Source: an uncultured candidate division Zixibacteria bacterium (GTDB lineage: Bacteria > Zixibacteria > MSB-5A5 > UBA10806). Taken from it: a stretch of 64,000 bases of DNA. Below the pieces are notes generated by a model that had not been told where the DNA came from, searched no databases, and saw nothing but the letters and a program-made list of their open reading frames with translations. The translations under genes and the position numbers were made by a program. The DNA lies in the NCBI GenBank assembly GCA_963817915.1, contig CAWFQL010000003.1:57414-121413 (forward strand). Reading direction: 5' to 3'. Below, one piece after another: positions 1-64,000 of this stretch (positions within the stretch are counted from its first letter, which is position 1; the number at the start of each line of letters is the position of its first letter).

Positions 1-575
1 CTCTCCCGATATTTATGCGGTCGTAGACAGAACACCACGGCTTTAGCCGTGGATGAATGAGCCTTGAGGCGGTATATTATGGTGTATGGAAGTAATCAAG
101 TCATCCCACAGCATGTATTGTTTGCATTACCACGTGGTTTGGGTATGCAAATACCGCCGAAAGATCCTGAAGCCTGGTGTCTGTTCATATATACGGAAGA
201 CTCTTCCGGGACTTCTTCGGGGAATGCCTGGGGTAACGATGGAGACAATTGGCTTTGATAATGATCATTTGCATATGCTGATGACGATTCCGCCGAAGTA
301 TAGTATTTCGGATGTCATGGGCAGTTTAAAAAGCCAATTGGCGTCAAGAATGCGGAAGTTTTTTCCATGGCTGGCCAAAGTGTACTGGAACGAAAACATA
401 GTCTGGTCACCGGGGTATTTTGTGAGTAGCGTCGGTCTGGATGAGCAGACAATCCGGAACTATGTGGAGTTTCAAGGACACCAGGATTCAGGACAACTCC
501 GTCAGGAGTTGTGAAAACCGCGAAGCGCAAGGCGTAAGCCATCAGTACCCCGGCTTTAGCCGGGGGTATCTATAT
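1..575 (+). mobile_element. IS200/IS605-family insertion sequence with a single TnpA ORF. The left boundary may lie outside the window.
   Basis: Subterminal hairpins in the same orientation: ccacggc-ttta-gccgtgg at ~32-49 and ccccggc-ttta-gccgggg at ~549-566. These flank a 142-aa HuH Y1 transposase ORF. The element abuts a truncated gene at 571. Confidence 0.6.
86..514 (+). CDS. tnpA: IS200-like Y1 (HuH) transposase TnpA
   Basis: 142 aa. Motifs HYHVVWVCKYRR and HLHMLMTIPPKYSISDVMGSLKS, and a C-terminal Y..S.VG segment, are typical of the IS200 TnpA family. Size is typical (~140 aa). Confidence 0.8.
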   Translation: MEVIKSSHSMYCLHYHVVWVCKYRRKILKPGVCSYIRKTLPGLLRGMPGVTMETIGFDNDHLHMLMTIPPKYSISDVMGSLKSQLASRMRKFFPWLAKVYWNENIVWSPGYFVSSVGLDEQTIRNYVEFQGHQDSGQLRQEL

Positions 576-912
576 TCAGAATGTCAACCCCGATGGCTCG
601 CTGGGCGATATAGCGATAGGAATCGATGGGCCGGACGCGAATATTCCAAATCAGTTTGAGCTATCGCAAAATTATCCCAATCCATTCAACGCCTCGACTA
701 TGATTCGCTATTATCTGCCTAAAACATCGGATGTCAAAATCGGTATCTATGATCAGCTTGGCCGCTTGGTCGCCGAATTTTCATCCGCAAGCGAGAACGC
801 CGGATATCACAGCGTCACATGGAATGCGTCAGAACTCGCGTCAGGAATTTACTTCTATAAAATAAATGCAGGTGATTATAGTGATACCAAACGAATGGTG
901 TTGCTGAAATAA
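571..912 (+). pseudogene. Orphan 3' fragment of a gene for a T9SS-secreted protein (C-terminal sorting domain only), apparently truncated by the IS insertion
   Basis: The frame is open from the IS right end: ...NVNPDGSLGDIAIGIDGPDANIPNQFELSQNYPNPFNASTMIRYYLPK...GIYFYKINAGDYSDTKRMVLLK*. This is the canonical Por/T9SS C-terminal domain, also seen intact at 27.3 kb and 44.6 kb. No upstream body or start codon is present. Confidence 0.65.
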
Positions 913-913
913 A

Positions 914-1024
914 GTAGGGCGGAACCCCCGCGGTTCCGCCAAAATGCCGCAAAAAAAGTCCGAACCACTGGGGTTCGGACTACCATAAATATTTCCGTAG
1001 GGGCTCAAAATTTTGAGCCCCTAC
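914..1024. repeat. Three consecutive GTAG-type REP-like hairpins (a BIME-like cluster)
   Basis: gtagggcggaac-ccccgcgg-ttccgcc (914-940). gtccgaacc-actgg-ggttcggactac (958-983), which on the other strand is GTAG+hairpin. gtaggggctcaaaattttgagcccctac (997-1024). Copies of each module recur at 18.1-19.4 kb and 28.87 kb. Confidence 0.7.
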
Positions 1025-1027
1025 AAT

Positions 1028-1237
1028 TTATTCCTTCACTACTAGCACATGTATCGCCTTGACGATTAATTTAACATTATCGCCTTTTTTGAGTCCGAGC
1101 TCATCGAGCGAATCGACCGTCATTACAGAGCCCATAACTGATTTGGCGGGGATTTCGAGCTTGACCTGCCCCATGATATCGCCCTTTTTAATCTCAACCA
1201 CTTTTCCAATTAATTGATTTCTCGCGCCGTATTTCAT
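1028..1237 (-). CDS. Molbindin / TOBE (Mop) domain protein, 69 aa
   Basis: Small single-domain protein whose pattern (GKVVEIKKGDIMGQVKLEI...VKLIVKA) matches the Mop/TOBE molybdate-binding fold. Confidence 0.5.
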   Translation of the reverse strand: MKYGARNQLIGKVVEIKKGDIMGQVKLEIPAKSVMGSVMTVDSLDELGLKKGDNVKLIVKAIHVLVVKE

Positions 1238-1261
1238 AATGTCCTCCGTTTGAAATTTTAT

Positions 1262-1350
1262 TGCGTGTCACAGTTTACTGTGACCGCAATCCATCTTGTC
1301 GCGGTCAAAGCTTATCCGCCGCTTGTCTGGCACGCAAGCATTGACTCGCG
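1262..1350. repeat. ~70-90-nt nested-hairpin element (family F), copy 1 of 3
   Basis: gcgtgtc-acag-TTTA-ctgt-gaccgcaa...gcggtcaaagc...gacacgcaa. Other copies at 28793-28860 and 28918-28990. The inner stem shows compensatory changes between copies (gtcacag/ctgtgac versus gtcgcag/ctgcgac). Confidence 0.6.
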
Positions 1351-1376
1351 ACTAAATTATTTTGGTTTTATAATTT

Positions 1377-2084
1377 TTAGTCTATCAATCTCGCAATGAA
1401 GAAAGCCGCGGCCGATGCCAATCCGCCGATAAGCATTGTCTGAAACGCACCTCGAAATGGGTTAAGCCCCGTGAATCTTCCCTTAATATAACCGAATACA
1501 AAGAGCGCCGTCAGTGTAACGCCGATAGAAACATATAGCGCGGTCGTCAAATTTCTGAGCACAATATATGATGCCAGCGGAACAAGACCTCCGATGATAT
1601 ATGACATCGCGATAGTAAATGCGCTGCGAGCGGCGCGTTTGGGATCCGGCGCTTCGAGGCCGAGCTCGAAACGCATCATGAAATCAACCCACCGTTTGGG
1701 CTCGGCGCAAATAGCTTCAACTACCGGAGCCATCTGTTCTTCATTCATGCCGTAGCCTCTGAAGACATCGGCGACTTCTTCGATTTCGCGATCGCGAAGT
1801 TTTTCGATTTCCAGGTATTCTCTGGCCTCCTCGGATTTATAATGCTCCATATCGGTCTTCGCGGCCAGATATCCGCCCAGCCCCATCGCTATCGATCCCG
1901 CCGCTATTTCAGCAAATCCCGCTGTTACAACAATCCCTGTCGGATTGGGACTGGCTGCCACCGCTCCGGTCAGGCCGGCCGCCAGAGCGAACGGCACAGT
2001 CAATCCATCGGACATCCCTATGACTATATCGCGAACAGTCGCGCTTGCCATAAAATGAGATTCAATATGTGGTGCCGCCGGCAT
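1377..2084 (-). CDS. VIT1/CCC1-family iron/manganese transporter
   Basis: 235 aa, with an N-terminal cytosolic ferritin-like region followed by TM helices (MSDGLTVPFALAAGLTGA, GLGGYLAAKTD). The architecture and motifs are those of the VIT family. Confidence 0.6.
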   Translation of the reverse strand: MPAAPHIESHFMASATVRDIVIGMSDGLTVPFALAAGLTGAVAASPNPTGIVVTAGFAEIAAGSIAMGLGGYLAAKTDMEHYKSEEAREYLEIEKLRDREIEEVADVFRGYGMNEEQMAPVVEAICAEPKRWVDFMMRFELGLEAPDPKRAARSAFTIAMSYIIGGLVPLASYIVLRNLTTALYVSIGVTLTALFVFGYIKGRFTGLNPFRGAFQTMLIGGLASAAAFFIARLID

Positions 2085-2104
2085 GATTCGCTCCTTTTAT
2101 TCTT

Positions 2105-2200
2105 TATACAACAGTAGGACAGGAGTCGCAGACTCCTGCCAAAACCACGTTTCTACAATGGCAGGAGTGTTCCACTCCTGCCCTACAAAATTGTGCCGCA
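2105..2200. repeat. REP-like hairpins (caggagt...actcctgcc family)
   Basis: gtaggacaggagtcgcagactcctgcc and ggcaggagtgttccactcctgccctac. A related copy is at 6662-6690. Confidence 0.55.
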
Positions 2201-2218
2201 TATACAGTATTTCTAATC

Positions 2219-3628
2219 TCATAATTTGGCCAACGCCTTCAATATCGCGTCCGTGATCGGATCGAAATGTTTCTTGACCAGATGGCCGCCGGGAAGCTGA
2301 ATACAATCGACCATGGTCGTATCGAGGTCCTTATCCCTGCAGATTACGTCGTCGTCATCCGCTCCATAGAAGCAAAGAATTTTTATCCCTTTGAGCCTTT
2401 TAAATTCGGGCTTGGTAGGAGTCGATTTATCGCTGGGTGAATTACCGAACCAATTGGACACGTGGAATTCAAAATCTGCTTCATGCGCGGGGCCGATGAG
2501 TGCTATCAATTTTATTTTATCTTTTAAATCTGCCGGAAGACGATTTACCATGAATGGCAATACGTCGGCCCCCATAGAATAACCGATTAATATTATTTTC
2601 TCCTTTTTCCAGGCTGTCGAATAATACGACAAAACCCTGCCCAGATCTAACGACGCCTCTTCAGGTGTCTTCTTATGCCAGAAATATTTCAGCGAATTCC
2701 ATCCGATAACAGAAATCCCGCTATCGGCCAGTGAATTCGAGATCCCCTTGTCGGTCACTCCCCAGCCGCCATCGCCTGTGATATGAACTGCCATGACGTT
2801 TTTAGTCGTATCATCCGCGATCACCTCTACCAATGGCAGGTCTTTCACCGCGACATCTTCCACCGGTGGCGGTGTAATCTGCTGAGTGAATGTTACCTTC
2901 TTGTAGGCTTCCTTAAATTGCGGCATCCAATTTCGCTCGACTGAAAAACCATGCCCGACCTTGGGCAATTGAATGATCTCGCCGTTTTTCACCTGCCCTA
3001 CAAATTTATCGGTTTCAGCGGGATCGCAGACTTGATCTATATCTCCCTGCAACGCTACCCATGGCACTTCCAGAGATTTCGCCGGCAAAAAACTGTACCC
3101 CTTCCCTTTGGGGCCGGCAGTCCATTCGAGACCAATACCGGGACAGAATTGCTTAGTCACCGGCAAGTCGGGGCAGAAACCCAGACTGATGGCGCCTTTG
3201 AATGTGTTAGTCGGAGCCTGGACAAGCGAGGCATATACTAAAGTCGCGCCCGATGAATACCCGACGAGGATCGGTGTCACATAATTTGGAAATTTGTAAT
3301 TCTCCTGCACGAATTTACTCAATATCTCGAAATCCCCGGCCGGATATGAGCATTTCTCCGATGATTTATCGAGCTCGCCGAGATAATGAGTGATATTAAC
3401 TCCAACGACCATGGCGTCGAGCGATGACAGCGAACGAGCCATATCGACTACTCCAAGATTCCAGCCGCCATCGCCTGATACAAAAAGTACTAAATTCGAC
3501 GGAGTGGGGTTATTGTAATAGGTATAAATATTGCCGAATCGTCCGAATTTCAATGTATCCTCGGTCGCGAGTGATAAATTGAATAAAATAATCGTAGTTA
3601 GTGAAATCAGCAGACATATCTTTTTCAT
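2219..3628 (-). CDS. AcvB/VirJ-family two-domain alpha/beta hydrolase, a putative aminoacyl-phosphatidylglycerol hydrolase. Secreted or periplasmic.
   Basis: Signal peptide MKKICLLISLTTIILFNLSLA; the probable start is the internal Met at 3628, while the ORF extends to 3670. Two tandem alpha/beta-hydrolase-like halves (HITGDGGWGVTDK...; LVGYSSGATL; ILIGYSMGADV), as in Agrobacterium AcvB and Pseudomonas PA0919. It sits next to MprF-like genes. Confidence 0.6.
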   Translation of the reverse strand: MKKICLLISLTTIILFNLSLATEDTLKFGRFGNIYTYYNNPTPSNLVLFVSGDGGWNLGVVDMARSLSSLDAMVVGVNITHYLGELDKSSEKCSYPAGDFEILSKFVQENYKFPNYVTPILVGYSSGATLVYASLVQAPTNTFKGAISLGFCPDLPVTKQFCPGIGLEWTAGPKGKGYSFLPAKSLEVPWVALQGDIDQVCDPAETDKFVGQVKNGEIIQLPKVGHGFSVERNWMPQFKEAYKKVTFTQQITPPPVEDVAVKDLPLVEVIADDTTKNVMAVHITGDGGWGVTDKGISNSLADSGISVIGWNSLKYFWHKKTPEEASLDLGRVLSYYSTAWKKEKIILIGYSMGADVLPFMVNRLPADLKDKIKLIALIGPAHEADFEFHVSNWFGNSPSDKSTPTKPEFKRLKGIKILCFYGADDDDVICRDKDLDTTMVDCIQLPGGHLVKKHFDPITDAILKALAKL

Positions 3629-3671
3629 TTTGGTCACGCCCCCGTATAAATTGAATTGCAAAAAATACAAA

Positions 3672-4727
3672 TCACACTTCTATTTTACGCTTCAAAAGCT
3701 TCGATATCTCCAATCGAATATCTTTTAATTTCATCCCCGTCTCCGATATCGCCCATAACCCCAATATCCAAAGCGGAATTGTCAGAATAATAAACACTAC
3801 TATCGAAAAGCCGGTTGCAGTTGTTTTATCGATTCCGAAAATAGTCAATCCCACAACGCAGAAAAATTGATAGGAACCGATATTCGATGGAGCGTTGGGG
3901 ATGGCAGTCCCGAGATGCACAATCATCATCACCGCAGCCCCGGCCCATAGCGAGACTTCAAGACCATAAGCCCTCATTACCAGCCAGAACGCCAGGATTT
4001 GGAATATCAATACAAATGCCGAGGCTATCAATGCGAAATAAAAATCACTTTTTAGCCCTATCTGCTTGATACCCGCGGCGATTTTTGAAATAAACCCAAT
4101 CGCTCTCTTTAATATTCCGGCCTTTCCAATGACTGCTGATTTGTTTTGTGCCAGCTCGCGTTGCTTTCTGAACACAAGGTAAATAAAAAGAATCACTGCC
4201 AAAATTACGACTATCCCCAAAATGTCGGCGGCCTTCAAGAGATTTTTCGGGAGCTCGACAAACAGCGCGGTCAATCCGATTCCAAATGCCAGCCAGATTC
4301 CGTCATGAAACCGCTCGATCACCATCGATGGCACAATCGAAAGTATGTCCTTTGACATCCAGCGCGAAACCAGATAGGCACGGACGAGCTCGCCTGCCCG
4401 CAATGGTATTATCTCATTAGTAAAAAGTCCGGCATAGATCGCCTGAGTTGTTTTGATTGTTGATATTTCCCCGAGTGGTTTCATTAAAATCCGCCATCGA
4501 AGTCCCTGGCTCAAATAGCTGAAAATATCAAAAAACACAGCCAGTATTATCAAGCTCCATTGGATATTCGGTATCTGAGAAAATAACCGTTCAACATGAA
4601 TATCATGAAAAACCCACACCAGACATGCGGCGGCGAAAAGATATCCTAATATCTGTTTTAGACGATAATTTTTGGATGATGAAGGCCTATCTCTATCAAT
4701 GGCGGAGGATGATTCGTCATTTTTCAT
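3672..4727 (-). CDS. Lysylphosphatidylglycerol-synthase TM-region (flippase-like, UPF0104) membrane protein
   Basis: 351 aa, polytopic membrane protein, with a basic N-terminus followed by ~8 TM helices. It has the MprF N-terminal flippase-domain architecture and is adjacent to a synthase-type MprF. Confidence 0.5.
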   Translation of the reverse strand: MKNDESSSAIDRDRPSSSKNYRLKQILGYLFAAACLVWVFHDIHVERLFSQIPNIQWSLIILAVFFDIFSYLSQGLRWRILMKPLGEISTIKTTQAIYAGLFTNEIIPLRAGELVRAYLVSRWMSKDILSIVPSMVIERFHDGIWLAFGIGLTALFVELPKNLLKAADILGIVVILAVILFIYLVFRKQRELAQNKSAVIGKAGILKRAIGFISKIAAGIKQIGLKSDFYFALIASAFVLIFQILAFWLVMRAYGLEVSLWAGAAVMMIVHLGTAIPNAPSNIGSYQFFCVVGLTIFGIDKTTATGFSIVVFIILTIPLWILGLWAISETGMKLKDIRLEISKLLKRKIEV

Positions 4728-4741
4728 TATATAAATTTCGT

Positions 4742-6436
4742 TTAATTCCGGTTCTTTTTTACGATTCGTAGTATCAACGGAACACCGATCGGTTTTTTGA
4801 CTTCGGATAATTCCCGAAGAGCAATCGCCAGTCTCGTCAAGTCGAGATAGCCTCTATAAATCGAATAACGCGGCTCCCAGGTATTAGCGAATTTAGCCTT
4901 ATAATTCAGAAGCCCCTTGTAGCTGAAAAGGAAGTTCAGATGCTGGAAGAAATAATGAATAGCCTTTTCCTCAGGAGATGCTTGCTCATTTTCCCTGAAA
5001 CCAGACATCGGAGCCATGCCGAGATTGAAACGTTCATACCCCTGTTCTTTCGAATGAAGAAAAAGCTTTATGAAAAGATAATCCATAATGCCGTTGGGTG
5101 ATGATTTCCTGCGTCGCATGAGATCATTCGTCACTTCTCCTTTGAGGTAAGAAGGTATCAGATTTACAAACCCCTGAATCTTACCGTCAATATCTTCCGC
5201 TGTCAAAACCGGTGTCGAGCGGATATATTCGGTTTCGAACATTCCCAATGTGAAGTGCCGCTCCCGACGACCTGAAATCTGAAGCCATTCATCGGAGACT
5301 TCTTTAACTCTGGCGATTATCTCGTCCGGCACAGGTGGCTGATAGAAATGAGAGTGTATCCCGGCTTCTTCCATTTTTCGAACCGTGTGACGAATTTCTT
5401 TCTTAGCTTTTTCCAATGTAAATTGCTTGAGGTCCACTATGCCGTCATCGCCGATTTTGATCTTCCTGAATCCGAGCTTTTCGAAGATCGGAAGATAATC
5501 CGGCAGGGTTTGATGAAAGCATGTTCCCCAATCATTCTCCTGACAATAAGTTGAAAAACCGCGAATAATCTCTTCGATCTCATCCTCCGGCCCCACGGGA
5601 TCGCCCAATGCTATGGCAAAATTATTGGCCACTCCATAAGCGACTACACTCTTCTGGGATTTTGAAAAATAATATGATTTATCCGGCCAGAATTTGAAAT
5701 AGTCCATCGATGATCGGCCATATTGTTCAACAATCGTTCTTGTTTGCGAAATTTCATTCGGCAGAGTCCTGAATCTATAAATGACGGGCCGAAACAACGC
5801 ATACAAAGAATAAATAATCGTAATAGAAGATAAGAAATAAAGCGAATCGAGAAACCATTTGGCGTAACGAGTCCGGGGAATTAGAGTAGAATCGCCGATC
5901 CATGTCAGATATAGAAATGTTTCCTTAATCGCCTCGCCGATATGGAAATTAATCTCAAAATGATTTTTATCCAAAAACCAGAATGCCGCAATGCCATATC
6001 CAAATGCCAGTAAGACCGCGATTCCAAACCTCGCCAGCCCCCAGCGAATATCCGGTATGCTGCTTTTGACAACAAAACTTTTTCTGGCGAGAATCAATAC
6101 CAGCAAAAGCACAAGCGAAACCGAAGCCTCTTCGTAGTCAAGACCTTTGGTGAGATGAAATATGATCGAAAAGATCGATAAAATCAATACTGTCAAAAAT
6201 GCGCGTTTCTTTCGACGGTAAATATTTATCGCCGAAACCACCAGCGCCATTCCAATTGCCATTGTCAGGAATTTCGAAAGATGTATGAATTCCAGCGCGA
6301 AAAACTCTTTCAATATTGCATGCCGTTCCGGCAGGCTGGGGCCGATTAATGAAATGAAGTTGATCAGCCCGCTTCCCAGAGTAAATAGGGCAACGAGCTT
6401 TACCAGGATCATGCTTGGCTTAAGTTCTATTTTCAT
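4742..6436 (-). CDS. mprF: MprF-like aminoacyl-phosphatidylglycerol synthase: TM region plus C-terminal DUF2156 synthase domain
   Basis: 564 aa. N-terminal ~6 TM helices, then a soluble C-terminal domain (…GDPVGPEDEIEEIIRGF…FETEYIRSTPVL…LNYKAKFANTWEPRYSIY) that matches the MprF synthase (LPG_synthase_C) domain. Confidence 0.65.
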   Translation of the reverse strand: MKIELKPSMILVKLVALFTLGSGLINFISLIGPSLPERHAILKEFFALEFIHLSKFLTMAIGMALVVSAINIYRRKKRAFLTVLILSIFSIIFHLTKGLDYEEASVSLVLLLVLILARKSFVVKSSIPDIRWGLARFGIAVLLAFGYGIAAFWFLDKNHFEINFHIGEAIKETFLYLTWIGDSTLIPRTRYAKWFLDSLYFLSSITIIYSLYALFRPVIYRFRTLPNEISQTRTIVEQYGRSSMDYFKFWPDKSYYFSKSQKSVVAYGVANNFAIALGDPVGPEDEIEEIIRGFSTYCQENDWGTCFHQTLPDYLPIFEKLGFRKIKIGDDGIVDLKQFTLEKAKKEIRHTVRKMEEAGIHSHFYQPPVPDEIIARVKEVSDEWLQISGRRERHFTLGMFETEYIRSTPVLTAEDIDGKIQGFVNLIPSYLKGEVTNDLMRRRKSSPNGIMDYLFIKLFLHSKEQGYERFNLGMAPMSGFRENEQASPEEKAIHYFFQHLNFLFSYKGLLNYKAKFANTWEPRYSIYRGYLDLTRLAIALRELSEVKKPIGVPLILRIVKKNRN

Positions 6437-6599
6437 ATTTCATCGCTTTTATACTAAATTCGCCCGCATATCTCAATAGTTGCCCGGGGTATCAACCCCA
6501 GCTTCTTATACGTTTCATAGCCTGAATAATTATATGACGCTTTTATATCCAGTCAAGTCGATTAAATAGAAGAAATCCATCAAACTCCTATTAAACACT

Positions 6600-6735
6600 C
6601 TGGGATATCAACTGCGCTTTCCGGTCGCCCGACCCGACATAAAACAATTAGCCCTGCATACCAAAAGTAGGCCAGGAGTTGGAACACTCCTGCTATCAAA
6701 GAGCTGTCGGGTCGCCTGACCCGACAGCTTAGTTC
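6600..6735. repeat. Palindromic repeats (gtcgggtcgcctgacccgac family plus a caggagt hairpin)
   Basis: cggtcgcccgacccgac (6615). gtaggccaggagttggaacactcctgc (6662). ctgtcgggtcgcctgacccgacag (6703-6727). The same 20-bp palindrome recurs at 15.9-16.3 kb, 18.04 kb and 18.23 kb. Confidence 0.7.
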
Positions 6736-6810
6736 GAAATCAAAAAACGCCCTTGGGAAATTCAAGTGCTATCGGGTTGCCTCATCCGACAGGAAATTTC
6801 CGAAAGCATA

Positions 6811-9372
6811 TTATGGTTGCTTGGGAGTGAGCAGAAAATTCAGATTTTCCAATGCCGCATTGGTTTCCGATGGGGTTATTTCCATCTCGATAAACCCCGG
6901 CTCGGAAATATACCCAAATTTTATCAGCTGTTCGGAGTTTATATAAATTTTGTATTTTCCCGGTACCAGCCCCTGATAGTAATACTCGCCATTGCTGAAT
7001 GCTGTCACCTCGCTGACAGCTTCTGTGGCCGTATTCATTATCTCCACCTTGAATCCGCCGACTCCAGTCTTGCCCTGGGCTGCTTCCTTTTCTATAAATC
7101 CGCTGATATCGCTGACCACCACGAGCGGAACCTCGACCCCGGTAACAATATTGGGATCGCATAATATCTTATAATTCTCATGCGCCGGCTTCAGGCTGGG
7201 GTTATCGATACTATTTAAATCTATTTGTACCAAATAATAATCGTATGGCCTCAGGCCTTCATAGTAATACACCTTACCCGATGACGCGGCCTTTTCTCTG
7301 CCGCTAACTATTTTTGCTTTGATACCTGAAATAATTTCTTCGTTTTTGTCCCTGACTCCGTCGAAATCATCATCGCGGAAGGGCTTTATTAACGCCGACC
7401 CGAATCCAACGCCGTTTCTACGGTCGAATCTAATCGCTCCGCCTTCGCTGTCATACCGAACCGAACCTTTCTGCACCTGGCTCATCGATGTTGTACTGCC
7501 CGTAGAAAGAACTCTCGATGTAAAATTAGCGAATCCCGTAAAAAGATTGAAGGTCAACATATAGAGATTAGACTTGGAGCTCTCGTTCCGTTCAAATGAT
7601 AACGACAGCTGGCCTGTCCGAAAAACCCTTCGACCCATTACGATACCATAGCTTGCCATTCTATTCTGCATATGATCGAATACAAACTTGAATTTCGGCT
7701 GTACCCACGGGATTAACGAAGTGGAAAGCAAGGCCTGACTGGTCAAATCCTGCGAAGAGCGATTGGGGAATATCGATATCTTATATCTACCCGAATAACT
7801 GAACTGAAATCTATTAAACGAAAGATTGAATCCGTAATTCATATTGATATTATCGAGATTGCGGAATTTATCCCAATTGACATTATATCGAAATCCCAAA
7901 TATCGCCCGCCTATTTTCAATGGCGCCGAGAATGCCATTTGAACACTATGCTGCTGCCCAAATCTGTTTTGGAATTTACTTTCATAATATTTCGTATATC
8001 CCGCGCTGATATTTAAAATCGAAAGCTTGCTGTAGTTAAGCGCCAGGCCGGCAGATTTATTGGGAGCAAAAGATCCGTTAACCGTGAGATTGCCTCCCAT
8101 CTGGTAGGTGGCGTCAGTCCCGAATGATGGCTTTTCATTGTTTCGCGATTCGATCGGCAGATCGGAGCTGACCCCCAATGTCAATTTATCGCTTATGCCG
8201 TAATATGAAGTAGCCTGAGCGTATTTGCTGTTTTCATCCGGAATTGTAGCTGTGCCCGCGGCTACGGAGTATTCGAAATTATTCTTTGGGACCAGATTAT
8301 ACGGAATTCTGATATATTTTTCCTCCGTTCGTATTTCGCCATTGGGGCCGTACATTTTGAGGGATATTACCGATGCCCCATAGTAAATATCCACATTGAA
8401 ATTGTAATCGCCATTATGATCAGTCGCCTGAAAATCTGTGAGCTTCTGGTCGATATACAATTCGACTTCCCAGCCTTCGCCCAGATGATCCGCGAGATTT
8501 AATGTCTGAAAATATTTTCTCTCGACCTGAGGTTTATTGGTAATCATTCCGCCTTTCAGACCCCTTGAGAAAAGCCCGCTGGTATTGATATTTCCAAGGT
8601 CCGCCTGAGTCAGATAATGATTATCATTGAAAAAGTAATGCCATTTATAAATCATCTGATTGGATTGAATACCCGTGACACTATTGCCGCCGCCGGTCAC
8701 GCTGATATCTCCACCGAGAACAATGCCGCCGGCGTTGAAATCAAAATATTGTCCTCCGCCTCCCAAGGGGCTTGCCGATACCGCCCAATCTACAACTCCG
8801 CCATTAAAAATATCCCGTTTTCGGGGAATTACCTTAACATCCCGCGGCGCCGCGGCCTTGGCCTGAATGCTTTCGTGCTCTAATTTTCGTTTTAATTTTT
8901 GGTACGATGGAAATTCCTTGTTCAATGGGAGATAAACCCGCAAAGCTGAAAATTTGAAATCCATCTTCAAGCCGAAATACTCGTCAAATAGATCAATCCT
9001 CAGATAAAGATCCCGTGAATTCAAATAATAGTCCCATATTCTCAACGGTTTTATCTTGCCGGCGATTTTGGCTTCGGAATTAATCAGGTCAAGTTGATAA
9101 CGCTGATTTGTATTGATGATATAACCCGCGTATCTCAATTTTAGCGAATCATATTCGATATGCAGATCGAGAAGCCCGAATATTTCATTCAACGGCAGAT
9201 AGACCGTAGAGCCGTCATACTGGACAAATAAGTCAGTCCTGATAAGTTGGGGAACATCGAAACCGACAACGATCTCTTCATATGTTTTCTCCTGCGCCAA
9301 CACCAAAGGCGCGGAGAAAAAAAACGATATCAGAACGACCAAGACTAAGTTTCGGTTAATCATTGCAATCAT
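6811..9372 (-). CDS. Outer-membrane fimbrial usher-like protein, last gene of the chaperone-usher pilus operon
   Basis: 853 aa with a signal peptide (MIAMINRNLVLVVLISFFFSAPLVLAQE), a beta-rich central region and C-terminal beta-sandwich-like segments (GFKVEIMNT...GEYYYQGLVPGKYKIYI). Size and operon position (after pilins and chaperone) match ushers. Homology is inferred from architecture and context, not verified by alignment. Confidence 0.55.
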   Translation of the reverse strand: MIAMINRNLVLVVLISFFFSAPLVLAQEKTYEEIVVGFDVPQLIRTDLFVQYDGSTVYLPLNEIFGLLDLHIEYDSLKLRYAGYIINTNQRYQLDLINSEAKIAGKIKPLRIWDYYLNSRDLYLRIDLFDEYFGLKMDFKFSALRVYLPLNKEFPSYQKLKRKLEHESIQAKAAAPRDVKVIPRKRDIFNGGVVDWAVSASPLGGGGQYFDFNAGGIVLGGDISVTGGGNSVTGIQSNQMIYKWHYFFNDNHYLTQADLGNINTSGLFSRGLKGGMITNKPQVERKYFQTLNLADHLGEGWEVELYIDQKLTDFQATDHNGDYNFNVDIYYGASVISLKMYGPNGEIRTEEKYIRIPYNLVPKNNFEYSVAAGTATIPDENSKYAQATSYYGISDKLTLGVSSDLPIESRNNEKPSFGTDATYQMGGNLTVNGSFAPNKSAGLALNYSKLSILNISAGYTKYYESKFQNRFGQQHSVQMAFSAPLKIGGRYLGFRYNVNWDKFRNLDNINMNYGFNLSFNRFQFSYSGRYKISIFPNRSSQDLTSQALLSTSLIPWVQPKFKFVFDHMQNRMASYGIVMGRRVFRTGQLSLSFERNESSKSNLYMLTFNLFTGFANFTSRVLSTGSTTSMSQVQKGSVRYDSEGGAIRFDRRNGVGFGSALIKPFRDDDFDGVRDKNEEIISGIKAKIVSGREKAASSGKVYYYEGLRPYDYYLVQIDLNSIDNPSLKPAHENYKILCDPNIVTGVEVPLVVVSDISGFIEKEAAQGKTGVGGFKVEIMNTATEAVSEVTAFSNGEYYYQGLVPGKYKIYINSEQLIKFGYISEPGFIEMEITPSETNAALENLNFLLTPKQP

Positions 9373-9411
9373 AACGCTCTTAATAGAATTGCTATTTCCC
9401 CCAAAAATAAA

Positions 9412-10278
9412 TTATTCGACTCGGGCAATCACCGAAATTTTATTTCCCGTAACCATATCTTCCGCGGCAATATCCGTGCGGCCTTCGGTCCCGATCGTAA
9501 TCTCAACTCGATATGGAATCGATTTTTTGTCAAAAGCTATCGGGATAACTCTTCTCAGCTTCCGATATACAGCCAGATCTACCTGATTGCTGCCCATCTC
9601 ATTATTGTCCGAATCGAATAATCGTATTTTGAGGACTCCGATATAGGAAACATTGCCTCTGTTGAGCATATCGGTTGTCACCCATACTTTGCCGTTCGCA
9701 AGCTGGGCTAAGGCCTTGACAAGTTGAATTTCCGAATTGAGATTTCCTTTTCGATATTTGAGCATAATCGCCGTCTGGGTGACCAGGCTAAGCTTCGTTG
9801 AAATCTGCCCGTTTTCATTTGCGGCGGGCTCTCCGGATTTGGCTTCTTGTGAACGAATAACAATTCTTGCCCAGTATTCGCCTTCAGTCAAATCCGAAGG
9901 AGGGGTTGCTATGATCCTGATGACCTGCGAACCGCTGGGGGGCAGCACGATCTTTCTTGGGAACGCTTTTACCCATCCCATTGCTGAACGCTCGTCGGTA
10001 ACATTGGAATCCTGCAATGTCATAGTGACATTGCCGAGACTATCGGATTCCGGCAGCCCAAAACCGAAAAAGATCGTCACCTCTGCCGCGGTGGCCGATG
10101 GGTTCTGCAATGTCAAACGACCCGTGCGGCTTTTCTCGGACAAAATTACGACTGTCGGCGCAACCAGCACTCCGGCCATCAAATTGACAGCCAACGATAG
10201 TTCAATAATCAAAATGCTTATAAAGACAAATCTTTTGCCGCCGCGCTTGAGCTCGCCGCTTGTTTTCATTTTTCTCAT
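9412..10278 (-). CDS. PapD-like periplasmic pilus chaperone
   Basis: 288 aa with a signal/anchor sequence. N-terminal sequence (APTVVILSEKSRTGRLTLQNPSATAAEVTIFF, PRKIVLPPSGSQVIRIIAT) fits the conserved chaperone beta-strands (…RVIY…; …ivtPPlfrl.pg..q.lRi…). Sits between the pilins and the usher. Confidence 0.55.
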   Translation of the reverse strand: MRKMKTSGELKRGGKRFVFISILIIELSLAVNLMAGVLVAPTVVILSEKSRTGRLTLQNPSATAAEVTIFFGFGLPESDSLGNVTMTLQDSNVTDERSAMGWVKAFPRKIVLPPSGSQVIRIIATPPSDLTEGEYWARIVIRSQEAKSGEPAANENGQISTKLSLVTQTAIMLKYRKGNLNSEIQLVKALAQLANGKVWVTTDMLNRGNVSYIGVLKIRLFDSDNNEMGSNQVDLAVYRKLRRVIPIAFDKKSIPYRVEITIGTEGRTDIAAEDMVTGNKISVIARVE

Positions 10279-10326
10279 TTTATCGCTCCGTTATTTCGCT
10301 ATGAATTAGCCGATTATTATCAAATC

Positions 10327-10929
10327 CTAAAGACCATTGTATGAGACTATAAGCACGATATTGCCGGAGTAACTTCCAGCCTTCTGATTAGCGGATGGAA
10401 TCACCTTGCCTCCGAGATATACCTTCGTATTGCTGCCGGTGCTTCCGATTACCGCTCCAGCCGGTAGATTGAATGGATTCTGATCGATCCAGCCATCGGC
10501 ACCTATCATCGTCGAAGGCGTCGCGGTATTCGATGTATCCACCGCCGCGCTTGTGATCCCGAATGCTATCGTCATTCGATCCGACCCGTCGGCCAACGAT
10601 AGATATTCGGGCAGTACCAGTTGCAAATTCACTCCCGATCCCGCCTGGCCAGCTACAGTGAAAATAGCCGTGGAATCGTCATCATTTCTGCCGACAGTTT
10701 TGGGAATTCCCTGGAATATATTGCCAAAATCCAATGCCTGTGTCGCCGTTACCGTAAGAGCCGCCTGCACTGTCGCGGTGGCCTGCCCAGTCGCCACATC
10801 CTGAGCTAAAGCGGCCACTGTGCTCACTAATATCGAAGCCAGAACAAATGCAAATAACCCTGCTAATCGCTGTTTTCGATTAACGCCAATAACTGATAAA
10901 TTTTTCATAGATCTTTTCACTGCTTTCAC
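10327..10929 (-). CDS. SCPU-domain (Csu-type, sigma/archaic chaperone-usher) pilin paralog 5 of 5
   Basis: 200 aa with signal peptide. Conserved blocks shared by all five paralogs: A.LDFG.IFQGIPK, LPEYL.L.DGSDR, NPF..PAG, YLGGKV.PS.NQKAG.YSG.IVL.VSYN. The LNFG-like and C-terminal G.Y.g.ivLtV.Y motifs are hallmarks of the spore-coat-protein-U/CsuA/B fold. Confidence 0.6.
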   Translation of the reverse strand: MKAVKRSMKNLSVIGVNRKQRLAGLFAFVLASILVSTVAALAQDVATGQATATVQAALTVTATQALDFGNIFQGIPKTVGRNDDDSTAIFTVAGQAGSGVNLQLVLPEYLSLADGSDRMTIAFGITSAAVDTSNTATPSTMIGADGWIDQNPFNLPAGAVIGSTGSNTKVYLGGKVIPSANQKAGSYSGNIVLIVSYNGL

Positions 10930-10940
10930 ATTCCCAATTC

Positions 10941-11501
10941 TTAGCTGCCGTTGTATGAGATAGTCATGACTATATCGCCCGAATAATTTCCAGCCTTTTG
11001 ATTAATCGATGGATTTACTTTTCCTCCCAGATAGATATTGGTGCCCGCGGAGCCGATAACAGTGCCTGCCGGAGGGGCATAAGGGTTGGTATTTTGCCAG
11101 CCACGCGAGGCATTCATGGTTGTCGGATCCGCCGCGCCGGTCGTATCGATAGAGACGTCGGTTGCTCTGAAAGCAATTGGAAGCCTATCGCTGCCATCGG
11201 AGAGCGCCAGATATTCCGGAAGCTGTATAAGAATCTCAATACCCGATCCGCTTTGTCCCGTGATAGTAAAAATCGCCGCGTTGGCAGTATTGTTTGCAAT
11301 TGACTTAGGGATACCCTGGAAAACTTCGCCGAAATTCAATGCGCCGACCGCTGTTACCACGATATTCGATAAGACTGTAGCGTTGGCGTTACCGACCGCT
11401 ATTTCCTGTGAGTTGGCTGTTTTAATTGAAATGAACAACCCCAAAATCAGTACAATTTGTACGAGCGAAACCTGAGTAAATCCGGCGATTTTTTTAAACA
11501 T
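10941..11501 (-). CDS. SCPU-domain pilin paralog 4 of 5
   Basis: 186 aa with signal peptide. ~55% identical to the 10327-10929 paralog by eye (ALNFGEVFQGIPK, LPEYLALSDGSDR, GNYSGDIVMTISYNG). Confidence 0.6.
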   Translation of the reverse strand: MFKKIAGFTQVSLVQIVLILGLFISIKTANSQEIAVGNANATVLSNIVVTAVGALNFGEVFQGIPKSIANNTANAAIFTITGQSGSGIEILIQLPEYLALSDGSDRLPIAFRATDVSIDTTGAADPTTMNASRGWQNTNPYAPPAGTVIGSAGTNIYLGGKVNPSINQKAGNYSGDIVMTISYNGS

Positions 11502-11639
11502 CTCTTTAAAGCCAAAAACCTGTTAATAAATGAAACACTAAACCCTATCTTTTTATCGTCATCCTGTGCAAAAAATTAACAATCGGGGAAGTATTTTGGG
11601 GTAATTGTGAAAATAGGAAGACGCATAAAAAACCAAATA

Positions 11640-11676
11640 AAAAAAGAGAGGGAATTCAATTTCCCCTCTCTCTAAT
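11640..11676 (-). terminator. Intrinsic terminator inside the pilus operon, after the third pilin gene
   Basis: Minus-strand hairpin agagaggg-gaaattgaattc-cctctct followed by a TTTTTTaTTTggTTTTTT run. It starts ~15 nt downstream of the stop of CDS 11691-12260. Confidence 0.6.
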
Positions 11677-11690
11677 CTTTAATCTGTATT

Positions 11691-12260
11691 CTACTGATTA
11701 TTGTAAGCGACCATAAGGACTATTTCCGCGCCGTATGTGCCCGCGGTCTGATTGGTCGATGGCCATACTCTGCCGCCGAGATACACATGGGTACCCGCTG
11801 GACCGATGACGGAAGAAGCCGCCGGAATAGCATATGGATTTTGGTCAACAAATCCATCGCCAGCCACCATCGCTTCAGGTGTTGCCGGGGTGAGTGTATC
11901 GACTGCGGCGTCGGTAGCCGTAAATGAAATCGGCATACGGTCATGACCATTAGCGAGAACAATGTATTCCGGAAGAATAAATTGAAGATTGATACCTGCC
12001 TGCTGTCCGGCGATATCAAATATAGCCGCGGAATCAGCGCCAGCGCCCGATGACGGAATGCTTTTGGGGACACCCTGCCACAATGTTCCAAAGTCCAATG
12101 GAGCTGTTGCTGTAACCACTATCAATGGAACTACTGTTCCTGTTGCTGTTCCGGTGGCAACATCCTGAGCGAATGTTACACCGGATGAAATCGCCAGTAT
12201 TAATCCAACAAGGATTAATATCATCCCTGATTTCCGGAAACTTTCTTGTCTCAATTTCAT
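11691..12260 (-). CDS. SCPU-domain pilin paralog 3 of 5. Candidate major subunit because the terminator follows it.
   Basis: 189 aa with signal peptide (MILILVGLILAISSGVTFA). Motifs PLDFGTLWQGVPK, LPEYIVLANGHDR, GTYGAEIVLMVAYNN. Confidence 0.6.
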   Translation of the reverse strand: MKLRQESFRKSGMILILVGLILAISSGVTFAQDVATGTATGTVVPLIVVTATAPLDFGTLWQGVPKSIPSSGAGADSAAIFDIAGQQAGINLQFILPEYIVLANGHDRMPISFTATDAAVDTLTPATPEAMVAGDGFVDQNPYAIPAASSVIGPAGTHVYLGGRVWPSTNQTAGTYGAEIVLMVAYNNQ

Positions 12261-12433
12261 CTCATCCTCCTGATGTATTTGTTTTTCATAATCATCATTC
12301 TTTAGTTTTTTTTGAAATTCCTATAGAGACAAATCGGCTATAAAGTTGCAGTTTTTATCAGAAGGGGATGAATTTTGATTTATTTACAAATAATATGATT
12401 CAGATGTGAACAGTCACGAACCCCGAATATTGG

Positions 12434-12970
12434 TCAATTACCGGTATAGGTTACTGTTAATACTATCAATGCTGAATAGTCCCCGGGTTTTTGGGCCAGC
12501 CCGGGCACAACTGTCCCCCCCAGCCAAAGGCTAAGTCCATTAGCGCCAAGCCGATAGATTATCGTATGCCAGGGATCGATATTGTTAACCGGAGGATTCG
12601 ATTGATTGGGGGTAGAACTCGAATCCAGCGCGCAATCGGTGGAAGAAAAAATCAACTGCATATTGCCGCCGGTCGTATGGAGATACGTAGGTAATGCGAA
12701 ATCCAACGTTATCTCAGCATTGGGGGTGCCGGTAATAAAAAATTCGGCAGCGTCTCCCGCCGATGTCTTGCTGATAGCCTTGGGTACGCCGGGAAATACC
12801 GGGCCGAAAACGAGATTGTTATTTATCGTTATTGTCTGCGCGTAAGAAATATCGGATGAACACAGAACAATAATCGCCAGGGCCGGAAACACCCAAAAGC
12901 CTTTGGATAATTGCCCCGCTTCAAATCTGATTTTGTCTCTCATCGCGTGTATTAATATTTTAAAAATCAC
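12434..12970 (-). CDS. SCPU-domain pilin paralog 2 of 5 (divergent)
   Basis: 178 aa. FGPVFPGVPK, ITLDFALPTYL, LWLGGTVVPGLAQKPGDYSALIVLTVTYTGN. Its C-terminal block is shared with the 13029-13565 paralog. Confidence 0.55.
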   Translation of the reverse strand: MIFKILIHAMRDKIRFEAGQLSKGFWVFPALAIIVLCSSDISYAQTITINNNLVFGPVFPGVPKAISKTSAGDAAEFFITGTPNAEITLDFALPTYLHTTGGNMQLIFSSTDCALDSSSTPNQSNPPVNNIDPWHTIIYRLGANGLSLWLGGTVVPGLAQKPGDYSALIVLTVTYTGN

Positions 12971-13028
12971 GCGTTGTCAAAGCATTAGGCGCCAATTCGG
13001 CGAAATCATTTCTGCCGGCTCAGTCTTT

Positions 13029-13565
13029 CTAATTGCCGGTATAAGTGACTGTCAAAATAATATCTCCCCGGTAACTGCCGCTTGTCTGCGAACGTCTCGG
13101 AAAAACAGTGCCGCCAATCCACACGGCCATGGTGCCGTCAGTCCCAAGATTTCTGACATTGATGCCGTGGGGATTGAGAATTCCCGCCGGAGTTAGCTGG
13201 CCGAGCCCGAGGCCATTTTCATAAGACGCATCGATGCTGTTAAAACCGATTCGCATGGCCGAAATGCCCCCGACCAGGTAGATTGAATCAGGCAATGAAA
13301 AATCGAGTATAATTTCAGCCGCTGAACTGCCTGTTATCTGCCATTCGCCCGCGTAACCGATTGTGGTCTTATTGATCGTCTTATTAACGCCGGGCATGAC
13401 ATACTCGAAATTCAGATTATTGGTGCCGATTACTGACATGCTCGGTAATACTACCGCTATCGCCTGTACGCTGGCGGTCTCCTGGGCACTTGTAATCATT
13501 GGAGACACTACCGCTACCAGGCAGATCATGCCAACAAGCCATGATGACCAGTTTCTGCAAGACAT
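13029..13565 (-). CDS. SCPU-domain pilin paralog 1 of 5 (first gene of the operon)
   Basis: 178 aa with signal peptide. IILDFSLPDSIYL, VWIGGTVFPRRSQTSGSYRGDIILTVTYTGN. Confidence 0.55.
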   Translation of the reverse strand: MSCRNWSSWLVGMICLVAVVSPMITSAQETASVQAIAVVLPSMSVIGTNNLNFEYVMPGVNKTINKTTIGYAGEWQITGSSAAEIILDFSLPDSIYLVGGISAMRIGFNSIDASYENGLGLGQLTPAGILNPHGINVRNLGTDGTMAVWIGGTVFPRRSQTSGSYRGDIILTVTYTGN

Positions 13566-13738
13566 AAACCCCTCCTTGCTTAAGCCTATGAAGTTTTCGT
13601 TTCACATAGGGAAAAAGCAAGAAGGATGCCAGACGTTATGCCTGCATATCTTTAAGTTGTTTAACGGGTTACGGGCGGCTGTTCGAAGGTGCTTTAGGCC
13701 AAGTATGGGGTTATCCCCATACCTCTATAACTTAACCC

Positions 13739-14896
13739 TCAATCGAAACTTAGCTTGATATTTACTATCTCAGGACGATTACCAATTCTGACCGGCGGGC
13801 CCCAGGTGCCTACTCCGCACGACACATAGAAATTCGTACTTCCCTTGAGCCAGTAGCCCCAGCTGATTTCGTAAACTTTTTCGGTGATATAGTTCAATGG
13901 CCAAATCTGCCCGTGATGAGTATGGCCGGATATCTGAAGATCAACACCATTATCCGATACTTCCTGCAAATTAAACGGCTGATGATCAAGCATGATTATC
14001 GGATAATTTTTGTCAACCTGATCCATAAGCTCTTGAATCTTTTTTCGTTGGATTCCGGAAAATCCCCCCTTGGAACGATCCTCTCTGCCCACGAGATAGA
14101 AAAGATTATCTACCATCGCCACGCTATCCCGAAGCATAGTAATGCCATGATCCGAAAGATACTTGCAGGCTTTTTCAGCGCCTCCAATATACTCATGATT
14201 GCCAGTTATGGCATAAACTCCAAGCGGCGCTTTGATCTGCTTCAATGCCTCTCCGATATTCTCCCTGATAACCGGCCCCAGGTCCTCATCGACAATATCA
14301 CCGGGCAGAAAAACTATATCGGGCTTGAGATCATTGATCATTTTTATATAGCGATCGACTCTCTTCTTGCCAATAATCGCCCCGATATGAATATCCGACG
14401 CGCTGACTATATTCAATGTCCTTGGCCCATCGACCTTCTTGGCGATATGCAAAGTTAGAGTCTTTACCCTCGGGAATGTGGCATTCAGATGGCCAATTGC
14501 CAGCAGCAGTGTTACCAGCGATAACGCGCCGATTGCGATGACCAATTTTGTTTTAGCATAATCCGCCTTTATGACCGACGGATAATACGGGACAAAATGA
14601 TTCACAAGCCGGGCCAAATCGAGAAGAACTACAGTCAAAAAGAAATACAGCAACGCCGCCAGCCAGAATGACCCGATCCAAACAAAAATATCGCTGACAG
14701 GGGAAAGCCACACTCGTTCGAGAACTCTACCCCCGATAAATGACAATGAGACTATGAGAAACAAAACAATATAGTATGGCTTCAATGTCGAACCGTTCGG
14801 CAACGCCTGCCATCCACGGATAAAAATATAAAAATTAATCAGCCCATAGAGCGCAAAAAAAATCGTGAAGAATACAATTATAGCCGATATTTTCAT
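13739..14896 (-). CDS. Membrane-anchored metallophosphoesterase (calcineurin-like)
   Basis: 385 aa. N-terminal ~5 TM helices, then a phosphoesterase domain with the canonical motifs SDIHIG, GDIVDED, GNHEY and GHTHHGQ. Confidence 0.75.
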   Translation of the reverse strand: MKISAIIVFFTIFFALYGLINFYIFIRGWQALPNGSTLKPYYIVLFLIVSLSFIGGRVLERVWLSPVSDIFVWIGSFWLAALLYFFLTVVLLDLARLVNHFVPYYPSVIKADYAKTKLVIAIGALSLVTLLLAIGHLNATFPRVKTLTLHIAKKVDGPRTLNIVSASDIHIGAIIGKKRVDRYIKMINDLKPDIVFLPGDIVDEDLGPVIRENIGEALKQIKAPLGVYAITGNHEYIGGAEKACKYLSDHGITMLRDSVAMVDNLFYLVGREDRSKGGFSGIQRKKIQELMDQVDKNYPIIMLDHQPFNLQEVSDNGVDLQISGHTHHGQIWPLNYITEKVYEISWGYWLKGSTNFYVSCGVGTWGPPVRIGNRPEIVNIKLSFD

Positions 14897-15157
14897 TTTA
14901 GTTATTCCGTTTCCACTTCATCTTTCCATTTATTACTTTCACACCTAAATACCAAATAACCCATATACGTAATTTAGTTGCAATGGTTCATAATGTCTAA
15001 TCTTATAAAGACGTTTTGTGGCATGCTTGCGTGAAATGCTAACTATCCCGTTGTGCCAGATCGTAGTCCGCCATAGACGAACGTGATCTGGCACCTAAGA
15101 AGCCTGTTTTCCCTGAAAAGGCTTGCTTAATCAGCGTCAAGATGATTAAAATCAAAT

Positions 15158-15670
15158 GTGGATAGGACTATTAGAAACGACAAGAAACATCCGAAAAGAT
15201 CAACAGTCTTTCTCGGGATAATCGGCCAGAAGAAAAGCGGCAAGACGACTCTGGTCGAAAAGCTCGCCTCCGAATTCAAATCACGAGGTCTGACAGTCGG
15301 GACAGTCAAATATTCCTCGCACGATTTGGAATTCGATTCCCCCGGCAAGGATACCGAACGCCACAGGCGGGCGGGTTCGTCCATATCGTTGATAAAGGCC
15401 TCGAAAAATTGCGCCATCTTCTCGGAATCCGAATATCTAACCCAGGAAATGATTACCGAAATATTCAAACCCTGCGATATCGTCTTTATCGAGGGTGATA
15501 CCAAATCCGAGAACCCCAAAATCTATGTTTCCGATGGCCAACCCGTGCGGTCCGGCATCGGCGGCGAGATTATCGCATTCTGGGGTGAAACAGGGCAAAA
15601 GGATAAGCCTTGGTTTGTTGATATCAAGTCAATGACAGATTTTATTTGCGATAATCTTTCAATAAAATAA
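15158..15670 (+). CDS. mobB: Molybdopterin-guanine dinucleotide biosynthesis protein MobB-like P-loop protein
   Basis: 170 aa. Walker A GIIGQKKSGKTTLVEKL. The length and layout are typical of MobB. Confidence 0.55.
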   Translation: MDRTIRNDKKHPKRSTVFLGIIGQKKSGKTTLVEKLASEFKSRGLTVGTVKYSSHDLEFDSPGKDTERHRRAGSSISLIKASKNCAIFSESEYLTQEMITEIFKPCDIVFIEGDTKSENPKIYVSDGQPVRSGIGGEIIAFWGETGQKDKPWFVDIKSMTDFICDNLSIK

Positions 15671-15698
15671 TTCTTCATAAATATGTGGAGGAGCAATA

Positions 15699-15869
15699 AT
15701 GGGCAAAGAACCTGAAATATCAGTTGAGCTTACAGTTAATGGCGAAAAGATTGAGATGAACGAATTCGTTCACAAGGTCACCGGCAACGTAATCAATGGT
15801 ATCCTAAAATCACTCCGTCTCGAAAAACCGCCTCAATCCGCTGTGATTACATTAAAATACAAATCTTAG
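15699..15869 (+). CDS. Small hypothetical protein (56 aa), not in the ORF track
   Basis: atg at 15699 preceded by the Shine-Dalgarno-like sequence tgtggaggag. Translation MGKEPEISVELTVNGEKIEMNEFVHKVTGNVINGILKSLRLEKPPQSAVITLKYKS. Follows mobB with a 28-nt gap. Confidence 0.3.
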   Translation: MGKEPEISVELTVNGEKIEMNEFVHKVTGNVINGILKSLRLEKPPQSAVITLKYKS

Positions 15870-15924
15870 ATCATTTGGCCATGCCTCAGGATTGGAGGTT
15901 TTTTTAGACATCCTGAGGCTTTAT

Positions 15925-16400
15925 TAAAGGTGAGGTCGGGTCGCCTGACCCGACCGACATTGAGTCTCACCTAGTGATGTCGAGTCGCAGTACCTGACCA
16001 GAATCTTCTCCCCGATTTTTGTCGATTATTCTATTTTAATTGAATATTAAAAGTGAGGTCGGGTCGCCTGACCCGACCGACATTGAGTCTCACCTAGTGA
16101 TGTCGAGTCGCAGTACCTGACCAGAATCTTCTCCCCGATTTTTGTCGATTATTCTATTTTAATTGAATATTAAAAGTGAGGCCGGGTCGCCTGACCCGAC
16201 CGACATTGAGTCTCACTTAGTGTCGTTGAATCGCAGAACCCGACTAGAATCTTCCCCCCCGATTTATGTCGATTTTTCTATTTTAATTGAATATTAAAAG
16301 TGAGGTCGGGTCGCCTGACCCGACCGACATTGAGTCTCACCTAGTGATGTCGAGTCGCAGTACCTGACCAGAATCTTCTCCCCGATTTTTGTCGATTATT
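15925..16400. repeat. Tandem array: 4 copies of a ~122-bp non-coding unit
   Basis: The unit is (a/g)gtgaggtcgggtcgcctgacccgaccgacattgagtctcacctagtgatgtcgagtcgcagtacctgaccagaatcttctccccgatttttgtcgattattctattttaattgaatattaaa. Copies begin at ~15928, 16052, 16173 and 16297. Copy 3 diverges (ggccggg, cacttagtgtcgttgaatcgcagaacccgactag, ccccccc). Each unit carries the 20-bp gtcgggtc-gcct-gacccgac palindrome. Confidence 0.85.
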
Positions 16401-16496
16401 CTATTTTAATTGAATATCCCAAATTAATATGCTAATATTGCCGGTCTTATAGAAGGTGGTGGGAAGGGGATTAAATCTTAAAAATAGGGGCCAGGC

Positions 16497-18017
16497 ATGA
16501 ATGCTCAAAAAAGAGAAAATTTATTAAATGAACTATATGGCTATATAAAAGAAGTCACTACTCTCGGCGGCTGCATCGCGCTGCTTGACTGGGACGAGCG
16601 AGTCTATATGCCGCACATGGGCTCCGAAAATCGCGGCAATCAGGTCGCGCTTTTAGCAGGGATCATCCACGATAAATTCACCTCGCCGCGGGTCGGTGAT
16701 ATTCTCAATGAGCTAATAGCCGATGGATTGGATATTAAAGAGGACACGGTTGATTCGGCCAATGTCCGCGAGTTGAAACGAGCCTACGATAAGCAGTTCA
16801 AAATCCCGAAATCATTGATCGAAGAAATAAGCCGTACCGCCACGAGGGCGCAGGGAGTTTGGCAGGACGCCCGTGAAAAATCGGATTTCGCCATGTTTCA
16901 GCCCTGGATGGAAAAAATGGTCGGCCTCAAACGGCAACAAGCCGAGGCGGTCGGATATGTTAAATATCCCTATAACGCTTTATTAGATGATTTCGAACAG
17001 GGAGCCTCCACCGATGATATCACCAAAGTATTCGCCGGTCTGCGCGACGAGCTTGTAGATCTCATTGCCAAAATAAAAAATTCCGGCAAATCACCCGATA
17101 CCTCGATAATCCTGCGAGATTATCCAGTCGAACGGCAGGCACATTTCGGCACTGAAGCTGCCAAGGCAATCGGCTACGATCTTGCCGCCGGACGAATCGA
17201 TATCACCGCCCATCCGTTCTGCACAACTATCGGCCCCGGCGATGTCAGAATCACGACCCGTTATAATCCCAATCATTTCCCGCAGGCATTTTTCGGTATC
17301 ATGCACGAAACCGGCCACGCCATGTACGACCAGGGCCTGCCAATCGAGCATCATGGCACCCCCTGCGGCGAAACAGTCTCGCTGGGAATTCATGAATCGC
17401 AATCGCGAATGTGGGAAAATCTCGTGGGACGAAGCCGGGCGTTCTGGAAACATTTCTACCCCAAGGCACAAGCGCTCTTCCCTGAAGCCCTGAAAAATAT
17501 TTCGCTCGATCAATTTTATTTCGCCATCAATGACGTCAGGCCATCGATGATCCGTATCGAGGCCGACGAGGCCACATATAATCTCCATATCCTGCTTCGA
17601 TTCGAAATGGAGACCGCGTTCTTCCACGACGAAATCAAAATCTCGGATGTCCCCGCCGCCTGGAATGAGAAATTCAAAAAGTATTTCGGTTTAGTCCCCA
17701 AGAATGACGCCGAGGGATGCCTGCAGGATGTTCACTGGTCCGCCGGCTTGATCGGATATTTCCCGACCTACACGCTTGGCAATCTTTATTCAGCTCAATT
17801 CTATGAAACAGCCCAAAAGAGCATCGGAAATCTGGATGATAAATTCGCAAGGGGCGATTTTAGCGATCTCTTGAAATGGTTGCGCGAGAATATCCATCAA
17901 CACGGCCAACGGTACCGTCCCGAGCAATTGGTGATGCGGGCCACCGGCAAGCCGCTTTCCCATCAGCCCTTGATGAATTACCTCAAGACCAAATTCGGCG
18001 AGCTCTACGGGATATAA
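16497..18017 (+). CDS. M32 carboxypeptidase (carboxypeptidase Taq family)
   Basis: 506 aa. HEXXH zinc motif HETGHAMYDQG and the IRIEADEATYNLHILLRFE segment diagnostic of M32. Confidence 0.8.
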   Translation: MNAQKRENLLNELYGYIKEVTTLGGCIALLDWDERVYMPHMGSENRGNQVALLAGIIHDKFTSPRVGDILNELIADGLDIKEDTVDSANVRELKRAYDKQFKIPKSLIEEISRTATRAQGVWQDAREKSDFAMFQPWMEKMVGLKRQQAEAVGYVKYPYNALLDDFEQGASTDDITKVFAGLRDELVDLIAKIKNSGKSPDTSIILRDYPVERQAHFGTEAAKAIGYDLAAGRIDITAHPFCTTIGPGDVRITTRYNPNHFPQAFFGIMHETGHAMYDQGLPIEHHGTPCGETVSLGIHESQSRMWENLVGRSRAFWKHFYPKAQALFPEALKNISLDQFYFAINDVRPSMIRIEADEATYNLHILLRFEMETAFFHDEIKISDVPAAWNEKFKKYFGLVPKNDAEGCLQDVHWSAGLIGYFPTYTLGNLYSAQFYETAQKSIGNLDDKFARGDFSDLLKWLRENIHQHGQRYRPEQLVMRATGKPLSHQPLMNYLKTKFGELYGI

Positions 18018-18034
18018 ATTTTGATTTTGTGTGG

Positions 18035-18255
18035 TCGGGTCGCCTGACCCGACCACAGCTTTGTCATTATCGTAGGGATTTGATTCATCAAACCCCAGAG
18101 CCTGTCATTCCGCACTCGATGCGGAATCTTGCGCGCTCCTAATTGTAGGGCGGAACTCCTGAGTTCCGCCTATTTGTAATCGGCCCAAAAAAGTCCGAAC
18201 CTCGGGGGTTCGGACCTACTAGCTTTTGTGAGGTCAGGTCGCCTGCGACCTGACG
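18035..18255. repeat. BIME-like cluster of about 6 palindromic units
   Basis: gtggtcgggtcgcctgacccgaccac. gtagggatttgattcatcaaacccc. cattccgcactcgatgcggaat. gtagggcggaactcctgagttccgcc. gtccgaacctcgggggttcggacctac. gtgaggtcaggtcgcctgcgacctgacgacc. Confidence 0.7.
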
Positions 18256-18261
18256 ACCGAT

Positions 18262-18885
18262 CTATTTCCGAATCAGCTTTCTAATATCGTCCTGATCGCC
18301 AACCAAAAACGTATGCGGTGTCTTTATCGCTGAATTCAAAAAATGATCATCGCTTTTGAGCTCTTCCCGAAATTCATCGATCGGCAAAATGGTTGGATTG
18401 ATTGTACGGCCCAATAGCTCCTCAGCCTTGCCCACCGCGCTGGCGAATTCGCTGAATTTCAATTTGCCGATAATCGTCAGATCGATATCCTTATGATCCG
18501 TTTCTTCGTCATAGGATGGCAGGCCATCGATATACGCGATCTTGATTTTCTGCTTCATCGGTTTCAACGCCGACTTCAAAATCTCCGCCACACCGAATGT
18601 CTTATACACGATGCCGCGAAGCTCCTTGTAAATCGGGTTGCCCGCGTTGACCGAATAGAATGTCTGCCGCCCGCGGACCTCGGCATTGAGTACTCCGGTC
18701 GAGACCAGCGATTTCAATTCTCTCTGAATCGCTCCCTGACGGGTTCCTGTCGCCCTGGCAACTTCCGAGAAGTAATAATGTTTGTCGCTATTGAGGAAGA
18801 ATAACGACATCACTTTTTTCCTTGTACTGCCGAATAATGATTCAATCATAGCTTGCCTCATAGTCAAATGCCGCTTTAATATCAT
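18262..18885 (-). CDS. Winged-helix (ArsR-like HTH) DNA-binding protein with an uncharacterised C-terminal domain
   Basis: 207 aa. N-terminal HTH pattern FSEVARATGTRQGAIQRELKSLVSTGVL. The C-terminal ~100 aa has no confident assignment. Confidence 0.4.
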   Translation of the reverse strand: MILKRHLTMRQAMIESLFGSTRKKVMSLFFLNSDKHYYFSEVARATGTRQGAIQRELKSLVSTGVLNAEVRGRQTFYSVNAGNPIYKELRGIVYKTFGVAEILKSALKPMKQKIKIAYIDGLPSYDEETDHKDIDLTIIGKLKFSEFASAVGKAEELLGRTINPTILPIDEFREELKSDDHFLNSAIKTPHTFLVGDQDDIRKLIRK

Positions 18886-18944
18886 GCTTACCCATTTCGG
18901 GTATTTTTATACCCAATTTAGGTATTTCCGTCAAGCAGAAGATT

Positions 18945-19355
18945 GCACCTTATTCTGATGTAGTCGTAGGGCGGAACCCCCGTGGTTCCGCCATTCCGAG
19001 TGCGGTCGGGTCTCCGCACCCGACCGAAAACCCCGATATCACCGTAGGGGTTTGATTCATCAAACCCATCTTTGGAAAATCTCAAACATTTCGCAGGGGC
19101 GTTTGAAAAAACGCCCATTTGCTGGGCGGCAGGCGTCCCGCCTGCCCCTTGTATAGAAGGCAAAAAAAGAGTCCGAACCGCGGGGGTTCGGACCTACTGT
19201 AAAACCGTCATTCCGCATCCGTCGGTCGCCGGACTGCAAGGCAGCACCGATGTGGAATCCGCGCGCTCCTAATCGTAGGGCGGAACTCCTGAGTTCCGCC
19301 TATTTGTTTTAGGCAAAAAAAGAGTCCGAACCGCTGGGGTTCGGACCTACCGTAT
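18945..19355. repeat. Dense BIME-like cluster of about 9 GTAG-type palindromic units
   Basis: Units in order: gtagggcggaac-ccccgtgg-ttccgcc. gtcgggtctccgcacccgac. gtaggggtttgattcatcaaaccc. ggggcgtttgaaaaaacgccc. ggcggcaggcgtcccgcctgcccc. gtccgaaccgcgggggttcggacctac. cattccgcatccg...gatgtggaatc. gtagggcggaactcctgagttccgcc. gtccgaaccgctggggttcggacctac. Confidence 0.75.
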
Positions 19356-19381
19356 CGAATGAGTAAATTGGGGGCATGATA

Positions 19382-21637
19382 TCAACTGTCAAATCTCTGC
19401 TTAATGTATTCCTGTGTCTGCTTCGCTGTTAGTTCTGTAGTGGAGGGGCCGGTTCGAATGTAAAACCTTTCAATATCTCCGTCTTTTACAAACTCTGCCT
19501 TAGTCGCCCTACCGCATTTAATGATCATCACTCTGCTATCATCGTAATCTTCAAAGTGAACATGAATTTGGGTCATAGCCAGTGGCCCTATTCTGCTCTT
19601 GACTATATTAACTAAATGCAAGCTCATCTTATCTTCATCGGGGAATCCATCCGCTTTAATATCCGCCGAACCGCCATCATCGTGCACACCAATAATCAAA
19701 GTGCCCCCGTTTGTATTGAGGAATCCTGCGATTGTCTTTAGCATTGATAGTTCAATCCGCTGGTCAGGGCTCCCAGTATGCAGATTTGTTCTTAAGGTCG
19801 CCTTGAATTCGACAGCTTCGGATTCGCCGTTTTCTATTATTTGGCTCAAATCTAGTTCTTTTAATTTAGTGTCCAGGTTTATATCTGCGACTAGTGTTTC
19901 ATACCCTTCACGAATAATTTCAGCCATCAGTTCGCGTCTTTTGACCAGGAAATCATTATATTCTAAGTGTTCCCAGTTTTCGGGTAGCGCGTGCCAATGA
20001 TACATTTCAGATAGTTCATTGTGACCAAATCTAGAATTGAATTCGGCTAAATATTCGGCGGGTGGTTGTATAGAAATTTTTGCATTATCACCCCATTCTA
20101 CGTAGGAGTAATTTGCAATTTGATTGGTTTCTCGAATACCCTTAATATTGATTTCCTTTAGATATTCCTTCGGAAATAGATGATGTCTTTCGACTGCTGA
20201 ACGATTTCCTTGCATTGCCGGGTCAAACAAATCAGCTACTTTGATTTTTGAAAATAACGCTCGAGCGTCTAGAAGTACAAGTGCGGCTTCAAAAGCAAAC
20301 AATGAGGGGCTTCGTGAAGAGGATGTAGCCAAATCGTTTGGCAAAGTGACAATCCAGTAGTCAGATGTTAGAGTAATTTCGCAAATGCTTTCAAGTATCC
20401 GGATGAACTGATCGCCCTCTTTTATTTCCCTGAACCGCGCAAGATCAAACTCCATAGCTGATTCCGGAGAGCCAGTGAACCGGCCGGTGACGCTGGACAT
20501 AAAGAACCAGCGGGCAATAACTCGCCGAAGCTTGAATTCATTTATGCAGTATTCCGTGCGGCCGATCAAGTAAAGAATGTATGAGAATAATAAGTTGTTT
20601 TGGGAACTGATCATCTTACCGCTTCTGAAACCGGCCTGCCTGATACAATTCATGAAATCATGCCAATACTGCAAGTTCAGAACACGACTTTGGGCTTTCT
20701 TTAGAACGTCAAATTGCGCATTCCTTCGCTCTTCGCTAAATTGCTCAGTCTCAAGGTCCTTACCCCGAAGGATAGAATATACATATTGTAGGCGGGCTCG
20801 CTTAAACGCAACTCCGACACTAACTCGGAGGAGCTGATCAGGGCCTGGTTCTATAAAATAGTTGAACGGAGAAGCATCAACCTTTGAGGGTCGCTTGGAA
20901 GCCAGACAAAACTTCTCAAGTTCCTTGCGCCCATCGTCCCAAAATACAGACATTAGAGTCAGAATAAAGTCCGCCTGGTTCAGAGGCGTTCCTTTACTAT
21001 TGATGCGCACAAAGACATCTGAAACATTTTCTTCAGAGATGTTCGGAGCCAATTCAAGAGCGGTGAAAGGAAAGCTCAAAAGTCCATTAAGTTTGGTGAT
21101 AGTCCTCTGAATTCTCCTTTTCTCGTCATCTTCGATTTCTCTGGATTCACTCAATCCAGCTAGGTATTTTTCGACTACTTCAAAGAGATCCGTTTTTTTG
21201 TTCCATAATAAAGAGATATCAGGTATAAATGTTTTATCGCGACGTATCGCGGCGTCGGCAACCTCAAACTTTTCTTCAAGCGGATTGAAGGCTATATATA
21301 TTTGTTCCTTTTCATAATTCTCTCTTATTACAGGAATGCCTTTTACAACAGCATAAAGCGAAGTCAGCCGCTGCTGACCATCAACTATGACAAGGCGTGG
21401 CGATTTTTGTTTATTCTCAGCTCCAATAGTGCGCGAGTCTGCCGCCAAACCGTTTTGCCAAAACAAAAAATATCCCACTGGATACCCTCGATACATCGAA
21501 TCGAAAAGATCCCTAATTTTGGCGTTCTTCCAGACAAACGGTCGCTGAATATCAGGTAAACCAATTTCGCCGAGGGCTATATATTCCATTAGCTTGGATA
21601 AGTCGTAGTCGACCTTTGCGAATAGGGTATCACTCAT
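19382..21637 (-). CDS. GmrSD-like type IV restriction protein (DUF262 + DUF1524) fused to a C-terminal AlbA_2/Schlafen-like domain
   Basis: 751 aa. N-terminal DUF262/ParB-like motif LVIVDGQQRLTSL. Middle His-Me/HNH-like DUF1524 motif (ERHHLFPKEYLK). C-terminal ~150 aa has GESEAVEFKATL...KTIAGFLNTNGGTLIIGVHDDG, a close match to the AlbA_2 (Schlafen-type) signature. GC is visibly lower than in neighbouring genes. Confidence 0.7.
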   Translation of the reverse strand: MSDTLFAKVDYDLSKLMEYIALGEIGLPDIQRPFVWKNAKIRDLFDSMYRGYPVGYFLFWQNGLAADSRTIGAENKQKSPRLVIVDGQQRLTSLYAVVKGIPVIRENYEKEQIYIAFNPLEEKFEVADAAIRRDKTFIPDISLLWNKKTDLFEVVEKYLAGLSESREIEDDEKRRIQRTITKLNGLLSFPFTALELAPNISEENVSDVFVRINSKGTPLNQADFILTLMSVFWDDGRKELEKFCLASKRPSKVDASPFNYFIEPGPDQLLRVSVGVAFKRARLQYVYSILRGKDLETEQFSEERRNAQFDVLKKAQSRVLNLQYWHDFMNCIRQAGFRSGKMISSQNNLLFSYILYLIGRTEYCINEFKLRRVIARWFFMSSVTGRFTGSPESAMEFDLARFREIKEGDQFIRILESICEITLTSDYWIVTLPNDLATSSSRSPSLFAFEAALVLLDARALFSKIKVADLFDPAMQGNRSAVERHHLFPKEYLKEINIKGIRETNQIANYSYVEWGDNAKISIQPPAEYLAEFNSRFGHNELSEMYHWHALPENWEHLEYNDFLVKRRELMAEIIREGYETLVADINLDTKLKELDLSQIIENGESEAVEFKATLRTNLHTGSPDQRIELSMLKTIAGFLNTNGGTLIIGVHDDGGSADIKADGFPDEDKMSLHLVNIVKSRIGPLAMTQIHVHFEDYDDSRVMIIKCGRATKAEFVKDGDIERFYIRTGPSTTELTAKQTQEYIKQRFDS

Positions 21638-21884
21638 TTTGTTATCTCCCCAGTTTCCATTAGGCTTGGTTAATTATTTCCAAAGTGTTATCAACCTTAT
21701 TAAAGGATTAGGCCGCATCCTTCACTTAAGAAGGTCGCTTCCTATTTGTTACTCCATCCCTCTTTCCCATAATAATAGACCTCTTCCCCCAAATTGTCAA
21801 TATATTCCAAAAACTCAAACGGCCGGAATCGCTTCCGGCCGTCGGAGAATGAAATGTCGCTGTTGTTATGTTATTGATTCTTGT

Positions 21885-22075
21885 GTTGTCGGGCCGCCCA
21901 ACCCGACGCCACTAATATGTCATGTCTTTAATTTTTTCCTGCGAGTCACAGTCTATCCGCCAGTGGCGGAGCTTGCCGTGACTGCATCCAATTTTGGTTT
22001 GCGATCAGGGTAAACCCTGACGCGCAGCAATTCCATTTTTTCGTAGAGACGCAAAATCTTGCGTCTCTACATAGT
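21885..22075. repeat. Palindromic repeats flanking the right side of the defence gene
   Basis: gtcgggccgcccaacccgac (variant of the 20-bp palindrome). A gtcacag...cgtgactgc inverted repeat. A perfect GTAG hairpin gtagagacgcaaaatcttgcgtctctac at 22046-22073. Confidence 0.6.
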
Positions 22076-22081
22076 GAATTA

Positions 22082-22606
22082 TCAGGATATAGAGCTGAGC
22101 GTCTTCTCGCCCGGTTTCCATTCCACCTGGCAGAGCTCGCCGGTCTGTAATGCCGCCAACGATCTGAGCGTCTCGCTCACCGAACGGCCGGTGTCGATAT
22201 CGGATACCACCATCCAGCGCAGTACGCCTTCTGGATCGATAATAAATGTGCCGCGTAGCGCCTTGCCGTCGTCCATCAAAATATTATAATTGTCCGATAC
22301 CTTCTTCGATAAATCCGAAAGCAATGGATAGTTGATTTGGCCGAGATCGCCATTGATCCAGGCCTGATGAGAATATACCGAATCCACCGACGCGCCCAAT
22401 ACTACCGCGTTGAGCCTTTCGAAATCGCCATGCCGACGAGAAAATTCACGAATCTCGGTCGGGCATACGAATGTGAAATCGAGCGGATAAAAGAATAATG
22501 TTACCCATTTTCCGCGATAATCCGATAAACTGAATTCGCTGAATTCCCCATTGTGAATACCCTGAAGCTTGAAATCCGGCGCTTTTTGTCCTACCTTGAG
22601 ACTCAT
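22082..22606 (-). CDS. Typical 2-Cys peroxiredoxin (AhpC/Prx1 family)
   Basis: 174 aa. Peroxidatic Cys in FTFVCPTEI and resolving Cys in GELCQVEWKPGEKTL. Confidence 0.8.
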   Translation of the reverse strand: MSLKVGQKAPDFKLQGIHNGEFSEFSLSDYRGKWVTLFFYPLDFTFVCPTEIREFSRRHGDFERLNAVVLGASVDSVYSHQAWINGDLGQINYPLLSDLSKKVSDNYNILMDDGKALRGTFIIDPEGVLRWMVVSDIDTGRSVSETLRSLAALQTGELCQVEWKPGEKTLSSIS

Positions 22607-23049
22607 TTGTCCTCCAAATTGCTATTTTGACATTGTTTACATATACCCATTAATTGTAATGATCCTTCTAAAATCGTATATCCCTCCATCGCCATGTCGG
22701 GCATCAATGATCTGACATCCCGTGGCAATCCGATATCATAAATCCTGTTGCAATTGACACAAATGAAATGCGCGTGCGGCTCGGTGTTGCCATCGTATCG
22801 GTATGTGTTTGAAACCGGATTCACCTTGCGCGCAAATCCAACCTTTTCTAAAAACTCGAGATTTTTATAGACAGTCGCCAACGACACTGTGGGATAATAT
22901 TCCTTCATGGTGTTATAAATATCCTCAGGCGACGGATGAGCCTTAGACCCCCGAAGCAATCCTAACACGGCTAACCTTTGCTCTGTCAACTGGATACCAT
23001 TCTCTTTGCAGTAGTGAATAAAATCGTCAATTCTTGAATCTTTTACCAT
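22603..23049 (-). CDS. Fur-family metalloregulator, PerR-like by context
   Basis: 148 aa. HAHFICVNCNRIYD and a C-terminal CKQC metal site. Its stop overlaps the peroxiredoxin start (ATGA), so it forms an operon with the peroxiredoxin. Confidence 0.75.
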   Translation of the reverse strand: MVKDSRIDDFIHYCKENGIQLTEQRLAVLGLLRGSKAHPSPEDIYNTMKEYYPTVSLATVYKNLEFLEKVGFARKVNPVSNTYRYDGNTEPHAHFICVNCNRIYDIGLPRDVRSLMPDMAMEGYTILEGSLQLMGICKQCQNSNLEDK

Positions 23050-23132
23050 CGTTCCTCCAATACATATTCCTGAACGATAATAATTATTGAATAGTTTCTG
23101 TTATTATAGAATTTTTTTGAAATTGATTAAAA

Positions 23133-23501
23133 TTATGCGATTGCTTTGGACTTGAAAAGCTGGATTAATTCCCTGATGTGATTCATAAGGCAATTAGCGC
23201 CGCAAGGTTCAAGGTTGGAGATATTAAGGCAATGGCCCTTGCAGCCTTCTTTTCCTCTATTCAATTCATGATAAATTGGACCATGGTACAGATCGATAAA
23301 ATTGATCACCTCTATGGCCATTGTCGTGCCGCAACCGGAGGAAATATGATTAAACAAAAAGAGGCCTTCTTCAGGAATATAAAAATCGGGTTGGAATCCT
23401 ATTATCGCGACCTCGGGCGAGATGATAAATTCTCGTCTATTCGTCCAGGATTGCCTGCAATAAGTACAAACTTTGAAAGGTGCCGCGACTAAAGCTTCCA
23501 T
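23133..23501 (-). CDS. Hypothetical Cys-rich protein (122 aa)
   Basis: ORF only. Motifs CTYC, SSGCG, CKGHC and CGANC. It is co-directional with perR-prx and 83 bp upstream of it. An overlapping plus-strand ORF (23178-23492) makes the strand assignment uncertain. Confidence 0.3.
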   Translation of the reverse strand: MEALVAAPFKVCTYCRQSWTNRREFIISPEVAIIGFQPDFYIPEEGLFLFNHISSGCGTTMAIEVINFIDLYHGPIYHELNRGKEGCKGHCLNISNLEPCGANCLMNHIRELIQLFKSKAIA

Positions 23502-23512
23502 CGATTACTTTC

Positions 23513-24373
23513 CTATATATTCAGGACGCTTTTCCAGGTGGATTTGGCCAATTTCTGAAATTCGGAATCATCCGGATCTTCTTCCCTGATAAACGGCGCG
23601 ATTGTCTTAAAGAAATGCGCTTTATCAAGCGAAAGCTCCGGTACCACTCGCTCGGAATTAATTAATGCCGCCTGCTCCAGATCATGCTCCATTCCAAGCT
23701 GAGAGAGATAATATCCATGCGATGATTCTTTAAGCATCAATAATATATCCCGATGATAGCTGTCGAAAAGATACTTGGCGGTCCGTGACGCGTCGTTGAC
23801 AGCCAATTCTGTTTTTGATCTTTTGAGGATTTCATTTATAAACATGCCGGCGCAAACCGAATCTTCAAGCGCGAATCTTCCCATCTTCCCGGAGCATATC
23901 AATACGATCCTCCCATGGAGTTCGATCGAATCGAGCACGGCACTGATATTGTTGAATGATCCAATCAGCGCGCGCGCGGCTTCCATTGATGCCAACAATG
24001 CCTTCGAGCAATTGGTTGACGAATATATCAACTCTTTTCCACGAACAATATCGGGCGCATATTCCGATGGTGAATTGCCGAGCTGAAATCCTTCGACACG
24101 TAAACCGTTTCGTTCGCCGCAGAGCAGATACTCATCTGGATGAAGCTTCGCGGCCTTCTGCTTTGCCGCCTCGATTTCGGCTACAGGCATAATTTTAAGG
24201 GCGCCGTTTTTGAGCGCCCTTATTAACGTTGTCGATCCTCTGAGGACATCGATTACAATCGCGGTCGTGTCCCGCAATTCGAGTCCCACAAGTTCCGCCG
24301 GAGTAAACGCGGTGATTATTTCTAAATCGCCCGAATGACTATTCATGCTTATATATATCGGACGCTTTGACAA
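23513..24373 (-). CDS. 2-phosphosulfolactate phosphatase (ComB) family protein
   Basis: 286 aa. TTAIVIDVLRGSTTLIRAL and the overall pattern match the ComB family. Confidence 0.55.
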   Translation of the reverse strand: MSKRPIYISMNSHSGDLEIITAFTPAELVGLELRDTTAIVIDVLRGSTTLIRALKNGALKIMPVAEIEAAKQKAAKLHPDEYLLCGERNGLRVEGFQLGNSPSEYAPDIVRGKELIYSSTNCSKALLASMEAARALIGSFNNISAVLDSIELHGRIVLICSGKMGRFALEDSVCAGMFINEILKRSKTELAVNDASRTAKYLFDSYHRDILLMLKESSHGYYLSQLGMEHDLEQAALINSERVVPELSLDKAHFFKTIAPFIREEDPDDSEFQKLAKSTWKSVLNI

Positions 24374-24388
24374 TCTTTTGATGTCAAA

Positions 24389-25483
24389 TCATCGATGGCT
24401 GCCCTTTTTGTAGAATGGCGCCTTGACTACCTCCGCGATCGCGACCTTACCCCTGATATCAATGCCGATTTCATTGCCTATTTTCGAATATTCCGATGGC
24501 ACGTATCCGGCGCCGATACCTTTGTCAAGCATGGGCGAGAATGTGCCCGATGTCACTTCGCCGACTTTTTTGTCGCCTATTACGATTGGATGATGCTGTC
24601 TTGGAAATCCCTTTTCCTTCAATTCGAATGCCACCAATTTTCGGCTTGTGCCCTGTTCTTTGGCCTTGAGCAATGGGGCACGTCCAACGAAATCACCCTT
24701 ATCGAATTTTACTACCCATCCCAGACCGGCTTCAATCGGGTTAGTGGTTTTGTCGATATCATTGCCGTAAAGGGCATATTTCATTTCGAGGCGTAGCGTA
24801 TCTCTGGCGCCCAAACCGATCGGTTCGACATCGAATTCCTTGGCGGCATCGGCGGTGGCATTCCACATTTTTTCAGCATGCTTGGGAGCGAAATAAAGCT
24901 CGAAGCCATCCTCGCCCGTGTAGCCGGTGCGTGAAAATAGCATCTCGACTCCGGCAATCCGCGCAGTGCCAGACCAATAGTACTTCATCGATGCCAAATC
25001 GTAATCGGTTAGTTTTGTCATTACTTTTTCGGCATCGGGGCCCTGAATGGCGAGCAGGGCATTCTCGTCGGAAAGATTCTCGAGTTTGATGTCATCGCTT
25101 TTCTTTAGCGATTGAAAATAGGCGAAGTCCTTGTCGATATTGGAAGCGTTAACAACCAAAAAGAAGATATCGCCGAGATTGTAAACCAAGAGATCATCGA
25201 CAATACCGCCATCGGGGTAGCACAGGCAAGTGTACATCACCTGGCCGACCTCGAGCTTATCGACATCATTGGTAACACAACGCTGGATAAATTGTTTGGC
25301 GCCATGCCCGGACACGGTGAATTCACCCATGTGCGAAAGATCGAAAAGCCCTACGGAATTGCGCACTTTCTTGTGCTCTTCGGTTATCGAACGATACTGA
25401 ATCGGCATGTAATAGCCGGCGAACTCGACAAGCTTGCCACCAAGCTTTTGATGGATATCATAAAACGCAGTCTTTTTAATCAT
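24389..25483 (-). CDS. gcvT: Glycine cleavage system T protein (aminomethyltransferase)
   Basis: 364 aa. N-terminus TAFYDIHQKLGGKLVEFAGYYMPIQY...GLFDLSHMGEF is canonical for GcvT. Confidence 0.85.
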   Translation of the reverse strand: MIKKTAFYDIHQKLGGKLVEFAGYYMPIQYRSITEEHKKVRNSVGLFDLSHMGEFTVSGHGAKQFIQRCVTNDVDKLEVGQVMYTCLCYPDGGIVDDLLVYNLGDIFFLVVNASNIDKDFAYFQSLKKSDDIKLENLSDENALLAIQGPDAEKVMTKLTDYDLASMKYYWSGTARIAGVEMLFSRTGYTGEDGFELYFAPKHAEKMWNATADAAKEFDVEPIGLGARDTLRLEMKYALYGNDIDKTTNPIEAGLGWVVKFDKGDFVGRAPLLKAKEQGTSRKLVAFELKEKGFPRQHHPIVIGDKKVGEVTSGTFSPMLDKGIGAGYVPSEYSKIGNEIGIDIRGKVAIAEVVKAPFYKKGSHR

Positions 25484-25891
25484 TAGATTTTTTCTCCTAT
25501 AAAAATCATACTTGCACGCGAATATACATTGTTTTTCATTAGAGTTCCAGAGTGAAATTGAAAATATGGAAATTCGATTGCGATTCGAGAATAATTGCTA
25601 TTTAGCATGATCCGTATTGGCTGCCTAAGCCAGATATGCTATTTTATATAGGAAGGGGGTTTGTGAGCAGAAAATTTCTTGATTTTGACATTTATCCTTC
25701 ACAAATCCTTAAATAAGATGGCCAAACGACATTTTTGGAAAAGCTAAAATTAACATATCGTTCGATTAATAATTACACTAAAGCAATACCTATATATAAT
25801 ACAAAACGGATTAAAAAGCCATTGACATCCATTAAGGCAATATTATATTTATATGCATGCTTAGATAATAGCATTTAGAATTTTATCCCGG

Positions 25892-27532
25892 TTGACCTTT
25901 GGCGCGGGAGGATTACTGACCAAATTAGCGTTTGCCATAACTATCAGCTTAATTATTAATTTCAATGTCTTTGCCCAAGTGGATACATCCTGGGTTCGGG
26001 CATATAATCAGTTTGAAGGCGGAACAGATTGTCCAGTTGCAATTGATGTCGATAATGCCGGAAACGTATATGTGACTGGGGCTAGCCGTGCGGCTACGGG
26101 AGGCGCCAATTTTAATACAATTAAATATAATTCTAATGGAGATACTTCCTGGTTACGGTCATATGGTGGTGGTGGAAATTATGATGATAGTCCCGTGGCA
26201 TTAAAAGTTGATGCTGTGGGTAATGTATATGTGGCTGGGTTTGTCGTATATTACCCTGGAGGGTATGATTATATAATAATCAAATATCTTTCTAATGGCG
26301 ATATCGACTGGATAAGACCATACGAAAATGGAAACATCTACGGTGTTGGTCAATCACTTGTTTTGGGGGGATCTGGAAACATATATTTAACTGGATATGC
26401 AACGGAACCCCATGACAATTGGGATTTGCTGTTAATCAAATATAGGCCTGATGGTGACACTGCTTGGATCAGATCATATAATGGTCCTGCTAATGGCTAT
26501 GAGGCTGGGCAATCAATGTGCGTTGATAATAATGAAAATATAATTATCACCGGCATTATCCAAGATTCACTGACGAGATTTGCCGATATCTTAACAGTTA
26601 AATTTGATTCTTCGGGAAATCAGCTATGGGCCGCAAGGTATAATGGTGCAACGGATTTCTACGATAGCGGCAGATATATTGCGGTCGATAGAGACGGTGC
26701 AGTGTATGTCGCCGCCATTAGCCCTCAGTACAATTCCAACGATGATATCCTCTTGATAAAATATAATGCCGATGGCGATACTGTCTGGACCCGCTTATAT
26801 GATGGGTCTGCACATATGGGTGATTTTGTCACTGGTCTGGGAATAGACTATGAGGGAAATATAATTATTTCCGGACTATTCATGGACGGGTCGCACGAAG
26901 CTTATGACGGAAAGATTATCACGCTGAAATATGATTCTGAAGGAAATATTATCTGGCAGCGCATTTACGGTGAGACTCGTTTGACTTATCCTATTCCTTC
27001 AAGTATGTGTCTTGACGCTGCCGGCAATATTTATATTACCGGCAAAACAGGTCAAGGGCTGCTTGCATTAAAATATTATTCTAATGGCGATTCCGCATGG
27101 TCATGGACTTACATCCCCCACTCATATGGCGGGGCCATTGTCGTCGACGCATTTTCGAATGTTTATTTAACCGGACGCACCTCCGAGTTAGAAGGACAAT
27201 CGCATTACTTAACAATCAAGCTTGTACAAACTGCTTTGGGAACAGATGATTATACAGTTATTTCCAATATCGATTACAATCTCAATTCCAATTACCCCAA
27301 CCCCTTTAATCCATCGACTACTATCAAGTATTCTCTCTCTCAACAATCAAATATTTGTTTATCAGTCTATAATCTGCTAGGCCAAAAGGTAGCAACTTTA
27401 TTTGATGGAAGCGCAGAGGCGGGGGAATACAGTTTAATCTGGAATGCCCGCGATATGCCGTCGGGCATATACTTTGCAAGACTGACAGCCGCTGGCAAAA
27501 CAAGCAACATTAAAATGGTACTAATGAAATAG
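25892..27532 (+). CDS. T9SS-secreted beta-propeller (SBBP-repeat) protein
   Basis: 546 aa with signal peptide. Repeated GN(V/I)Y(V/L)TG / DxxGNxxWxxxY modules (SBBP-type), then the Por C-terminal sorting domain NYPNPFNPSTTIKYSL...GIYFARLTAAGKTSNIKMVLMK. The gene and its upstream spacer are AT-rich. Confidence 0.75.
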   Translation: MTFGAGGLLTKLAFAITISLIINFNVFAQVDTSWVRAYNQFEGGTDCPVAIDVDNAGNVYVTGASRAATGGANFNTIKYNSNGDTSWLRSYGGGGNYDDSPVALKVDAVGNVYVAGFVVYYPGGYDYIIIKYLSNGDIDWIRPYENGNIYGVGQSLVLGGSGNIYLTGYATEPHDNWDLLLIKYRPDGDTAWIRSYNGPANGYEAGQSMCVDNNENIIITGIIQDSLTRFADILTVKFDSSGNQLWAARYNGATDFYDSGRYIAVDRDGAVYVAAISPQYNSNDDILLIKYNADGDTVWTRLYDGSAHMGDFVTGLGIDYEGNIIISGLFMDGSHEAYDGKIITLKYDSEGNIIWQRIYGETRLTYPIPSSMCLDAAGNIYITGKTGQGLLALKYYSNGDSAWSWTYIPHSYGGAIVVDAFSNVYLTGRTSELEGQSHYLTIKLVQTALGTDDYTVISNIDYNLNSNYPNPFNPSTTIKYSLSQQSNICLSVYNLLGQKVATLFDGSAEAGEYSLIWNARDMPSGIYFARLTAAGKTSNIKMVLMK

Positions 27533-27710
27533 CATTTGGCATAATTTGCGCTATTGTTTGCCCAACCCGAAAAATTGTACTTATCAATTAGAAAATCTTC
27601 GGCGTGTTTTTATATCTAGTCATGATTAGCCCAATATATTAGAGCGTTTCCACTCATTGTTTAATGCATAATAAAATTCCGCGGTTAATATCCCTTGACA
27701 TCTCATCATA

Positions 27711-28779
27711 TTGCAGGCATTTTCATCAATAAATTTGGGGGTATATTTAATGGCGAATCCGAAAAACATATCTAACCTGCTGGCGTTCAGAATGGCGTCG
27801 CATACGCTTCGCAATATGATAACCAAAAAGCCGATCTGCATAGCGTTGGAAGTAACCCACAACTGCACCGCCAACTGCCGCCATTGCGATAAGGGACCGA
27901 AAGTCGATGACCATGCGGTCGGGGCGTTAGAATATAAAAAGATTTGCGATGAGCTGTCGCCATCGATGATTCAAATCGCCGGTGGGGAGCCGTTGAAACG
28001 GGCCGAACTGCCCGAAATAGTCAGGGCATTATACAATCCCGATAAAATCCCGTTTCTGGTCGTAGTCACCAACGCGTCCTTATTGACCAAAGAAAAATAT
28101 CTCGAACTGCGCGAGGCTGGGATAAAGCAATTCTCGATCTCGCTCGATTTCCCCGATAGCCGCCACGATGATTTCCGCCGAATTCCCGGACTGTTTGACC
28201 ATTTGAATAAATTGATACCGGAATTAATCGCCATGGGCAATGGCGATGTTACAGTCAATACCTGCATCACGAGGGTTAATTATCCCTATCTCATGGATAT
28301 AATCAAGAAAGTGGCATCATGGGAGGCCAAGCTCAATTTCTCGGCCTATACCGATTTACGCACTCATGACGAGCAATACAATTTGAGGCATCCCGAAGAC
28401 ACGGTCACAATTCGACAAAATTATCGATCAGATATATTCCGATGAGACAGCGGCAAGTTGTGTGATGACATCGCAAAAGGTCATGCGTCGTTTCAATAGA
28501 TTCTATAAAGAGAAATGCTATATCCCCAATTGCCAGACCGGATACAAATTTCTGATTGTCAATCCCGATGGCACCCTGACGCCTTGCGCCATGTTCATCA
28601 AGGATCGTTATAAGAGCCAGAAGGAATTGATCGAAAAATTCGTCAAAAAGACCGATTGCGGGGGATGCTATATCTCGATCCGCGCCAATACCGAAAAATC
28701 ACTGTGGGAACTCTTAACCGATAATCTGCGTGCCTACAAACTCGGCCTGAAAAGCGCCGCGAAATATGGGACAAGGTGA
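27711..28779 (+). pseudogene. Radical SAM / SPASM-domain protein split by a frameshift into 27711-28445 and 28462-28779
   Basis: The first ORF carries the CxxxCxxC cluster (HNCTANCRHCDKG). The second ORF has a Cys-rich SPASM-like tail (CYIPNCQTGY...PCAMF...CGGCYIS). The second frame is open upstream back to ~28405 (…FDKIIDQIYSDETAASCV…), so a single +/-1 shift near 28400-28445 separates the halves. Combined length ~350 aa fits anSME/PqqE-like maturases. Confidence 0.6.
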
Positions 28780-28792
28780 TTTTGCTGTCTGC

Positions 28793-29098
28793 TGCGTGTC
28801 GCAGTTTACTGCGACCGCAAGCCATGCATCAGCGGTCAAAGCAAGCTTTGACACGCAACGAAAGTTTTCCGTAGTGGCTCAAAATTTTGAGCCCTCTTAT
28901 GCAGTAGTGGTTTGTTTTGCCGCGTGTCACAGTTTACTGTGACCGCAAACCATGAATCAAACGGTCAAAGCAAGCTTTGACACAAAAGGAAATCATTTTC
29001 TTCTTATCATTCCGCACCCACCACAGCGGGTCTAAATCGGCTTGATGCGGAATCTAGCCTTGAAATAACTCGCAAGATTCCTGCTTTCGCAGGAATGA
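28793..29098. repeat. Repeat cluster: two family-F structured elements plus GTAG, cattccgca and cctgctttcgcagg hairpins
   Basis: Family F copies at 28793-28860 and 28918-28990. gtagtggctcaaaattttgagccctc. tcattccgcaccc...gatgcggaatc. attcctgctttcgcaggaat. Confidence 0.7.
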
Positions 29099-29101
29099 CA
29101 A

Positions 29102-30580
29102 TCACTCCCCGGAATCGTATTCCTTCTTCGCTTGTTGCGCTAATCTATATAATTCCCAGTACGGCGGGCGATAGCCGTTGGTAGTCTGAAATTGATCGGC
29201 GAGCTGAAGGACGCGCGCTTTGATTTTCGCGTGCATCGATGATAGGTACTTATTCCGCAAGGCGCTTTCGGCATTCATGCCTTCGGGTACCGGGCCGATC
29301 TTATTGAATCGATTCAATATCCAGCAATAGAGCTTCATCACTCTGCCAACCGGCAATAGGAAACTATTGTATTTCAATCGTTCGCCTTTGTCCGCGCCTT
29401 CCAGCAAGGCATCGATAACCGCATTGTCGACATGATCCTTATATAACGTTTCGATATCGCGCCATTCTGCCACAACCTTGACCTGCGGATCGTATTCCAA
29501 ATCCGATGGCGCCTGCGTATCGAAGTGAGTCACCCCGAATGCCGCAAGCCACGAGACCACACCCGGCGATGATATATGTGTCAGCTTCGACCACAATGTT
29601 ATGCCCGCCTTTTTATATGGATCATAGACCACCTCAGAACAGAACATTTTTTTATCATCATTGGAATCCATAGCGAAATCGTAGGGGATATGCCTGTTTT
29701 TGGCATCGTCCAGCATCGCTTTTGCGACTTTATGAGGAAGCATCGGATCGGCCTTTAATTGGGGCAAATCATGCCGAAGCCTAAGCACCATTACACGGAG
29801 CTTTTTGTCATTGAGATAATCCTGCAATGACGCTATCGCGACACCTTTTTCAATATGCGATTCGATTATCGAGGCGATACTTGTCGCCGAATCCACATAG
29901 ACCAAGGCGGCATGCGAGAAATTGCCTTGAAAATTATTTCCTCTGGCAATCAAAGCCGATGTTGGCGCGCCGCCCCGCGATATCAAAATATCGCCGCTGT
30001 GGATTGTCACGCCCAATATGCGAGTGAAGGGTGTCGCCGATGGTTCATCCGAACATTGCAGTAATGGCGCTAGCGAATCCGGAGACCGTTGAAGCATGAT
30101 CTCTTCCAGTGCCGCCCTGGCCCCGTATAGCAGACGATAAATCGATATTTGCGCCGCGGTCGAACTCATGTCCCAATTCAATGATTGCGTTTTGATCACA
30201 TTTCTGAGCCTGACTACGAATGATTGATAATCATTAAAATGCTCCGGAAACGCCCCAATCATCACTGCCGACGAAAAAGCATTTTCTTCAAGCCGTGTAA
30301 ATAACGGTGAATCTGCCGTCGCGTTAAAAGTTGAAATGGAATCAAGTAAACTGTTTCCGTTATTCAGGCTCCAGATAATCGTCGGCGCCAATTTCTCTGA
30401 TCCGATCGATTTGCATTTCAGGAATTGCTTTTCGAGCTCTTGCCAACGGTCATCTTGCTTCCATTCGAATGGCTGTTTTTCGCTGCCCTTTTCAATTACT
30501 GTTTCAGGGATGGGGATCAACAGGACAAGATATAATAGAGCCAAAGAGATTAGGCCGATTTTTGCGATTTTCCGAATCAC
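29102..30580 (-). CDS. Hypothetical signal-anchored protein (492 aa). Possibly a permuted papain-fold hydrolase, which is very tentative.
   Basis: N-terminal TM or signal sequence (IAKIGLISLALLYLVLLIPI). Conserved-looking H (NFSHAALVYVD) and C (FCSEVVYDPY) residues in an order reminiscent of the YiiX/permuted-papain families. No firm family assignment is possible. Confidence 0.25.
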   Translation of the reverse strand: MIRKIAKIGLISLALLYLVLLIPIPETVIEKGSEKQPFEWKQDDRWQELEKQFLKCKSIGSEKLAPTIIWSLNNGNSLLDSISTFNATADSPLFTRLEENAFSSAVMIGAFPEHFNDYQSFVVRLRNVIKTQSLNWDMSSTAAQISIYRLLYGARAALEEIMLQRSPDSLAPLLQCSDEPSATPFTRILGVTIHSGDILISRGGAPTSALIARGNNFQGNFSHAALVYVDSATSIASIIESHIEKGVAIASLQDYLNDKKLRVMVLRLRHDLPQLKADPMLPHKVAKAMLDDAKNRHIPYDFAMDSNDDKKMFCSEVVYDPYKKAGITLWSKLTHISSPGVVSWLAAFGVTHFDTQAPSDLEYDPQVKVVAEWRDIETLYKDHVDNAVIDALLEGADKGERLKYNSFLLPVGRVMKLYCWILNRFNKIGPVPEGMNAESALRNKYLSSMHAKIKARVLQLADQFQTTNGYRPPYWELYRLAQQAKKEYDSGE

Positions 30581-30973
30581 GCAATATCATATATAATGAA
30601 TTCAATTCAGACAAGCGAATATCTGATATCGACCCGAAGGTAATTTTGAAATACAAGTTTAAGCAAATTAGAGGGTTAAGTCAGTTCGTAGTCCCGACAT
30701 GAAATGTCGGGCGTGAACTGACTTTTTGGGAGCGCAAATAGGCGGCAGGTCACGTCCGGCGGCTGCCGGACTACGACTTGCCGCAACGGAAAAATCTATC
30801 CTGACAAGCGAATATCCGGTTTTGACTTGAGGGCAATTTTCTCCATACAATTTCAAATGAAAACCAAACCATAAGACGTCTCTATTTAAAGGCTTTCCGA
30901 TTTTATTGAATAATTTATGCGATCAGGTGTATTGCTATTCTGAAATATAAAATTTTATGAAGGGAGTTTTACA

Positions 30974-33028
30974 ATGTTTTCGTTAGGATTAATTTTGGAG
31001 CTGGTGATAGCGGCGATAATTATCTTCGTCGTCTTTATATTGCCATCGATCAGGAATATCGGTCCGACAGAAGTCGGATTGGTCATCAAAAGATTTTCAG
31101 TGAAGAAGCTGCCGGATGATAACCCCATAGCGTTCAGGGGCGAGGCGGGCTACCAGGCGGATCTGCTTATGCCGGGATTCAGATTCAAATTCTGGGTGCT
31201 TTATAGTGTGGAGAAATTTCCCTGGGTGCAGGTGCCCGCCGGCGAAATCGGGGTTGTGATCGCGCAGGTCGGACAGCCTTTGCCGACAGGAGCCAAATCG
31301 GCCATCTATAAAAAAGAGCATGGCGATTTTACTCGGCTCAGAGAATTTGTCACCAATGGCGGCCAAAAAGGCGTGCAGCGTCCGGTCCTGGCTCCTGGTA
31401 CATTGGCGCCGATTCATCCGGTCGGCTTTATGGTCATAACAAAAGAAAAGGTTTACGGCGTGCCGGTTGCGCCCGAGTACAAACGATTGGCTGACAAAGG
31501 CCAGCTAATTCCGATGTCATTCGGGCTTGAGCCTGATAAGCTCGATGTTACCCGTATTCAACCTCGAAAAGTGTCACTGCTTCCGCCCGGTGTCGATGAC
31601 CCCAAGATCGATCGCGCCAGAATCGACGAACGAGCTCGAATAGTCGATATGGTCGGCATCGTGACCGTCTATGAAGGTCAGCCGTTGGAGTCCGGTGATA
31701 TCGCCAGTCGTTTGGGTGGATTCAAGGATATCGAAGAACTCGAAAGCCAGCCCAATATCACCGATTTCCAATTGCAGGAAAAACTGCTTGGGAGCAAGAA
31801 TCATCTTCATAATAACTATCAGGACTTTCAGGCATTCTTAGACAATGGCGGCAAAATCGGGCTTCAATATGATCCATTGCTTTACGGCGCGTACACCATA
31901 AATCCATTTCTCGTGTCGGTCGAGTTAGTGCCGATGTTGGTTGTTGAGCAAGGGCAAGTGGCCGTTATTAAATCCTATGTCGGCTTGCCGACCAAAGACA
32001 CATCGGGAATCGAATTCAAGTATGGCTCGCTGGTCCGCCCCGGAAGGAGAGGTATCTGGCAGGAGGCGCTCAGGACGGGCAAGTATCCGATTAATCCGCA
32101 TTGCTATGTCGCCGAAATCGTGCCGACAGCGATTTTAACATTGAACTGGGCCGAGGCGGTTTCGCAAGCGCATAATCTTGACCGCAATCTCAAACAGATC
32201 ACTGCCAAGAGCAAAGAAGGATTTATTTTTGATATCGATTTGCAGGTGCAGATTCATGTGCCCGATACCAAGGCTCCGCGCGTAATATCGATGGTCGGTA
32301 CGATGCAGAATCTTGTCAATGAGGTCTTGCAGGCGGCTGTCGGCAATCATTTCCGCGACAAGATTCAGAGCATGCCGGCGGTATCATTTATAGAGACCCG
32401 TCAGATGGTGCAGGAGGATGCCTTCAGGCATATTTCGAATAAGCTTTCGGAATATCAGGTAGAAACCAAAGGCGTCTATATCCAGGATGTCATATTGCCG
32501 GAGGCATTGGTCGCGGTGCTGACACAGAGAGAAATCGCCAATCAGCAAATCGATACATTCAAGAAGCAAAGAGAATCGCAGGAGCAGCGTATTCTCATGG
32601 AAAATACCAAAGGCACTGCCGATATGCAGGCCGAATTGGCGAAATCGAAAGTTGAAATCAGCATCAAGGGCAATAGAGCCGATGCCCGCAAGGCCGAGGC
32701 CGATGGCGAATCGACCTATATCGAAAAGACCGGTACTGCTCAAGGCGCCAAAGTAAAAGCTATTGGATTAGCCCGAGCCGAGGCGTTCGAACGGCAAGTA
32801 TCGGCGTTGGGCCAGGTGCCGACCGCGATTGTCAATACGATTACCGCTCTGGCTGAGAATGGCGTCAAGATAATGCCGGATACATTGGTAACCGGTGGTG
32901 GCGGCGCACTCGATGGAGCATTGGCATCGCTGATGGCGTATTTGCGTCCACAACAATCTTCCGCACCAACCGTGTCCAAGAAAAAGCAGGCCGCATCAGA
33001 AAGCGCCGAAGGCAAAGATTCAATGTAA
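30974..33028 (+). CDS. Flotillin-like SPFH/band-7 domain membrane protein
   Basis: 684 aa. N-terminal TM, an SPFH domain, and a long coiled-coil/Ala-Glu-rich region (REIANQQIDTFKKQRESQEQRILMENTKG...AELAKSKVEI) as in FloA/YqiK flotillins. Confidence 0.55.
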   Translation: MFSLGLILELVIAAIIIFVVFILPSIRNIGPTEVGLVIKRFSVKKLPDDNPIAFRGEAGYQADLLMPGFRFKFWVLYSVEKFPWVQVPAGEIGVVIAQVGQPLPTGAKSAIYKKEHGDFTRLREFVTNGGQKGVQRPVLAPGTLAPIHPVGFMVITKEKVYGVPVAPEYKRLADKGQLIPMSFGLEPDKLDVTRIQPRKVSLLPPGVDDPKIDRARIDERARIVDMVGIVTVYEGQPLESGDIASRLGGFKDIEELESQPNITDFQLQEKLLGSKNHLHNNYQDFQAFLDNGGKIGLQYDPLLYGAYTINPFLVSVELVPMLVVEQGQVAVIKSYVGLPTKDTSGIEFKYGSLVRPGRRGIWQEALRTGKYPINPHCYVAEIVPTAILTLNWAEAVSQAHNLDRNLKQITAKSKEGFIFDIDLQVQIHVPDTKAPRVISMVGTMQNLVNEVLQAAVGNHFRDKIQSMPAVSFIETRQMVQEDAFRHISNKLSEYQVETKGVYIQDVILPEALVAVLTQREIANQQIDTFKKQRESQEQRILMENTKGTADMQAELAKSKVEISIKGNRADARKAEADGESTYIEKTGTAQGAKVKAIGLARAEAFERQVSALGQVPTAIVNTITALAENGVKIMPDTLVTGGGGALDGALASLMAYLRPQQSSAPTVSKKKQAASESAEGKDSM

Positions 33029-33690
33029 AACGGGCAATTGCCAATTGACCACAAGGGGGACGATATGTCCCCCTTTTTTATCGCTTCAATATATAAATAA
33101 TCTAAATGCGATATGTATAGTATATGTAAGTATATGTAAACACTTTACATATTCATGTATGTGTGCCAATTACGGGAATTCATCGCTAAATCGCTCTAAT
33201 TTAATTCGATTCTCTAAAATTATTTATTAATAAAATCAATTCCTAATAGTGTGCTGTCGATAATAATAGACGGAGTAGCAATCACAGGGTGTTAAATTAA
33301 AACAATACAATTCCCATGAGTATTAATAGACTCTCCCAACCCTGTTTTTAATTCATTATCTAAATGTGGTTTATGTCCACATCAAATCTATGGCACTTTT
33401 TACTGTATGGGATGGTTTAACAGCTATGAGGTCGAATCTGGACAAAAATTGCATTTGTCCGAATCCGATTTTTCCGCTATAATCTTAATGGGACGATAAT
33501 TTTAATCCAGGGGGTATTCCTGCAGGTAAGACGTGACGCTACTGGGGCCGAGGGGAAATCAAGGTACAGATTACTTATAAGAATTGTCCATATTGTCGCA
33601 TTAATAATATTCGCGGTCTTCCTCTTCCAGGGCATTTCTTATTATCTGGCGCCGTTTTCCCAAAGGCCTCATTTAGAAGATTATAGGATT

Positions 33691-34425
33691 TTGCGACCGG
33701 CGGCGATCTATGGCCATACGTTCGGAGTCGTAGGCTCGTTCTTTATGATTTGCATGTTGTCGTATACTCTAAGGAAAAGGATCAAGCTATTCAAGAATTG
33801 GGGATCGATCGGCAAATGGCTCGACATTCATATATTTCTCGGTATCTATGGTCCATTGCTTGTGATTTTGCATTCGACCTTCAAGGTGCAGGGATTGGTT
33901 GCTGTCAGCTTCTGGTCGATGGTTGCGGTCGCGACGAGCGGAATATTCGGTCGATATCTATATCTACAGATCCCGAGGAATATCCACGGCGACGAACTCA
34001 GCGTCAAGGAGCTCGATGAAATGAGCCAGGGGTATTACGATAAATTGAAAAATGAATTTGGCTTTACCGATGAAACATTAAAGAGCCTGAAAGAGCATAG
34101 TACTTCTGGAATAGATAAGAGCGTAGGTCCGGCAATGGTACTCTGGATACTTATTAAGGACGATATAAAGCATATATTCTCGGGGCGAAAGGAACAGAGA
34201 AAATTGGCGTCGAAGCTGAATATACCGCGCGAAGCAATATCTCGATTTCTTAAATCTAACCGCCGTCAAAATCTTCTCGAGCGAAGAATAGCCCTTATGA
34301 ATGGGGTTCAGCAGATGTTTCATTACTGGCATGTAATTCATAAGCCGTTCGCGTTCGTAATGTACATAGTAATGTTAGTGCATATAGTAGTGGCAGTCTG
34401 GACAGGATACAAATGGATATTCTAA
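33691..34425 (+). CDS. Integral membrane protein with conserved His in TM helices, possibly a b-type haem-binding subunit (DUF4405-like). First gene of the cytochrome cluster.
   Basis: 244 aa starting at a TTG. The frame is open upstream to 33430 without ATG/GTG/TTG, so the start is uncertain. TM helices carry His (YGHTFGVVGSFF; LDIHIFLGIYGPLLVILHS; FHYWHVIHKPFAFVMYIVMLVHIV). Its stop overlaps the next cytochrome start (ATGGATATTCTAA). Confidence 0.4.
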   Translation: MRPAAIYGHTFGVVGSFFMICMLSYTLRKRIKLFKNWGSIGKWLDIHIFLGIYGPLLVILHSTFKVQGLVAVSFWSMVAVATSGIFGRYLYLQIPRNIHGDELSVKELDEMSQGYYDKLKNEFGFTDETLKSLKEHSTSGIDKSVGPAMVLWILIKDDIKHIFSGRKEQRKLASKLNIPREAISRFLKSNRRQNLLERRIALMNGVQQMFHYWHVIHKPFAFVMYIVMLVHIVVAVWTGYKWIF

Positions 34426-36164
34426 GACATATTATTCGAAGAGATATCGGTCGATCAACTGTAGTTACTGCGGTCCGCTGGATAAAAATTCTTGTATATA
34501 TTCTACTGGTATCATTTATTCTGGCATCTTCAGACGCCTTCGCGCAACTCTCACCCGGTAAATTATCAAAAGCGCATTCTGACCTCGAAGGTGTTGAGCA
34601 CTGTAGTCAATGTCATGACTTTCAAGAGAAGTTATCGTCGGACAAATGCTTGACCTGTCACAAGACGCTTGGTGAACGAATAAAAGGCAGCAAAGGGTTG
34701 CACAGCAGACCAGAGTATTCACAATGTCAGACATGTCATATCGAGCACCAGGGACGCGATTTTCAGTTGGTTTACTGGAAAGATGGAGAGCAGAATTTCG
34801 ATCATACATTGACAGGATATACATTAGAAAATAAGCATGTCGGCCTTAAATGCCGCAAGTGCCATTTGCCGCAGAATATTAAGAATAAAGAAATTATGAT
34901 AAGCGATAAGACAAATCAGGATCACACTTACCTCGGGCTTGATAAGGAATGTAATACTTGTCATATCGATAAGCATCGAGGTCAGTTCAAGGATTCCTGC
35001 CAGAAATGCCATAATACGACCGGTTGGAAGCCTTTATCGGGATTCGATCATTCTAAGACAAATTACATTTTGACCGGCAAGCATATTGATGTTAAATGCG
35101 GCAAATGCCATCCTGAGATAGTCGACAATCGTTCATTGGAAGATAGCTCGTACGCTAAATTTGCCGGAGTGGCCTACAAACAATGTCTCGATTGCCATCA
35201 GGATATTCATAAAGGAAAATTCGGCCAGACCTGCGAAACATGCCACAATACCGGCGGCTGGATGAGTATCGCCCATAACAAATTTGATCACAATAAAACC
35301 AATTATCCATTATTGGGAAAGCATATCACTGTAATTTGCGAGAAATGCCACAAACCGGGAAAACCGCTCAAGGGATTGAAATATAATAACTGCGCGGATT
35401 GTCATAGCGATTATCACGTTGGGCAGTTTGCGAAAGCGGCGACAAGTCTAAAGTGCGAAAAATGTCACACAGTTTTTGGTTACTCGCCTTCTAAGTATAC
35501 TATCGCCAACCATGATACCAGCGGATATCCGTTGGCGGGAAGCCATTTGGCAGTGCCCTGTATTTTGTGCCATATGAAAATTAAAATGGCCGATGGTAGC
35601 GATAATGTCAGATTCAAGTATGATTCTGCTCATTGCAAGGATTGCCATAAGAATCCGCATAAGGACCAGGTCGATAAATATCTGAAGGGGGATGGATGTG
35701 AATTTTGCCATAAGGTCGATAGTTGGAAGAAATCGACTTATGATCACGCCAAGGCGAAATTCGCTCTCGAAGGCAAACATATTAAAGCGGATTGTGTCGT
35801 CTGCCATAAACCAGTAAATGGTGAGAAGTCGGTTTATCAATTCGCGGGCTTGCCGAAAACCTGTCAGGAATGTCATAAGGATATTCATCAGGGCCAATTT
35901 GCCAAGGCAGTTAAGGTGAAAAAGACCGAGCAGATGCTGACCGACTGCACTCGTTGCCATACTCCGAATTCATGGAAGGCCGAGAAATTTGACCATGCTC
36001 GCGATTCAGTATTCAAGCTCGATGGCGCCCATCTCAAGGTAGTATGCGGCGGCTGTCACAAGAAGAAGAAGATTGATGATGTTGAATACGCGGTTTATAA
36101 GCCATTGGAAGTAACTTGCAGCTCATGTCACGCCGGCAAGAATTTTCAGAGTACCGGGGGATAG
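34413..36164 (+). CDS. Multiheme c-type cytochrome, ~20 CxxCH
   Basis: 583 aa. Signal peptide VRWIKILVYILLVSFILASSDAFA. I count 20 CxxCH haem-binding motifs (CSQCH, CLTCH, CQTCH, CRKCH, CNTCH, CQKCH, CGKCH, CLDCH, CETCH, CEKCH, CADCH, CEKCH, CILCH, CKDCH, CEFCH, CVVCH, CQECH, CTRCH, CGGCH, CSSCH). Confidence 0.85.
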   Translation: MDILRHIIRRDIGRSTVVTAVRWIKILVYILLVSFILASSDAFAQLSPGKLSKAHSDLEGVEHCSQCHDFQEKLSSDKCLTCHKTLGERIKGSKGLHSRPEYSQCQTCHIEHQGRDFQLVYWKDGEQNFDHTLTGYTLENKHVGLKCRKCHLPQNIKNKEIMISDKTNQDHTYLGLDKECNTCHIDKHRGQFKDSCQKCHNTTGWKPLSGFDHSKTNYILTGKHIDVKCGKCHPEIVDNRSLEDSSYAKFAGVAYKQCLDCHQDIHKGKFGQTCETCHNTGGWMSIAHNKFDHNKTNYPLLGKHITVICEKCHKPGKPLKGLKYNNCADCHSDYHVGQFAKAATSLKCEKCHTVFGYSPSKYTIANHDTSGYPLAGSHLAVPCILCHMKIKMADGSDNVRFKYDSAHCKDCHKNPHKDQVDKYLKGDGCEFCHKVDSWKKSTYDHAKAKFALEGKHIKADCVVCHKPVNGEKSVYQFAGLPKTCQECHKDIHQGQFAKAVKVKKTEQMLTDCTRCHTPNSWKAEKFDHARDSVFKLDGAHLKVVCGGCHKKKKIDDVEYAVYKPLEVTCSSCHAGKNFQSTGG

Positions 36165-36166
36165 GT

Positions 36167-39100
36167 ATGAAAAAGTTTTTTGCGATAATATCTGCCATAG
36201 CTGTTGTGTTGTGCGGTGTACTTGTTTTCAGTCAGGAGCCGACAGCAAATCCGCATGGCAAATTAAAATGGGAATGCAGCGCGTGCCATAGCACCGATTC
36301 CTGGAAAATTACCAAAGCTCCAACCGGATTCAAGCATGCGGATACAGGGTTTGCCTTGCGGGGAGCGCACGATGTTACGGACTGCAGCGATTGCCACAAG
36401 GATTTGACATTTTCCCATATCGGCACGGCTTGCATAGATTGTCATACGGATATTCATCGCGGGCAATTTGGCAATTATTGCGAAAAATGCCATCTGCCCG
36501 ATAGCTGGCAAAATCGCCAGGAGCAGTTAGGCTTGCATTCATCGCGCGGATTTCCATTGATCGGTATTCATTCGATAGCTGATTGCGGCGCATGTCATGT
36601 AGGCCAGCAGCGAAATGAGTATTCCGGTACTCCGATTGAATGTATTGGCTGTCATCAGGGTAATTACGCCTCCACTACCAACCCTAATCATGTGCTTGCT
36701 AAATTCAACACGGACTGCCGCGAATGTCATAACGAATCCGCGAGTTCATGGAAAAATGCTACCTATGCGCATCCGTCGATATTCGAAATCCATGGAGCGC
36801 ATGTTGGTCTCGAATGTGTCAGATGCCATGCAGACTAGCGTTCGCGGGCACGCCAAGGGAATGTGTCGGCTGTCATTTGCCGGCTTATCAAACGGCTAAT
36901 AACCCGCCGCATGCCGTGCCGGTATTCCCGGAAGATTGCGTCATGTGTCATAACGATATTCAATGGATGGGAGCGACATTCAACCATCTTCAGGCCACAG
37001 GCTACGAATTACTCGGAGCTCATGCGACGGTGCATTGCAACGATTGCCATACCAATAATAATTATGTCAATATTCCTAACCAGTGTTTTGGGTGCCATCA
37101 GAATAATTATAATGAAGCGGCTAATCCCAATCACCAAACAAATAATTTCGATCACGATTGTACCGTCTGCCATAACTTTAATGGCTGGTCTCCTTCGACA
37201 TTCAATCATAGCGCAACCCGATTCGCTCTTACCGGAGTGCATCTAACAACACAATGCGTAGCCTGCCATACCAACGGCTACCAGAGTACTCCGATGGATT
37301 GTTACAGTTGCCATCAAAACAATTATAATTCGGCGACAAATCCCAATCATGCGACCAATAATTTCAATCACGATTGCACGCAATGCCATAATACCGCCGG
37401 ATGGTCGCCATCGACATTTAATCATAGCCAGACCAGGTTCACATTAACCGGCGCGCATTTGACTATCCAGTGTGTTGCCTGCCATGCTAATGGCTACCAG
37501 AATACACCGCTGGATTGTTATAGCTGCCACGTTAATAATTTTAACGGAGTGACTGATCCCAACCACGTGACCAATAATTTCAGCCACGATTGCACCCAAT
37601 GCCATTCTACGGTCTCATGGTCAGGCGGAACATTCAATCATAGTCAGACGCAGTTCCCGTTGACCGGCGCCCACGCTACAATACAATGTATAGCATGCCA
37701 CGCCAATGGTTACCAAAACACGCCGACGGATTGCTATAGTTGTCATTTGAACGATTTTAATGGGGCGACTAATCCCAATCATGTCACCAATAATTTCGGC
37801 CATGATTGCACCCAATGCCATTCCAATACAGCCTGGTCGCCTTCGACATTCAATCATAGCCAGACACAATTCCCACTTGACGGGCGCTCATGCGACAAGG
37901 CAGTGTATTGAATGCCATGCCAATGGCTACCAGAACACTCCATCAGACTGCTATAGCTGTCATCAAAGCAATTTTAATGGTGCGACCAATCCTAATCATG
38001 TGACCAATAATTTCAGTCATGATTGTACGCAATGTCATTCGACTTCCGTCTGGATACCATCGACTTTTGATCATAATCAAACCAGATTTCCATTAACCGG
38101 TGCCCATATATCTCGGCAATGCGTTGATTGCCATGCTAATGGTTACCAGAATACCCCATTTGATTGCTATAGCTGCCATCAAAGCAATTTTAACGGCGTT
38201 AGCGATCCTAATCACGTCACCAATAACTTCAGCCATGATTGCACGTTATGCCATTCGACTTCAGGCTGGTCACCGGCGACTTTCGACCATAACTCGACCA
38301 GATTCCCATTAACCGGACGGCACATTGGCCTAAATTGTGTTGCCTGTCATGCCAATGGTTATCAGAATACTCCATATGATTGCTATAGCTGTCACGTAAA
38401 TGATTATAATGACGTAAATGATCCGGACCATAGGGCCAATAATTACAGCCATGATTGCACGCAATGTCATAATACATCGGGATGGGGTAATGGTACATTC
38501 AATCATAATCCGACGAGATTTCCATTGACCGGGGCGCACGTGAGCCTGCCATGTATTTCATGTCATGCCAATGGTTATCAGAATACGCCTTACGATTGCT
38601 ATGGATGTCATCAGACTAATTATAATATGGTCCCGGACCCAAACCACGTGCAAAATAATTTTAATCATGACTGTACGCAATGCCATAATACTTCAGCCTG
38701 GACACCGGCATCATATGATCATAGCCAAACAAGATTCCCGTTGACCGGTGCCCATGTTGGACAGACATGTGTTGCCTGTCATGCCAATGGCTATAATAAC
38801 ACGCCATTTGACTGCTTTAGCTGCCACACAGGTAATTATAATTCGGCTACTGATCCCAACCATGTGACCAATAATTTTGACCATGACTGTACGCGATGTC
38901 ATACATACTAGGTCTGGTCGCCTTCGACATTCAGCCATGGCTCGACAAGATTCCCGTTAACCGGCGCGCATGTTCCTCTTCAATGTATTTCTTGTCACGC
39001 CAACGGATATCAGAATACACCGTTGGATTGCTACAGTTGCCATGTGGGCAATTATAATTCGGTTACCGACCCCAACCATGTGACCAATAATTTCGACCAT

Positions 39101-40670
39101 GATTGTACCCAGTGTCATACGACATCGGTCTGGAATCCATCGACATTTAATCACAGCTCGACCAGGTTCCCCTTAACTGGCGCGCACAATACGCTGCAAT
39201 GCATTTCGTGTCATGCCAACGGATACCAGAATACGCCGTTGGATTGTTACAGTTGCCATGTCGGTAATTATAATTCCGTTCCGGATCCTAATCACGTTAC
39301 CAATAATTTCAGCCATGATTGCACTCAATGCCATACAACTGCGGGCTGGACTCCGGCGAATTACAATCATAGTCAAACGAGATTTCCGTTAACTGGGGCG
39401 CATGTAAATCTTGCCTGCGTGGCCTGCCATGCCAATGGCTATCAGAATACGCCGTTCGATTGCTATAGCTGCCATCAGAATAACTACAATGGCGTCGTCG
39501 ATCCCAATCACAACACCAATAATTTCAGCCACGACTGCACAGTATGTCACACTACATCCGGATGGACACCTGTATCGTTCAATCACGGATTGACGCAATT
39601 CCCGTTAACCGGGGCGCATGTAAATCTTGCCTGTGTTGCTTGTCACGCCAATGGATACCAAAATACGCCTATGGATTGCTATAGCTGTCACCAGAGCAAT
39701 TATAATGGTGTTACGGATCCTAATCATGTCACCAATAATTTCAGCCATGACTGTACTATCTGTCATACGACCACAGCCTGGAATCCTTCGACATTCAATC
39801 ACGGGCAAACCCAATTCCCGTTAACCGGCGCGCATGTGAGTCTTGCCTGCATATCCTGTCACGCCAATGGGTACCAAAATACGCCTATGGATTGCTATAG
39901 CTGTCATCAGGGCAATTATAACGGTGTTACGGATCCTAATCATGTCACCAATAATTTCAGTCACGACTGCACCGTATGTCATACTACTTCAGCCTGGACT
40001 GCCCGCGACATTTAATCATGGCACGACCAGATTCCCGTTGACCGGTGCGCATGTAAGCCTGGCCTGTATAGCCTGCCATGCCAATGGCTATCAGAATACG
40101 CCTTTCGATTGCTATAGTTGTCATCAAAGCAATTTCAATGGTGTCGTAGATCCAAACCACGTCACCAATAATTTCAGCCATGACTGCACCGTATGTCATT
40201 CTACTTCGGCTTGGTCGCCGGCGTCATTCAACCATAATCAAACACAGTTCCCATTGACCGGAGCGCATACTACACTGCAATGTGTCGCCTGCCACGCCAA
40301 TGGATACCAAAATACCCCGACTGCTTGTGTCAGCTGCCATCAGGCCGATTATAATGGCGCCACAAATCCGAATCATACCGCTCAGGGATTTCCCACGCAA
40401 TGCCAGCAGTGTCATACAACCGCTAATTGGACGCAATTAACTTATAACCATAATACTCAATATTTCCCAATTACTACCGGAAGGCATGCTACCGTTTGGT
40501 CAACCTGTGCTACCTGCCATAATATTCCTGGAAATCTTGCGCATTTCGAATGTATCCTCTGCCATGAGCACAACCGCTCTGACACAGATTCACAGCATCA
40601 GGGTAGGTCGGGTTATCAATATCTAAGCACTGCGTGCTACGCTTGCCATCCCAGAGGCAATGCCGGTTAG
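36167..40670 (+). pseudogene. Giant multiheme cytochrome c (~1500 aa, ~60 CxxCH) made of ~16 tandem 72-aa tri-haem modules. The reading frame is interrupted at four or more positions.
   Basis: ATG at 36167 with signal peptide (MKKFFAIISAIAVVLCGVLVFS). The first ~220 aa carry 8 CxxCH. From ~36.9 kb a 216-bp module repeats: FNHSQTRFPLTGAHxxLxCxACHANGYQNTPxDCYSCHxxNYNGVTDPNHVTNNFSHDCTQCHxTxxWxPST. The track shows it as five ORFs (36116-36838, 36748-37911, 37760-38911, 39023-40015, 39843-40670). Breaks: a frame change near 36838; a +1 frame change near 37875 (ccgttgacc versus ccacttgacg); an in-frame TAG at 38909-38911 where paralogous modules have Ser/Ala; a frame change near 39995 (actccggcgaca versus actgcccgcgaca). 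The C-terminal tail is shared with the next gene (…CHxHxxxxTDSxHQ…YxxxxxACYxCH). Confidence 0.7.
36990..40420 (+). repeat. Coding tandem repeat: ~16 copies of a 216-bp unit (three haem sites per unit)
   Basis: Adjacent units are nearly identical at DNA level (e.g. 39400-39615 versus 39616-39831). The period is defined by recurrence of DCYSCH, HDCTQCH and ACHANGYQNTP codons. Confidence 0.8.
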
Positions 40671-40679
40671 GTGTAGTAT

Positions 40680-41483
40680 ATGTCTGGCATGCGTATAATA
40701 CTCATTATGGCAATTAGCCTTGCCACGGGAGTTCCCTGCTATTCACAGGAGAATCCTCATCGAGACTCCAAGCTCGATTGCCAGGAATGTCATACCGCTT
40801 CAAGTTGGACCGATATCAAGTTTGATCATCAGAAGACCGGTTTTGTGCTCGATGGAAATCATTTGGAGGTTCCCTGCGTCTCATGTCATTCATTGGTTGA
40901 TTTCAATATAGTTTCAAAGGAGTGTGTTTTTTGTCATGTTGATATTCATCAGGGGAAATTGGCCCGTACTTGCGAACAGTGCCATTCGACAAGGGGATGG
41001 AATATTTTCAATACAACAAGAGCGCATGCGAATACGACATTCCCTCTGATTGGCGCGCACGCAAAGCTCGATTGCCGTTCCTGCCATCTAAGCGAAATTG
41101 AAGGAGAGTATTCATTGCTTAAATCGGAATGTATATCTTGCCACGAGGCCGACTTTAATAATGCCCAAAATCCGTCCCATTCGGCATTGGGATTCGGGAC
41201 TCGCTGCAATGATTGCCATACGCTTTTATCCTGGCGCCCCGCCGATTTTTCACAGCATAATTCGTATTTTCCTATATATAGCGGGGCACATGCCGGAAAA
41301 TGGCGGAGTTGTTATGATTGTCATCCGACTCCGGGTGATTACGGAATCAGTACCATGACCTGTTTTTCCTGCCATGTTCATGACCAAGGGTCGACAGATT
41401 CTCGGCACCAAGAGGTCGCAGGATACGTTTATCAAAGCAGCGCCTGCTATAATTGTCATTCAAGCGGAAGCGCTGGAGGCTGA
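40680..41483 (+). CDS. Multiheme c-type cytochrome, 10 CxxCH
   Basis: 267 aa with signal peptide. CQECH, CVSCH, CVFCH, CEQCH, CRSCH, CISCH, CNDCH, CYDCH, CFSCH, CYNCH. Its C-terminal tail is homologous to the tail of the giant cytochrome. Confidence 0.85.
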   Translation: MSGMRIILIMAISLATGVPCYSQENPHRDSKLDCQECHTASSWTDIKFDHQKTGFVLDGNHLEVPCVSCHSLVDFNIVSKECVFCHVDIHQGKLARTCEQCHSTRGWNIFNTTRAHANTTFPLIGAHAKLDCRSCHLSEIEGEYSLLKSECISCHEADFNNAQNPSHSALGFGTRCNDCHTLLSWRPADFSQHNSYFPIYSGAHAGKWRSCYDCHPTPGDYGISTMTCFSCHVHDQGSTDSRHQEVAGYVYQSSACYNCHSSGSAGG

Positions 41484-41493
41484 GAGGTCTAAT

Positions 41494-43104
41494 ATGAAGG
41501 GATTATTAGTCAAAATCCTTGCAACGATAATATTCGCGCTTATTTTCCGGGTTGGAGCGTCGGCCGCTATCCATGTCCAATATCTTTCCCAGGAAGCGGT
41601 CTATATCGATGCCGGAATCGAAGACAGCCTTTCAATCGGCGATCAACTCGAGATCAGAAAAGGCGACAGCCTTATTGCTCAATTAGAAATTATCTTCGCG
41701 TCCGAGCATTCGGCTTCCTGCAAGATACTTAATTCGACAGGTACAATCGAAATCGGGGCTACCGTAAATATCACTTCAAGGGCGATCGTGGCCAAGCCGG
41801 CCCCGGCAGATTCTGTTGCGGATACGACTGCGAAAAAACTTGAGCCTGCGCCAATTGCAGTTGCGCCAAAGCCTAAGAAAAATTCTACCCATTTCAGCGG
41901 GACTATTGCCTTGCAGACTTATAATTGGAACGATATCACTTCATCGAATCTTGATTTCTCCCAGCCGTCGGCGAGAATAAATATTACCGCCCTGAAACTC
42001 TGGGGCACCGAGCTTTCATTTACGCTAAGATCGACCATCCGCAATGAACGAAGGACCCGCAGCTATAGCAGCTCTGTTCCCAAAAGCGAATGGCGCAATA
42101 GGGTATACCAACTTTCAATAGGGTATTCGGATGACAACGGGCCATTCGGGTTTGAATTCGGCAGAATAATCTCGAATAAAATCAGCGGTATCGGATATAT
42201 AGATGGAATCCTTGTCCATCGCAGGGTGAGCAAATTGGTCAATATGGGAGTATTTGTAGGGACTCAACCCCAATGGCAATATTCCGATTTTCAAACTTCG
42301 ATCCAGAAATACGGATTTTATACTAATTACGCGCGAGGCGAATATGCCAAATCTCGTTATGAAGTGACCCTGGCGGCCGCGGGCGAATATCATAGCAATA
42401 TCGTCAGCCGTGAATTCATTTATCTTCAGAATAATCTCATTATTAAGGGCGATTGGAATATTTTTCAGAGCGCGGAATTGGATCTTAATCGCGGATGGCG
42501 TAAAGAAAAATCGAAAATAGGCACATCTCTAACTAACTTCTACCTTTCCACCAGGAAACGAGTTACTGGCTGGCTTTCGGCGAGCCTGAGCTTTGATTCC
42601 CGTAAAAACTATTGGACCTATGAAATTCGTTCGATGGCCGAGCAGCTTTTCGATAGCAATGTCCGGCGCGGAGGCAGAGCGGATATTTCGCTGAGACTGC
42701 CTGGCAATTTCCAGCTTCTCGCGGGATTTGGCTTGCGGAAACGGGCCACGGAATCGGGCTCTACCTATTCTTATTCTGGGGCATTGAATAAATCCAATAT
42801 CCTCAATTCAAAGCTGGACATAAATATTCAGATGTCGGGATTTACCAACCCGCTTACAAACGGGTATAATGTATCCACGACTCTCGGTCGCTATTTCGGC
42901 AGGGGGAACTACCTGAGTATTGGATACAGCGGATACGTATATTCGATCCAAAATGGCGGTCCAACCCGCAGTAATACCGCATATCAGCTAAGCTCAATGA
43001 TAAGCATTATCAGATCCGTATATTTTTCCGGTCAATATGAATACGACACTGGGGATGATACCAAAGGCCATCGAATAGTAGCGGAACTCGGTTATCGTTT
43101 CTAA
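41494..43104 (+). CDS. Outer-membrane beta-barrel protein, candidate porin partner of the cytochromes (Pcc/MtrB-like role)
   Basis: ATG at 41494 preceded by ggaggctgagaggtc. The listed ORF starts earlier but overlaps the previous gene. Signal peptide MKGLLVKILATIIFALIFRVGASAA. ~510-aa mature, beta-rich, alternating-hydrophobic sequence ending in the OMP signature ...AELGYRF with a terminal Phe. The barrel assignment rests on composition and terminus only. Confidence 0.5.
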   Translation: MKGLLVKILATIIFALIFRVGASAAIHVQYLSQEAVYIDAGIEDSLSIGDQLEIRKGDSLIAQLEIIFASEHSASCKILNSTGTIEIGATVNITSRAIVAKPAPADSVADTTAKKLEPAPIAVAPKPKKNSTHFSGTIALQTYNWNDITSSNLDFSQPSARINITALKLWGTELSFTLRSTIRNERRTRSYSSSVPKSEWRNRVYQLSIGYSDDNGPFGFEFGRIISNKISGIGYIDGILVHRRVSKLVNMGVFVGTQPQWQYSDFQTSIQKYGFYTNYARGEYAKSRYEVTLAAAGEYHSNIVSREFIYLQNNLIIKGDWNIFQSAELDLNRGWRKEKSKIGTSLTNFYLSTRKRVTGWLSASLSFDSRKNYWTYEIRSMAEQLFDSNVRRGGRADISLRLPGNFQLLAGFGLRKRATESGSTYSYSGALNKSNILNSKLDINIQMSGFTNPLTNGYNVSTTLGRYFGRGNYLSIGYSGYVYSIQNGGPTRSNTAYQLSSMISIIRSVYFSGQYEYDTGDDTKGHRIVAELGYRF

Positions 43105-43152
43105 AGTTGATATTCATAGAGATGTTTAGAATTCAGGATTTTGTGAGGTAAT

Positions 43153-44487
43153 ATGGAATCAGACGCAATCTGGATATTCACGGTAATACTCATAGTAAGT
43201 ATTTCCGCCCCATATTTTATAAAATTTCGCAAACGCCAGAAAATGGATATCGAACGGCGGAAAGAGGCGGAAATCTTGGGCATCAGCAAGCCTTCCAGCC
43301 AATATCCGATGATCGACTCCACTCTCTGTATTGGCTGCCGCACCTGTGTCGATGCTTGTCCCGAGCATGATGTGCTCGGTATCGTATTCGGCAAGGCAAT
43401 GGTTATAAACGGCCAGCGTTGTGTTGGACATGGCTACTGCGAACTCGTGTGTCCTGTTGGAGCATTGAAAGTGGGACTCGGCGATATCAAAACTCGTCCC
43501 GATATTCCAGTCGTAGATGACAATAACCAATCCAATATTCCGGGCCTTTTTATCGCCGGTGAATTGGCCGGTCTTTCGTTGATCAGAAATGCTATAGATC
43601 AGGGAAGACGGGTTATAGAAAAAATAGCCGAAAATAATAATCGCTCAGCCAATGAAAATATTTACGATGTCATAATAATTGGAGCTGGTCCGGCGGGGCT
43701 TACTGCCTCACTTAATGCGATCAAAAACAAACTTTCTTACCTTCTAATCGACCAGCAGGCTCCGGGTGGTACGATTCTTCAATATCCCCGACATAAATTG
43801 GTAATGACCCAGCCTGTGGAAATTCCCCTTTATGGCTGGCTCAAGAAAGAAGAGTATGCCAAGGAAGACCTGCTGGATATATGGAATAAAATATTGAATG
43901 ACTTCAAGATCAATGTTCGAGTGGGTGAGAAGATCGAATCTGTCAGAAAAGAAGCGGAAGTATTCAAGGTTAAATCGCTTGCGGCCGAGTATTCCGCAAA
44001 TCATGTGGTGTTATCGATGGGTCGCCGGGGCACTCCCCGAAAACTTGGCGTAACCGGTGAAGATCTTCCCAAGACTCTCTATCAGCTGCTCGACGCGCAA
44101 TCGTATAATAACAATCATATTCTTGTTGTGGGCGGCGGCGATAGCGCTATCGAAGCGGCAGTTGGTCTTGCGCATCAGACCGGAAATAAAATCACGATTT
44201 CTTATAGAAAAAGCACATTTGCCCGTGTTAAGAAGAAAAATGAAGATCTTGTCAAAAAAGCTATCGCTGAAAAGAAAGTCAGAGCTATTTTCAATTCGGA
44301 AGTTCTCGAAATCAGAGATAAGAATGTCAAACTAAAAGTAGGAGAAGACATAGTCGAAATACTCAACGATTTTGTCTTCGTGTTTATCGGCGGCGAGCCT
44401 CCTATCAAAATGCTTAAGGAGATGGGCATATTATTCGGCGGCGAAGCGCCGGTTATCGAAGTTCCGCCTGTCCCGGCAATGTCTTAA
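43153..44487 (+). CDS. Membrane-anchored fusion of a 2x[4Fe-4S] ferredoxin and an FAD/NAD(P)-dependent oxidoreductase (thioredoxin-reductase-like)
   Basis: 444 aa. N-terminal TM helix. CIGCRTCVDACP and CVGHGYCELVCP ferredoxin motifs. Dinucleotide-binding motifs DVIIIGAGPAGL and ILVVGGGDSAIEAA. Confidence 0.7.
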   Translation: MESDAIWIFTVILIVSISAPYFIKFRKRQKMDIERRKEAEILGISKPSSQYPMIDSTLCIGCRTCVDACPEHDVLGIVFGKAMVINGQRCVGHGYCELVCPVGALKVGLGDIKTRPDIPVVDDNNQSNIPGLFIAGELAGLSLIRNAIDQGRRVIEKIAENNNRSANENIYDVIIIGAGPAGLTASLNAIKNKLSYLLIDQQAPGGTILQYPRHKLVMTQPVEIPLYGWLKKEEYAKEDLLDIWNKILNDFKINVRVGEKIESVRKEAEVFKVKSLAAEYSANHVVLSMGRRGTPRKLGVTGEDLPKTLYQLLDAQSYNNNHILVVGGGDSAIEAAVGLAHQTGNKITISYRKSTFARVKKKNEDLVKKAIAEKKVRAIFNSEVLEIRDKNVKLKVGEDIVEILNDFVFVFIGGEPPIKMLKEMGILFGGEAPVIEVPPVPAMS

Positions 44488-44555
44488 GACAATCCTCAAT
44501 TTTGCATATAAAAAAGGCGGCACTCAGGCCGCCTTTGAAAAAAATCTGTCTTCAT

Positions 44556-47500
44556 TTACTTCAACAATAACATCTTGTTGGTTTTGGTGAAATTAGCGGT
44601 TTCGATTTTGTAGAAATAAAGCCCGGTCGCGACTTTTCGGCCCGATTCATCCTTGCCATCCCAAACAACCTGCTTATAGCCGGCAGCCTGTCTTTGATCC
44701 ACAAGGTTTTTCACCTTCTGACCCATAATATTGAATACTACAATTCTCACTTCGGAATCGACCGCGAGCCCATAAGAAATCGTGGTTGAAGGATTGAATG
44801 GGTTCGGATAGTTTTGCGATAGGAAGAACTTCTTCGGAGCGGTGATATCATCGTTCAACCCTGTGATTGTCAGCGCCTTTCCAGAGCCGGCGGTTGATCC
44901 GAATGATTCGGCGGTTAGATTTCCTTCGGAGAATAGAGCGCTAACGTAATACCAATAAAGATTAGTATCGGCAAGATCAATATCCGAATAGCTCGTTGCC
45001 TGAATCGGAGAATCGTTCAGCTTCGAAAAATCACCATTGGGCCAACGGCTTCTGTAAATATTAAATCCGGCGAGATTAGGATTCGTTAATGTATCCCAGC
45101 GAACCTCGATTAAATTAGAAATATTGTTCGATGCTGAAAGACTGGATGGTATCGGGCATCGAGTGAGATGTAATGTCTCCGTCTCGATAAGCTGGTTGGC
45201 TACCACCTGGATACTTTCCTGATAGGCAGGGTAATATCCAAGGGCTTCGGCGGTGAGGCTTATTGTTCCGGGCGGTACTTCTTTAATAAAGAACCTGCCA
45301 TCGCTGGCTGAAATTCTCCTTTGACCTGTGCTCGCATGAATTTGAGCGTCGCCATTCTGGCCGCTTCCATCAAGATCGACACTTCCCCTTACTGAGCCGC
45401 GTCCGGTACTGGTGGTAATCAGCGTGACTGCGCCGTCAATCAAGGTCGCTCCTCCCGGAGCGTAATAATTGTCGTGCGTAAATTCCAGCCCGCGTTGTTC
45501 ATCGTAGCTCTCGAATCCTACGGACGCGTAACCCTCTCCAGAGTCGGTGTTATTAACATCTCTGTAAATAAAAAGGATATCGGAATCGCCTGTAAGGCTC
45601 GGATAATAGGCTGGATCCATAATAACCATCTGGAATGTTTCGTACTGGAAGGTATTCGTATTGGTTAATTTCAACCACTCTATATAAAATTTATGGTTCA
45701 CCGAATCATACCATTTGTAAACACCTAAGTGCGTTCCGTCAATTCTGAGATCATCCCAGAACGGCGAAATCTGTCCGCGCGCGTTACCCGGGTCAGGAAT
45801 TGGCCAATTGAAGAAGTTGGCCCAGTAATTTCCCTGCATATCCATTGGAGTAGTATCCAACGCTGCGAAACCATTGATACAAACTATCATCGCCCCGTAA
45901 TCTTGGCCATAATACTTCATGTTGAATGGCAATGTCACGAGAACCGATTTGTCATCCAACTCGGATCCATAATTCAAACGAGTACCCTGCCCGCCGCTAT
46001 CCGGGCTGATTTCAACCCATTGATAAGTCGGCATCATTGCGTATGCGCTGTCCATACGATCATACATGTAATAGCCATAGGAATCCGGCCCAACCGGGTC
46101 CCTTGACGAAATTCGTCCAACTGTTAGTGTAAATGGAATCGATGACTTTGAACCCGAAAGGGTTGATATATGAAGAGTCAGATTTAATTTTTTGCCCTTA
46201 AAGGCAGTCGAATCGCATGTGATACTGACGAGAGAACTGGAATTGTCGCCGGAGCCGCCGATTGAAATATCACCGAAATTGGCAATTGATCCAACGGCAT
46301 TCGCATAATCATCATCGGTTGTCACAATACCGGTAACACCCTGGGCATTAAGCGATCCGCTATTGGATAAAAATATCTTGAGATTGGCTGTTTGACCCGG
46401 ACCGATAAGGCTGTCACCCTCGGGGATTATAGCTCTGGTGACTGCGAATTTTGGAGCCTTTACCGGGAATTCGATCATAGTTTGCCAGCTGTCATTATTT
46501 TGGTCTCTGATTGTCAATTTCTGCCTGACAGTTTGACCATCGGAAGCGGCGGGATTTACATATACCACAAATGGCGCTTCTGATGCTCTCGATTCGCCCG
46601 GCGCCAGATTGCCGTAATTGCGAATACCGTCATAGACAACAGAATTCCCATCGGTTGATTCCAACTGCGCGGATACATTCGTAGCTGAAATATCCGTACC
46701 GAAATTCTTGATTGAGACATTTAATTCGATTGTCTCGCCAGGCGCGGCTAAATGATCGCCGTCTCCGTGAGAAAAGCCGTCGGTATCATCATCGATATAA
46801 ATGGAGTCCAATCCTACTGCCAGATCGGATGTCGCTATTTCCACATTGGTTTGGTAAGGAATAAGATTTTGTCCGGAAACGGTAAGCTTCATTGAGCCGG
46901 GAGTATTGGCGTCAAATATTAGCGTGACATTTCCCGATTCATCGGTTTTATCGACACTGAATACTTCTTCGGTTGTCCCAATAGTTTTGATCAATGTCAC
47001 ATATGCGCCTGAAATCGCGTTGCCCGCTGAATCTATCACTGAAGCATTAAAGCTGTTTGTTCCCAGTGCCACAGTATCGAGATGTGTAACGTTTATGCTT
47101 ATTGGAATTTTAGTGCGTAATTCAAGTTCAGGATCGCCCAGCATATTATATGTATTGAAATATTGTTGTATCATTCCTCCCGGGGCGGTCTGTCTTGGGA
47201 ATGTCCAGTAATCCTGAAGCTTTCCTCTCACTGCCGCGGCGGCAAAATGATAGACATTCTCTTCAAATATCCCGAAGAAATAGCCGACCATAATGGGGTT
47301 ATTCCATCTGGTATGGGTGTCGTGATCGGAAACCCCATAAAACGCCGGTCCGCCTTTCAAGCTATCAGGACTACGTCCCATTCTAATCCAGGTCTCGCCA
47401 AAACATTCACCGCCGAAATCACCGGTGCCGCAAGTCAATGGAGACAGAACGCCAAGTTTTTGATTGTCCTGTAAATTGAGCAAATCGTAACTCGTCATCG

Positions 47501-48872
47501 ATGGGCCGGCCCAGCCGTCAGTTCCTCCAGCCCCGCGATATTGAATAAAACCGATTCCAGCGTTGAAAAGAGAAGGCAGCCTCCAGCCGGAATCGAATAC
47601 GGTGTCAACTCGGACAAAACCATGCCTGAGCTGAAGCTGACGGACCCAGAGAGTAGTCAATCTTGACGATTCATAATACACATAAGCCACCGAGAGCCCT
47701 CTGATCCAATGCTCCGGATCGCGCATGAGCGGATACTTTTCATACTTGAGAATCTTTGAAAGTGCCACTCTGGCCTGGGACATAGAGTCTACCGACATGC
47801 GAGCGATAAAGATATCCGGGATATAATCCGAACCATCTACGCACGCGTATTTATTATCGGACGCGTAAATGTTGCTTCCGACAATATAGGGATAATCCGG
47901 CACGACAAACATATGATCGCGATCACCGACTATCATAACATACTCCGGAGGAATCTCCCAGGAAGCGTAAGCTGTGTCAAGAAAGGCCTTTATCTGTTCC
48001 TTACTTGGAGACCCGGTTGGTCTAATTTCGGTTGTAGGAACAATTCTGACCGGATACCCCTTTTGATGCTTCCATTGAGCCACTGCTTTTACAGTATCAA
48101 CCAGTGTCGGTCTGCATATTATAACGTATCCCCCGCGCTTAACTTCAACATTATCCATTGCCTGGTCGAAATTGGCGAACATAGCCTTATAAATTGGATA
48201 AAATCCCTCGGATAGATATCTATGATGGACTGTCTTGGGATTGATTACTTCGCCATCATAGCTGATATCAACAGAAATGTCCCGGTATACGCGCAATACC
48301 TTTTGAACAGGATTATACTGCGCCGGATAGAGTGCAATCCGCACAAAACGAACATCGCGCATAATCTGCGGATCGGAAGCCTCCGCAAGATTGCCGGGAT
48401 AAAACGCATCTCTTGCGTAAGTCTGCAGGTCAATTGTGAATGGTACGGCTGACGCACCGGGAGTTTCCGAAGGGGATGGCTGAACCGGGGCAAGTTCGAT
48501 ATTCGGCAAATCATCATAACCGGAATATGTGACTGTCAATCTTACTCCTGCCTGGTCGGGGATGATTATGTTGGCTGTCAACGCTGGAAGATCGGGCTTA
48601 CCATCTTCAGCCAATTCGCTTGGCGTAATAAATTCGCCAACCGGCAGGTCAAGTTTCTTATAATTGCTGCCGCCAAGAGAAATATCGTTTAGTGCCACAG
48701 CCGGCAAATTCAAATTCAACGAGGTTTTGGAACCCAAGTTCCTCACCTCTAATTTCGACGATTCCGCCGAAATATCTGATAGAACGCGGATGTTTTGAGA
48801 GGATAATGACTGCGAAATCATTAAAAACAGCAGAAACACAGTCAAGATGCACGCTTTAGCCTTGATACTCAT
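44556..48872 (-). CDS. Gingipain-like cysteine peptidase (peptidase C25) with multiple beta-sandwich domains and a T9SS C-terminal sorting domain
   Basis: ORF extends to 48998. The probable start is ATG at 48872 (ggaggtcaaATG), giving signal peptide MSIKAKACILTVFLLFLMISQSL. C25 catalytic-domain blocks: YVMIVGDRDHMFVVPDY, YASDNKYACVDGSDYIPDIFIARMSVDS, GAGGTDGWAGPSM, LSPLTCGTGDFGGECFGETWIRMG. The C-terminus NYPNPFNPSTTISYGL...GLYFYKIETANFTKTNKMLLLK is a Por C-terminal domain. Confidence 0.75.
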   Translation of the reverse strand: MSIKAKACILTVFLLFLMISQSLSSQNIRVLSDISAESSKLEVRNLGSKTSLNLNLPAVALNDISLGGSNYKKLDLPVGEFITPSELAEDGKPDLPALTANIIIPDQAGVRLTVTYSGYDDLPNIELAPVQPSPSETPGASAVPFTIDLQTYARDAFYPGNLAEASDPQIMRDVRFVRIALYPAQYNPVQKVLRVYRDISVDISYDGEVINPKTVHHRYLSEGFYPIYKAMFANFDQAMDNVEVKRGGYVIICRPTLVDTVKAVAQWKHQKGYPVRIVPTTEIRPTGSPSKEQIKAFLDTAYASWEIPPEYVMIVGDRDHMFVVPDYPYIVGSNIYASDNKYACVDGSDYIPDIFIARMSVDSMSQARVALSKILKYEKYPLMRDPEHWIRGLSVAYVYYESSRLTTLWVRQLQLRHGFVRVDTVFDSGWRLPSLFNAGIGFIQYRGAGGTDGWAGPSMTSYDLLNLQDNQKLGVLSPLTCGTGDFGGECFGETWIRMGRSPDSLKGGPAFYGVSDHDTHTRWNNPIMVGYFFGIFEENVYHFAAAAVRGKLQDYWTFPRQTAPGGMIQQYFNTYNMLGDPELELRTKIPISINVTHLDTVALGTNSFNASVIDSAGNAISGAYVTLIKTIGTTEEVFSVDKTDESGNVTLIFDANTPGSMKLTVSGQNLIPYQTNVEIATSDLAVGLDSIYIDDDTDGFSHGDGDHLAAPGETIELNVSIKNFGTDISATNVSAQLESTDGNSVVYDGIRNYGNLAPGESRASEAPFVVYVNPAASDGQTVRQKLTIRDQNNDSWQTMIEFPVKAPKFAVTRAIIPEGDSLIGPGQTANLKIFLSNSGSLNAQGVTGIVTTDDDYANAVGSIANFGDISIGGSGDNSSSLVSITCDSTAFKGKKLNLTLHISTLSGSKSSIPFTLTVGRISSRDPVGPDSYGYYMYDRMDSAYAMMPTYQWVEISPDSGGQGTRLNYGSELDDKSVLVTLPFNMKYYGQDYGAMIVCINGFAALDTTPMDMQGNYWANFFNWPIPDPGNARGQISPFWDDLRIDGTHLGVYKWYDSVNHKFYIEWLKLTNTNTFQYETFQMVIMDPAYYPSLTGDSDILFIYRDVNNTDSGEGYASVGFESYDEQRGLEFTHDNYYAPGGATLIDGAVTLITTSTGRGSVRGSVDLDGSGQNGDAQIHASTGQRRISASDGRFFIKEVPPGTISLTAEALGYYPAYQESIQVVANQLIETETLHLTRCPIPSSLSASNNISNLIEVRWDTLTNPNLAGFNIYRSRWPNGDFSKLNDSPIQATSYSDIDLADTNLYWYYVSALFSEGNLTAESFGSTAGSGKALTITGLNDDITAPKKFFLSQNYPNPFNPSTTISYGLAVDSEVRIVVFNIMGQKVKNLVDQRQAAGYKQVVWDGKDESGRKVATGLYFYKIETANFTKTNKMLLLK

Positions 48873-49245
48873 TTGACCTCCACTAAGCCTTAAAAAAATA
48901 AACATAAACATATCCCATAATTTTAGGCGAGAATATCCCCCCAGCGATTTCTCGTTTACCAATGGATTAAACAACTTAATCCGCTTGGCTCGTTCCACTA
49001 ATATAATCGATAATTTTTTACTTAGTAAATTATGTCATTGAAATTTTGATTTAAATTGGGAAATTCTCAAAATTTGCAACCCCATTTTTGAGACTATTAT
49101 TGAGTGGGCCGCCCACGTTAACCTGATGAATATTTTGCGGTTATGGAAATTATTGGCGGTTCATTTAATGCGGTGATAATTATACGAAATAGAAATGGGG
49201 CGAATAATGTTCGCCCCGAATTACTCCGACTATTGAAAAATCAGA

Positions 49246-50490
49246 CTATCTTATATATCGAAATATCGCGACTTCGCTTGTGGCTGCCACAAATAAATAT
49301 GGCCAATGAGATCGCACATCTCTGACATTTGTGCCAACAGTCTGAGTTTGAATTAATCTCAGGCTATCCGGCAAAGTGTAGACAAATGAGTAAATTTTTC
49401 CCGATTCCGAGCCGGCAAACAATGTCGAATCGCCAACATCAACAGTGTTGAATATTTCTCCGTTTACGAAGCGATCCAGAAAACGAGGTGTTGTTGGATG
49501 CGATATAGAAAGTGCCAATACCCCCCCGGTGCCGTCCGCGATAAACGCGAAACTATCGACCACGGCAACGCCCTTCGCGAGACTCAATCCGGAATAAGTG
49601 CATAGTATCTGGGCTGATGTAGGGCTGGTACAATCGACAATATAAAAATTGCTGTTACCCACAATAAATGCCGTATCGTGGCGGGCGACGACTTTATTCA
49701 GGAGATCTGACGTGAATGCAAGATAGGCAATTGATCTCAAAGTATCGGGATCGCTTCTATTTACTATCGAAAAACCATCGTTTTCCGCTATGAATAAATA
49801 ATGGCCGGATACGGCAACATCGTTGGCGAATGTCTGAGTGACATATCGCCCTTTACTTATCAGCGTATCGCCATTGCTCGCATCAAGTCTTAATACTCCC
49901 TGACCCTTATCCGCGATAAACAATTCGAATCCATTTACATCCGCTCTCAGAGCGCTGCCCGGCGTATCGTAACGGCCCAAAAATGACGGCGAACCAAGAT
50001 AGCGTATATCATAGGTCATGACCCCGGCATCACCATCAGTCAAAAACAGAAGTCCTCCATATTCGGCCACGCCGCGCGCGTCCGCGGGACTAATAGTCAC
50101 AGAGGAAAGCTTGGTGAATAAATGTGAGTATGATAGACTGACATTGATTATCTGTGAATTATAAGTCGAATCAGCCGTATGACCGACAGCCAAAAGAATA
50201 TGATTCGTACCAGATGAATGTTGATAGATATTCCAGAAATAATAGTATGGGGCAATTGAATCGCTCGCGACAGAATCGCCGTCGATAAAGAAATCGACTC
50301 GTCTCATCGTATAGCCCGAACCCACCGCGGCAGTTATATACACGGGGTCCGCTAAAACAGAATTATTCGCCGGCGAAGTTATCGAAATTGCCAATTGTTC
50401 TCCCGGGGCAGTTGTCTTGTTCTTGCAGGAGAGCAAAATCGGGATAACGGCCAAGGATAATATGGAAATTATGAGAATGTTCTTTTTCAT
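49246..50490 (-). CDS. Lipoprotein with an N-terminal Ig-like region and LVIVD-type beta-propeller repeats
   Basis: 414 aa. Lipobox ILLSC. Repeated YLFIAENDGFSIVNRSDP, LLFLTDGDAGVMTYDI and ELFIADKGQGVLRLD-type blocks resembling LVIVD repeats. AT-rich. Confidence 0.4.
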   Translation of the reverse strand: MKKNILIISILSLAVIPILLSCKNKTTAPGEQLAISITSPANNSVLADPVYITAAVGSGYTMRRVDFFIDGDSVASDSIAPYYYFWNIYQHSSGTNHILLAVGHTADSTYNSQIINVSLSYSHLFTKLSSVTISPADARGVAEYGGLLFLTDGDAGVMTYDIRYLGSPSFLGRYDTPGSALRADVNGFELFIADKGQGVLRLDASNGDTLISKGRYVTQTFANDVAVSGHYLFIAENDGFSIVNRSDPDTLRSIAYLAFTSDLLNKVVARHDTAFIVGNSNFYIVDCTSPTSAQILCTYSGLSLAKGVAVVDSFAFIADGTGGVLALSISHPTTPRFLDRFVNGEIFNTVDVGDSTLFAGSESGKIYSFVYTLPDSLRLIQTQTVGTNVRDVRSHWPYLFVAATSEVAIFRYIR

Positions 50491-50529
50491 CTATCTACCC
50501 CTATTATTATCGGAATAATTTTATGATAT

Positions 50530-51960
50530 TCAATCTCTCTTTTTGCCGTTATCAGCGAAAACCACTGCGTTTTCAGGGGCAGATTCTCTTGCCCTATGAT
50601 AAACAATGGCCAGGAATATTATAGGTACCAGCTCACCATCTATAACGCCATCCATTATTATGGTTCCAACTTCAAAGATTGATCTAAATATTAGCGCTAT
50701 CAAGGTGGCCGCGATTCCCAAAATTACCAAATCTCGTGGATTCCTTTTAAGCAATGGGGACAATTTTAGAGATCTTCGTCCGAATGCCAGCAAGAATCCG
50801 AGGGCGCAGGCGGCTGCGATGAAGCCCTTTTCGGCAAAATTGGTAAGTATATAATTATGAGCGCCCCCTCCGCCAATTTGCAATGAGACTCCCCGGGCAA
50901 ACGAGGGAGGGATGAAATAAAATGTTAAATCGTTGAATCGCCTTGCCCCCACGCCAAAAATCGGAGCCTCCTTTATCATTTCTATAGCTGCAACCCATAG
51001 GGAGGTCCGATTGGAAGTACCTTGTTGAATCCGGAATAGCCACTGAAACGTCGGTACGGTCATAATTATTATTGCAAATATCATTATAATGGCCATTAGC
51101 AGGAAAATCATTTTTTTTCTCGCTGGATGAAACCACAATACAACGGCGAGACCTACAGCAAGTCCGATTATACTGGAGCGGGATAATGATGAGAAAAAAG
51201 CGGGCAATAAAACAATTAATATTATTCCGGAAAGAGTTTTAATCCATTTTTCCCGAGACAAAAATATAAAAGCAAAATAGATTGGAAGCGACAACAAAAT
51301 ATTATAGCCAACACTATTGGCATTTCCGAATATTGTATAAACTCTATTCGTAAAAACAGTGCCGCTCGAAACATATTTGCCAAATCCATACCTTAAGAGA
51401 AAATCATATGCTGAAATTGCATTGGCCAATGAAAATAAGGACAATATTATTATAAAAGGCCAAAACATTTTCTTATTGCCGAATTGGTCAAAAACAATAA
51501 TTGAAACTGCGAACAGGAATAAATATCGCACAAATTGCTTTAATGCCGCTGAACTTGGCCCCACGTACGCAATTGATAAAAACGACCAAATTATAAAGAC
51601 GACAAATAGCACTAATATTTCTTTAGGGTAAGATATCTTATATAAATCCTTATTTAGCCAGCCGAAGAACCAGATGATAATAACAATGGAGGAAAGTCCG
51701 TAAATAATAAATGAAGACAATGGAGCCCTGACGACAAAACTCGTAATAGCAACTAAAATATAAGCCTGAAAACCGAAAGTGAAATTCCATAATAGACAGA
51801 AAATAACAATTGATCCCAGCAAACCTGCAAAAGCATAAATCGGATTTGAAATGGCAAAAATTGCAGCTAAAGCGTTTATTATGAAAAATGTGGCAAAGAG
51901 CTGATTTTTCCTCTCCTGAAATACTTCCGGGAATATTGTTTGCCTTAGATCAATATTCAT
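50530..51960 (-). CDS. O-antigen ligase / Wzy-like polytopic membrane protein
   Basis: 476 aa with ~11 TM helices. Central periplasmic loop RSSIIGLAVGLAVVLWF..., typical of the O-antigen ligase (Wzy_C) family. AT-rich, which is typical of surface-polysaccharide loci. Confidence 0.45.
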   Translation of the reverse strand: MNIDLRQTIFPEVFQERKNQLFATFFIINALAAIFAISNPIYAFAGLLGSIVIFCLLWNFTFGFQAYILVAITSFVVRAPLSSFIIYGLSSIVIIIWFFGWLNKDLYKISYPKEILVLFVVFIIWSFLSIAYVGPSSAALKQFVRYLFLFAVSIIVFDQFGNKKMFWPFIIILSLFSLANAISAYDFLLRYGFGKYVSSGTVFTNRVYTIFGNANSVGYNILLSLPIYFAFIFLSREKWIKTLSGIILIVLLPAFFSSLSRSSIIGLAVGLAVVLWFHPARKKMIFLLMAIIMIFAIIIMTVPTFQWLFRIQQGTSNRTSLWVAAIEMIKEAPIFGVGARRFNDLTFYFIPPSFARGVSLQIGGGGAHNYILTNFAEKGFIAAACALGFLLAFGRRSLKLSPLLKRNPRDLVILGIAATLIALIFRSIFEVGTIIMDGVIDGELVPIIFLAIVYHRARESAPENAVVFADNGKKRD

Positions 51961-51999
51961 TAACGTAATTTCCGAATTCTCATATTATATCTCATCCGT

Positions 52000-52569
52000 C
52001 TATTTGCTCTGATGCTGCCAGCAGCGGTCGGAGGCCGGCTCGGCCCATCTCCTGCAACGGGTACCGCCTTGGGTTATCGCCACGCACCTTCGACGTGCTA
52101 CCTTGCTTTTCAATGTATCCGTCGCTATTTGCGAGGGAGAACCGCTGCTCAAACGATAAAGCTGAAATACAATGAGCGAATCGGATTTATCAAGCAACTG
52201 TTTTTGAGATATAAAGAATGTACGGCCATTGGAACGAGCCTTAAAGAAAAGCTCCCCATCAAATACATACACCGAGTCGCCCTTATTCAAATACATCGTA
52301 TCAGCATTGCCCGACACTGAATCAGCATTGGCTGCTAAAGCTATTACGGGAATAGCGCCTAAAGTATCAATCCGGCTAACCGTATCTGATGGCGGACCCT
52401 GCGCGAACGATAAACCGACAATGATCACTATGAAAAAGAAAATATCTCTTACTAATCTCATTCTGCTATTAAAATATAAATTGGAAGCCGAAATACCAAT
52501 AGTTTTCTTGAGTCTAATGAATAATTGGAATCGGCCAATATTTTGATTGACCGCGGGCAAGGATGTCAT
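52000..52569 (-). CDS. Hypothetical signal-anchored protein with a basic Cys-containing C-terminus
   Basis: 189 aa ORF. TM FFFIVIIVGLSFAQG. C-terminus RRRCVAITQGGTRCRRWAEPASDRCWQHQSK. No family recognised. Confidence 0.3.
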   Translation of the reverse strand: MTSLPAVNQNIGRFQLFIRLKKTIGISASNLYFNSRMRLVRDIFFFIVIIVGLSFAQGPPSDTVSRIDTLGAIPVIALAANADSVSGNADTMYLNKGDSVYVFDGELFFKARSNGRTFFISQKQLLDKSDSLIVFQLYRLSSGSPSQIATDTLKSKVARRRCVAITQGGTRCRRWAEPASDRCWQHQSK

Positions 52570-52626
52570 TTATTTGAATTTTAACAATATCAACGCCGAT
52601 TTCATCAAGGCAGCGAAAGGATAACC

Positions 52627-53142
52627 ATGATCAATTATAAAATAATCGCAACTCCGATAGGTGATATGATTGCGGCCGAACATAATGGAAAACTCTGTCG
52701 GCTCGATTTCTCCGATAATGAAAATATTTTATCGCATTTAAAAGCGATCGAATTAACTTTCGGGGATTCAGTTGCCATGTCGGATTCCACTATCCTGAAT
52801 GAGACATCAAATCAATTAAAACTGTATTTTGAGAAAAAGCTTGAATCATTTGATCTGCCCTTATTTTGGACAGGCACCGATTTTCAAAAATCGGTATGGC
52901 CACAATTGACCAAAATTCCTTACGGAACGACTGTCAATTATGGATTAATCGCCGAAAGAATCGGCAAGCCTAAATCATCGCGCGCCGTAGGCATGGCCAA
53001 TCACAATAATCCGATTCCGATTGTTGTGCCCTGCCACAGGGTAATTGGCAAAAATGGCGCTCTGGTCGGCTATGGCGGCGGCCTGTGGCGAAAAAAATGG
53101 CTCCTCGAACACGAGGGAGCCATTTCAAGTCATTTGCTCTGA
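52627..53142 (+). CDS. ogt: Methylated-DNA-protein-cysteine methyltransferase
   Basis: 171 aa. Active-site IPIVVPCHRVIGKNGALVGYGGGL. Confidence 0.85.
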   Translation: MINYKIIATPIGDMIAAEHNGKLCRLDFSDNENILSHLKAIELTFGDSVAMSDSTILNETSNQLKLYFEKKLESFDLPLFWTGTDFQKSVWPQLTKIPYGTTVNYGLIAERIGKPKSSRAVGMANHNNPIPIVVPCHRVIGKNGALVGYGGGLWRKKWLLEHEGAISSHLL

Positions 53143-53155
53143 TATTTTTTAATCG

Positions 53156-54052
53156 CTAAACTACACCATAAACCTGGGGCGGTGTAAGCATATCCGGAAA
53201 TTTCGCTATTAGAGATTTTCGCACCTCGTAGCACAAATGACAGGCATCGACAAATCCCGATGAAGTATCAAAATTAAATTCCTTTGCCAACTTGTAAGGT
53301 CCGCCCTTGATTAATAGGCCTACAATAGGATCTGATTCGGGCTTATATTTTTCAAATATTTCCTTTAATGGAAATTTGTAAATATTTCCTATTACCAATC
53401 CCTGGCAAATATGGATATTTCCAAATGGGTCGAGATGCACCCTACCCGGTTTTATCAAATCCTCCTCGGGACATTCGATAAATTTCGATGCTGCCTGCCT
53501 GGGGTAATCTTTAGCCAATTTATCTACCGCCCTGCCCTTAAAAAGCGGCTTGCCGCCGATAAGAGCGCCGTCTTTATCTTTCCTCGTTTCGATATTTATA
53601 GGCGCGTCATCAATTGAAATATAACTGCAGGTGATATCCAAGCTCTTCGCCGCTTTAAACGCTATCTCTGCTAGATTGGTTTTTTTGCTGTCAAAATGGT
53701 ATAGATCGTTGGAAATAGAAATATCCTCGATGCCGAGTTCTTTCAATGGCCTCAGCCAAAGCTCCGCGTCTTTTACCGAAGTCGCCCAATAAGAATTGCT
53801 GACAATACCAACTCGAAGTCCCATTTCACGGGCTAATTTTATCGATTGAAGCATTAACGGGTAATACATGAACGGCTCCCCGCCCTCGAAATACACACTG
53901 TCAATTGACCTGATTTCCTTAATTTGCATTAGCGCGAATTCCATATTTTCAAGAGTGAAAACCCCATCGGAGAACGGCCCGCAATATAGAAAGCAATGAT
54001 CGCATTCGAAGGTGCATTGATATGTCAGGAGAAAATGGATGCTATTTAGCAT
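53156..54052 (-). CDS. Radical SAM domain protein of unknown specificity
   Basis: 298 aa. N-terminal CxxxCxxC (LLTYQCTFECDHCF). The following glycine-rich SAM motif is compatible with the family (VYFEGGEPF). Confidence 0.6.
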   Translation of the reverse strand: MLNSIHFLLTYQCTFECDHCFLYCGPFSDGVFTLENMEFALMQIKEIRSIDSVYFEGGEPFMYYPLMLQSIKLAREMGLRVGIVSNSYWATSVKDAELWLRPLKELGIEDISISNDLYHFDSKKTNLAEIAFKAAKSLDITCSYISIDDAPINIETRKDKDGALIGGKPLFKGRAVDKLAKDYPRQAASKFIECPEEDLIKPGRVHLDPFGNIHICQGLVIGNIYKFPLKEIFEKYKPESDPIVGLLIKGGPYKLAKEFNFDTSSGFVDACHLCYEVRKSLIAKFPDMLTPPQVYGVV

Positions 54053-54195
54053 TGTATCCTCGTTATTATTAAATCAATGATCATGATAAGCGCAATATTT
54101 ATTGTTAATTAACTGCCGGGAAATTCGCTTATCCGGGCAATTATAATTGAATATTCCATCATTTCTGTGGTAATATCAATTGGAGGATAAATTCT

Positions 54196-54606
54196 ATGTC
54201 TAACGGAGGCGCAATTGCCGCGTCGACCGCGGCCGGGATTGCCGCTGAACTGATGCGGCAAGAGGAGGAAGAAATGACCGCTTATGATAAAGATGATCTT
54301 GATGGATGGGAATTTAAGATAATCCGTTCCAATACCGGTAAATTCAAAAAAAGTGAAGCGATCAAAACACTGTGTCAGGAAGAATCAAAGGCCGGGTGGG
54401 AGATGGTCGAAAAATTCGACGATAACCGTATCCGTTTCAAACGGCGAATCGAGAATCGCAACCGCGACGCGCAATCGCAGATTGATCCTTATCGCACTCG
54501 CGTCGGAATTGGCGATGCCAAGCTGGCATTTGTAATCATCGCGTCTATTGCCGCGGCTGTTGGAATTGTGGCGCTCTTAGCTGTTACCCTCGGCAATAAA
54601 AACTAA
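54196..54606 (+). CDS. Hypothetical protein with a C-terminal TM anchor
   Basis: 136 aa ORF preceded by ggagg. C-terminal LAFVIIASIAAAVGIVALLAVTL helix. No family recognised. Confidence 0.3.
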   Translation: MSNGGAIAASTAAGIAAELMRQEEEEMTAYDKDDLDGWEFKIIRSNTGKFKKSEAIKTLCQEESKAGWEMVEKFDDNRIRFKRRIENRNRDAQSQIDPYRTRVGIGDAKLAFVIIASIAAAVGIVALLAVTLGNKN

Positions 54607-54687
54607 GACGACAAATTCATCCCAATAAATAAAAAAAAGAGGCCGAAAAGTTCGGCCTCTCATTCTATCTATCTAATAAATCAATAT

Positions 54688-55812
54688 CTACTGTGCGGTG
54701 TTGACAACATTATCATGGCATTGACGGCATCCGGCTGTTCTCATTTCCTCTGAGTTGTCCGCTGGATTCCATCTCATACCAAATGCGTTGGTGGAGCCGT
54801 GCGCCTGATGGCACGAGAGGCAAAAGACCTCGTTATTATAAGCTACCTGGGATGCTGCATTGAAATCATGCGCTTCCCTGACCAGGAATGGCATACGTCC
54901 AACTGAAAATTCCGAGCCCTGACCATTATACCAATTTGTACTATCGGCTGTGTAAACCGGATCGCCGGGTAAGCCGCTAATCGGGCGATATGCGCCATAT
55001 TCGGTATTCGAGACTGGATGGCGGTTCCAATGGAAATCGAGATCGGGGTTTGTATATCGTCCACCATTTGTACCAGCATCCAATAATGTGTGATGGCAAT
55101 CGATACAGATATTGGTTACCTCACGCCAGGTTGGTTCGCCACCTGCATCGCCGGGCTCGCCGTACTTTACATTATCCTGCTGATATTTCTGAAGGCCTGT
55201 CGCGCCGGGATTCACAAATGCGACAATCGGAGGCTCGCCGCCGGGCCATGATGCCCATTGCAGATTGCGATAATAACCGGTGCCGTGAGGAGCATGACAA
55301 TCAACGCAATCAACAGTTGCGGTCCTGAATTCTCCTCCAAAATGACATCTCAGACAAAGGTCGCCTGGAGCAGTCCCAATATTATGGCCATTGTCGTTGA
55401 TAGCGCCGGGATCGCCGAATTGTCCCGCGGCCCGAAGGGTGCCGCCGTTGACATCGGAGCCCACAACGTCAGGGACATTAACTTTGTCTTGATGACAATT
55501 AAGACACAATGCCAACGCGCTCGTGGCTTTCAAAAGCTTGTTTGTCGGCGGTTCCATGACAAATGGATAAGTGAAGGGGTCCTGATAGCCATAATTATGC
55601 TGCATCGAGCCATGCATGACATGGCAATCGGAACAGACCAGGTCGGCGCCATTATGATAGCCGGGCGAAAATGGCGGCGTATCGAGAAGCATCCCGGGAT
55701 TATGTCCGCCGCTTCCGGGTCTATGAATATCAATACCGTCCATCGGTCCGCCCGCCAACGCTACGGCGCTGACCAGGAAGAAAACAACTGTGATGAGTTT
55801 ACCCATACCCAT
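54688..55812 (-). CDS. Multiheme c-type cytochrome, 7 CxxCH
   Basis: Start at internal ATG 55812 (aaggaaggtATGggtATG). Signal peptide MGMGKLITVVFFLVSAVALAGG. CSDCH, CLNCH, CLRCH, CVDCH, CIDCH, CLSCH, CRQCH. Confidence 0.8.
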   Translation of the reverse strand: MGMGKLITVVFFLVSAVALAGGPMDGIDIHRPGSGGHNPGMLLDTPPFSPGYHNGADLVCSDCHVMHGSMQHNYGYQDPFTYPFVMEPPTNKLLKATSALALCLNCHQDKVNVPDVVGSDVNGGTLRAAGQFGDPGAINDNGHNIGTAPGDLCLRCHFGGEFRTATVDCVDCHAPHGTGYYRNLQWASWPGGEPPIVAFVNPGATGLQKYQQDNVKYGEPGDAGGEPTWREVTNICIDCHHTLLDAGTNGGRYTNPDLDFHWNRHPVSNTEYGAYRPISGLPGDPVYTADSTNWYNGQGSEFSVGRMPFLVREAHDFNAASQVAYNNEVFCLSCHQAHGSTNAFGMRWNPADNSEEMRTAGCRQCHDNVVNTAQ

Positions 55813-55946
55813 ACCTTCCTTATCCGGAAATTTATTGGAAAAGAAATCCTTATTCTTCAACCAATTAATTATCATTATCTTTTCCCCATCAAATACATGC
55901 TATCAAAAAAGCCGCAATATCCTAAGCTTGCCCTTTTGCCCCGTTA

Positions 55947-55960
55947 GTGAATTTGTTCAC
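55947..55960. promoter_or_regulatory. Candidate operator: 14-bp inverted repeat GTGAAtttgTTCAC upstream of the cytochrome gene
   Basis: Perfect 5-bp arms with a 4-bp spacer, located ~135 bp upstream of the 55812 start on the coding side. Confidence 0.3.
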
Positions 55961-56219
55961 AAACTACGTCTTAAATAAACGGGGAAGACCCCTTTATTAT
56001 CGGTAATAATTTACCGCCAATTTAATCCATGTCAAGTATTATTCTTAATGCTAACCGTTATTTTTGTGATAAGTAAAAATGGGCAAGGGACGCGCTATTC
56101 GGCAGAAGCTCTTATTAGCTGCAGCTATTCACAACTGACCCTTATGGCTGGATTATTTGAAGACAGTCGATGACGCTTCCCGCCCAATTAAGCGGTTGTT
56201 TTGATAATCAGGAATATTT

Positions 56220-56581
56220 CTAATTAACAGACAGGCATTTGAAAACCTGTTCGCTGGTGCCATCCTCAAATGATATTTTCCCTTCCATAATCGTCTTGAT
56301 GCTATCCACCGAAATCATTTCAGGGTTGTAGCTAAAGATGGCCTTATGCTCAGTCGCGAAAGTCTCAATACCATAAATACCCGGAATGCTATCGTATAAT
56401 GATGAAAAGAAGGTTGCTGTGCCTTTGCATTTGAGCCCTTCAACCACAAATATGGTTTTGGCCCCGGCCTTCGCGTCAAATGTCTTATTAGTTGTAGGCT
56501 GAACAAATGCGGTTTGAGATGATACCCGCCGACTAAAGCGGAAATTACGAAAATCGGTATTATTATTTTTGGAATTTCCAT
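56220..56581 (-). CDS. Small protein downstream of the NapH-like gene. A signal-anchor N-terminus in one frame and a ferredoxin-fold (HMA-like) domain in an adjacent frame suggest a frameshifted small secreted protein.
   Basis: ATG at 56581 preceded by taaggag gives MEIPKIIIPIFVISALVGGYH..., then low-quality sequence. The -1/+1 frame, which is the tail of track ORF 56220-57125, reads ...TIFVVEGLKCKGTATFFSSLYDSIPGIYGIETFATEHKAIFSYNPEMISVDSIKTIMEG..., resembling the beta-alpha-beta-beta-alpha-beta HMA fold. The frame switch would lie near gtcggcggg (~56525). Confidence 0.3.
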
Positions 56582-56590
56582 ATCTACTCC

Positions 56591-57367
56591 TTATAAGATT
56601 GCCCGAAGTTTCAAGACGTCCTTTTCTTTGCAGGAATCCATGCATTCGAGGCAATTGGTGCAATCCTTGTGTCTTATGACCTGGTGTTGATGAACTGGAA
56701 TATCGTGAATGCAAGCTTGAGAGCATTTCCCGCATGATGTACAACTGGAATTGTCTCGCGTGATTTTTACCAGTCCGAGCCTGCTGAAGGGATCGAATAT
56801 CGCTCCCATGGGGCAGAGATAACGGCAAAATGCCATCGGGATAACAAAAACCCCGACCACAATAACGCCCGTGACTAAAATTGAAATCAATCCGGCGCTG
56901 CCGTGTCCAAAGCCGGAGAATATCAGGTAAAAGGGATCGTATCCCCGCAAGACCAATTCGCCTGTCTTGTAAGTAAAATATAGCGCGAATATCAGAACAG
57001 GATAACGGATGAATTTCAGAGCGGAATCGATTTTGCGATTTATCCGGGGCCGCTTTTTCCAGGTGACTCCACCCAGCCTTCCAAGCAATTCGCTCAAAAA
57101 CCCAATCGGACAAGCCCAGCCGCAAAATGATTTTTTGACAATCAAAACAAGCGCGAGCATTGCCAGCATCAGCGAAAGATTGAGAGGTCCGAGGGCGCAG
57201 GAAAATTCACCAGCCTTAATGAGTCCCCAAAGGCTTTCCGCTCCCCCGAAGGGACAGTAATCCTCAAAGGATCGGCTTCCAAAGCCCAGCGCCAAATAGA
57301 TAACTATCCCTAATATCAATGTCATTAAGGTGTAGCGAATGTATCTGCTCTTGATCGAAGTCATCAA
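56591..57367 (-). CDS. NapH/MauN/CcoG-like polyferredoxin-type iron-sulfur membrane protein
   Basis: 258 aa, 4-6 TM helices. Cys motifs CGWACPIG and CRYLCPMG in the membrane region. C-terminal CxxCxxC...C clusters (CTSCGKCSQAC; CTNCLECMDSC). Confidence 0.7.
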   Translation of the reverse strand: MMTSIKSRYIRYTLMTLILGIVIYLALGFGSRSFEDYCPFGGAESLWGLIKAGEFSCALGPLNLSLMLAMLALVLIVKKSFCGWACPIGFLSELLGRLGGVTWKKRPRINRKIDSALKFIRYPVLIFALYFTYKTGELVLRGYDPFYLIFSGFGHGSAGLISILVTGVIVVGVFVIPMAFCRYLCPMGAIFDPFSRLGLVKITRDNSSCTSCGKCSQACIHDIPVHQHQVIRHKDCTNCLECMDSCKEKDVLKLRAIL

Positions 57368-57547
57368 ATTATCCCCTTATTAAGTTGCCGGCCTCCGCAC
57401 CTTTTTGAATTCCGCAAAGCGGAAAATTATTTCAACGTATATGTGTTATGGATGTTCCATAAGGGTGGAAAATAATACTATCAATTCCCACCCGACAGCA
57501 GGGTAGCTTGGTGAAGTTAGATTTTTCGCGACGCGAAGAAATCGAAT

Positions 57548-58933
57548 CTACAAATTCTGCCCGATATGCCTCTTGATGAATTTCCCGTGGCCAATTTCGC
57601 CGACGAATTTGCCCTTTTGAGCCACTATTTTCCCGCGGCTGATAGTCGTATCGGGGTAGCCGGTCAGCTTGAAATTCTCGAATGGCGACCAGTCGCAATT
57701 GGTCTGCAGATTCTTATGAGACAATGTCACTTTTCTCAGCGGATCGAAAATCACCAGATCAGCATCGGAGCCGACTGCGATCGTGCCTTTCTCAGGGTAT
57801 AGTCCCATCAGCTTGGCGGGATTGGTGCAGAGATTTTTCACAAGCTGTGATTCAGTGATCCGTTTCTTGCCAACTCCATAGCTGTACATCAACGGTAGCA
57901 ACGTTTCCACACCAGGCAGTCCGAATGGGATTTTCGTGAAATCACCCTGCCACATTGCCTTTTGCTTGGTCGTAAACGTGCAGGTATCGGTCGCGATAGT
58001 CGAAATATCACCATCGGCAATCGCCTGCCATAATCTATCGGAATCTACTTTTTTCTTAATCTGCGGGCAGGTCGCGTAGAGATGGCCGTTCGGTTTTTTG
58101 AAAACTGAATTGTCTAAAAGCAGATACTGCGGGCAGGTCTCGGCATAGACATTCAGGCCGCGCGCCTTGGCCTTTTTGATAATCTCAGCGCCTTCGGCCG
58201 TTGACATATGTACGATATACAATTTGCCATTAGTCGCTTCGGCCCAGGTAACCGCGCGCTGGATTGCCTCGGCCTCGACATAATTAGGCCTTGAAAGCAC
58301 ATGGGCATAGGCGCCATGTTTTTTCATATCTTTCGGATTATGGAAACGGTTGATCAGCAAATCCAAAACCCTGACCGATTCAGCATGCACTCCGACCATT
58401 CCGCCGAAAGAGCCCGTCTCCTCCAATGCGTCAAAAAGCGCGTCGTCGTCGCTGATCATCCCTTCCTTGGCGTAAATCATAAACATCTTGAATGTGGTAA
58501 AACCATCGGCGGCGAGCTTCTTTAATTCGCCTTTGGTTTTGTCATTCCAGTCTGTTGGCACGGCATGCAATGAATAATCGATAGCGACTTTGCCATCAGC
58601 TTCGGCCATTCTGGAATCGACTGCCTCTCTGATAGTCTTGCCTTTTTTCTGAATGGCGAAATCGATAACGGTAGTTACTCCGCCGCAGGCTGCCGCCTTA
58701 GTGCCGTTCTCGAAATCGTCCGCAGACACTGTTCCGCAAAATGGCAACTGCAAGTGGACATGAACATCGATCGCGCCCGGGAAGATGACCATTCCTTTGG
58801 CGTCGATTGTCTTCTTAGCATCGCCGGGAAGCGACTGCGCTATGGCCTTGATTCTCCCTTTTTCGATACCGATATCGGCTCTGTAGCTTCCCTCGGTCGT
58901 GACAATTTTTCCGCCGGTAATTTTTAGATCCAT
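57548..58933 (-). CDS. Dihydropyrimidinase / D-hydantoinase (cyclic amidohydrolase)
   Basis: Start at ATG 58933 (ggaggaacaATG; the ORF extends to 58951). MDLKITGGKIVT...GAIDVHVHLQLPFCGTVSADDFENGTKAAACGGVTTVIDF is canonical for the family. Confidence 0.85.
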   Translation of the reverse strand: MDLKITGGKIVTTEGSYRADIGIEKGRIKAIAQSLPGDAKKTIDAKGMVIFPGAIDVHVHLQLPFCGTVSADDFENGTKAAACGGVTTVIDFAIQKKGKTIREAVDSRMAEADGKVAIDYSLHAVPTDWNDKTKGELKKLAADGFTTFKMFMIYAKEGMISDDDALFDALEETGSFGGMVGVHAESVRVLDLLINRFHNPKDMKKHGAYAHVLSRPNYVEAEAIQRAVTWAEATNGKLYIVHMSTAEGAEIIKKAKARGLNVYAETCPQYLLLDNSVFKKPNGHLYATCPQIKKKVDSDRLWQAIADGDISTIATDTCTFTTKQKAMWQGDFTKIPFGLPGVETLLPLMYSYGVGKKRITESQLVKNLCTNPAKLMGLYPEKGTIAVGSDADLVIFDPLRKVTLSHKNLQTNCDWSPFENFKLTGYPDTTISRGKIVAQKGKFVGEIGHGKFIKRHIGQNL

Positions 58934-58958
58934 TGTTCCTCCATTGGTCAAATTGCTA

Positions 58959-60186
58959 TTATGCCGCCACTAACGAAACACAGTCCCAAACAGGGCATAC
59001 CTGAACACAAAGCGAGCATCCTGTGCATTTCTGCTTGTCGACTTTCGGAATCCTGTCCGCGCCGGATGATATCGCCTGATAGCCGGCGTCGCGGCAAGAG
59101 ACCACGCAGCGATCGCATTTTACGCAGGCTGATTCGTTGATCGATGAGACCAATCGCTTTTTTCGTTCGAGCCCTATATGGTCGGTTAGTTTCGGCAATG
59201 ATTTTCCAACAAAATCCTTTATCGTTCCGAAGTCATGGTCTTCCATGAATCCGGAAAGCCCTTCTTTCAATTCATCGATAATCCCGAAACCGCGAAACAT
59301 GACCGCCGTGCAGATTTGTAACGACGATGCTCCCAGCAGAATAAATTCCGCGGCATCGCTCCAGGTCTCGATTCCCGCCGATACCCGAAATAGGTACATG
59401 CAATTCCGAGGCTATATTAGCCACCGCCTTCAACGCGATCGGCTTGATGGCCGGACCGGAATATCCGCCGTGAGTACTCTTGCCGAAGACATTCGGGTAG
59501 GGAGTCAATGTTTCCAAATCGATACCCGTGATAACGGCTACAGTATTAATCGCCGAAATTGCATCGGCGCCGCCATCGACAGCCGCGCGAGCCGGGACTC
59601 GGATATCGGTTATATTGGGTGTCATCTTGGCAATCACCGGAATCGTGCAGGCCTGCTTTACCCATGATGTCGCCGTCTTGACGATTTCCGGATTCTGTCC
59701 GATAGCGGCCCCCATCCCTTTTTCGGGCATTCCATGGGGACATGAGAAATTGAGCTCCAGCATATCTGCTCCAGCCGCCTGGCACATCCTAGCCAACTCC
59801 TGCCAGCCGGTCTTGTCTTTGCCGCCCGCCATGATACTGGCGATTAGCAGATGCTTGGGATAGCTTTTCTTGATATCCTCGATCTCTTTCAGCCAGATAT
59901 TCAACGGCCTATCGGTTATCAATTCGATATTTTGAAGGCCATACAGCTTTTTGGCCTCATCGCTTTTTCCGGGGAACGACAGCGATGCCAGCCGCGGAGT
60001 GACATTGGCCATGAGATCGCGGTCATGCCCCAATGTCTTAGTGACCGCCCCGCCCCATCCGGCCTCGAACGCTCTTTTGATCATCTCGCCCGTTCCGGTC
60101 GGCGGCGCGGATGATAGCATGAACGGGTTCATCATTTCGAAGCCGCAGAAATTGGTTTTGAGATCTATCTTTTTTGCGATTCTCAT
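58959..60186 (-). pseudogene. preA: preA-like NAD-dependent dihydropyrimidine dehydrogenase subunit (DHOD-like TIM barrel plus 2x[4Fe-4S]), carrying a single-base frameshift
   Basis: Track ORFs 59272-60186 (…SCPHGMP…LHVPISGIGG) and 58959-59399 (IETWSDAAEFILLGASSLQICTAVM…CVKCDRCVVSC…CTGCSLCVQVCP) overlap. A contiguous PreA needs …GIGGIETW…. The sequence has ggcgggAatcgagacctgg, one extra base after GGCGGG (~59395). Confidence 0.75.
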
Positions 60187-61512
60187 GTCGATCCTCCCTT
60201 GCCGGATCCTTGTGTTGTCCGATTTTTCAGGTATTCGTCTATTCCATGAGCCGCGCGTCTTCCCTCGGCCACAGCCTGAACCGCCGTCGCCCCGCCATTG
60301 ACCGCATCGCCTCCCGCGTAAATGCCCGGCATGGATGTCGCGCCTGTTTCTTTATCTATAACAACCAGGCCGCGTGAATCTGTTTTTATTTTATCGATTT
60401 CTTTAAATGTCGCTCCCTGGCCTATTGCCAGAAGAACATCATCCACCATTATTTCCTCGTCGGAGCCATCTATAATGACAGGTATAGGACGGCCTGATTT
60501 GTCGGGTTCGCCCGGTTTGGTCTTTTTGAATATCGCCTTGATTTCGCCGTCATGTATCTGGAATTTCGAGGGTGCATAATTGAATTTAAAAATCACGCCG
60601 GATTTTTTCGCCGAATCAATTTCCGATTTGAATGCCGGCATATCCGTCTCGCCGCGCCTGTAATAAATCCTTACATTCACTCCGGAAATTCGTGCGCTTT
60701 GGGCGGCATCGATAGCGGTATTGCCTCCGCCGATGACGATCACATTTTTGCCAAGAGTAATTACAGGCGGCTTATCGTGCAATTCCGCGATCCTGCGATC
60801 CTTGAGAAATGTAACCGCTTGATAAATATGTTCGAGATGAGCGCCTTCGATATCAAGATCAATAGGCTTGTATGCTCCAACTCCGATAAATATGGCATCA
60901 TGTTTTGCTTGAATTTCGGCCAGGCTATTTATTTTGGAATTCGTGATAATCTTGGCTCCCATGGCCTTTATATATTCGATTTCATCGTTGACAATTTCTC
61001 GATTGAGGCGATATGATGGTATCCCGTATGTCAAAATCCCTCCCGGCAGATCTTCAGCTTCGTGGATTTCAACATTATATCCCAGACGGCACAACTCGAA
61101 TGCCGCCGCAAGCCCCGCCGGGCCCGAGCCGATTACTCCGACTGACATTCCGTTAGGCTCATCCGCTGACAGCAGGCTCATGCCTTGTTGCCTGTCATAT
61201 TCGGCAACAAATCTCTGCAATGCCCCAATCTCGATCGGCTTTCTGCATTTTGGTGGTGCAGCGAAATTCGCAAAGCTCGCCGACCGGGCAAATCAAGGCG
61301 CATGTTCCGGCCAGGACATTATATTCGCGGACAGTCTTTATCGCCCCGCGAAAATTTCGCTGGGCTATCTGACGAATGAATTTAACTATATCATTCGATG
61401 CCGGACAGCCATCGCGGCAGGGTGCGTCATTGCACGATAGACAACGCGAAGCCTCGGCCACCGCCTCCTGAGGAGTCAGGAGCGGAGGATGATGATCATT
61501 CTCAGATGCCAT
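60183..61512 (-). pseudogene. preT: preT-like dihydropyrimidine dehydrogenase / GltD-like subunit, carrying a single-base frameshift
   Basis: Track ORFs 61195-61512 (N-terminal Cys clusters CLSCNDAPC...C; GTCALICPVGELCEFRC) and 60183-61220 (VGVIGSGPAGLAAAFEL…GATAVQAVAEGRRAA). The alternate frame reads …KPIEIGALQRFVAEYD across the junction. One extra base near aaaGccgatcgag (~61215) separates the two halves. Confidence 0.75.
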
Positions 61513-61524
61513 TTCAGCCTTGTA

Positions 61525-62820
61525 TTATGCGACCTTTTTAAATACCGAATCGAGAATCGCCAACGCCTTATCAATATCGCCGGTTTCGATATTGAGCGGG
61601 GGAGTGATTCTAAGGACATTGCCGTATAATCCGCCCTTGCCGATTAAAAGTCCGGCTTCTTTCGTCAATTCGAATATCTTCACGACTGTATCGGAGTCGG
61701 GTATCTTCTTATCGCCGACAATCTCGACACCGATCATCAGTCCCATCCCGCGAACATCGCCGATCTTCTTATATTTCTTTTGCATTTGACGAAGCGCGCC
61801 GAAGAAATAATCACCATTCTTGGCAACACGGTCGAGAAGCTTCTCATTCTCCACAACCTCGATTGTCGCCAGCGCCGCTGTGCAAGAAACCGGATTTCCG
61901 CCGAATGTCGAAATCGAAAGGCCGGTCATCGAAGCCGCCACTTCCGGCGTGGCAATTGTCCCGCCGATCGGGAAACCGTTGGCCATACCCTTGGCGAATG
62001 TCATTATCTCCGGCTCTACACCCCAATGCTCTATACCGAACATCTTGCCGCCGGTCCGTCCAAAGCCTGTTTGTACTTCATCGCAAATAAAGACGCCGCC
62101 GTATTTTCGAATTATATCGACAGCGACTTTGAAATATTCTTTCGGGGGGGTAATAAATCCGCCGACACCCTGTATCGGTTCAGCTATAAATCCGGCAATT
62201 TTACCGGATGTGGTTGTCTGAATCATTTCCTCTAAATCGTGGGCGCAGGCCAGATCGCAAGCCGGGTATTCGAGATGGAATGGACATCGATAGCAATACG
62301 GATTATGAAGGTGCTTGATGCCGGGCACGGTGCTTCCCACCTGACGCCATTTGCTATGCGCTGTCAAATTCTGCGCCAGCACCGAACGGCCGCTATAAGC
62401 GTGACGAAGCGCGATTATCTCATCGCAACCGGTGAATTTTTTGGCCGCCAGGACACCTGTTTCATCGGCTTCGGTGCCGGAATTGGTGAAGAAGCTCTGT
62501 TTTAATTTGCCGGGTGTTATCTGCGCAAGTTTCTCCGCCAGCTGAACCTGCGGAATTGTCTGATATAATGTCGATGTATGCTGAAGCTTGCCTATCTGCT
62601 CGGTTACTTTGGAATTCACATGCGGATTCGAATGCCCCAGCATGGTTGTCAATATTCCGCAAAAGAAATCGAGATATTCTTTGCCGTCGTTATCGTACAC
62701 ATATTGATTCTTTCCCGATTTCGCTATTATGGGCTCGGCGTAGTAATTGGCCACACAGGGCATCAGGAATTCTTTATTTTTCTTTCTAATTTCAGAGGAA
62801 TCCATAAGATCATGCTCCAA
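61525..62820 (-). CDS. Class-III aminotransferase (beta-alanine / 3-aminoisobutyrate-type omega-aminotransferase by context)
   Basis: 431 aa. PLP-site region FICDEVQTGFGRTGGKMFG and overall fold-type I layout. Confidence 0.75.
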   Translation of the reverse strand: MEHDLMDSSEIRKKNKEFLMPCVANYYAEPIIAKSGKNQYVYDNDGKEYLDFFCGILTTMLGHSNPHVNSKVTEQIGKLQHTSTLYQTIPQVQLAEKLAQITPGKLKQSFFTNSGTEADETGVLAAKKFTGCDEIIALRHAYSGRSVLAQNLTAHSKWRQVGSTVPGIKHLHNPYCYRCPFHLEYPACDLACAHDLEEMIQTTTSGKIAGFIAEPIQGVGGFITPPKEYFKVAVDIIRKYGGVFICDEVQTGFGRTGGKMFGIEHWGVEPEIMTFAKGMANGFPIGGTIATPEVAASMTGLSISTFGGNPVSCTAALATIEVVENEKLLDRVAKNGDYFFGALRQMQKKYKKIGDVRGMGLMIGVEIVGDKKIPDSDTVVKIFELTKEAGLLIGKGGLYGNVLRITPPLNIETGDIDKALAILDSVFKKVA

Positions 62821-62832
62821 TCTATGTTGTCA

Positions 62833-63711
62833 TTACGGCAATAGCCGTTCCAAATCACCATAAGTTTCCGGTCTGCGGTCACGGTAGAATTGCCAGACAT
62901 TGCGGACTTCCAATATCAAATCGAAATCGATTTCGGCGACTACGACTTCATCGGTATCTCGCTTGGCCTGCGCGATTATCTTGCCGCGCGGATCGCAGAA
63001 ATAGCTTTTGCCGTAGAATTCGCCGATATTCCAGGGCATCTCACGACCGACACGATTAATCGCTCCGATAAAATACCCGTTGGCAACGGCATGCGCCGGT
63101 TGTTCGAGTTCCCATAAATATTCCGAAAGCCCGGCGACTGTCGCCGATGGATTGAATACAATTTCCGCGCCATTCATTCCGAGTATACGCGCGCCTTCCG
63201 GGAAATGACGATCATAGCAGATATAAACTCCGACCATTCCGTATTGAGTCTTGAAAACAGGATATCCCAGATTGCCGGGCTTGAAATAGAATTTTTCCCA
63301 GAATCCCGGCTGTACATGGGGTATATGATTCTTTCTGTATTTTCCGAGATATGTGCCATCGGCGTCGATGACTGCCGCGGTATTATAGTAGACGCCCGCC
63401 ATGACACTCTCATAAATCGGCACCACTATCACCATGCCATGCTTCTTGGCGACTTCCTGCATAAGCTTCGTTGTCGGGCCGTCGGGGATTGGTTCGGTCA
63501 GGGCGTACCATTTTGTGCTTTGCTCCGCCGCGAAATATGGGCCGTAGAAAAGCTCCTGCATGCAGAGGATTTTTACATTTTTGCTGGCCGCCTGCTCGAT
63601 TAGCTTTAAATGTTTTTCTATAGCGTCTTTTTTAATTTTTTCAACCGGGTCATCGATTTTAAATGGAGGGTTTATAGACTGAATCAAACCACAGATTACT
63701 TTCCGTGCCAT
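62833..63711 (-). CDS. Beta-ureidopropionase-like carbon-nitrogen hydrolase (nitrilase superfamily)
   Basis: 292 aa. The Glu-Lys-Cys catalytic-triad context (…ILCMQELF…KYRKNHIP…GVYICYDRHFPE…) matches N-carbamoyl-beta-alanine amidohydrolases. Confidence 0.7.
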   Translation of the reverse strand: MARKVICGLIQSINPPFKIDDPVEKIKKDAIEKHLKLIEQAASKNVKILCMQELFYGPYFAAEQSTKWYALTEPIPDGPTTKLMQEVAKKHGMVIVVPIYESVMAGVYYNTAAVIDADGTYLGKYRKNHIPHVQPGFWEKFYFKPGNLGYPVFKTQYGMVGVYICYDRHFPEGARILGMNGAEIVFNPSATVAGLSEYLWELEQPAHAVANGYFIGAINRVGREMPWNIGEFYGKSYFCDPRGKIIAQAKRDTDEVVVAEIDFDLILEVRNVWQFYRDRRPETYGDLERLLP

Positions 63712-63731
63712 CGTGATATACCCCTTTCTTA

Positions 63732-64000
63732 TTAAAACCAGCGAGAGATAATTACTCTCTTGTCTGTATAGAATTCGACTCCATCTCGTCCGTACGCTTT
63801 CAGGTCGCCGAAGAATGATCTCTTGGTGCCGCCAAACATGAAGAACGCCATAGGCGCGGCAATACCGATATTGACTCCGATCATTGAAATCCCGGCCTCG
63901 TATTTGAATTTGCGGACATCTTTGCCGCTCGATGTGAATATCGCGGTCGCGTTGCCATACTCATTTTCATTAATCAGCTTCAATGCTTCATCGATATTTT
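63732..64000 (-). CDS. C-terminal end of an aldehyde dehydrogenase (methylmalonate-semialdehyde dehydrogenase-like). The gene continues beyond the window.
   Basis: …NATAIFTSSGKDVRKFKYEAGISMIGVNIGIAAPMAFFMFGGTKRSFFGDLKAYGRDGVEFYTDKRVIISRWF* matches the MmsA C-terminus. Confidence 0.6.
   Translation of the reverse strand, partial: NIDEALKLINENEYGNATAIFTSSGKDVRKFKYEAGISMIGVNIGIAAPMAFFMFGGTKRSFFGDLKAYGRDGVEFYTDKRVIISRWF

Follow-up and report, generated by a model that had tools for sequence, protein, structure and literature searches.

Short palindromes crowd the intergenic regions in one half of a 64-kb stretch of DNA from a Zixibacteria genome (hereafter the window, taken at its full length), and a Y1 transposase is encoded at 86-514. 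The question raised by this locus is what kind of repeat these palindromes are and which enzyme, the local one or another, would mobilise them. Zixibacteria is a candidate phylum known from metagenomes only and, to our knowledge, REP systems with their REP-associated tyrosine transposases (RAYTs) have been characterised nearly all in Proteobacteria. Our analysis favours, with a probability of about 0.8, the reading that the GTAG-tagged hairpins are REPs of the GTAG superfamily mobilised by a RAYT encoded elsewhere in the genome, that the remaining hairpins belong to other families and that the insertion sequence carrying the local transposase is unrelated to them.

Hairpin families and their arrangement in the window

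A total of 39 hairpin units were catalogued between 914 and 30774, all of which (39/39) were intergenic with none inside an ORF. Perfect hairpins (stem of at least 8 bp, loop of 3-12) numbered 44 in the window in comparison to 10.4 ± 2.9 in dinucleotide-preserving shuffles (n = 30), and 13 of the 44 carried a tag, either GTAG at their 5' foot or CTAC at their 3' foot, in comparison to 0.17 (maximum 1) in the shuffles. The preliminary description had reported hairpin modules at these positions, which are indeed present and commoner than in shuffled sequence, but its statement that most begin or end with GTAG was too strong as 18 of the 39 units, about half, are tagged (four A, four B, three C, two D, three E and two Y). 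The cattccgca family that it had listed among them (F, n = 4) is not GTAG-type and carries CGTC, TGTC or TATC, and the tag is also absent from family G (n = 11; GTGNG lead or none) and from the untagged family H.

GTAG-family units are 24-28 nt long with stems of 8-12 bp and occur in 2-4 intergenic copies per family, which places them within the GTAG superfamily as defined by repeated, extragenic palindromic units of 20-40 bp with a 6-13 bp stem. The tetranucleotide is unpaired and 5' of the stem in A, B, D, E and Y and lies inside the stem in C. Module B reads GTAG-GTCCGAACC..GGTTCGGAC, and A differs from it at two stem positions where the opposite arm compensates, a pattern resembling that of the Y and Z REPs of E. 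coli BIMEs.

Many of these units form inverted pairs with GTAG facing outward, namely A+B three times (with one further pair split by other modules), E1+E2 and Y1+Y2. Pair spacers measure 17-27 nt and are partly conserved among the three intact A+B doublets, and the arms fold separately (z between -5.3 and -6.8). The A1+B1 heterodimer at 914..983 consists of A1 (914-940, + strand, GTAG-GGCGGAACC..GGTTCCGCC) and B1 (958-983, GTAG on the - strand, GTCCGAACC..GGTTCGGA-CTAC) around an A-rich spacer of 17 nt, its arms folding independently at -22.9 kcal/mol (z = -5.3), and C1 at 997..1024 is a perfect 28-nt palindrome (GTAGGGGCTCAAAATTTTGAGCCCCTAC) with GTAG/CTAC within its stem. The head-to-head dimer E1+E2 at 2114..2186 has GTAGGACAGGAGTC..GACTCCTGCC and GGCAGGAGTG..CACTCCTGCC-CTAC on either side of a 19-nt spacer (z = -6.8), and the head-to-head pair Y1+Y2 occupies 30688..30774 in a divergent promoter gap, where Y1 is GTAGTCCCGACATgaaATGTCGGG and Y2 has the 3' end ..GCCGGACTAC, reading GTAGTCCGGC.. 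on the - strand.

The remaining units lie in clusters, several of them mosaics in which GTAG, CGTC, G and H units are nested. The cluster at 6621..6792 holds a degenerate G (6621-6638), E3 (GTAGGCCAGGAGT.., 6667-6693), G1 (AGCTGTCGGGTCgcctGACCCGACAGCT, 6702-6729) and a second degenerate G (6769-6792). At 18030..18254 the order is G6 (18030-18057), D1 (GTAGGGATTTGAttcaTCAAACCCC, 18072-18096), F1 (18103-18128), A2 (18145-18170), B2 (18193-18219) and G7 (18232-18254), and at 18966..19350 it is A3 (18966-18992), G8 (19003-19026), D2 (19044-19067), X1 (19093-19116), X2 (19128-19146), B3 (19171-19197), F2 (19206-19260), A4 (19275-19300) and B4 (19324-19350). A composite block comprising the 3' arm of F, the linker GCGCGCTCCTAAT and one unit each of A and B is duplicated between these two mosaics, the copy in the latter being about 90% identical to 18106-18219. 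Further clusters are found at 21885..22070, with G9 (21885-21910), the imperfect long hairpin X3 (21943-21985) and C3 (GTAGAGACGCAAaatcTTGCGTCTCTAC, 22043-22070), and at 28794..29100, with H2 (28794-28858), a degenerate C2 (28871-28894), H3 (28922-28983), F3 (29005-29054) and F4 (29076-29100).

Judged by sequence, the F units appear to belong to the second known REP superfamily, the CGTC-tagged REPs (Di Nocera 2013; including Neisseria dRS3), which are defined by a terminal CGTC (or TGTC/CCTC), an 8-9 bp stem starting with AT and a 4-5 nt loop. F1 (TGTC-ATTCCGCA-ctcga-TGCGGAAT), F2 (CGTC-ATTCCGCA, with a 38-nt insert in its loop) and F4 (- strand, TGTC-ATTCCTGC-gaaa-GCAGGAAT) carry such tags and F3 has TATC-ATTCCGCA..TGCGGAAT with a long loop; the 8-bp stem starts with AT (ATTCCGCA or ATTCCTGC), and the loops of F1 and F4 are of the 4-5 nt typical of these REPs. 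They depart from CGTC-tagged REPs in their 3' tails, which are CTT, CCG, CTA and CTT in the four window copies and not CCA, and in loop inserts of 33-38 nt in two of these four. CCA tails are present in three of the loci fetched from other genomes (L103, L134, L144), and six fetched loci hold CGTC-ATTCC..GGAAT-CCA units similar to F. We know of no transposase for CGTC-tagged REPs.

G and H are additional palindromic repeat families lodged in the same gaps as GTAG units. One cluster beyond those listed in the preliminary description is a tandem array of four 123-bp units on the + strand (15922..16417) containing four copies of G (the GTCGGGTC family), with one G hairpin (GGTCGGGTCgcctGACCCGACC) per unit at 15934, 16057, 16180 and 16304. 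Family H is likewise an addition, an approximately 65-nt repeat with two hairpins found at 1263-1337, 28794-28858 and 28922-28983; H1 (1263..1337, + strand) combines GTCACAG-TTTA-CTGTGAC with GTCAAAGC..TTTGAC and has a 24-nt insertion in hairpin 2.

RAYT genes flanked by the same REPs in relatives

RAYT genes were identified with NCBIfam model NF047646 (REP-associated tyrosine transposase, cutoff 80 bits). Searches of the 64 kb by phmmer and tblastn returned no RAYT gene or pseudogene, with the IS200 transposase the only match. In relatives, RAYT genes flanked by the same REP type were found. Exact B units with GTAG outward bracket RAYT genes on five independent Zixibacteria-like contigs (L172/L149, L171, L175 from GCA_964267595.1, L176 and L178), with RAYTs beside B units scoring 135.2, 135.9 and 91.8 bits. 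All organism-named homologues of the B-linked RAYT are from Zixibacteria, where RAYTs of this clade are common. A-type REPs (GTAGGGCGGAAC/GTAGGGCGGAAG/GTAGGGTGGAAC) lie on both sides of RAYTs that score 193.6 and 195.4 bits in two betaproteobacterial genomes (L055, L068), and no module A was seen beside a RAYT on Zixibacteria contigs. Among the 180 fetched loci, none had C, D, E or Y beside any RAYT, and these four modules were themselves absent, the exceptions being C-like units in L180 and two matches resembling E. The proposal that these are GTAG-type REP/BIME-like palindromes going with RAYTs is thus borne out by B and A-type REPs, and the RAYT-type Y1 gene between inverted REPs that it called for was found in relatives for module B.

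An improbable alternative is that the units are true GTAG REPs whose RAYT was lost from this lineage, leaving inert and decaying copies that are kept only as terminators. This would fit the lack of a RAYT within the 64 kb, the degenerate units C2, Gx0 and Gx1, the large loop insertions in F2 and F3 and the precedent of E. coli, many strains of which are reported to have lost their REPtron (PMC3733652). Against it, copies of A and B are close to perfect and the two F-A-B composite copies are 90% identical, which points to recent duplication, and RAYTs of the relevant clade are common in Zixibacteria. RAYT genes are normally single-copy, so that a 64-kb sample from a genome of several Mb would be expected to lack one.

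Gene neighbourhood and the window transposase

Within 1-31 kb, 10 of the 17 gaps of at least 60 bp hold units, in comparison to none of the 10 gaps in 31-64 kb (Fisher p = 0.003). Three occupied gaps are convergent, six same-strand and one divergent. Clusters had been proposed to coincide with gene-island boundaries, a view that did not hold, as no GC or tetranucleotide shift was detected at clusters and their gene neighbours are mostly housekeeping (VIT1, an MprF-like lysyl-PG synthase, an M32 peptidase, AhpC and GcvT). The M32 peptidase had a 100% match on a 168-kb contig, and all its organism-named matches were from Zixibacteria, in agreement with the assignment of the window to this phylum.

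Terminator-like tails follow three of four B units (- strand; CTTTTTTTGC or TTTTTTGCGG) and two of four A units (+ strand; ATTTGT). Many units have T-rich tails and terminator-like scores, nine of the ten occupied gaps follow the 3' end of a gene and conventional terminator hairpins serve the REP-free half of the window, all of which could indicate ordinary intrinsic terminators or regulatory stem-loops that are immobile and alike through local duplication. We consider this highly unlikely, as copies of the same 26-27-nt units are found at unlinked window loci, on 53 metagenome contigs and at no fewer than 120 reference-genome loci, the conserved unpaired GTAG would be superfluous for a terminator, units directly adjoin RAYT genes and Y1/Y2 occupy a gap between divergent promoters.

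The preliminary description assigned the window TnpA correctly to the HuH Y1 superfamily but left undecided whether it was a RAYT or an IS200 transposase, a choice now settled in favour of IS200. The tnpA gene (86-514) belongs to an ordinary self-contained IS200 on the + strand at 20..570 (outer limits approximate) that is unrelated to the REP modules. This element resembles IS200/IS605 insertion sequences but differs from them in having tnpA as its one gene, with no tnpB. Its product scored 111.6 bits on NCBIfam NF033573 (IS200/IS605; cutoff 55) and 98.3 bits on Pfam Y1_Tnp, with HLH (HUH) in HLHML, the tyrosine in IRNYVEFQ and subterminal hairpins near both ends (CACGGCTTTAGCCGTG, 36-51; CCCGGCTTTAGCCGGG, 549-564). 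A RAYT identity was ruled out by its 25 bits on NF047646 (cutoff 80) and by alignment with RAYTs, which share HxH and WQxRYWDHIIRD..DYIHYNPVKHG: both the block WQxRFW(D/E)H..Y(I/V)HxNPV and the C-terminal extension are missing from the window TnpA. Derivation of the modules as miniature forms of this IS200, moved by its TnpA, is scarcely credible even though an HUH/Y1 enzyme using subterminal hairpins in single-stranded DNA shares RAYT-like chemistry, because the end hairpins of the IS200 (CGGCTTTAGCCG) have no copy outside 36-51 and 549-564 and look unlike any module, the TnpA falls short of the RAYT model and lacks its C-terminal block, and modules in relatives are linked to RAYTs and not to IS200.

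A probable REP-RAYT system in Zixibacteria

Our preferred reading of the GTAG units as RAYT-mobilised REPs would work as follows. Families A, B, C, D, E and Y would be non-autonomous single-strand-DNA elements, many of them head-to-head heterodimers like REPINs or BIMEs, served by a RAYT (an HUH/Y1 enzyme) that is probably encoded by one gene elsewhere in the genome with the same REPs as its flanks. This enzyme would bind both the hairpin and the GTAG 5' of it, and by cutting and rejoining the single strand may have spread or rearranged the window copies. Settled units would mostly come to lie downstream of genes, where a pair with its A/T-rich spacer may act as a bidirectional transcription terminator or stabilise mRNA 3' ends. 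In E. coli, GTAG is needed for binding and cleavage by TnpA-REP (PMC3479197), and genomes with several GTAG families, head-to-head heterodimers, REP clusters reiterated with flanking DNA and sites between convergent or same-strand genes have all been described (PMC3733652).

The window thus holds the GTAG REPs of a probable REP-RAYT system together with CGTC REPs, both of known kind, in a candidate phylum. As in the Y/Z REPs and TnpA-REP of E. coli, the REPINs of Pseudomonas and the SMAGs of Stenotrophomonas, the units are intergenic and have an unpaired 5' GTAG, a GC-rich stem of 8-10 bp and a short loop; they also share with such systems the head-to-head pairing of related but differing hairpins across spacers of 17-27 nt, the presence of several families per genome in higher-order clusters and, in relatives, a RAYT gene bracketed outward by its cognate REP. 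They differ from proteobacterial GTAG REPs in host and stem sequences, and the module-B RAYT belongs to a clade of about 167 aa that is about 36-37% identical to betaproteobacterial RAYTs. No paper treating Zixibacteria and REPs together was found in the literature searched, and we know of no direct in vivo observation of RAYT-driven REP transposition in any organism.

The exact stem and tag of module A (GTAGGGCGGAAC..GTTCCGCC), with lineage-specific loops, occurs at at least 120 loci in comparison to about 8 expected by chance (rough calculation), in genomes labelled Zixibacteria, Acidobacteriota, Beta-, Gamma- and Alphaproteobacteria, Ignavibacteriales and others. Solely vertical inheritance has been argued for proteobacterial REP-RAYT systems; this distribution could mean that spread between phyla has also occurred, and the nested clusters with their duplicated F-A-B block could mean that existing REP clusters attract several palindrome families. 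That REP-RAYT systems have spread between phyla and that REP clusters are preferred landing sites for mechanistically different palindromes is, taken jointly, a tentative and rather doubtful proposition.

REP-type repeats break metagenome assemblies and are prone to mis-annotation, and keeping the IS200 apart from the REP system avoids a wrong functional link. Module B and the Zixibacteria RAYT clade form a concrete pairing that offers biochemistry a clean substrate and enzyme. Together with the dense, multi-family REP landscape described here, this pairing extends the known host range of REP-RAYT systems to Zixibacteria.

Hairpin families of the window and their arrangement

The preliminary description had placed REP-like palindromes (repetitive extragenic palindromes) in the intergenic regions, and these proved to be real. 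Perfect hairpins with stems of at least 8 bp numbered 44 in the window against 10.4 ± 2.9 in 30 dinucleotide-preserving shuffles, and GTAG or CTAC stood at the hairpin foot in 13 cases against 0.17. Region reading together with an exhaustive perfect-hairpin search showed that recurring stem-loops crowd the intergenic gaps from 914 to 30774, where 39 units were catalogued, all 39 of them intergenic.

Six families carry GTAG. Family A, GTAG-GGCGGAAC(C)..(G)GTTCCGCC, occurs at 914, 18145, 18966 and 19275, always on the + strand, and family B, GTAG-GTCCGAACC..GGTTCGGAC, at 958-983, 18193-18219, 19171-19197 and 19324-19350 with its GTAG always on the - strand. In the palindromes of family C the GTAG/CTAC lies within the stem (997-1024 and 22043-22070, with a degenerate copy at 28871), and families D (GTAGGG(G/A)TTTGAttcaTCAAACCC; 18072, 19044), E (GTAGG(A/G/C)CAGGAGT..; 2114, 2160-2186, 6667) and Y (GTAGTCC..; 30688, 30741-30774) have two or three units each. 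Family F bears a different tag, (C/T)GTC-ATTCC(G/T)(C/G)(A/C)..GGAAT (18103, 19206, 29005, 29076). Family H, a repeat of about 65 nt with two hairpins (1263-1337, 28794-28858, 28922-28983), has neither a GTAG nor a CGTC tag, and its copies show a compensatory stem change, from CACAG/CTGTG to CGCAG/CTGCG; one copy, H1, contains a 24-nt insertion. Family G (GTCGGGTCgcctGACCCGAC and variants) comprises 11 units, four of which lie at 15922-16417, where 123 bp are repeated four times in tandem (92% matches) directly upstream of the M32 carboxypeptidase gene. In every unit of this array a longer GTGAG..CTCAC stem encloses a single G hairpin. Three further hairpins, X1-X3 (19093-19116, 19128-19146, 21943-21985), were left unclassified. 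CRISPR-like and riboswitch readings of the units were not favoured, as there were no unique spacers and no Rfam family was matched anywhere in the window at gathering thresholds; the window also contains no tRNA or tmRNA genes.

Units of A and B are joined, at 914-983, 18145-18219 and 19275-19350, into pairs whose GTAG tags face outward and whose A/T-rich spacer measures 17-23 nt, and a fourth pair, the units A3 and B3, is interrupted by other modules. The two arms of a pair fold separately (-21 to -23 kcal/mol, z -5.3 to -6.4). Two stem positions distinguish A from B, and compensating changes are found on the opposite side of the stem, so that A and B are distinct but related REP types, comparable to the Y and Z REPs of E. 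coli BIMEs (REP composites). The same pair design is shared by E1+E2 and Y1+Y2. A larger block, running in the order F 3' arm, linker GCGCGCTCCTAAT, A, spacer and B, is present twice (18106-18219 and 19240-19350; about 90% identical), and this is a higher-order, BIME-like organisation. A T run follows three of the four B units on the - strand and ATTTGT follows two of the four A units on the + strand, so that a simple terminator scan flags these units in both directions.

Gaps of at least 60 bp held modules in 10 of 17 cases within 1-31 kb in comparison to 0 of 10 within 31-64 kb (Fisher p = 0.003), the occupied gaps being three convergent, six same-strand and one divergent. The ten module-free gaps of 31000-64000 total 3.5 kb and are similar in composition to the first half, and the hairpins found there are of the conventional terminator-like type, a stem with a T run (e.g. 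at 33053, 44513, 53095 and 54638). A chimeric assembly was rejected as the cause of this contrast, since GC is flat along the window, both halves share the same GC and tetranucleotide signature, and tetranucleotide correlations between the halves are no lower than those within each half, apart from a chunk dominated by a 216-bp tandem repeat. This repeat (216/432 bp) occupies 36116-40670 in about 15 copies with 70-73% matches, and CxxCH-type motifs, among them CTQCH and CYSCH, recur in the protein sequence that it encodes. Five + strand ORFs follow one another over it in differing frames, and the region resembles a giant gene for a multihaem cytochrome that is either interrupted by frameshifts or wrongly assembled at the repeats. 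The earlier proposal that clusters coincide with gene-island boundaries was unsupported and is abandoned, GC being flat across the window. The three richest REP clusters bracket a stretch (18262-21637) with a 207-aa ORF (weak DUF7342 match) and a 751-aa protein joining a GmrSD N-terminal domain to a Schlafen/AlbA_2 domain, the latter likely a defence nuclease; this stretch has no compositional sign of an island.

The Y1 transposase at 86-514

Whether TnpA (86-514) is an IS200 transposase or a RAYT (REP-associated tyrosine transposase) had been left undecided and can now be answered. The protein matches Pfam Y1_Tnp and scored 111.6 bits against the NCBIfam IS200/IS605 equivalog (cutoff 55), in comparison to 25 bits against the RAYT equivalog (cutoff 80). 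Alignment to true RAYTs showed that it lacks both the WQxRYWDHIIRD..DYIHYNPVKHG block and the C-terminal extension, and it terminates in the IS200-type IRNYVEFQ. The hairpins at the element ends, CACGGCTTTAGCCGTG at 36-51 and CCCGGCTTTAGCCGGG at 549-564, occur nowhere else in the window and are similar to none of the modules. TnpA is therefore an IS200 transposase unrelated to the REP modules, and no second Y1 gene or pseudogene is present within the 64-kb window. Downstream of tnpA, a frame open over 538-912 encodes a type IX secretion C-terminal sorting domain and would be the 3' part of a gene into which the IS200 appears to have inserted. If the element does sit inside the sorting-domain gene (1-912), the insertion would be recent and gene-disrupting.

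Modules and RAYTs in other genomes

Module A was scanned with 20 specified bases against 596 Gb, one genome per species, and was found at no fewer than 120 loci, against about 8 expected by chance according to our own rough calculation. The matches listed carried the labels Vicinamibacterales and other Acidobacteriota, Gallionella, Burkholderiales, Chromatiaceae, Methylococcaceae, Competibacteraceae, Alphaproteobacteria, Ignavibacteriales, Zixibacteria and several others; among them, loops were lineage-specific and an inverted partner ending in ..CCCTAC was usual. Ten loci (L010, L013, L015, L017, L033, L035, L065, L096, L109, L117) come from genomes of GC 67-70% labelled 'uncultured Bifidobacteriaceae', where GTAGGGCGGAACTTCAGTTCCGCC is identical, loop included, to Vicinamibacterales genomes, and the taxonomy assigned to these bins seems doubtful.

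The metagenome scan for module B returned 53 contigs, most of which belong to sediment or freshwater assemblies, and B was often paired there with GTAGGTCGGAAC..GTTCCGAC. On three of the 53, B units with outward-facing GTAG enclose a RAYT (135.2, 135.9 and 91.8 bits), and homologues of the B-flanked RAYT are named from Zixibacteria only. Contigs reached through these homologues showed the B-RAYT-B arrangement in three further cases (L175, L176, L178), and in two others (L174, L177) the RAYT flanks were GTAG-tagged but different from B. At L174 (9890-10590) the Zixibacteria RAYT lies between inverted repeats of about 48 nt starting with GTAG (GTAGGTCACGCCGACTCGCC..) rather than short REP hairpins, an arrangement similar to that of the 'TIR-associated' tyrosine transposases of Di Nocera et al. 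With B bracketing RAYTs in Zixibacteria-like contigs and A-type REPs bracketing RAYTs of 193.6 or 195.4 bits at two module A loci (L055, L068), the REP/RAYT reading of the preliminary description was right.

Among L001-L178, the loci fetched from other genomes and metagenome contigs, modules C, D, G and H were absent save for one G-like match, and E-like matches numbered two; units similar to module F were found at six fetched loci. Scans of viral contigs found no copy of module G, C or E.

Comparison with published REP systems and related lineages

REPs of the GTAG and CGTC superfamilies are known in 8 phyla, where several families may share a genome, head-to-head heterodimers occur, clusters are reiterated together with flanking DNA, and convergent and same-strand gaps are favoured; the cognate GTAG REP flanks RAYT genes, and no transposase is known for CGTC REPs (Di Nocera et al. 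2013, PMC3733652). The picture obtained here matches this description exactly. Module F agrees with CGTC REPs in its tag, its 8-bp stem starting with AT and its 4-5 nt loop, but not in the CCA tail of their definition. E. coli TnpA-REP depends on each GTAG base both to bind and to cleave (Messing et al. 2012, PMC3479197), and RAYTs span many classes, with vertical inheritance argued for the REP-associated groups (Bertels et al. 2017, PMC5581495). Our literature search found no paper combining Zixibacteria with REPs.

The window belongs to a metagenome-assembled genome of Zixibacteria. Its M32 peptidase was matched at 100% on a contig of 168,128 bp and at 73% identity by the next best hit, and all homologues with an organism name were Zixibacteria. 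The closest available relatives of the window locus are L180 and L179. In L179 the gap orthologous to the 123-bp array measures 250 bp and has no array, and downstream of the M32 gene an element of about 200 bp (8634-8840 of L179) with inverted ends of about 20 nt (GGCCCCGCGGCGGCATGTTT..AAACATGCCGCCGCGGGGCC) resembles a miniature inverted-repeat element of another kind, at the position that REPs occupy in the window.

In summary, GTAG REPs and a Zixibacteria RAYT clade make up the system together with REPs of the CGTC type and two more families of palindromes. C-like units are present, of the two relatives, only in L180, one of them immediately after the M32 gene, and L179 contains neither module A nor B, which indicates that REP content turns over between related lineages.

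Follow-up and report, generated by a model that had tools for sequence, protein, structure and literature searches.

A REP/REPIN-like hairpin repeat in a Zixibacteria genome and its predicted RAYT transposase

REP systems and the place of Family F

RAYTs are HUH/Y1 enzymes related to the TnpA of IS200, and the GTAG tag, a defining mark of many described REPs, is needed for both binding and cleavage by the E. coli TnpA_REP. The E. coli REP/BIME sequences served by this enzyme (PDB 4ER8; PMC3479197) are short imperfect hairpins with an obligatory stem irregularity, a 2x2 mismatch; they are extragenic, dispersed and often arranged in inverted pairs and clusters, with a CT dinucleotide adjoining the unit and a RAYT gene that is itself bracketed by inverted REPs (a REPtron). 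The REPINs of Pseudomonas and Enterobacteria (PMC3116915, PMC3337134, PMC5581495) consist of two inverted REPs with a short spacer that are copied as one unit, tens to hundreds of times per genome, with singlets beside the doublets and a single-copy RAYT in conserved synteny. The CGTC-tagged REPs, which occur in the Chlorobi/Bacteroidetes part of the tree, carry an unpaired tag (with TGTC as a common variant), an 8-9-bp stem beginning with two A-T pairs, 4-nt loops and a CCA tail; they form frequent inverted dimers and were reported to have no transposase of their own (Di Nocera et al. 2013, PMC3733652). Host roles have also been reported for REPs, such as mRNA 3' stabilisers, partial terminators and protein-binding sites (PMC3733652, PMC3479197).

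Here we describe Family F, a hairpin repeat found in a 64-kb stretch of Zixibacteria DNA that was analysed as a whole (the window). We consider it probable, at roughly 85%, that Family F is a non-autonomous REP family arranged in REPIN-like inverted doublets, whose single-stranded DNA hairpin is the substrate of a dedicated RAYT encoded elsewhere in the genome. Family F is an ordinary kind of bacterial repeat (REP/REPIN-RAYT) in a little-studied lineage, and its description documents such a pair in Zixibacteria-type genomes; a literature search found no paper joining Zixibacteria with RAYT or REPIN.

A 25-nt hairpin unit arranged in inverted doublets

The basic unit of Family F is 25 nt long, within the 20-40 nt range of REP palindromes, reads GCG-N-GTC-NNNN-[TTTA/CTTG]-NNNN-GAC-CGC and forms a short, imperfectly palindromic hairpin with a 10-bp stem, a one-base bulge and a 4-nt loop. 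With its 5' context it reads (C/T)T-GCG-N-GTC-N4-loop-N4-GAC-CGC, the (C/T)T-GCG-N-GTC portion being found in all units. No variation is seen at the stem base (GCG/CGC and GTC/GAC); every unit has one bulged base, on the 5' arm only, a conserved asymmetry, and the four inner pairs vary freely with pairing kept. Family F therefore shares with E. coli REPs the imperfect hairpin and the adjoining CT dinucleotide, but its irregularity is a single bulged base, and the classical 5' GTAG (GTRG) tetranucleotide is absent from the foot of its hairpins, the conserved 5' bases (C/T)T-GCG-N-GTC being mostly paired with the 3' arm instead. GTAG is carried by other repeat families of the window, which holds several further hairpin families besides Family F. 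The NGTC of Family F is mostly TGTC, and together with the 4-nt loop and the inverted dimers this recalls the CGTC-tagged REPs; in Family F, however, GTC pairs with GAC, the invariant base encloses a variable stem of 4 bp, any of C, T, G or A may occupy the second stem position after GTC, and the unit ends in a CGC tail. These differences place Family F outside the CGTC superfamily.

The first-pass annotation had described a nested hairpin of about 70 nt in three copies, at 1262-1350, 28793-28860 and 28918-28990. All three copies are real, and the GCGTGTC/GACACGC and GACCGC/GCGGTC pairings are both present, but a more accurate description of each element is a pair of 25-nt units, inverted with respect to each other and lying 13-15 nt apart, with the minus strand of the right half, GCGTGTCAAAGcttgCTTTGACCGC, matching the left-half unit. 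Both the outer stem and the seemingly exclusive second hairpin arise because a self-complementary unit is inverted. The 23-nt core GTGTCRCAGTTTACTGYGACCGC has exact matches at 1265, 28796 and 28924, and 0 in 100 shuffles. A fourth, more diverged doublet had been missed at 21941-22025, and the window thus holds four doublets (8 units), all intergenic and all converging/inverted, with the following parts:

1263-1287, plus strand: copy 1 left REP unit GCGTGTCACAGTTTACTGTGACCGC, loop TTTA (covariance model R1, 42.8 bits, E 3.6e-11; folds as a hairpin)
1288-1300: copy 1 spacer AATCCATCTTGTC, 13 nt (alignment)
1301-1349, minus strand: copy 1 right REP unit, minus-strand GCGAGTCAATG-CTTG-...-CTTTGACCGC (alignment, fold)
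21941-21985, plus strand: copy 4 left unit GCGAGTCACAG-(20-nt insert)-CTTG-CCGTGACTGC (sequence, fold)
21986-22000: copy 4 spacer, 15 nt (sequence)
22001-22025, minus strand: copy 4 right unit GCGCGTCAGGGTTTACCCTGATCGC (R1, 30.8 bits, E 3.2e-07)
28794-28818, plus strand: copy 2 left unit GCGTGTCGCAGTTTACTGCGACCGC, with the compensated G-C pair (R1, 40.4 bits)
28819-28831: copy 2 spacer AAGCCATGCATCA, 13 nt (alignment)
28832-28856, minus strand: copy 2 right unit GCGTGTCAAAGCTTGCTTTGACCGC, loop CTTG (R1, 41.9 bits)
28922-28946, plus strand: copy 3 left unit, same sequence as the left unit of copy 1 (R1, 42.8 bits)
28947-28960: copy 3 spacer AAACCATGAATCAA (alignment)
28961-28985, minus strand: copy 3 right unit TTTGTGTCAAAGCTTGCTTTGACCGT, degenerate at both ends (R1, 25.9 bits over 28963-28983)

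The right unit of copy 1 is interrupted at 1312-1335 by a 24-nt insertion directly past its CTTG loop, where copies 2 and 3 show a gap, and its GCGAGTC variant is also present in two related loci (L022, L025). The right unit of copy 3 is degenerate, scoring 25.9 bits as opposed to about 42. Given that all four window copies are inverted doublets and that three (copies 1, 2 and 3) share spacer bases, beginning with AAnCCAT in the alignment, the doublet was probably copied as a whole; this is the arrangement of a REPIN, with the shared spacer as the sole sign of replication as one unit. In contrast to the REPINs of Pseudomonas and Enterobacteria, the doublets are heterodimers, with a TTTA loop in one unit, CTTG in the other and one stem pair that differs. 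The 64 kb available from this genome hold 8 units.

Conserved pairing across genomic settings

The compensated change noted at first pass, from GTCACAG/CTGTGAC in copies 1 and 3 to GTCGCAG/CTGCGAC in copy 2, holds, and pairing was assessed over more copies with the anchor GCGNGTC-N12-GACYGC, which leaves the inner stem free. Run on the window and related loci, the anchor gave 58 matches, against a chance expectation of about 0.01, estimated arithmetically from the bases that the anchor fixes. All four inner pairs were Watson-Crick in 56 of the 58 matches and three of four in the other two, across 13 inner-stem types; inner pairing was perfect in 26 of the 27 matches from loci fetched via protein rather than DNA. 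Among 23 distinct units, 99.6% of cells pair and the covariation score reaches 0.380, compared with 0.126 after shuffling (0 of 500 shuffles reach 0.380) and at most 0.137 in slid registers. With more copies added, the earlier suggestion of selection on structure is strongly supported: Family F is under selection on pairing rather than sequence.

Family F units are also present outside the window, in Zixibacteria assemblies and in a few from other uncultured lineages, where they almost always occupy intergenic DNA: of about 60 units in 28 loci, nearly all are intergenic as judged with a crude ORF caller. The units sit in tandem, convergent and divergent settings, in clusters of 4-8 within one intergenic region (up to 5 in another tally), and some carry insertions of 20-42 nt in their loops. 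Doublets like those of the window are also found in L010, L017 and L019, and singlets are common and favour neither strand with respect to transcription (about 6 sense to 5 antisense). The exact pattern of the window copies had no match in the searched genome collection, which therefore does not include the window's genome.

If a symmetric dimer bound the sites as double-stranded DNA, matching changes in the two half-sites would be retained as well. The units are near-perfect palindromes whose centres within a doublet are about 38-41 bp apart, as would suit a palindromic operator for a dimeric transcription factor, with the doublet a dimer-of-dimers site of about 40 bp spacing. However, four of the seven inner positions vary in 13 combinations with pairing kept, which is not expected under base-specific half-site recognition, and a bulged base on the 5' arm only would be meaningless in duplex DNA. 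The clusters, the loop insertions, the placement of units at the 3' ends of convergent genes and their specific bracketing of a transposase gene at 8/8 loci argue further against an operator, which we regard as highly improbable.

The first-pass annotation had instead likened the element to a riboswitch or attenuator, a cis-regulatory RNA in which two mutually exclusive hairpins control a downstream gene. Copy 1 does lie 25 nt upstream of a mop/TOBE start codon, inside a likely VIT1-mop transcript, and the RNA folds of the copies are far more stable than shuffles (z -3 to -7), with an alternative long hairpin available to the minus strand of copies 2 and 3 under RNA parameters. Folding with DNA parameters gives two separate unit hairpins on both strands. 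Against regulation by RNA, no Rfam family was matched at its gathering score, and permissive scans returned sub-threshold matches only, to three families of plant/animal miRNA precursors and two of unrelated bacterial sRNAs, far below gathering scores. Copies 2 and 3 are placed between the ends of convergent genes, and neither strand carries a gene downstream of them; copy 4 and units of related loci occur in every context, and the common singlets, which are unable to switch, are found on either strand. Alternative pairings are automatic for an inverted palindromic unit, no conserved single-stranded region resembles a ligand pocket, and the spacer is not conserved across genomes. The riboswitch/attenuator reading is thus already largely refuted and very improbable, which removes a false lead: no new riboswitch or attenuator is present here.

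A predicted RAYT bracketed by Family F units

Three of the ten ORFs adjoining units are Y1 transposase-like. The ORF at L015 reaches 108.5 bits against the NCBIfam model for REP-associated tyrosine transposases (NF047646, cut-off 80), and its sole PDB match is 4ER8, the E. coli TnpA_REP (E 3e-8 over 47 residues); we assign it as a RAYT because of this equivalog match and this only PDB match. As in the E. coli enzyme, an HUH motif and a tyrosine motif (Y-x-H-x-N-P) are conserved in the RAYT alignment, but the two proteins are only distantly related and the host is Zixibacteria-type, not a gammaproteobacterium. Homologs at 52-65% identity exist, some of them named RayT by JGI.

The RAYT gene is bracketed by inverted units, as in a REPtron, in 8/8 independent orthologous loci (L015, L020, L022, L024-L028). 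At each of them the start codon is preceded by a plus-strand unit at a distance of 14-27 nt, and a minus-strand unit either overlaps the stop codon or follows it by no more than 9 nt. In most orthologs examined the 3' flanking unit encodes the last six codons (C-G-H-N-K-L) and the stop of the RAYT. A urocanase-RAYT-YCII synteny recurs, partly or wholly, as expected of single-copy, vertically inherited RAYTs (PMC5581495). Judging from these sequences, Family F, unlike the CGTC REPs, appears to have a dedicated transposase.

Within the window, tblastn found no RAYT, and the only Y1 gene is a classical IS200 TnpA with unrelated hairpins. The ends of IS200/IS605 elements are bulged subterminal hairpins too, and the IS200 gene (tnpA 86-514) lies 750 bp from copy 1, both of which would fit Family F as the ends or a miniature derivative (MITE/PATE) of this element, mobilised by its TnpA. 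Nevertheless, the element's own hairpins, CCACGGCTTTAGCCGTGG and CCCCGGCTTTAGCCGGGG, are in direct orientation and unrelated to Family F, its TnpA scores 111.6 bits as an IS200 equivalog vs 25 bits as a RAYT, and Family F units bracket a different protein clade. At L012, a single 580-aa housekeeping-type ORF on the opposite strand, and not an IS, lies between two direct units separated by 2.1 kb. Derivation from the window's IS200 is therefore extremely improbable, and IS200/IS605 ends more generally were rejected on the differing IS200 hairpins of the window, the inverted units flanking the RAYT and the non-IS ORF at L012. Family F does resemble the subterminal hairpins of IS608 and ISDra2, which are bulged, recognised as ssDNA by a Y1 HUH enzyme (as predicted for Family F) and free in inner stem sequence provided it pairs. 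The ends of IS200/IS605 elements, in contrast, surround the transposase in direct orientation and are mobilised together with it, as one unit present in many copies. The Family F units that flank the RAYT are inverted, the RAYT itself seems to be a syntenic, single-copy gene, and the hairpins spread independently of it.

By analogy with the E. coli TnpA_REP (PMC3479197), the Family F RAYT would bind the folded hairpin on single-stranded DNA and would recognise it by the bulge and the conserved 5' bases, not by the inner stem. Cleavage and rejoining may then follow close by, perhaps at the conserved CT that immediately precedes the unit, and in this way units and doublets would be copied or excised. 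The idea of a DNA hairpin recognised by a protein, raised at first pass, fits these findings, with a RAYT as the predicted protein. A known IS end or MITE had been named there as an outcome that would count against the proposal; in spirit this is what was found, since REP/REPINs are not autonomous and rely on a transposase related to that of IS200. The four window doublets are passive copies between genes, and any effect on their neighbours (mop/TOBE, VIT1, radical SAM, C92 peptidase, AhpC) would be secondary.

An alternative that differs from the REP-RAYT explanation in present function, not origin, is that the copies are relics of a family that no longer moves, kept because the host uses the hairpins, for instance to stabilise mRNA 3' ends, as partial terminators or for protein binding. 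Copies 2-4 do sit just downstream of genes, and substitutions, insertions and one degenerate unit set the window copies apart from each other, so that they are not recent. We nonetheless consider host retention of relics improbable, given that the copies lack a T-run terminator signature, save a weak one in copy 3, and that singlets are not biased towards the sense or the antisense strand.

The sequence of the unit is almost unchanged from one uncultured lineage to another: Zixibacteria, an Ignavibacteria-labelled MAG and KSB3 UASB14. A possible but doubtful extension of the REP-RAYT reading is that Family F constitutes a third REP tag class, CT-GCG-N-GTC with a single bulge, neither GTAG nor CGTC, with its own RAYT clade and with element and enzyme physically interlocked through the shared 3' unit, possibly as a self-regulation device. 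If the resemblance of TGTC to CGTC reflected homology, the RAYT would be the first dedicated transposase for the orphan CGTC REP superfamily. As Family F lacks GTAG, it provides a second hairpin-enzyme pair, of another shape, in which to ask what RAYTs recognise, and whether this may be a bulge together with paired 5' bases instead of an unpaired tetranucleotide.

Family F copy numbers look modest wherever an estimate is possible: the complete Zixibacteria chromosome bin38 has only 2 matches to the ACA-type pattern, and a 20-kb stretch around one RAYT contains the two flanking units only. Recognising Family F and the other hairpin families of the window prevents their mis-annotation as regulatory RNAs, and recognising such hairpin repeats also explains assembly breaks in these MAGs.

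Doublet anatomy and genomic setting of Family F

Family F was described in the first-pass annotation as three nested-hairpin copies, and the sequence bears out all three at the positions it gave. Copies 1 to 3 can be aligned across ~65 nt, with copy 1 carrying a 24-nt insertion, and their 23-nt core has three exact matches in the 64 kb and none in 100 shuffles. The left half of each element reads GCGTGTCACAG-TTTA-CTGTGACCGC, a 25-nt unit also found in the right half, whose minus-strand reading is GCGTGTCAAAG-CTTG-CTTTGACCGC. Because the two halves carry one common unit, each element is made of two converging inverted copies, 13-15 nt apart, in which a TTTA-loop unit is combined with a CTTG-loop unit. 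When folded with DNA parameters the doublets form two separate unit hairpins on either strand, and under RNA parameters the minus strand favors one long hairpin in copies 2 and 3. Using a covariance model built on 23 distinct units, we recovered all six units expected in the window plus one extra at 22001-22025 (30.8 bits), which is part of a fourth, diverged doublet that had not been listed before.

Family F copies in the window and their gene context
1262-1350: copy 1, flanked by VIT1 (1377-2084, minus) and mop/TOBE (1028-1237, minus), with 25 nt separating it from the start of mop/TOBE
28793-28860 and 28918-28990: copies 2 and 3, in the gap where a split radical-SAM gene and a C92 peptidase gene converge
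21941-22025: copy 4, diverged doublet between a GmrSD-like gene and the AhpC gene; left unit with a 20-nt loop insertion, right unit on the minus strand GCGCGTCAGGGTTTACCCTGATCGC; covariance-model match at 22001-22025

The intergenic regions of all four copies also hold other hairpin families. Insertions of 20-42 nt are frequent within or beside the 4-nt loop (window 1312-1335 and 21952-21971; related loci L001 193-258 and L002 1139-1186); the two window inserts have TATCCGCC in common and fold by themselves into a small hairpin, and the unit loop may be a preferred insertion point for some other small element. The radical SAM gene appears split into adjacent ORFs (27711-28445 and 28462-28779), which may reflect a frameshift, a pseudogene or a sequencing error. 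Adjoining the repeat-rich intergenic region of copy 4 is a 751-aa ORF (19382-21637) with a GmrSD N-terminal domain and a Schlafen/AlbA_2 domain, a candidate defence gene.

Selection on pairing and the regulatory reading

The proposal of selection on structure rested on a compensatory inner-stem change from GTCACAG/CTGTGAC to GTCGCAG/CTGCGAC, which we confirmed in copy 2, and both a free-stem anchor search and a covariation score substantiate structural conservation. The anchor fixed only GCGNGTC and GACYGC, with no constraint on the loop or the four inner pairs; across the window and the related loci it returned 58 matches with 13 inner stems, of which 56 pair at all four inner positions and all at three or more. 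Among loci fetched through protein, without any DNA constraint, 26 of 27 anchor matches were perfect. For the anchor search as a whole, arithmetic on the number of specified bases predicts ~0.01 matches by chance, with 1/256 of them perfect. Of the cells in the 23 distinct units, 99.6% pair, and double changes occur at every one of the four inner positions. Covariation scores 0.380, versus 0.126 when shuffled (0/500 reach 0.380) and at most 0.137 in slid registers. Apart from one substitution that turns a G-C pair into G-T, the six outer pairs are invariant and are therefore uninformative about structure. A bulged base follows GCG in every unit (T 46, A 7, C 5), the loop is TTTA in 26 units, CTTG in 26, TTCA in 3, CTCG in 2 and CGGG in 1, and the dinucleotide 5' of the unit is CT in 33/58 and TT in 14/58.

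The first-pass annotation further read the elements as a riboswitch- or attenuator-like design with mutually exclusive hairpins. Both pairings exist, the outer stem being formed by the 5' arms of two units and the second hairpin by their 3' arms; however, any inverted pair of self-complementary units gives both, so that no regulatory role is needed to account for them. The Rfam comparison that it proposed identified no family, since nothing in the entire window reached gathering score, and permissive scans of the Family F elements gave sub-threshold matches only, to miRNA-precursor and unrelated sRNA families. Singlets in the related loci lie about equally in sense and antisense relative to neighboring genes (on crude ORF calls), and this lack of strand preference argues for an entity at the DNA rather than the RNA level. 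We rejected a terminator role, as the T-run is absent except in one weak case, and the conserved bases, judged by eye, fit none of attC, dif/Xer, sigma-54 or NifA-type sites, or the CRP/Rex consensus.

Relatives of Family F and the RAYT that its units bracket

The exact window core had no matches in species-representative genomes, and viral contigs gave no match to Family F. The exact core does occur on two short metagenome contigs, each with 4-5 units clustered in a single intergenic region, some carrying 23-42-nt insertions directly past the CTTG loop. A pattern with a free loop and free closing pair found 17 loci, the majority in three Zixibacteria MAGs (the complete bin38 chromosome among them) and the remainder in an Ignavibacteria-labelled MAG, an unclassified MAG, KSB3 bacterium UASB14 and a Verrucomicrobiia MAG; the last match lies within an ORF and is probably due to chance. 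The window's taxonomic placement is weak: its amino-acid synteny with one Zixibacteria locus is only 40-50%.

Three of ten ORFs adjoining units are Y1-transposase-like. One of these, L015 484-1158 (Zixibacteria bin38), has Family F units directly on both sides, scores 108.5 bits (cut-off 80) against the REP-associated tyrosine transposase (RAYT) equivalog of NCBIfam, and has E. coli TnpA_REP (4ER8) as its sole PDB relative. The RAYT-like genes in L017 and L008 are flanked by hairpins of their own, unlike Family F and in one case a classical GTAG-tagged REP, indicating that different RAYTs of these lineages accompany different hairpin families. Direct repeats of ~85 nt of a gene end (L017 434-520 and 1238-1320) surround the L017 RAYT-plus-hairpin block, which is either placed between tandem paralogues or the product of an insertion with a duplication.

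The L015 RAYT has 17 homologs at 52-65% identity, several named RayT by JGI, and we examined the contigs of seven, giving eight independent loci together with L015. In 8/8 a plus-strand unit lies 14-27 nt 5' of the RAYT start codon, and in 8/8 a minus-strand unit lies over the stop codon or at most 9 nt past it. Where the 3' unit covers the stop, in examined orthologs ending ...CGHNKL/M (e.g. P0002, P0008, P0009), the unit contributes the final six codons and the stop codon TGA.

Downstream units overlapping the RAYT ORF end (also seen at other RAYT loci)
L026 1236-1260
L022 4127-4151
L025 761-785

The orthologs keep the HUH motif and the Y-x-H-x-N-P tyrosine motif. A urocanase-RAYT-YCII neighborhood recurs partly or wholly in most of these loci, which fits with RAYTs being single-copy and vertically inherited (PMC5581495). 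A RAYT gene bracketed by inverted REPs defines the REPtron (PMC3479197, PMC3733652), and this is the arrangement of Family F units around the RAYT. We found no RAYT within the window. The window's IS200 TnpA (86-514) was rejected as partner enzyme given its IS200 equivalog score and hairpins unrelated to Family F, and the units were rejected as IS ends, as in locus L012 a pair of directly oriented units at a distance of 2.1 kb encloses a single long housekeeping-type ORF.

We directly show the hairpin architecture, its dispersed distribution and that the units specifically bracket a single RAYT clade, and consider it highly probable (roughly 85%) that Family F and its RAYT form a REP/REPIN-RAYT system. 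Its working would resemble that of the REP/BIME-TnpA_REP and REPIN-RAYT systems, whose testable membership features are all found here except the GTAG tag, which is absent from Family F units. CGTC/TGTC-tagged REPs are similar at the 5' motif, but Family F falls outside their definition, in which the tag is unpaired, the stem is 8-9 bp long with A-T at its first two pairs, and the tail is CCA. They are also reported to lack a dedicated transposase, whereas Family F has one. E. coli TnpA_REP requires the stem irregularity and 5' bases for binding and cleaves at a CT (PMC3479197). By analogy with that enzyme, the RAYT would bind the folded unit on single-stranded DNA, presumably reading the invariant bases and the bulge while tolerating any paired inner stem, and may cut and rejoin near the unit to generate new units and doublets, with the conserved CT immediately 5' of the unit as a candidate cleavage site. 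A literature search returned no paper joining 'Zixibacteria' with RAYT or REPIN.

Other repeats and features of the window

Three further hairpin families in the window start with GTAG (e.g. GTAGGGCGGAACC...GGTTCCGCC and CCGTAGGGGCTCAAAATTTTGAGCCCC) and are classical GTAG-tagged REP-like units; copies 2 and 3 of Family F have one such unit between them.

GTAG-starting hairpin repeats in the window
914-941, 18145-18172, 18966-18993, 19275-19302: family D13
987-1020, 22033-22066, 28861-28894: family D15
11826-11855, 18066-18095, 19038-19067: family D17

The hairpin GTCGGGTCGCCTGACCCGAC has 13 copies (6611-6790, 15887-16417, 18026-18053, 18997-19024, 21880-21907), including a tandem array of 123-nt period at 15887-16417, and resembles the GTAG-GTCGGGGGC...GCCCCCGAC hairpins bracketing another RAYT-like gene, L008 4593-5039. 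The hairpin AGTCCGAACC...GGTTCGGACT recurs at 945-988, 18180-18223, 19158-19201 and 19311-19354; with a T-run after it on the minus strand, it looks like a repeated intrinsic-terminator module.

Positions 1-700 hold an IS200 copy (tnpA 86-514; hairpins CCACGGCTTTAGCCGTGG at ~37-54 and CCCCGGCTTTAGCCGGGG at ~548-566) directly 5' of a remnant ORF (to 912) coding solely for a type IX secretion C-terminal sorting domain, so the IS200 probably inserted into that gene. At ~36600-40450, a region fragmented in the mechanical ORF list, a 216-nt sequence (72 codons) is repeated in tandem ~15 times, each repeat with TGYCAT motifs that would code for CxxCH haem-binding sites, and the region looks like a very large multihaem cytochrome.

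Follow-up and report, generated by a model that had tools for sequence, protein, structure and literature searches.

The window analysed here, meaning the whole stretch of 64 kb of DNA, has a core chromosomal character, with VIT1, MprF-like, GcvT, ComB and AhpC genes, and is syntenic with other Zixibacteria contigs. In its first third, mobB, a small open reading frame (ORF), an intergenic tandem array and the gene of an M32 carboxypeptidase follow one another on the plus strand. The features of this region are the following:

15158-15670, plus strand: mobB (Pfam PF03205 MobB, 1.8e-28).
15699-15869, plus strand: 56-aa ORF, 53% identical (E 4e-20) to the 53-aa ORF that follows mobB at 2218-2379 of the related locus L056.
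15883-15921, plus strand: terminator-like hairpin GCCTCAGGAT...ATCCTGAGGC with T runs, between the small ORF and the array (-19.9 kcal/mol, z -2.5; putative function).
15922-16417, plus strand: whole tandem array, 4 x 123/124 bp and a terminal TAT (Tandem Repeats Finder, four-copy alignment).
15922-16044, plus strand: unit 1, A-type, with A8G (copy alignment).
16045-16167, plus strand: unit 2, A-type, equal to the consensus (copy alignment).
16168-16291, plus strand: unit 3, B-type, 124 nt, with 12 substitutions and one 1-nt insertion (copy alignment).
16292-16414, plus strand: unit 4, A-type, same as unit 2 (copy alignment).
16410-16438, plus strand: possible M32 promoter, TTGAAT, 17 nt, TGcTAATAT (candidate read by eye).
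16497-18017, plus strand: M32 carboxypeptidase (PF02074 on all homologues).

The gene order that had been read from the sequence alone, i.e. mobB and a small ORF on one side of the array and an M32 carboxypeptidase on the other, was borne out by Pfam matches to MobB and PF02074. All named homologues of the carboxypeptidase are from Zixibacteria, the closest being 73% identical. The ORF right after mobB is 53-56 aa long in two genomes, belongs to no Pfam family and probably encodes an unannotated small protein co-transcribed with mobB. A plasmid iteron, a replication origin and a centromere were also considered for the array, and were dropped in view of the core chromosomal, syntenic context. 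It should be added that the window contains another, in-gene tandem repeat at 37093-40357 (also 34413-36164), which is made of about 15 modules of 216 nt (72 aa), 70-73% identical, with CxxCH multihaem cytochrome motifs and matches to Pfam Cytochrome_C7 and MtrC/MtrF-like proteins. Its frame is divided among no fewer than three ORFs that overlap or adjoin one another (36748-37911, 37760-38911 and 39023-40015), and the spacing is 217 instead of 216 nt in places. This points to frameshifts, to a faulty assembly of the repeat or to a giant cytochrome gene in decay.

Tandem Repeats Finder returned a single array at 15922-16417, with a period of 123, 4.0 copies, 92% matches and a score of 892, and the mean column identity across the four aligned copies was 97%. 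The sequence-only reading had placed four copies of about 120-124 bp, one of them diverged, at 15925-16400; the array itself is real, and its extent has been revised to the coordinates given here. At its 3' end stand three nucleotides, TAT, that repeat the start of the unit, and TAT can be read at both array boundaries. As had been argued before, this is not a CRISPR, since the whole 123-bp unit is repeated together with the sequence between the palindromes, and there are no unique spacers. The array had also been called non-coding, and with a minimum length of 40 aa a single ORF is found in it, 44 aa long with a TTG start and confined to copy 3. A coding array was accordingly rejected: the period of 123 is divisible by 3, yet all frames are closed apart from that ORF.

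Each unit holds two hairpin modules of the REP (repetitive extragenic palindrome) type, one intact and one decayed, and the intact one has relatives elsewhere in the window:

15930-15955, plus strand: intact REP of unit 1, with a GTG head, a 9-bp stem GGTCGGGTC / GACCCGACC and a GCCT loop (repeat and inverted-repeat scans, family features).
16053-16078, 16176-16201 (T to C in the stem) and 16300-16325, plus strand: equivalent REPs of units 2-4.
15974-15998, plus strand: decayed second REP of unit 1, in direct orientation, GTGATGTCGAGTCGCAGTACCTGAC (repeat family D7, local alignment).
16097-16121, about 16220-16244 and 16344-16368, plus strand: equivalents of the decayed REP in units 2-4.
6702-6729, plus strand: single dispersed REP of the GTG-headed family with a 12-bp stem; degenerate relatives at 6619-6638 and 6771-6790.
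18030-18057, plus strand: single dispersed REP of the GTG-headed family with a 12-bp stem, 13 nt past the M32 stop codon.

Copies 1, 2 and 4 carry a perfect match to the 20-bp palindrome at the core of the intact module, GTCGGGTCGCCTGACCCGAC, from which copy 3 deviates at a single base. Two further perfect matches lie at 6706 and 18034, and three degenerate ones at 6619, 19005 and 21888, in agreement with the earlier statement that the palindrome occurs in every unit and is dispersed singly elsewhere. Altogether the 64-kb window holds five exact copies of the 20-mer and four with one to three mismatches, against none expected from shuffled sequence. The second inverted repeat that had been proposed for the unit (tcgac…gtcga) could not be recovered: TCGAC is absent from the unit, and a scan with arms of at least 8 nt returned matches of the REP stem and the AT-rich junction only. 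RNAfold of the unit does give a weak CGAC/GTCG pairing, which is lost in the consensus fold. The decayed REP lies 44 nt after the intact one and is identical to it at 21 of 27 positions (score 24 versus 10.9 +/- 1.9 for shuffles, none of 2000 of which reached it).

Copies 1, 2 and 4 differ from one another solely by A8G in copy 1. Copy 3 shows 13 differences from the A-type copies, 12 of which fall in unit positions 50-108, and a 65-nt arc of the unit carries just one of them (P about 0.012 for at most one difference), so that the differences are clustered. In this quiet arc lie the AT-rich junction and the intact REP with the 16 nt that follow it. The arc could be a conversion tract, or could reflect constraint or selection there; if selection is the cause, this would speak for a function. 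Where two units join, at 16034-16052, 16157-16175 and 16281-16299, a 19-nt AT-only palindrome arises (TTTTAAT-TGAAT-ATTAAAA), which is confined to these three internal junctions and missing from both ends of the array. It may have been left by the duplication, or may be a site to which a protein binds.

The nine members of the GTG-headed family in the window (6619-21907) all lie on the plus strand, and the GC skew is negative nearly throughout the window. Although the sample is small, this could be a replication-related strand bias of elements handled as single-stranded DNA. Further families of G+C-rich hairpins, mostly with the classic GTAG head, were seen at 914-1024, 2120-2182, 18104-18254, 18966-19354, 22043-22070 and 28787-28953, grouped in few intergenic regions; examples are GTAGGGCGGAAC..GTTCCGCC with its inverted partner GTCCGAACC..GGTTCGGACCTAC, GTAGGGGCTCAAAATTTTGAGCCCCTAC and GTAGAGACGCAAAATCTTGCGTCTCTAC. 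Several REP families appear to coexist in the genome, perhaps together with several REP-associated tyrosine transposases (RAYTs). Two composite modules of about 120-145 bp, at 18104-18223 and 19210-19354, flank in direct orientation an ORF on the minus strand (18262-18885, 207 aa, with a weak DUF7342 match only). Each contains a CATTCCGCA..TGCGGAATC hairpin, a GTAG-REP and an inverted GTAG-REP, and a 61-nt core is 90% identical between the two; the pair may delimit a cassette bounded by REPs, or may stem from another duplication at this place. Next to it, at 19382-21637 on the minus strand, a 751-aa protein with GmrSD_N (DUF262) and Schlafen AlbA_2 domains, likely the product of a defence or restriction gene, has REP clusters on both borders.

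The distribution of the palindrome was followed in a collection of one genome per species, where the exact 20-mer occurs at 54 loci: 32 in MAGs labelled Zixibacteria, 14 in those labelled 'uncultured Ignavibacteria', 4 in those labelled 'uncultured bacterium' and 4 in unrelated taxa, the last with neither the GTG head nor the conserved flank. Viral contigs gave 0 matches. The two complete chromosomes that were hit have 2 and 3 copies, and fragmentary MAGs have up to 11 loci; the numbers in the complete chromosomes, in which exact stems only are counted, are far from the hundreds seen in classic REP families. The 5' head of the hairpin reads GTG in 57 of 85 copies and TTG or CTG in 18 more; at its fourth position the base varies and is paired to the flank on the 3' side. 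Few variants of the inner 8-bp stem occur, and these are always compensated (GTCGGGTC/GACCCGAC, GTCGGGTG/CACCCGAC and GTCAGGTG/CACCTGAC). The two outer stem pairs covary: in a set of 73 distinct copies they show 30 and 35 double changes. Over the family, 91.8% of cells are paired, compared with 80.6% in shuffles and at most 42% with a slid partner. With its 9-12-bp stem and 4-nt GCCT loop the element is a short G+C-rich palindrome, i.e. a hairpin of the REP type.

RAYTs are HUH/Y1 enzymes that act on REP hairpins in single-stranded DNA. ORFs of this kind (156-167 aa) lie less than 100 nt from an exact palindrome in three of the related loci, L009, L026 and L031. Against NCBIfam NF047646 REP_Tyr_transpos, which has a cut-off of 80 bits, that of L009 reaches 99.7 and that of L031 101.7, and both match Pfam Y1_Tnp; that of L026 is linked to them by tblastn, and the three are 54-62% mutually identical. 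A single PDB entry was matched, that of E. coli TnpArep (4ER8, E 2.3e-11), and both the HUH motif (HIH/HMH) and Y-x-x-x-NPV are aligned. In L031 and L026 the RAYT gene is bracketed by inverted REPs. Close REP pairs in the relatives are inverted doublets in 13 of 16 cases, with heads outside and 28-51 nt from start to start (e.g. L026, 117-190), and the mobile form of the family there appears to be such a doublet, REPIN-like in its build. No RAYT gene was found in the 64-kb window, where the link between REP and RAYT is one of homology to other genomes only.

A gene flanked by inverted REPs is the hallmark of a RAYT locus, and the published REP head is GT(A/G)G (PMC2817692), which the head of the present family resembles without being identical to it. 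Because of the GTG head, the covarying stem and the RAYT genes that it flanks in relatives, the 20-bp palindrome is a REP of a RAYT-associated family spread through Zixibacteria-type genomes.

The remainder of the unit behaves in another way. Its non-REP part of about 90 nt has no match in the rest of the window (63.5 kb) or in 58 related loci (about 400 kb), the best E value being 0.47, and a unit-specific 20-mer common to all four copies, CGACCGACATTGAGTCTCAC, gave 0 matches in the metagenome collection. These results bear on a MITE, one of the classes named in the sequence-only reading. Under that explanation the array would be a 123-bp non-autonomous element, REP plus cargo with AT-rich termini (ATTAAAA...TTTTAAT), inserted repeatedly beside itself. 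The ends of the unit do form a 7-nt inverted repeat, positions 2-8 being paired with 113-119 in the fold, and the array has TAT on both sides. RAYT/IS200-type enzymes such as IS608 and TnpArep insert next to a specific short target, and insertion of this type could yield head-to-tail copies. Against it, the whole unit was found at no second locus in the window, the 58 loci or the metagenome collection, a 7-nt AT-only inverted repeat is weak evidence in AT-rich DNA, and the mobile form in relatives appears to be the inverted doublet and not a 123-bp unit. The MITE was accordingly rejected as a class, and we regard this origin as highly improbable.

In L056, the closest relative, with an M32 protein 73% identical to that of the window, the same order of mobB, a 53-aa ORF and M32 is kept around a spacer of 157 nt that contains neither a REP nor an array. 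When this spacer was compared with the array region, only the stretch after the small ORF aligned, weakly (score 22 versus 17.1 +/- 2.4, reached by 43 of 1000 shuffles), and no counterpart of the 123-bp unit was found in it. Two other relatives have no mobB at the position upstream of M32, and in the genomes that share the exact 20-mer the M32 protein is only 60-73% identical to that of the window. Since the non-REP part of the unit is unique and L056 has the same gene order without an array, the array is the product of an expansion, specific to this lineage, of an intergenic spacer; with a single unit the spacer would measure about 258 nt.

A second array was met in one related locus, L007 (MEWP01000072.1, Zixibacteria RBG_16_53_22), where a perfect tandem of 2.2 x 127 bp at 506-786 carries a REP of the window's family and an inverted, interrupted REP. 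It lies between two minus-strand ORFs that resemble riboflavin-synthesis genes as read from the sequence. The period of 127 is close to that of 123 found here, the unit sequences are unrelated, and the copies in L007 are 100% identical. A scan of the metagenome collection for two exact REPs 100-130 bp apart retrieved this contig only, from which it follows that such arrays are rare with the exact 20-mer.

Whether four near-identical copies of a short unit are a product of assembly has to be weighed as well. It could be argued that the repeat exists and that its copy number and order (A-A-B-A) were mis-assembled from short reads: units 2 and 4 are identical and unit 1 is one base off, a period of 123 bp is below common maximum k-mers and read lengths so that identical A units could collapse, and the copies in L007 are likewise fully identical. 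However, the variants of copies 1 and 3 anchor every junction of the assembly uniquely, a collapse would make four an underestimate and not an invention, and an internal copy diverged by 11% is hard to obtain by mis-assembly. An artefact of this kind is therefore unlikely in our view.

The array is co-directional with the genes on both sides, from which it had been concluded that it is probably transcribed. The co-directionality holds, but the conclusion is weaker than stated, in that the terminator-like hairpin stands directly before the array. On its other side, the candidate M32 promoter has 8 of 12 matches, under the scan threshold of 9 of 12, and its TTGAAT is formed by the last 6 nt of the final unit's repeat. 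We infer that the array occupies a dead zone which extends from the terminator of the mobB and small-ORF operon to the M32 promoter.

Tandem clusters of small-RNA (sRNA) genes with head-to-tail units of about 100-200 bp are known, namely PrrF1/PrrF2, LhrC1-5 and NsiR1, and they offer an explanation in which each 123-bp unit is separately transcribed and the REP hairpin serves as a structural module. On the minus strand, the REP with UUUU would be the intrinsic terminator and an AT-rich TAGAAT in the unit junction a -10-like box; on the plus strand, transcription would start at the GTG head, followed by a C-rich UCUCCCC loop and then a U run. The array resembles those clusters in having a G+C-rich hairpin beside a U/T run in every unit. 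The REP followed by TCACTTTTAA (/ TCACTTTT) is terminator-like on the minus strand in three of the four units, and the T-to-C change in the stem of copy 3 retains a G-U pair on that strand only, giving a C-A mismatch on the plus strand. Furthermore, the arc that is best kept between A- and B-type units is exactly the hairpin with the AT-rich junction, and the unit folds better than shuffled sequence (z -3.4 and -2.8 for the plus and minus strands, respectively).

These z-scores are, however, largely due to the REP stem itself, and other signs of an RNA gene did not appear. Within the units the scan returned no promoter above its threshold; its one match on the minus strand (16422-16395) straddles the right edge of the array and uses non-repeat flank. 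What would be the body of the RNA, unit positions 50-108, is the least conserved part, the opposite of a seed region. The consensus fold of the four copies has no compensatory pairs on either strand, in a comparison of low power with a single diverged copy, and copy 3 breaks predicted pairs outside the REP stem, four on the plus strand and two on the minus strand. Rfam 15 at gathering thresholds returned no family for the whole window; the best sub-threshold match of the unit is PrrF, with 24.8 bits (and 17.5) against a gathering threshold of 90, and the PrrF terminator is deleted in the alignment. The unit has, moreover, no homologue in the window, the related loci or the metagenome collection. 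In the related loci REPs show no orientation bias towards neighbouring ORFs (upstream, 21 co-directional versus 20 opposed, by a rough stop-to-stop ORF proxy), which lends no support to a strand-specific RNA role. Unlike the known clusters, then, the array has no promoter, no conserved RNA body and no covariation. An array of sRNA genes is consequently an unlikely explanation, and its specific form, four independently transcribed sRNA genes in which the REP hairpin has been domesticated as terminator or 5' stem, is somewhat less likely again; if true, such a REP-derived sRNA array would explain why the hairpin and the AT-rich junction have been kept between diverged and young copies.

Of the possibilities listed before the analysis (an expanded REP or MITE array, a structured RNA and a regulatory amplification), it is the expanded REP array that is supported; the MITE fell with the lack of dispersed units, and the structured RNA gained no positive support. 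We consider it probable that the array is a lineage-specific tandem amplification of a 123-bp REP-bearing intergenic segment, and it is most likely a REP tandem cluster without a gene function of its own.

The units themselves allow a tentative history to be drawn. Ancestral states of the decayed REP are split between the types, ACCCGAC being found in copy 3 and GTCGAGTC in the other copies. Copy 3 and the A-type units, each keeping different ancestral states, are thus old sister units, diverged by about 11%, and the three near-identical A units would be recent amplifications or conversions. In the proposed course of events, a REP-bearing spacer of about 258 nt would first have been duplicated at the TAT microhomology, and the two copies would have diverged by about 11% into A- and B-type units. 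The A-type would then have been re-amplified or homogenised by unequal recombination or replication slippage, possibly aided by hairpin extrusion, to give the order A-A-B-A. The resulting array would not be a gene and would lie between the terminator and the M32 promoter. Any effect that it has is most likely the one shown for REP clusters of E. coli: if there were read-through from upstream, its G+C-rich hairpins would terminate part of the transcription and hold up 3'-exonucleases, so that M32 would be insulated from the operon before it. REP325 of E. coli is a terminator and mRNA stabiliser (bioRxiv 10.64898/2026.03.23.713779), and by analogy the array, if transcribed, would attenuate read-through and protect the 3' ends of upstream mRNA.

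Arrays of this build have been described in other bacteria. In Pseudomonas fluorescens SBW25, REPs and REPINs form ordered tandem clusters of near-identical units inclusive of their flanks, and arrays of GI-GIII REPs have a 112+72-bp spacing (PMC3116915, Bertels & Rainey 2011); Di Nocera likewise described REPs 'reiterated in tandem with flanking DNA' (PMC3733652). The present locus corresponds to an ordered tandem REP cluster as described in these papers (PMC3116915, PMC3733652), being composed of near-identical head-to-tail units, each with REP(s) and a non-REP flank. As in SBW25, the REPs are regularly spaced and in a single orientation, two REP types alternate per unit (with 44+79 bp here and 112+72 bp in SBW25), the non-REP DNA beside them is co-repeated in near-identical copies, and the REP family is tied to RAYT genes; the size of four equals that of the largest ordered REPIN cluster reported there. 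The differences from SBW25 are that the phylum is another one and the REP sequence unrelated, that the second REP of the unit has decayed, that the head is GTG plus a variable paired base and not GTGG or GTAG, and that a single array was seen, in a window of 64 kb only.

With E. coli BIMEs (BIME-2, e.g. REP325 in yjdMN) the locus shares an intergenic array of RAYT-type hairpins between co-directional genes and the likely consequence, namely partial terminators and protectors of mRNA 3' ends (bioRxiv 10.64898/2026.03.23.713779). It has, in contrast, no Y/Z2 units or conserved linker motifs, and the unit is longer than that of BIME-2. BIMEs are defined by regularly spaced REPs in alternating orientation (PMC2817692), and a BIME in the strict sense was rejected, as the four intact and the four decayed REPs are all in plus orientation. 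A likeness to REPINs exists in so far as the REP family of the array forms heads-out doublets in related genomes; the unit itself is not a REPIN, its two REP modules being direct and 44 nt apart instead of an inverted doublet. Neisserial intergenic mosaic elements (dRS3 with RS units) are similar in that a singly dispersed 20-bp repeat also punctuates arrays of 50-150-bp intergenic units. There, however, the units between dRS3 differ mutually and recur at other loci, whereas here a single unit is reiterated, and the tag (CGTC) and the associated recombinase differ too. The array is, in sum, an ordinary example, in an unusual phylum, of the REP tandem clusters known from Pseudomonas and E. coli.

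The main value of these results lies in annotation: intergenic hairpins of a Zixibacteria-type genome are REPs with a cognate RAYT in related genomes, and the array of 4 x 123 bp is a REP tandem cluster of a kind already described in Proteobacteria, rather than a MITE, a CRISPR-like locus or a novel RNA gene. In two respects the case is slightly out of the ordinary. A REP/RAYT system is documented for a candidate phylum that belongs to the FCB group, its 20-mer being shared across genomes, and the array is arranged head to tail, which has been reported to be rare (PMC3733652). Should the number of copies differ from strain to strain, the locus could be used as a strain marker; should the array be transcribed, it would lend itself naturally to a test of whether REPs insulate a downstream gene from the operon before it.

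Follow-up and report, generated by a model that had tools for sequence, protein, structure and literature searches.

We consider it likely, by analogy with characterised relatives, that the gene at 19382..21637 (minus strand) of the window, by which we mean the whole 64,000-nucleotide stretch of DNA analysed, codes for an anti-phage enzyme made as one polypeptide, of the BrxU/GmrSD (HEC-05-like) type and with a Schlafen-type nuclease tail, that this gene is solitary and horizontally acquired, and that its product would work in three steps. The ORF is intact, full-length and, as the original prediction had stated, 751 aa long, and Pfam, PADLOC and fold comparisons support its reading as a GmrSD-family gene of defence type whose product carries an AlbA_2/Schlafen domain at the C-terminus. 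PADLOC matches the protein to HEC-05 (E=6e-35), the BrxU family, HEC-05 being 99.2% identical to BrxU (preprint 10.1101/2024.01.29.577857). At least 120 homologues align with it over the full length at 56-83% identity, and the AlphaFold model built on a 56-83% identity alignment has a pLDDT of 83.6, while a narrower 71-83% identity alignment gave a model with pLDDT 57 that is usable for the tail only. In Foldseek the model of the 751-aa protein matches BrxU with E=2e-14, spanning the whole 580-residue chain. Considering that a Schlafen-type nuclease domain sits at the C-terminus of a BrxU/GmrSD body, the protein belongs to the 'DUF262-Slfn' class of prokaryotic Schlafens. Its annotation as a BrxU/GmrSD-like defence enzyme with a fused Schlafen domain is safe, and this very common type has been catalogued before; for the window itself this has little consequence.

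The protein is collinear over its first ~585 aa with full-length BrxU (587 aa; = HEC-05, PDB 7p9k, Picton et al. 2021, PMC8565348), and the two are laid out alike, with a DUF262 domain with RLFDS/DGQQR-type motifs, a helical linker and, as predicted for the present protein, a DUF1524-type nuclease, although identity over the structural alignment is only 16-19%. The DUF262 domain with DGQQR that had been predicted is borne out: the GmrSD_N/DUF262 (ParB/Srx-like NTPase) domain covers aa 21-226 (20960..21577, minus strand; Pfam PF03235, E=1.4e-31) and aligns to BrxU 7p9k by both HMM and fold match. Within it lie RDLFDS (aa 42-47; 21497-21514, minus strand), an RLFDS-type NTP-binding motif, and the NTP-hydrolysis motif DGQQR (aa 86-90; 21368-21382, minus strand). 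[quoted passage not shown] The linker that follows (aa 227-440; 20318..20959, minus strand) is all-helical in the AlphaFold secondary structure and is collinear with the BrxU linker.

We predict that the remainder of the BrxU-like body, aa 441-585 (19883..20317, minus strand), is a divergent DUF1524-type His-Me (beta-beta-alpha-metal) nuclease module. It contains an ERHHLFP motif (aa 483-489; 20171-20191, minus strand) followed by N505, N509 and N518 (20084-20125, minus strand), and all of these are nearly invariant in the relatives. The DUF1524 assignment originally made from HHLFPK probably holds for the motifs and is backed by structure-based evidence, but not at the level of Pfam, as the PF07510 (DUF1524/GmrSD_C) model found no match in the 751-aa protein or its sub-fragments even at E<=10 (Pfam/NCBIfam), in any of the 63 diverse relatives, or in two distant ones. 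Previous studies found that D474/H475 of the BrxU DHIYP motif (PMC8565348) and E471/H472 of HEC-06 (preprint 10.1101/2024.01.29.577857) are essential for defence. At the position of the (D/E)H-x-x-P motif expected in the family, the protein has HHLFP where BrxU has DHIYP, and because the acidic residue is replaced by His and the Pfam DUF1524 model is not matched, the DNase chemistry may differ. The Pfam GmrSD_C model overlooks the predicted nuclease module in a clade of hundreds of 50%-identity clusters, and domain-based defence finders therefore under-annotate this clade.

A further difference from BrxU is the extra Schlafen domain of ~165 aa. The Schlafen/AlbA_2 domain (PF04326, aa 605-736; 19430..19825, minus strand) is matched over profile positions 1-117 of 118 (E=2e-15), and its fold is confirmed by structure matches. 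It carries the catalytic-type motif E605-SEAV-E610-F-K612 (E605-x4-E610-x-K612; 19802-19825, minus strand) together with D653, and E605, E610, K612 and D653 are invariant in 80 family members and retained in most of the distant ones. Prokaryotic Schlafens have been defined as proteins with PF04326 of more than 100 aa and an Ex4(E/D)xK motif (PMC13056530), both of which are found here, and the DUF262 fusion partner is present as well, with PF03235 and PF04326 in one polypeptide; each of the 120 best homologues has this pair in its precomputed annotation. The architecture had been thought undescribed, a view refuted by at least 8000 database homologues in bacteria and archaea (56-83% identical) and by earlier literature; at E<=1e-30 the members fall into 789 clusters. 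Jablonska et al. (2017) listed AlbA_2 among the domains usually appended to the C-terminus of GmrSD proteins and treated it as a DNA/RNA-binding domain (PMC5714182), and Perez Taboada et al. (Nat Microbiol 2026) classed DUF262-Slfn as 1.8% of 5,930 prokaryotic Schlafens (PMC13056530).

The nearest functional precedent is EcoSlfn7, a DUF262-Slfn fusion that lowers T7 plating 538-fold (PMC13056530). Compared by architecture class and not by sequence, both proteins combine PF03235 with a full-length PF04326 carrying Ex4(E/D)xK, and both are single-gene systems associated with defence loci; however, the genome that carries the present gene is Zixibacteria-like, and the gene lies outside any defence island. 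A blastn search of all complete E. coli genomes returned no DNA-level match, and tblastn with the Schlafen tail found no enterobacterial DUF262-Slfn on plasmids. Eco94GmrSD, EcoCTGmrSD and SspE follow the same two-module logic of an NTPase and a His-Me nuclease, but the PADLOC SspE models align to no more than ~80 residues at the N-terminus (E about 1e-4), and SspE senses phosphorothioate and nicks DNA whereas no ssp/dnd context is present here. Compared with SLFN11/13/14, SAMD9 and RorSlfn5, the protein has one AlbA_2 lobe instead of the two-lobed SLFN core, and its Schlafen domain is mounted on a restriction-enzyme body, not on a helicase or Ig-like sensor.

By analogy with these relatives, the ParB/Srx-like DUF262 domain would in a first step bind and hydrolyse NTP through RDLFDS and DGQQR, and this NTP use would govern cycling from dimer to monomer as in BrxU. 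In a second step the DUF1524-type His-Me finger (HHLFP...N...N) would cut invading DNA. Characterised GmrSD/BrxU enzymes target DNA with modified cytosines, such as hmC or glc-hmC, and their cleavage depends on NTP. T7, the phage best countered by EcoSlfn7, has unmodified DNA, and therefore the 'modified-DNA' specificity known from GmrSD/BrxU may not apply. In a third step the Schlafen domain, through Ex4ExK and D653, would contribute a second activity, most likely tRNA cleavage upon activation as demonstrated for RorSlfn5 and mammalian SLFN11/13, and translation would then be shut down when DNA restriction alone fails. In RorSlfn5 the cut falls in the anticodon arm of the tRNA (PMC13056530). 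Since each of the three active sites is invariant within the family, all of them are probably in use. With low confidence we extend this to a more specific possibility, in which the enzyme has two nucleases, its BrxU-like NTPase/His-Me body senses foreign DNA and allosterically activates a Schlafen tRNase within the same dimer, and restriction is coupled to abortive translation shut-off. If this were true, the extreme conservation across bacteria and archaea would reflect a tightly co-adapted machine with three active sites, spreading among type I R-M operons as a plug-in module. In a lesser variant, the neighbouring orphan wHTH-nucleotidyltransferase (discussed below) would be recruited as a regulator of the defence enzyme. 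With three invariant active sites and high conservation between bacteria and archaea, the clade is in any case a good subject for studying the coupling of DNA restriction and tRNA cleavage.

The alternative that fares best, though we regard it as rather improbable, is that the protein is a type IV (modification-dependent) restriction enzyme only, in which AlbA_2 is a non-catalytic nucleic-acid-binding domain or target reader that guides the HNH nuclease and no RNA is cut. Such a role agrees with the treatment of AlbA_2 as a DNA/RNA-binding add-on to GmrSD proteins (PMC5714182), and moreover the tails found on the same 582-aa core in relatives are typically DNA readers (Mrr_N in 5, RAMA in 4, DUF4268 in 2 and MrcB_N in 1 of 63). 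The occurrence of these domains at the tail position favours a putative binding or sensing role over an effector role. However, the four invariant residues of the tail fit the catalytic Ex4ExK (+Asp) signature, which would be needless for pure binding, the corresponding domain of SAMD9 has been solved as a tRNase (9o0d), and two relatives carry a HEPN RNase domain at the tail position.

The genomic contexts of the homologues place the family firmly among defence loci. Eight contexts were sampled, and in five the gene lies inside a type I R-M operon (hsdM-hsdS-...-hsdR), in one it directly follows brxL of a BREX locus (L054), and in two it belongs to islands with Mrr, McrBC, PLD-helicase, DpnII or nSTAND genes; like BrxU, relatives of the 751-aa protein are thus found embedded within type I R-M or BREX loci. 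The 'guilt by embedding' of defence genes, on the same strand and between core genes of type I R-M, BREX, DISARM or Hma systems, has been described (Payne 2024 preprint). The homologues L046-L053 and L121 are embedded in this way, whereas the window copy is not. A tblastn search of the whole window with proteins of the homologues' operons found no hsdM, hsdS or hsdR, PADLOC gave no match on 10 large ORFs within +-15 kb, and homology of the Zixibacteria locus to one of the embedded loci (L051) ends at the CDS ends. The oddity of the Zixibacteria gene is only in its setting, as it stands alone amid housekeeping genes and outside an R-M or BREX operon. That the present locus is without other defence genes counts against the explanation we favour. 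Stand-alone copies were also found in further genomes (L122-L124), and the solitary copy indicates that 'embedded' modules persist outside R-M/BREX operons too.

Comparison of identities suggests that the gene was probably acquired horizontally, as originally predicted. Its product shares 83% identity with a protein from within a foreign type I R-M operon and 72% with proteins of Methanolobus and Methanohalophilus, whereas for the flanking housekeeping genes identity to the nearest relative found is only 69-78%. The clade of ~750-aa proteins shows at least 70% identity among Zixibacteria, Chloroflexi, clostridia and several methanogen orders. The gene occupies a variable spacer region, rich in lineage-specific REP-like hairpins, between an M32 carboxypeptidase gene and the Prx-Fur-ComB-GcvT housekeeping genes. 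In the nearest relative found (L058), which is one informative locus from a metagenome collection and too distant for insertion boundaries, the gene is missing from the carboxypeptidase-ComB interval and Prx-Fur is missing too. A search with the M32 carboxypeptidase in the genome collection gave a best relative of 72% identity and no downstream synteny, and no tRNA genes that could serve as integration sites were found in the window.

The signals around the ORF suggest that the gene has promoter-like and terminator-like elements of its own. A GGAG Shine-Dalgarno precedes the ATG by 8-9 nt, and a consensus scan located a sigma-70-type promoter-like site, TTGACA-17-TATTAT (11/12), ~135 nt upstream of the ATG (21772..21800, minus strand), which is suggestive only because the total number of such sites equals the shuffle expectation. 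A terminator-like hairpin with a T-run (21818..21843, minus strand) lies between the Prx-Fur operon and this site. It seems very unlikely that the gene is a functionless relic, left behind by escape or excision from a type I R-M operon and now neither expressed nor of use. Such a fate might be suspected because, in contrast to the eight other contexts, it stands alone amid housekeeping genes and has neither hsdM/S/R nor BREX partners. Against this, the full-length ORF keeps all catalytic motifs, is accompanied by the Shine-Dalgarno, the near-consensus promoter-like site and terminator-like hairpins downstream, and has stand-alone counterparts in other genomes, and BrxU/HEC-05 and EcoSlfn7 function as cloned single genes (PMC8565348; 10.1101/2024.01.29.577857; PMC13056530).

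A winged-helix regulator had been placed directly downstream, and a winged-helix gene is indeed found at 18262..18885 (minus strand), but it is no plain regulator: its 207-aa product is an orphan wHTH plus minimal nucleotidyltransferase that matches the PADLOC candidate PDC-M05A (E=2.4e-57). Its homologues carry PF18765/PF01909, and an alignment shows that its GS motif is altered. The partner PDC-M05B (~147 aa) was identified in another locus (L119, E=1e-39) but is absent from the window, where the interval from 18017 to 18262 holds no ORF, so that the A + B pair is incomplete. We find it most improbable that the GmrSD-Slfn and wHTH-NTase genes form a new two-gene unit in which the NTase, of the 'antitoxin' type, restrains the Schlafen RNase or HNH nuclease, or regulates transcription, in place of PDC-M05B. 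The two genes do neighbour each other on one strand, members of both families usually sit within R-M/BREX loci, the NTase lacks its usual partner and has the altered GS motif, and the two are the sole defence-family matches within +-15 kb. However, a wHTH-NTase homologue was found near GmrSD-Slfn genes in 0/8 contexts (tblastn in five, domain tables in three), no GmrSD gene was found in the NTase contexts examined, and the closest relatives of the two proteins differ (83% identity for the defence protein, 58% for the NTase). Moreover, the two genes do not form an operon, as 496 bp full of terminator-like hairpins lie between them.

Base composition sets the defence gene only marginally apart. 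With a GC of 0.426 (z=-1.25) and a GC3 of 0.419 (z=-1.44) against 49 window ORFs it is no outlier, and the low-GC segment claimed for it is marginal. A strongly anomalous composition was likewise rejected, considering this z-score, an ordinary tetranucleotide distance and three other window genes of lower GC.

Two of the densest repeat clusters had also been said to bracket the gene, and this holds on one side only. Directly 3' of it lies the densest REP-like cluster (18951..19355), with 8 G+C-rich hairpin units; the 8 hairpins per 400 bp at 18951-19350, compared with at most 2 in shuffles, are the window maximum. F2 units with T-runs at 19323-19347 and 19170-19194 are terminator-like on the minus strand. 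The upstream spacer, 21885-22075, is at background, with 2 hairpins against 1.2 expected from intergenic DNA (P=0.34). The second-densest stretch of the window is instead 18001-18400, where a REP-like cluster of 5 hairpins (18018..18261) shares modules with the first, a composite at ~18095-18225 recurring at ~19234-19355, and therefore the dense pair brackets the wHTH gene and not the GmrSD gene. REP/BIME elements of the E. coli type are short, imperfect intergenic palindromes that occur genome-wide in mosaic clusters and are associated with RAYT transposases. The REP-like units of the window were not found in 120 other loci searched, Zixibacteria relatives included, and Rfam gave no match on 15000-23500; as judged from these comparisons, the units are lineage-specific. 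With lineage-specific units and with L058 too distant for an exact comparison with an empty site, the proposed acquisition at a repeat-rich hotspot is not supported. Within the window, four palindromic families (F1-F4) recur in several spacers, arranged in mosaic clusters and in a tandem array of 123 bp.

The defence gene was correctly identified and belongs to a known, abundant and already published type, and its solitary position is its sole unusual feature. It is a single long ORF of 751 aa (19382-21637, minus strand) with a GGAG Shine-Dalgarno sequence 8-9 nt before the start, and Pfam gives two significant domains in the product, GmrSD_N (PF03235, formerly DUF262; aa 21-226, E=1.4e-31) and SLFN_AlbA_2 (PF04326; aa 605-736, E=2.1e-15, whole profile covered). 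The DUF262 and AlbA_2 domains of the original prediction are thus borne out, as are the motifs it quoted: DGQQR (aa 86-90), ERHHLFPK (starting at aa 483) and VEFK...FLNTNGGTLIIGV in the tail. The top PADLOC model is HEC-05 (E=6e-35), i.e. BrxU itself.

The DUF1524 nuclease domain that had also been claimed (PF07510, GmrSD_C) has no Pfam match at E<=10 in either the whole protein or excised fragments, and NCBIfam returned zero matches for the protein. PF07510 is also unmatched in two distant plasmid relatives, from P. putida (598 aa, 32% identity over aa 1-582) and S. meliloti (711 aa, 24% identity over the full length), and in 63/63 diverse representatives from an exhaustive search. When the PDB was searched with phmmer and a family profile, BrxU (7p9k) was the sole match, strong in the N-terminal domain and weak but collinear in the C-terminal piece. 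Judged by sequence, the putative nuclease signature is nearly invariant among these 63 proteins without a PF07510 match, with H485 kept in 61, H486 in 59, F488 in 60, P489 in 61, N509 in 62 and N518 in 58. At the position matching its HHLFP, BrxU has an essential DHIYP (D474/H475; PMC8565348) and HEC-06 has EHICP (preprint 10.1101/2024.01.29.577857). In an AlphaFold model based on an alignment of 80 sequences of 56-83% identity (pLDDT 83.6, pTM 0.67; a shallow alignment gave a pLDDT of only 57), the fold around the motif is beta(482-486)-beta(510-514)-alpha(515-521). BrxU is the top Foldseek match (E=2.1e-14), the alignment spanning its whole 580-residue chain, and structure comparison gave 14.3 for BrxU, 12.3 for the isolated DUF1524 domain of SspE (7dri, 287 residues aligned), 10.0 for the DUF262 protein DndI and 7.8 for SspE. 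Sequence profiles say little on the DUF1524 identity, and the predicted structure says more: although the Pfam test failed, the assignment appears right by fold and motif because of these structural matches and the conserved signature.

The tail bears E605-x4-E610-x-K612 plus D653, Ex4ExK being the catalytic signature of SLFN11 and prokaryotic Schlafens (PMC13056530). All four residues are invariant across 80 family members and kept in most of 25 distant members having a Schlafen/AlbA_2 domain. Judging by its homologues, the protein most likely joins an NTP-gated switch (the DUF262 domain) to a putative His-Me DNase (the DUF1524-type module), whose DNA target may need to be modified, and a putative Schlafen RNase (the tail, which may act as a tRNase effector or as a nucleic-acid reader); the three predicted active sites are all strongly conserved.

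The suggestion that this architecture was undescribed was wrong, because Jablonska et al. (2017; PMC5714182) name AlbA_2 among the usual C-terminal additions to GmrSD proteins, and the architecture is found in the published DUF262-Slfn class and in many homologues. Perez Taboada et al. (2026) place DUF262-Slfn proteins at 1.8% of 5,930 prokaryotic Schlafens and report that the E. coli member EcoSlfn7 cuts T7 plating 538-fold, the Schlafen mechanism having been worked out for another class only (RorSlfn5, tRNA anticodon arm cleavage) (PMC13056530). Our word-indexed homologue search scored at least 8000 proteins, the best 120 of which are all ~750 aa with PF03235 and PF04326 at 71-83% identity, and a profile search widened this ~750-aa clade down to 56% identity. 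Homologues come from bacteria (Zixibacteria, Desulfobacterota, Planctomycetes, Dehalococcoidia, Anaerolineae, Thermoanaerobacterales) and methanogens (Methanolobus, Methanohalophilus, Methanospirillum, Methanocalculus, Methanomicrobium), and 1.84 billion representatives, searched exhaustively, yielded 13,268 clusters at E<=1e-3 and 789 at E<=1e-30. Among the 63 representatives, the ~582-aa core stands alone, carries the AlbA_2 tail (18/63) or is joined to Mrr_N (5), RAMA (4), DUF4268 (2), MrcB_N (1) or HEPN (2). Within the ~750-aa clade, proteins of a Zixibacteria-like genome, of Chloroflexi, of clostridia and of methanogens from several orders share at least 70% of their amino acids; such unusually high conservation across domains of life implies that the gene has moved between phyla recently and often, under strong constraint.

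In the three closest type I R-M contexts (L046/47, L048-50 and L051; proteins 80-83% identical) the order is hsdM, hsdS, a gene for a 683-aa protein, the GmrSD-Slfn gene, variable cargo and hsdR. In Methanolobus (L052/53) and Desulfonatronospira (L121) its immediate neighbours are hsdS and hsdR, and stop and start codons overlap; it follows brxL of a BREX locus in L054, and it occurs in islands with Mrr, McrBC, PLD-helicase, DpnII, integrase and nSTAND NTPases in L122/123 and L124. In the three closest of these loci, the slot after the GmrSD-Slfn gene is a cargo-swapping hotspot, holding an AAA ATPase and S8 peptidase in L046, PDC-M23A and a DEAD helicase in L048, and, directly after the gene in L051 (8444-11639), a SIR2 gene and a short pAgo (PADLOC pAgo_I, E=2e-189). 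The 683-aa protein encoded before the GmrSD-Slfn gene (L046 5739-7790, L048 5915-7966, L051 3907-5958) is conserved in all three contexts, matches neither Pfam nor PADLOC, and has no counterpart in the window or in the loci of Methanolobus and Desulfonatronospira; its gene is possibly an uncharacterised embedded defence gene.

In tblastn of all homologue-context proteins against the window the defence gene alone matched, and nucleotide similarity to L051 ends at the ends of its CDS. Its housekeeping neighbours are MobB and the M32 carboxypeptidase on one side and AhpC/Prx, Fur, a 122-aa ORF, a ComB-type phosphatase and GcvT on the other; PADLOC found no match for ten large ORFs within +-15 kb, and there are no tRNA genes in the window. 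By consensus match only, a TTGACA-17-TATTAT site stands on the gene's own strand ~135 nt before it, with a terminator-like hairpin ahead of the site, and past the stop codon come REP units that resemble terminators. A 124-aa ORF (21639-22013, plus strand) fills the upstream spacer, overlapping the promoter-like site and hairpins; its GC3 of 0.384 is the lowest among local ORFs and it is probably not a gene.

Probable horizontal transfer is better supported by levels of identity: those of the defence protein (72% to methanogen proteins, 83% to one encoded within a foreign R-M operon) equal or exceed those of the housekeeping genes to their nearest relatives. The M32 carboxypeptidase of this Zixibacteria-like organism reaches at most 72-75% identity in searches of genome and metagenome collections. 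Only one locus, L058, keeps synteny, with M32 (69%), an unrelated 209-aa gene, ComB (63%) and GcvT (78%). The M32-ComB interval is variable, because in L058 it is without the wHTH gene, defence gene, Prx, Fur and 122-aa ORF, and also without hairpin clusters, although this relative is too far removed for an insertion to be delimited. The predicted drop in GC is weak (0.426, z=-1.25; GC3 0.419, z=-1.44), three window genes have lower GC and the tetranucleotide distance is typical for the gene's length, and composition is not decisive as a sign of horizontal acquisition. The lowest GC and GC3 genes of the window, both below the defence gene, are 50530-51960 (GC 0.384, GC3 0.373) and 25892-27532 (GC 0.416, GC3 0.373), the latter coding for an SBBP beta-propeller protein that carries a Por secretion tail.

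The neighbouring wHTH gene (18262-18885, minus strand) had been taken for a regulator. Its 207-aa product matches PADLOC PDC-M05A (E=2.4e-57), and its homologues pair a wHTH with a minimal nucleotidyltransferase (PF18765/PF01909); the product itself falls below both Pfam models. It reads IDGLPSYDEE versus the family IYGSFARGEE, with a degenerate GS nucleotide-binding motif (GL, plus A124->S) and an intact DxD. Elsewhere an overlapping 147-aa gene, PDC-M05B (E=1e-39), follows it, and no such partner lies beside it in the window; this copy may be an orphan that is decaying or has been repurposed. Nothing points to its acting as a regulator of the defence gene, since no homologue occurs in any other GmrSD-Slfn locus examined.

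The window holds 44 G+C-rich hairpins (stem >=8, <=1 mismatch) versus 14.2+-3.7 in dinucleotide shuffles, and up to 8 in 400 bp versus <=2. "REP/BIME-like" is a fair description, but the clusters do not bracket the defence gene as proposed: the enriched spacers, 18018-18261 and 18886-19381, flank the wHTH gene (13/29 intergenic hairpins, expected 2.0, P=2e-8), and the spacer on the 5' side of the defence gene (21638-22081) has 2 (expected 1.2, P=0.34). Neither 120 related loci nor Rfam gave a match to the units. Four families, GGCGGAAC..GTTCCGCC, GTCCGAACC..GGTTCGGAC, GGTCGGGTC..GACCCGACC and GTAGrGrC..CTAC, recur in several spacers (918-1024, 18018-18261, 18951-19355, 22043-22070) and combine into mosaic clusters, a ~120-bp composite at ~18095-18225 being repeated at ~19234-19355. 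Some units followed by T-runs look like bidirectional terminators. Between the mobB-like and M32 carboxypeptidase genes a 123-bp unit stands four times in tandem (15922-16417, 92% matches), and every copy contains two GGTCGGGTC..GACCCGACC-type hairpins.
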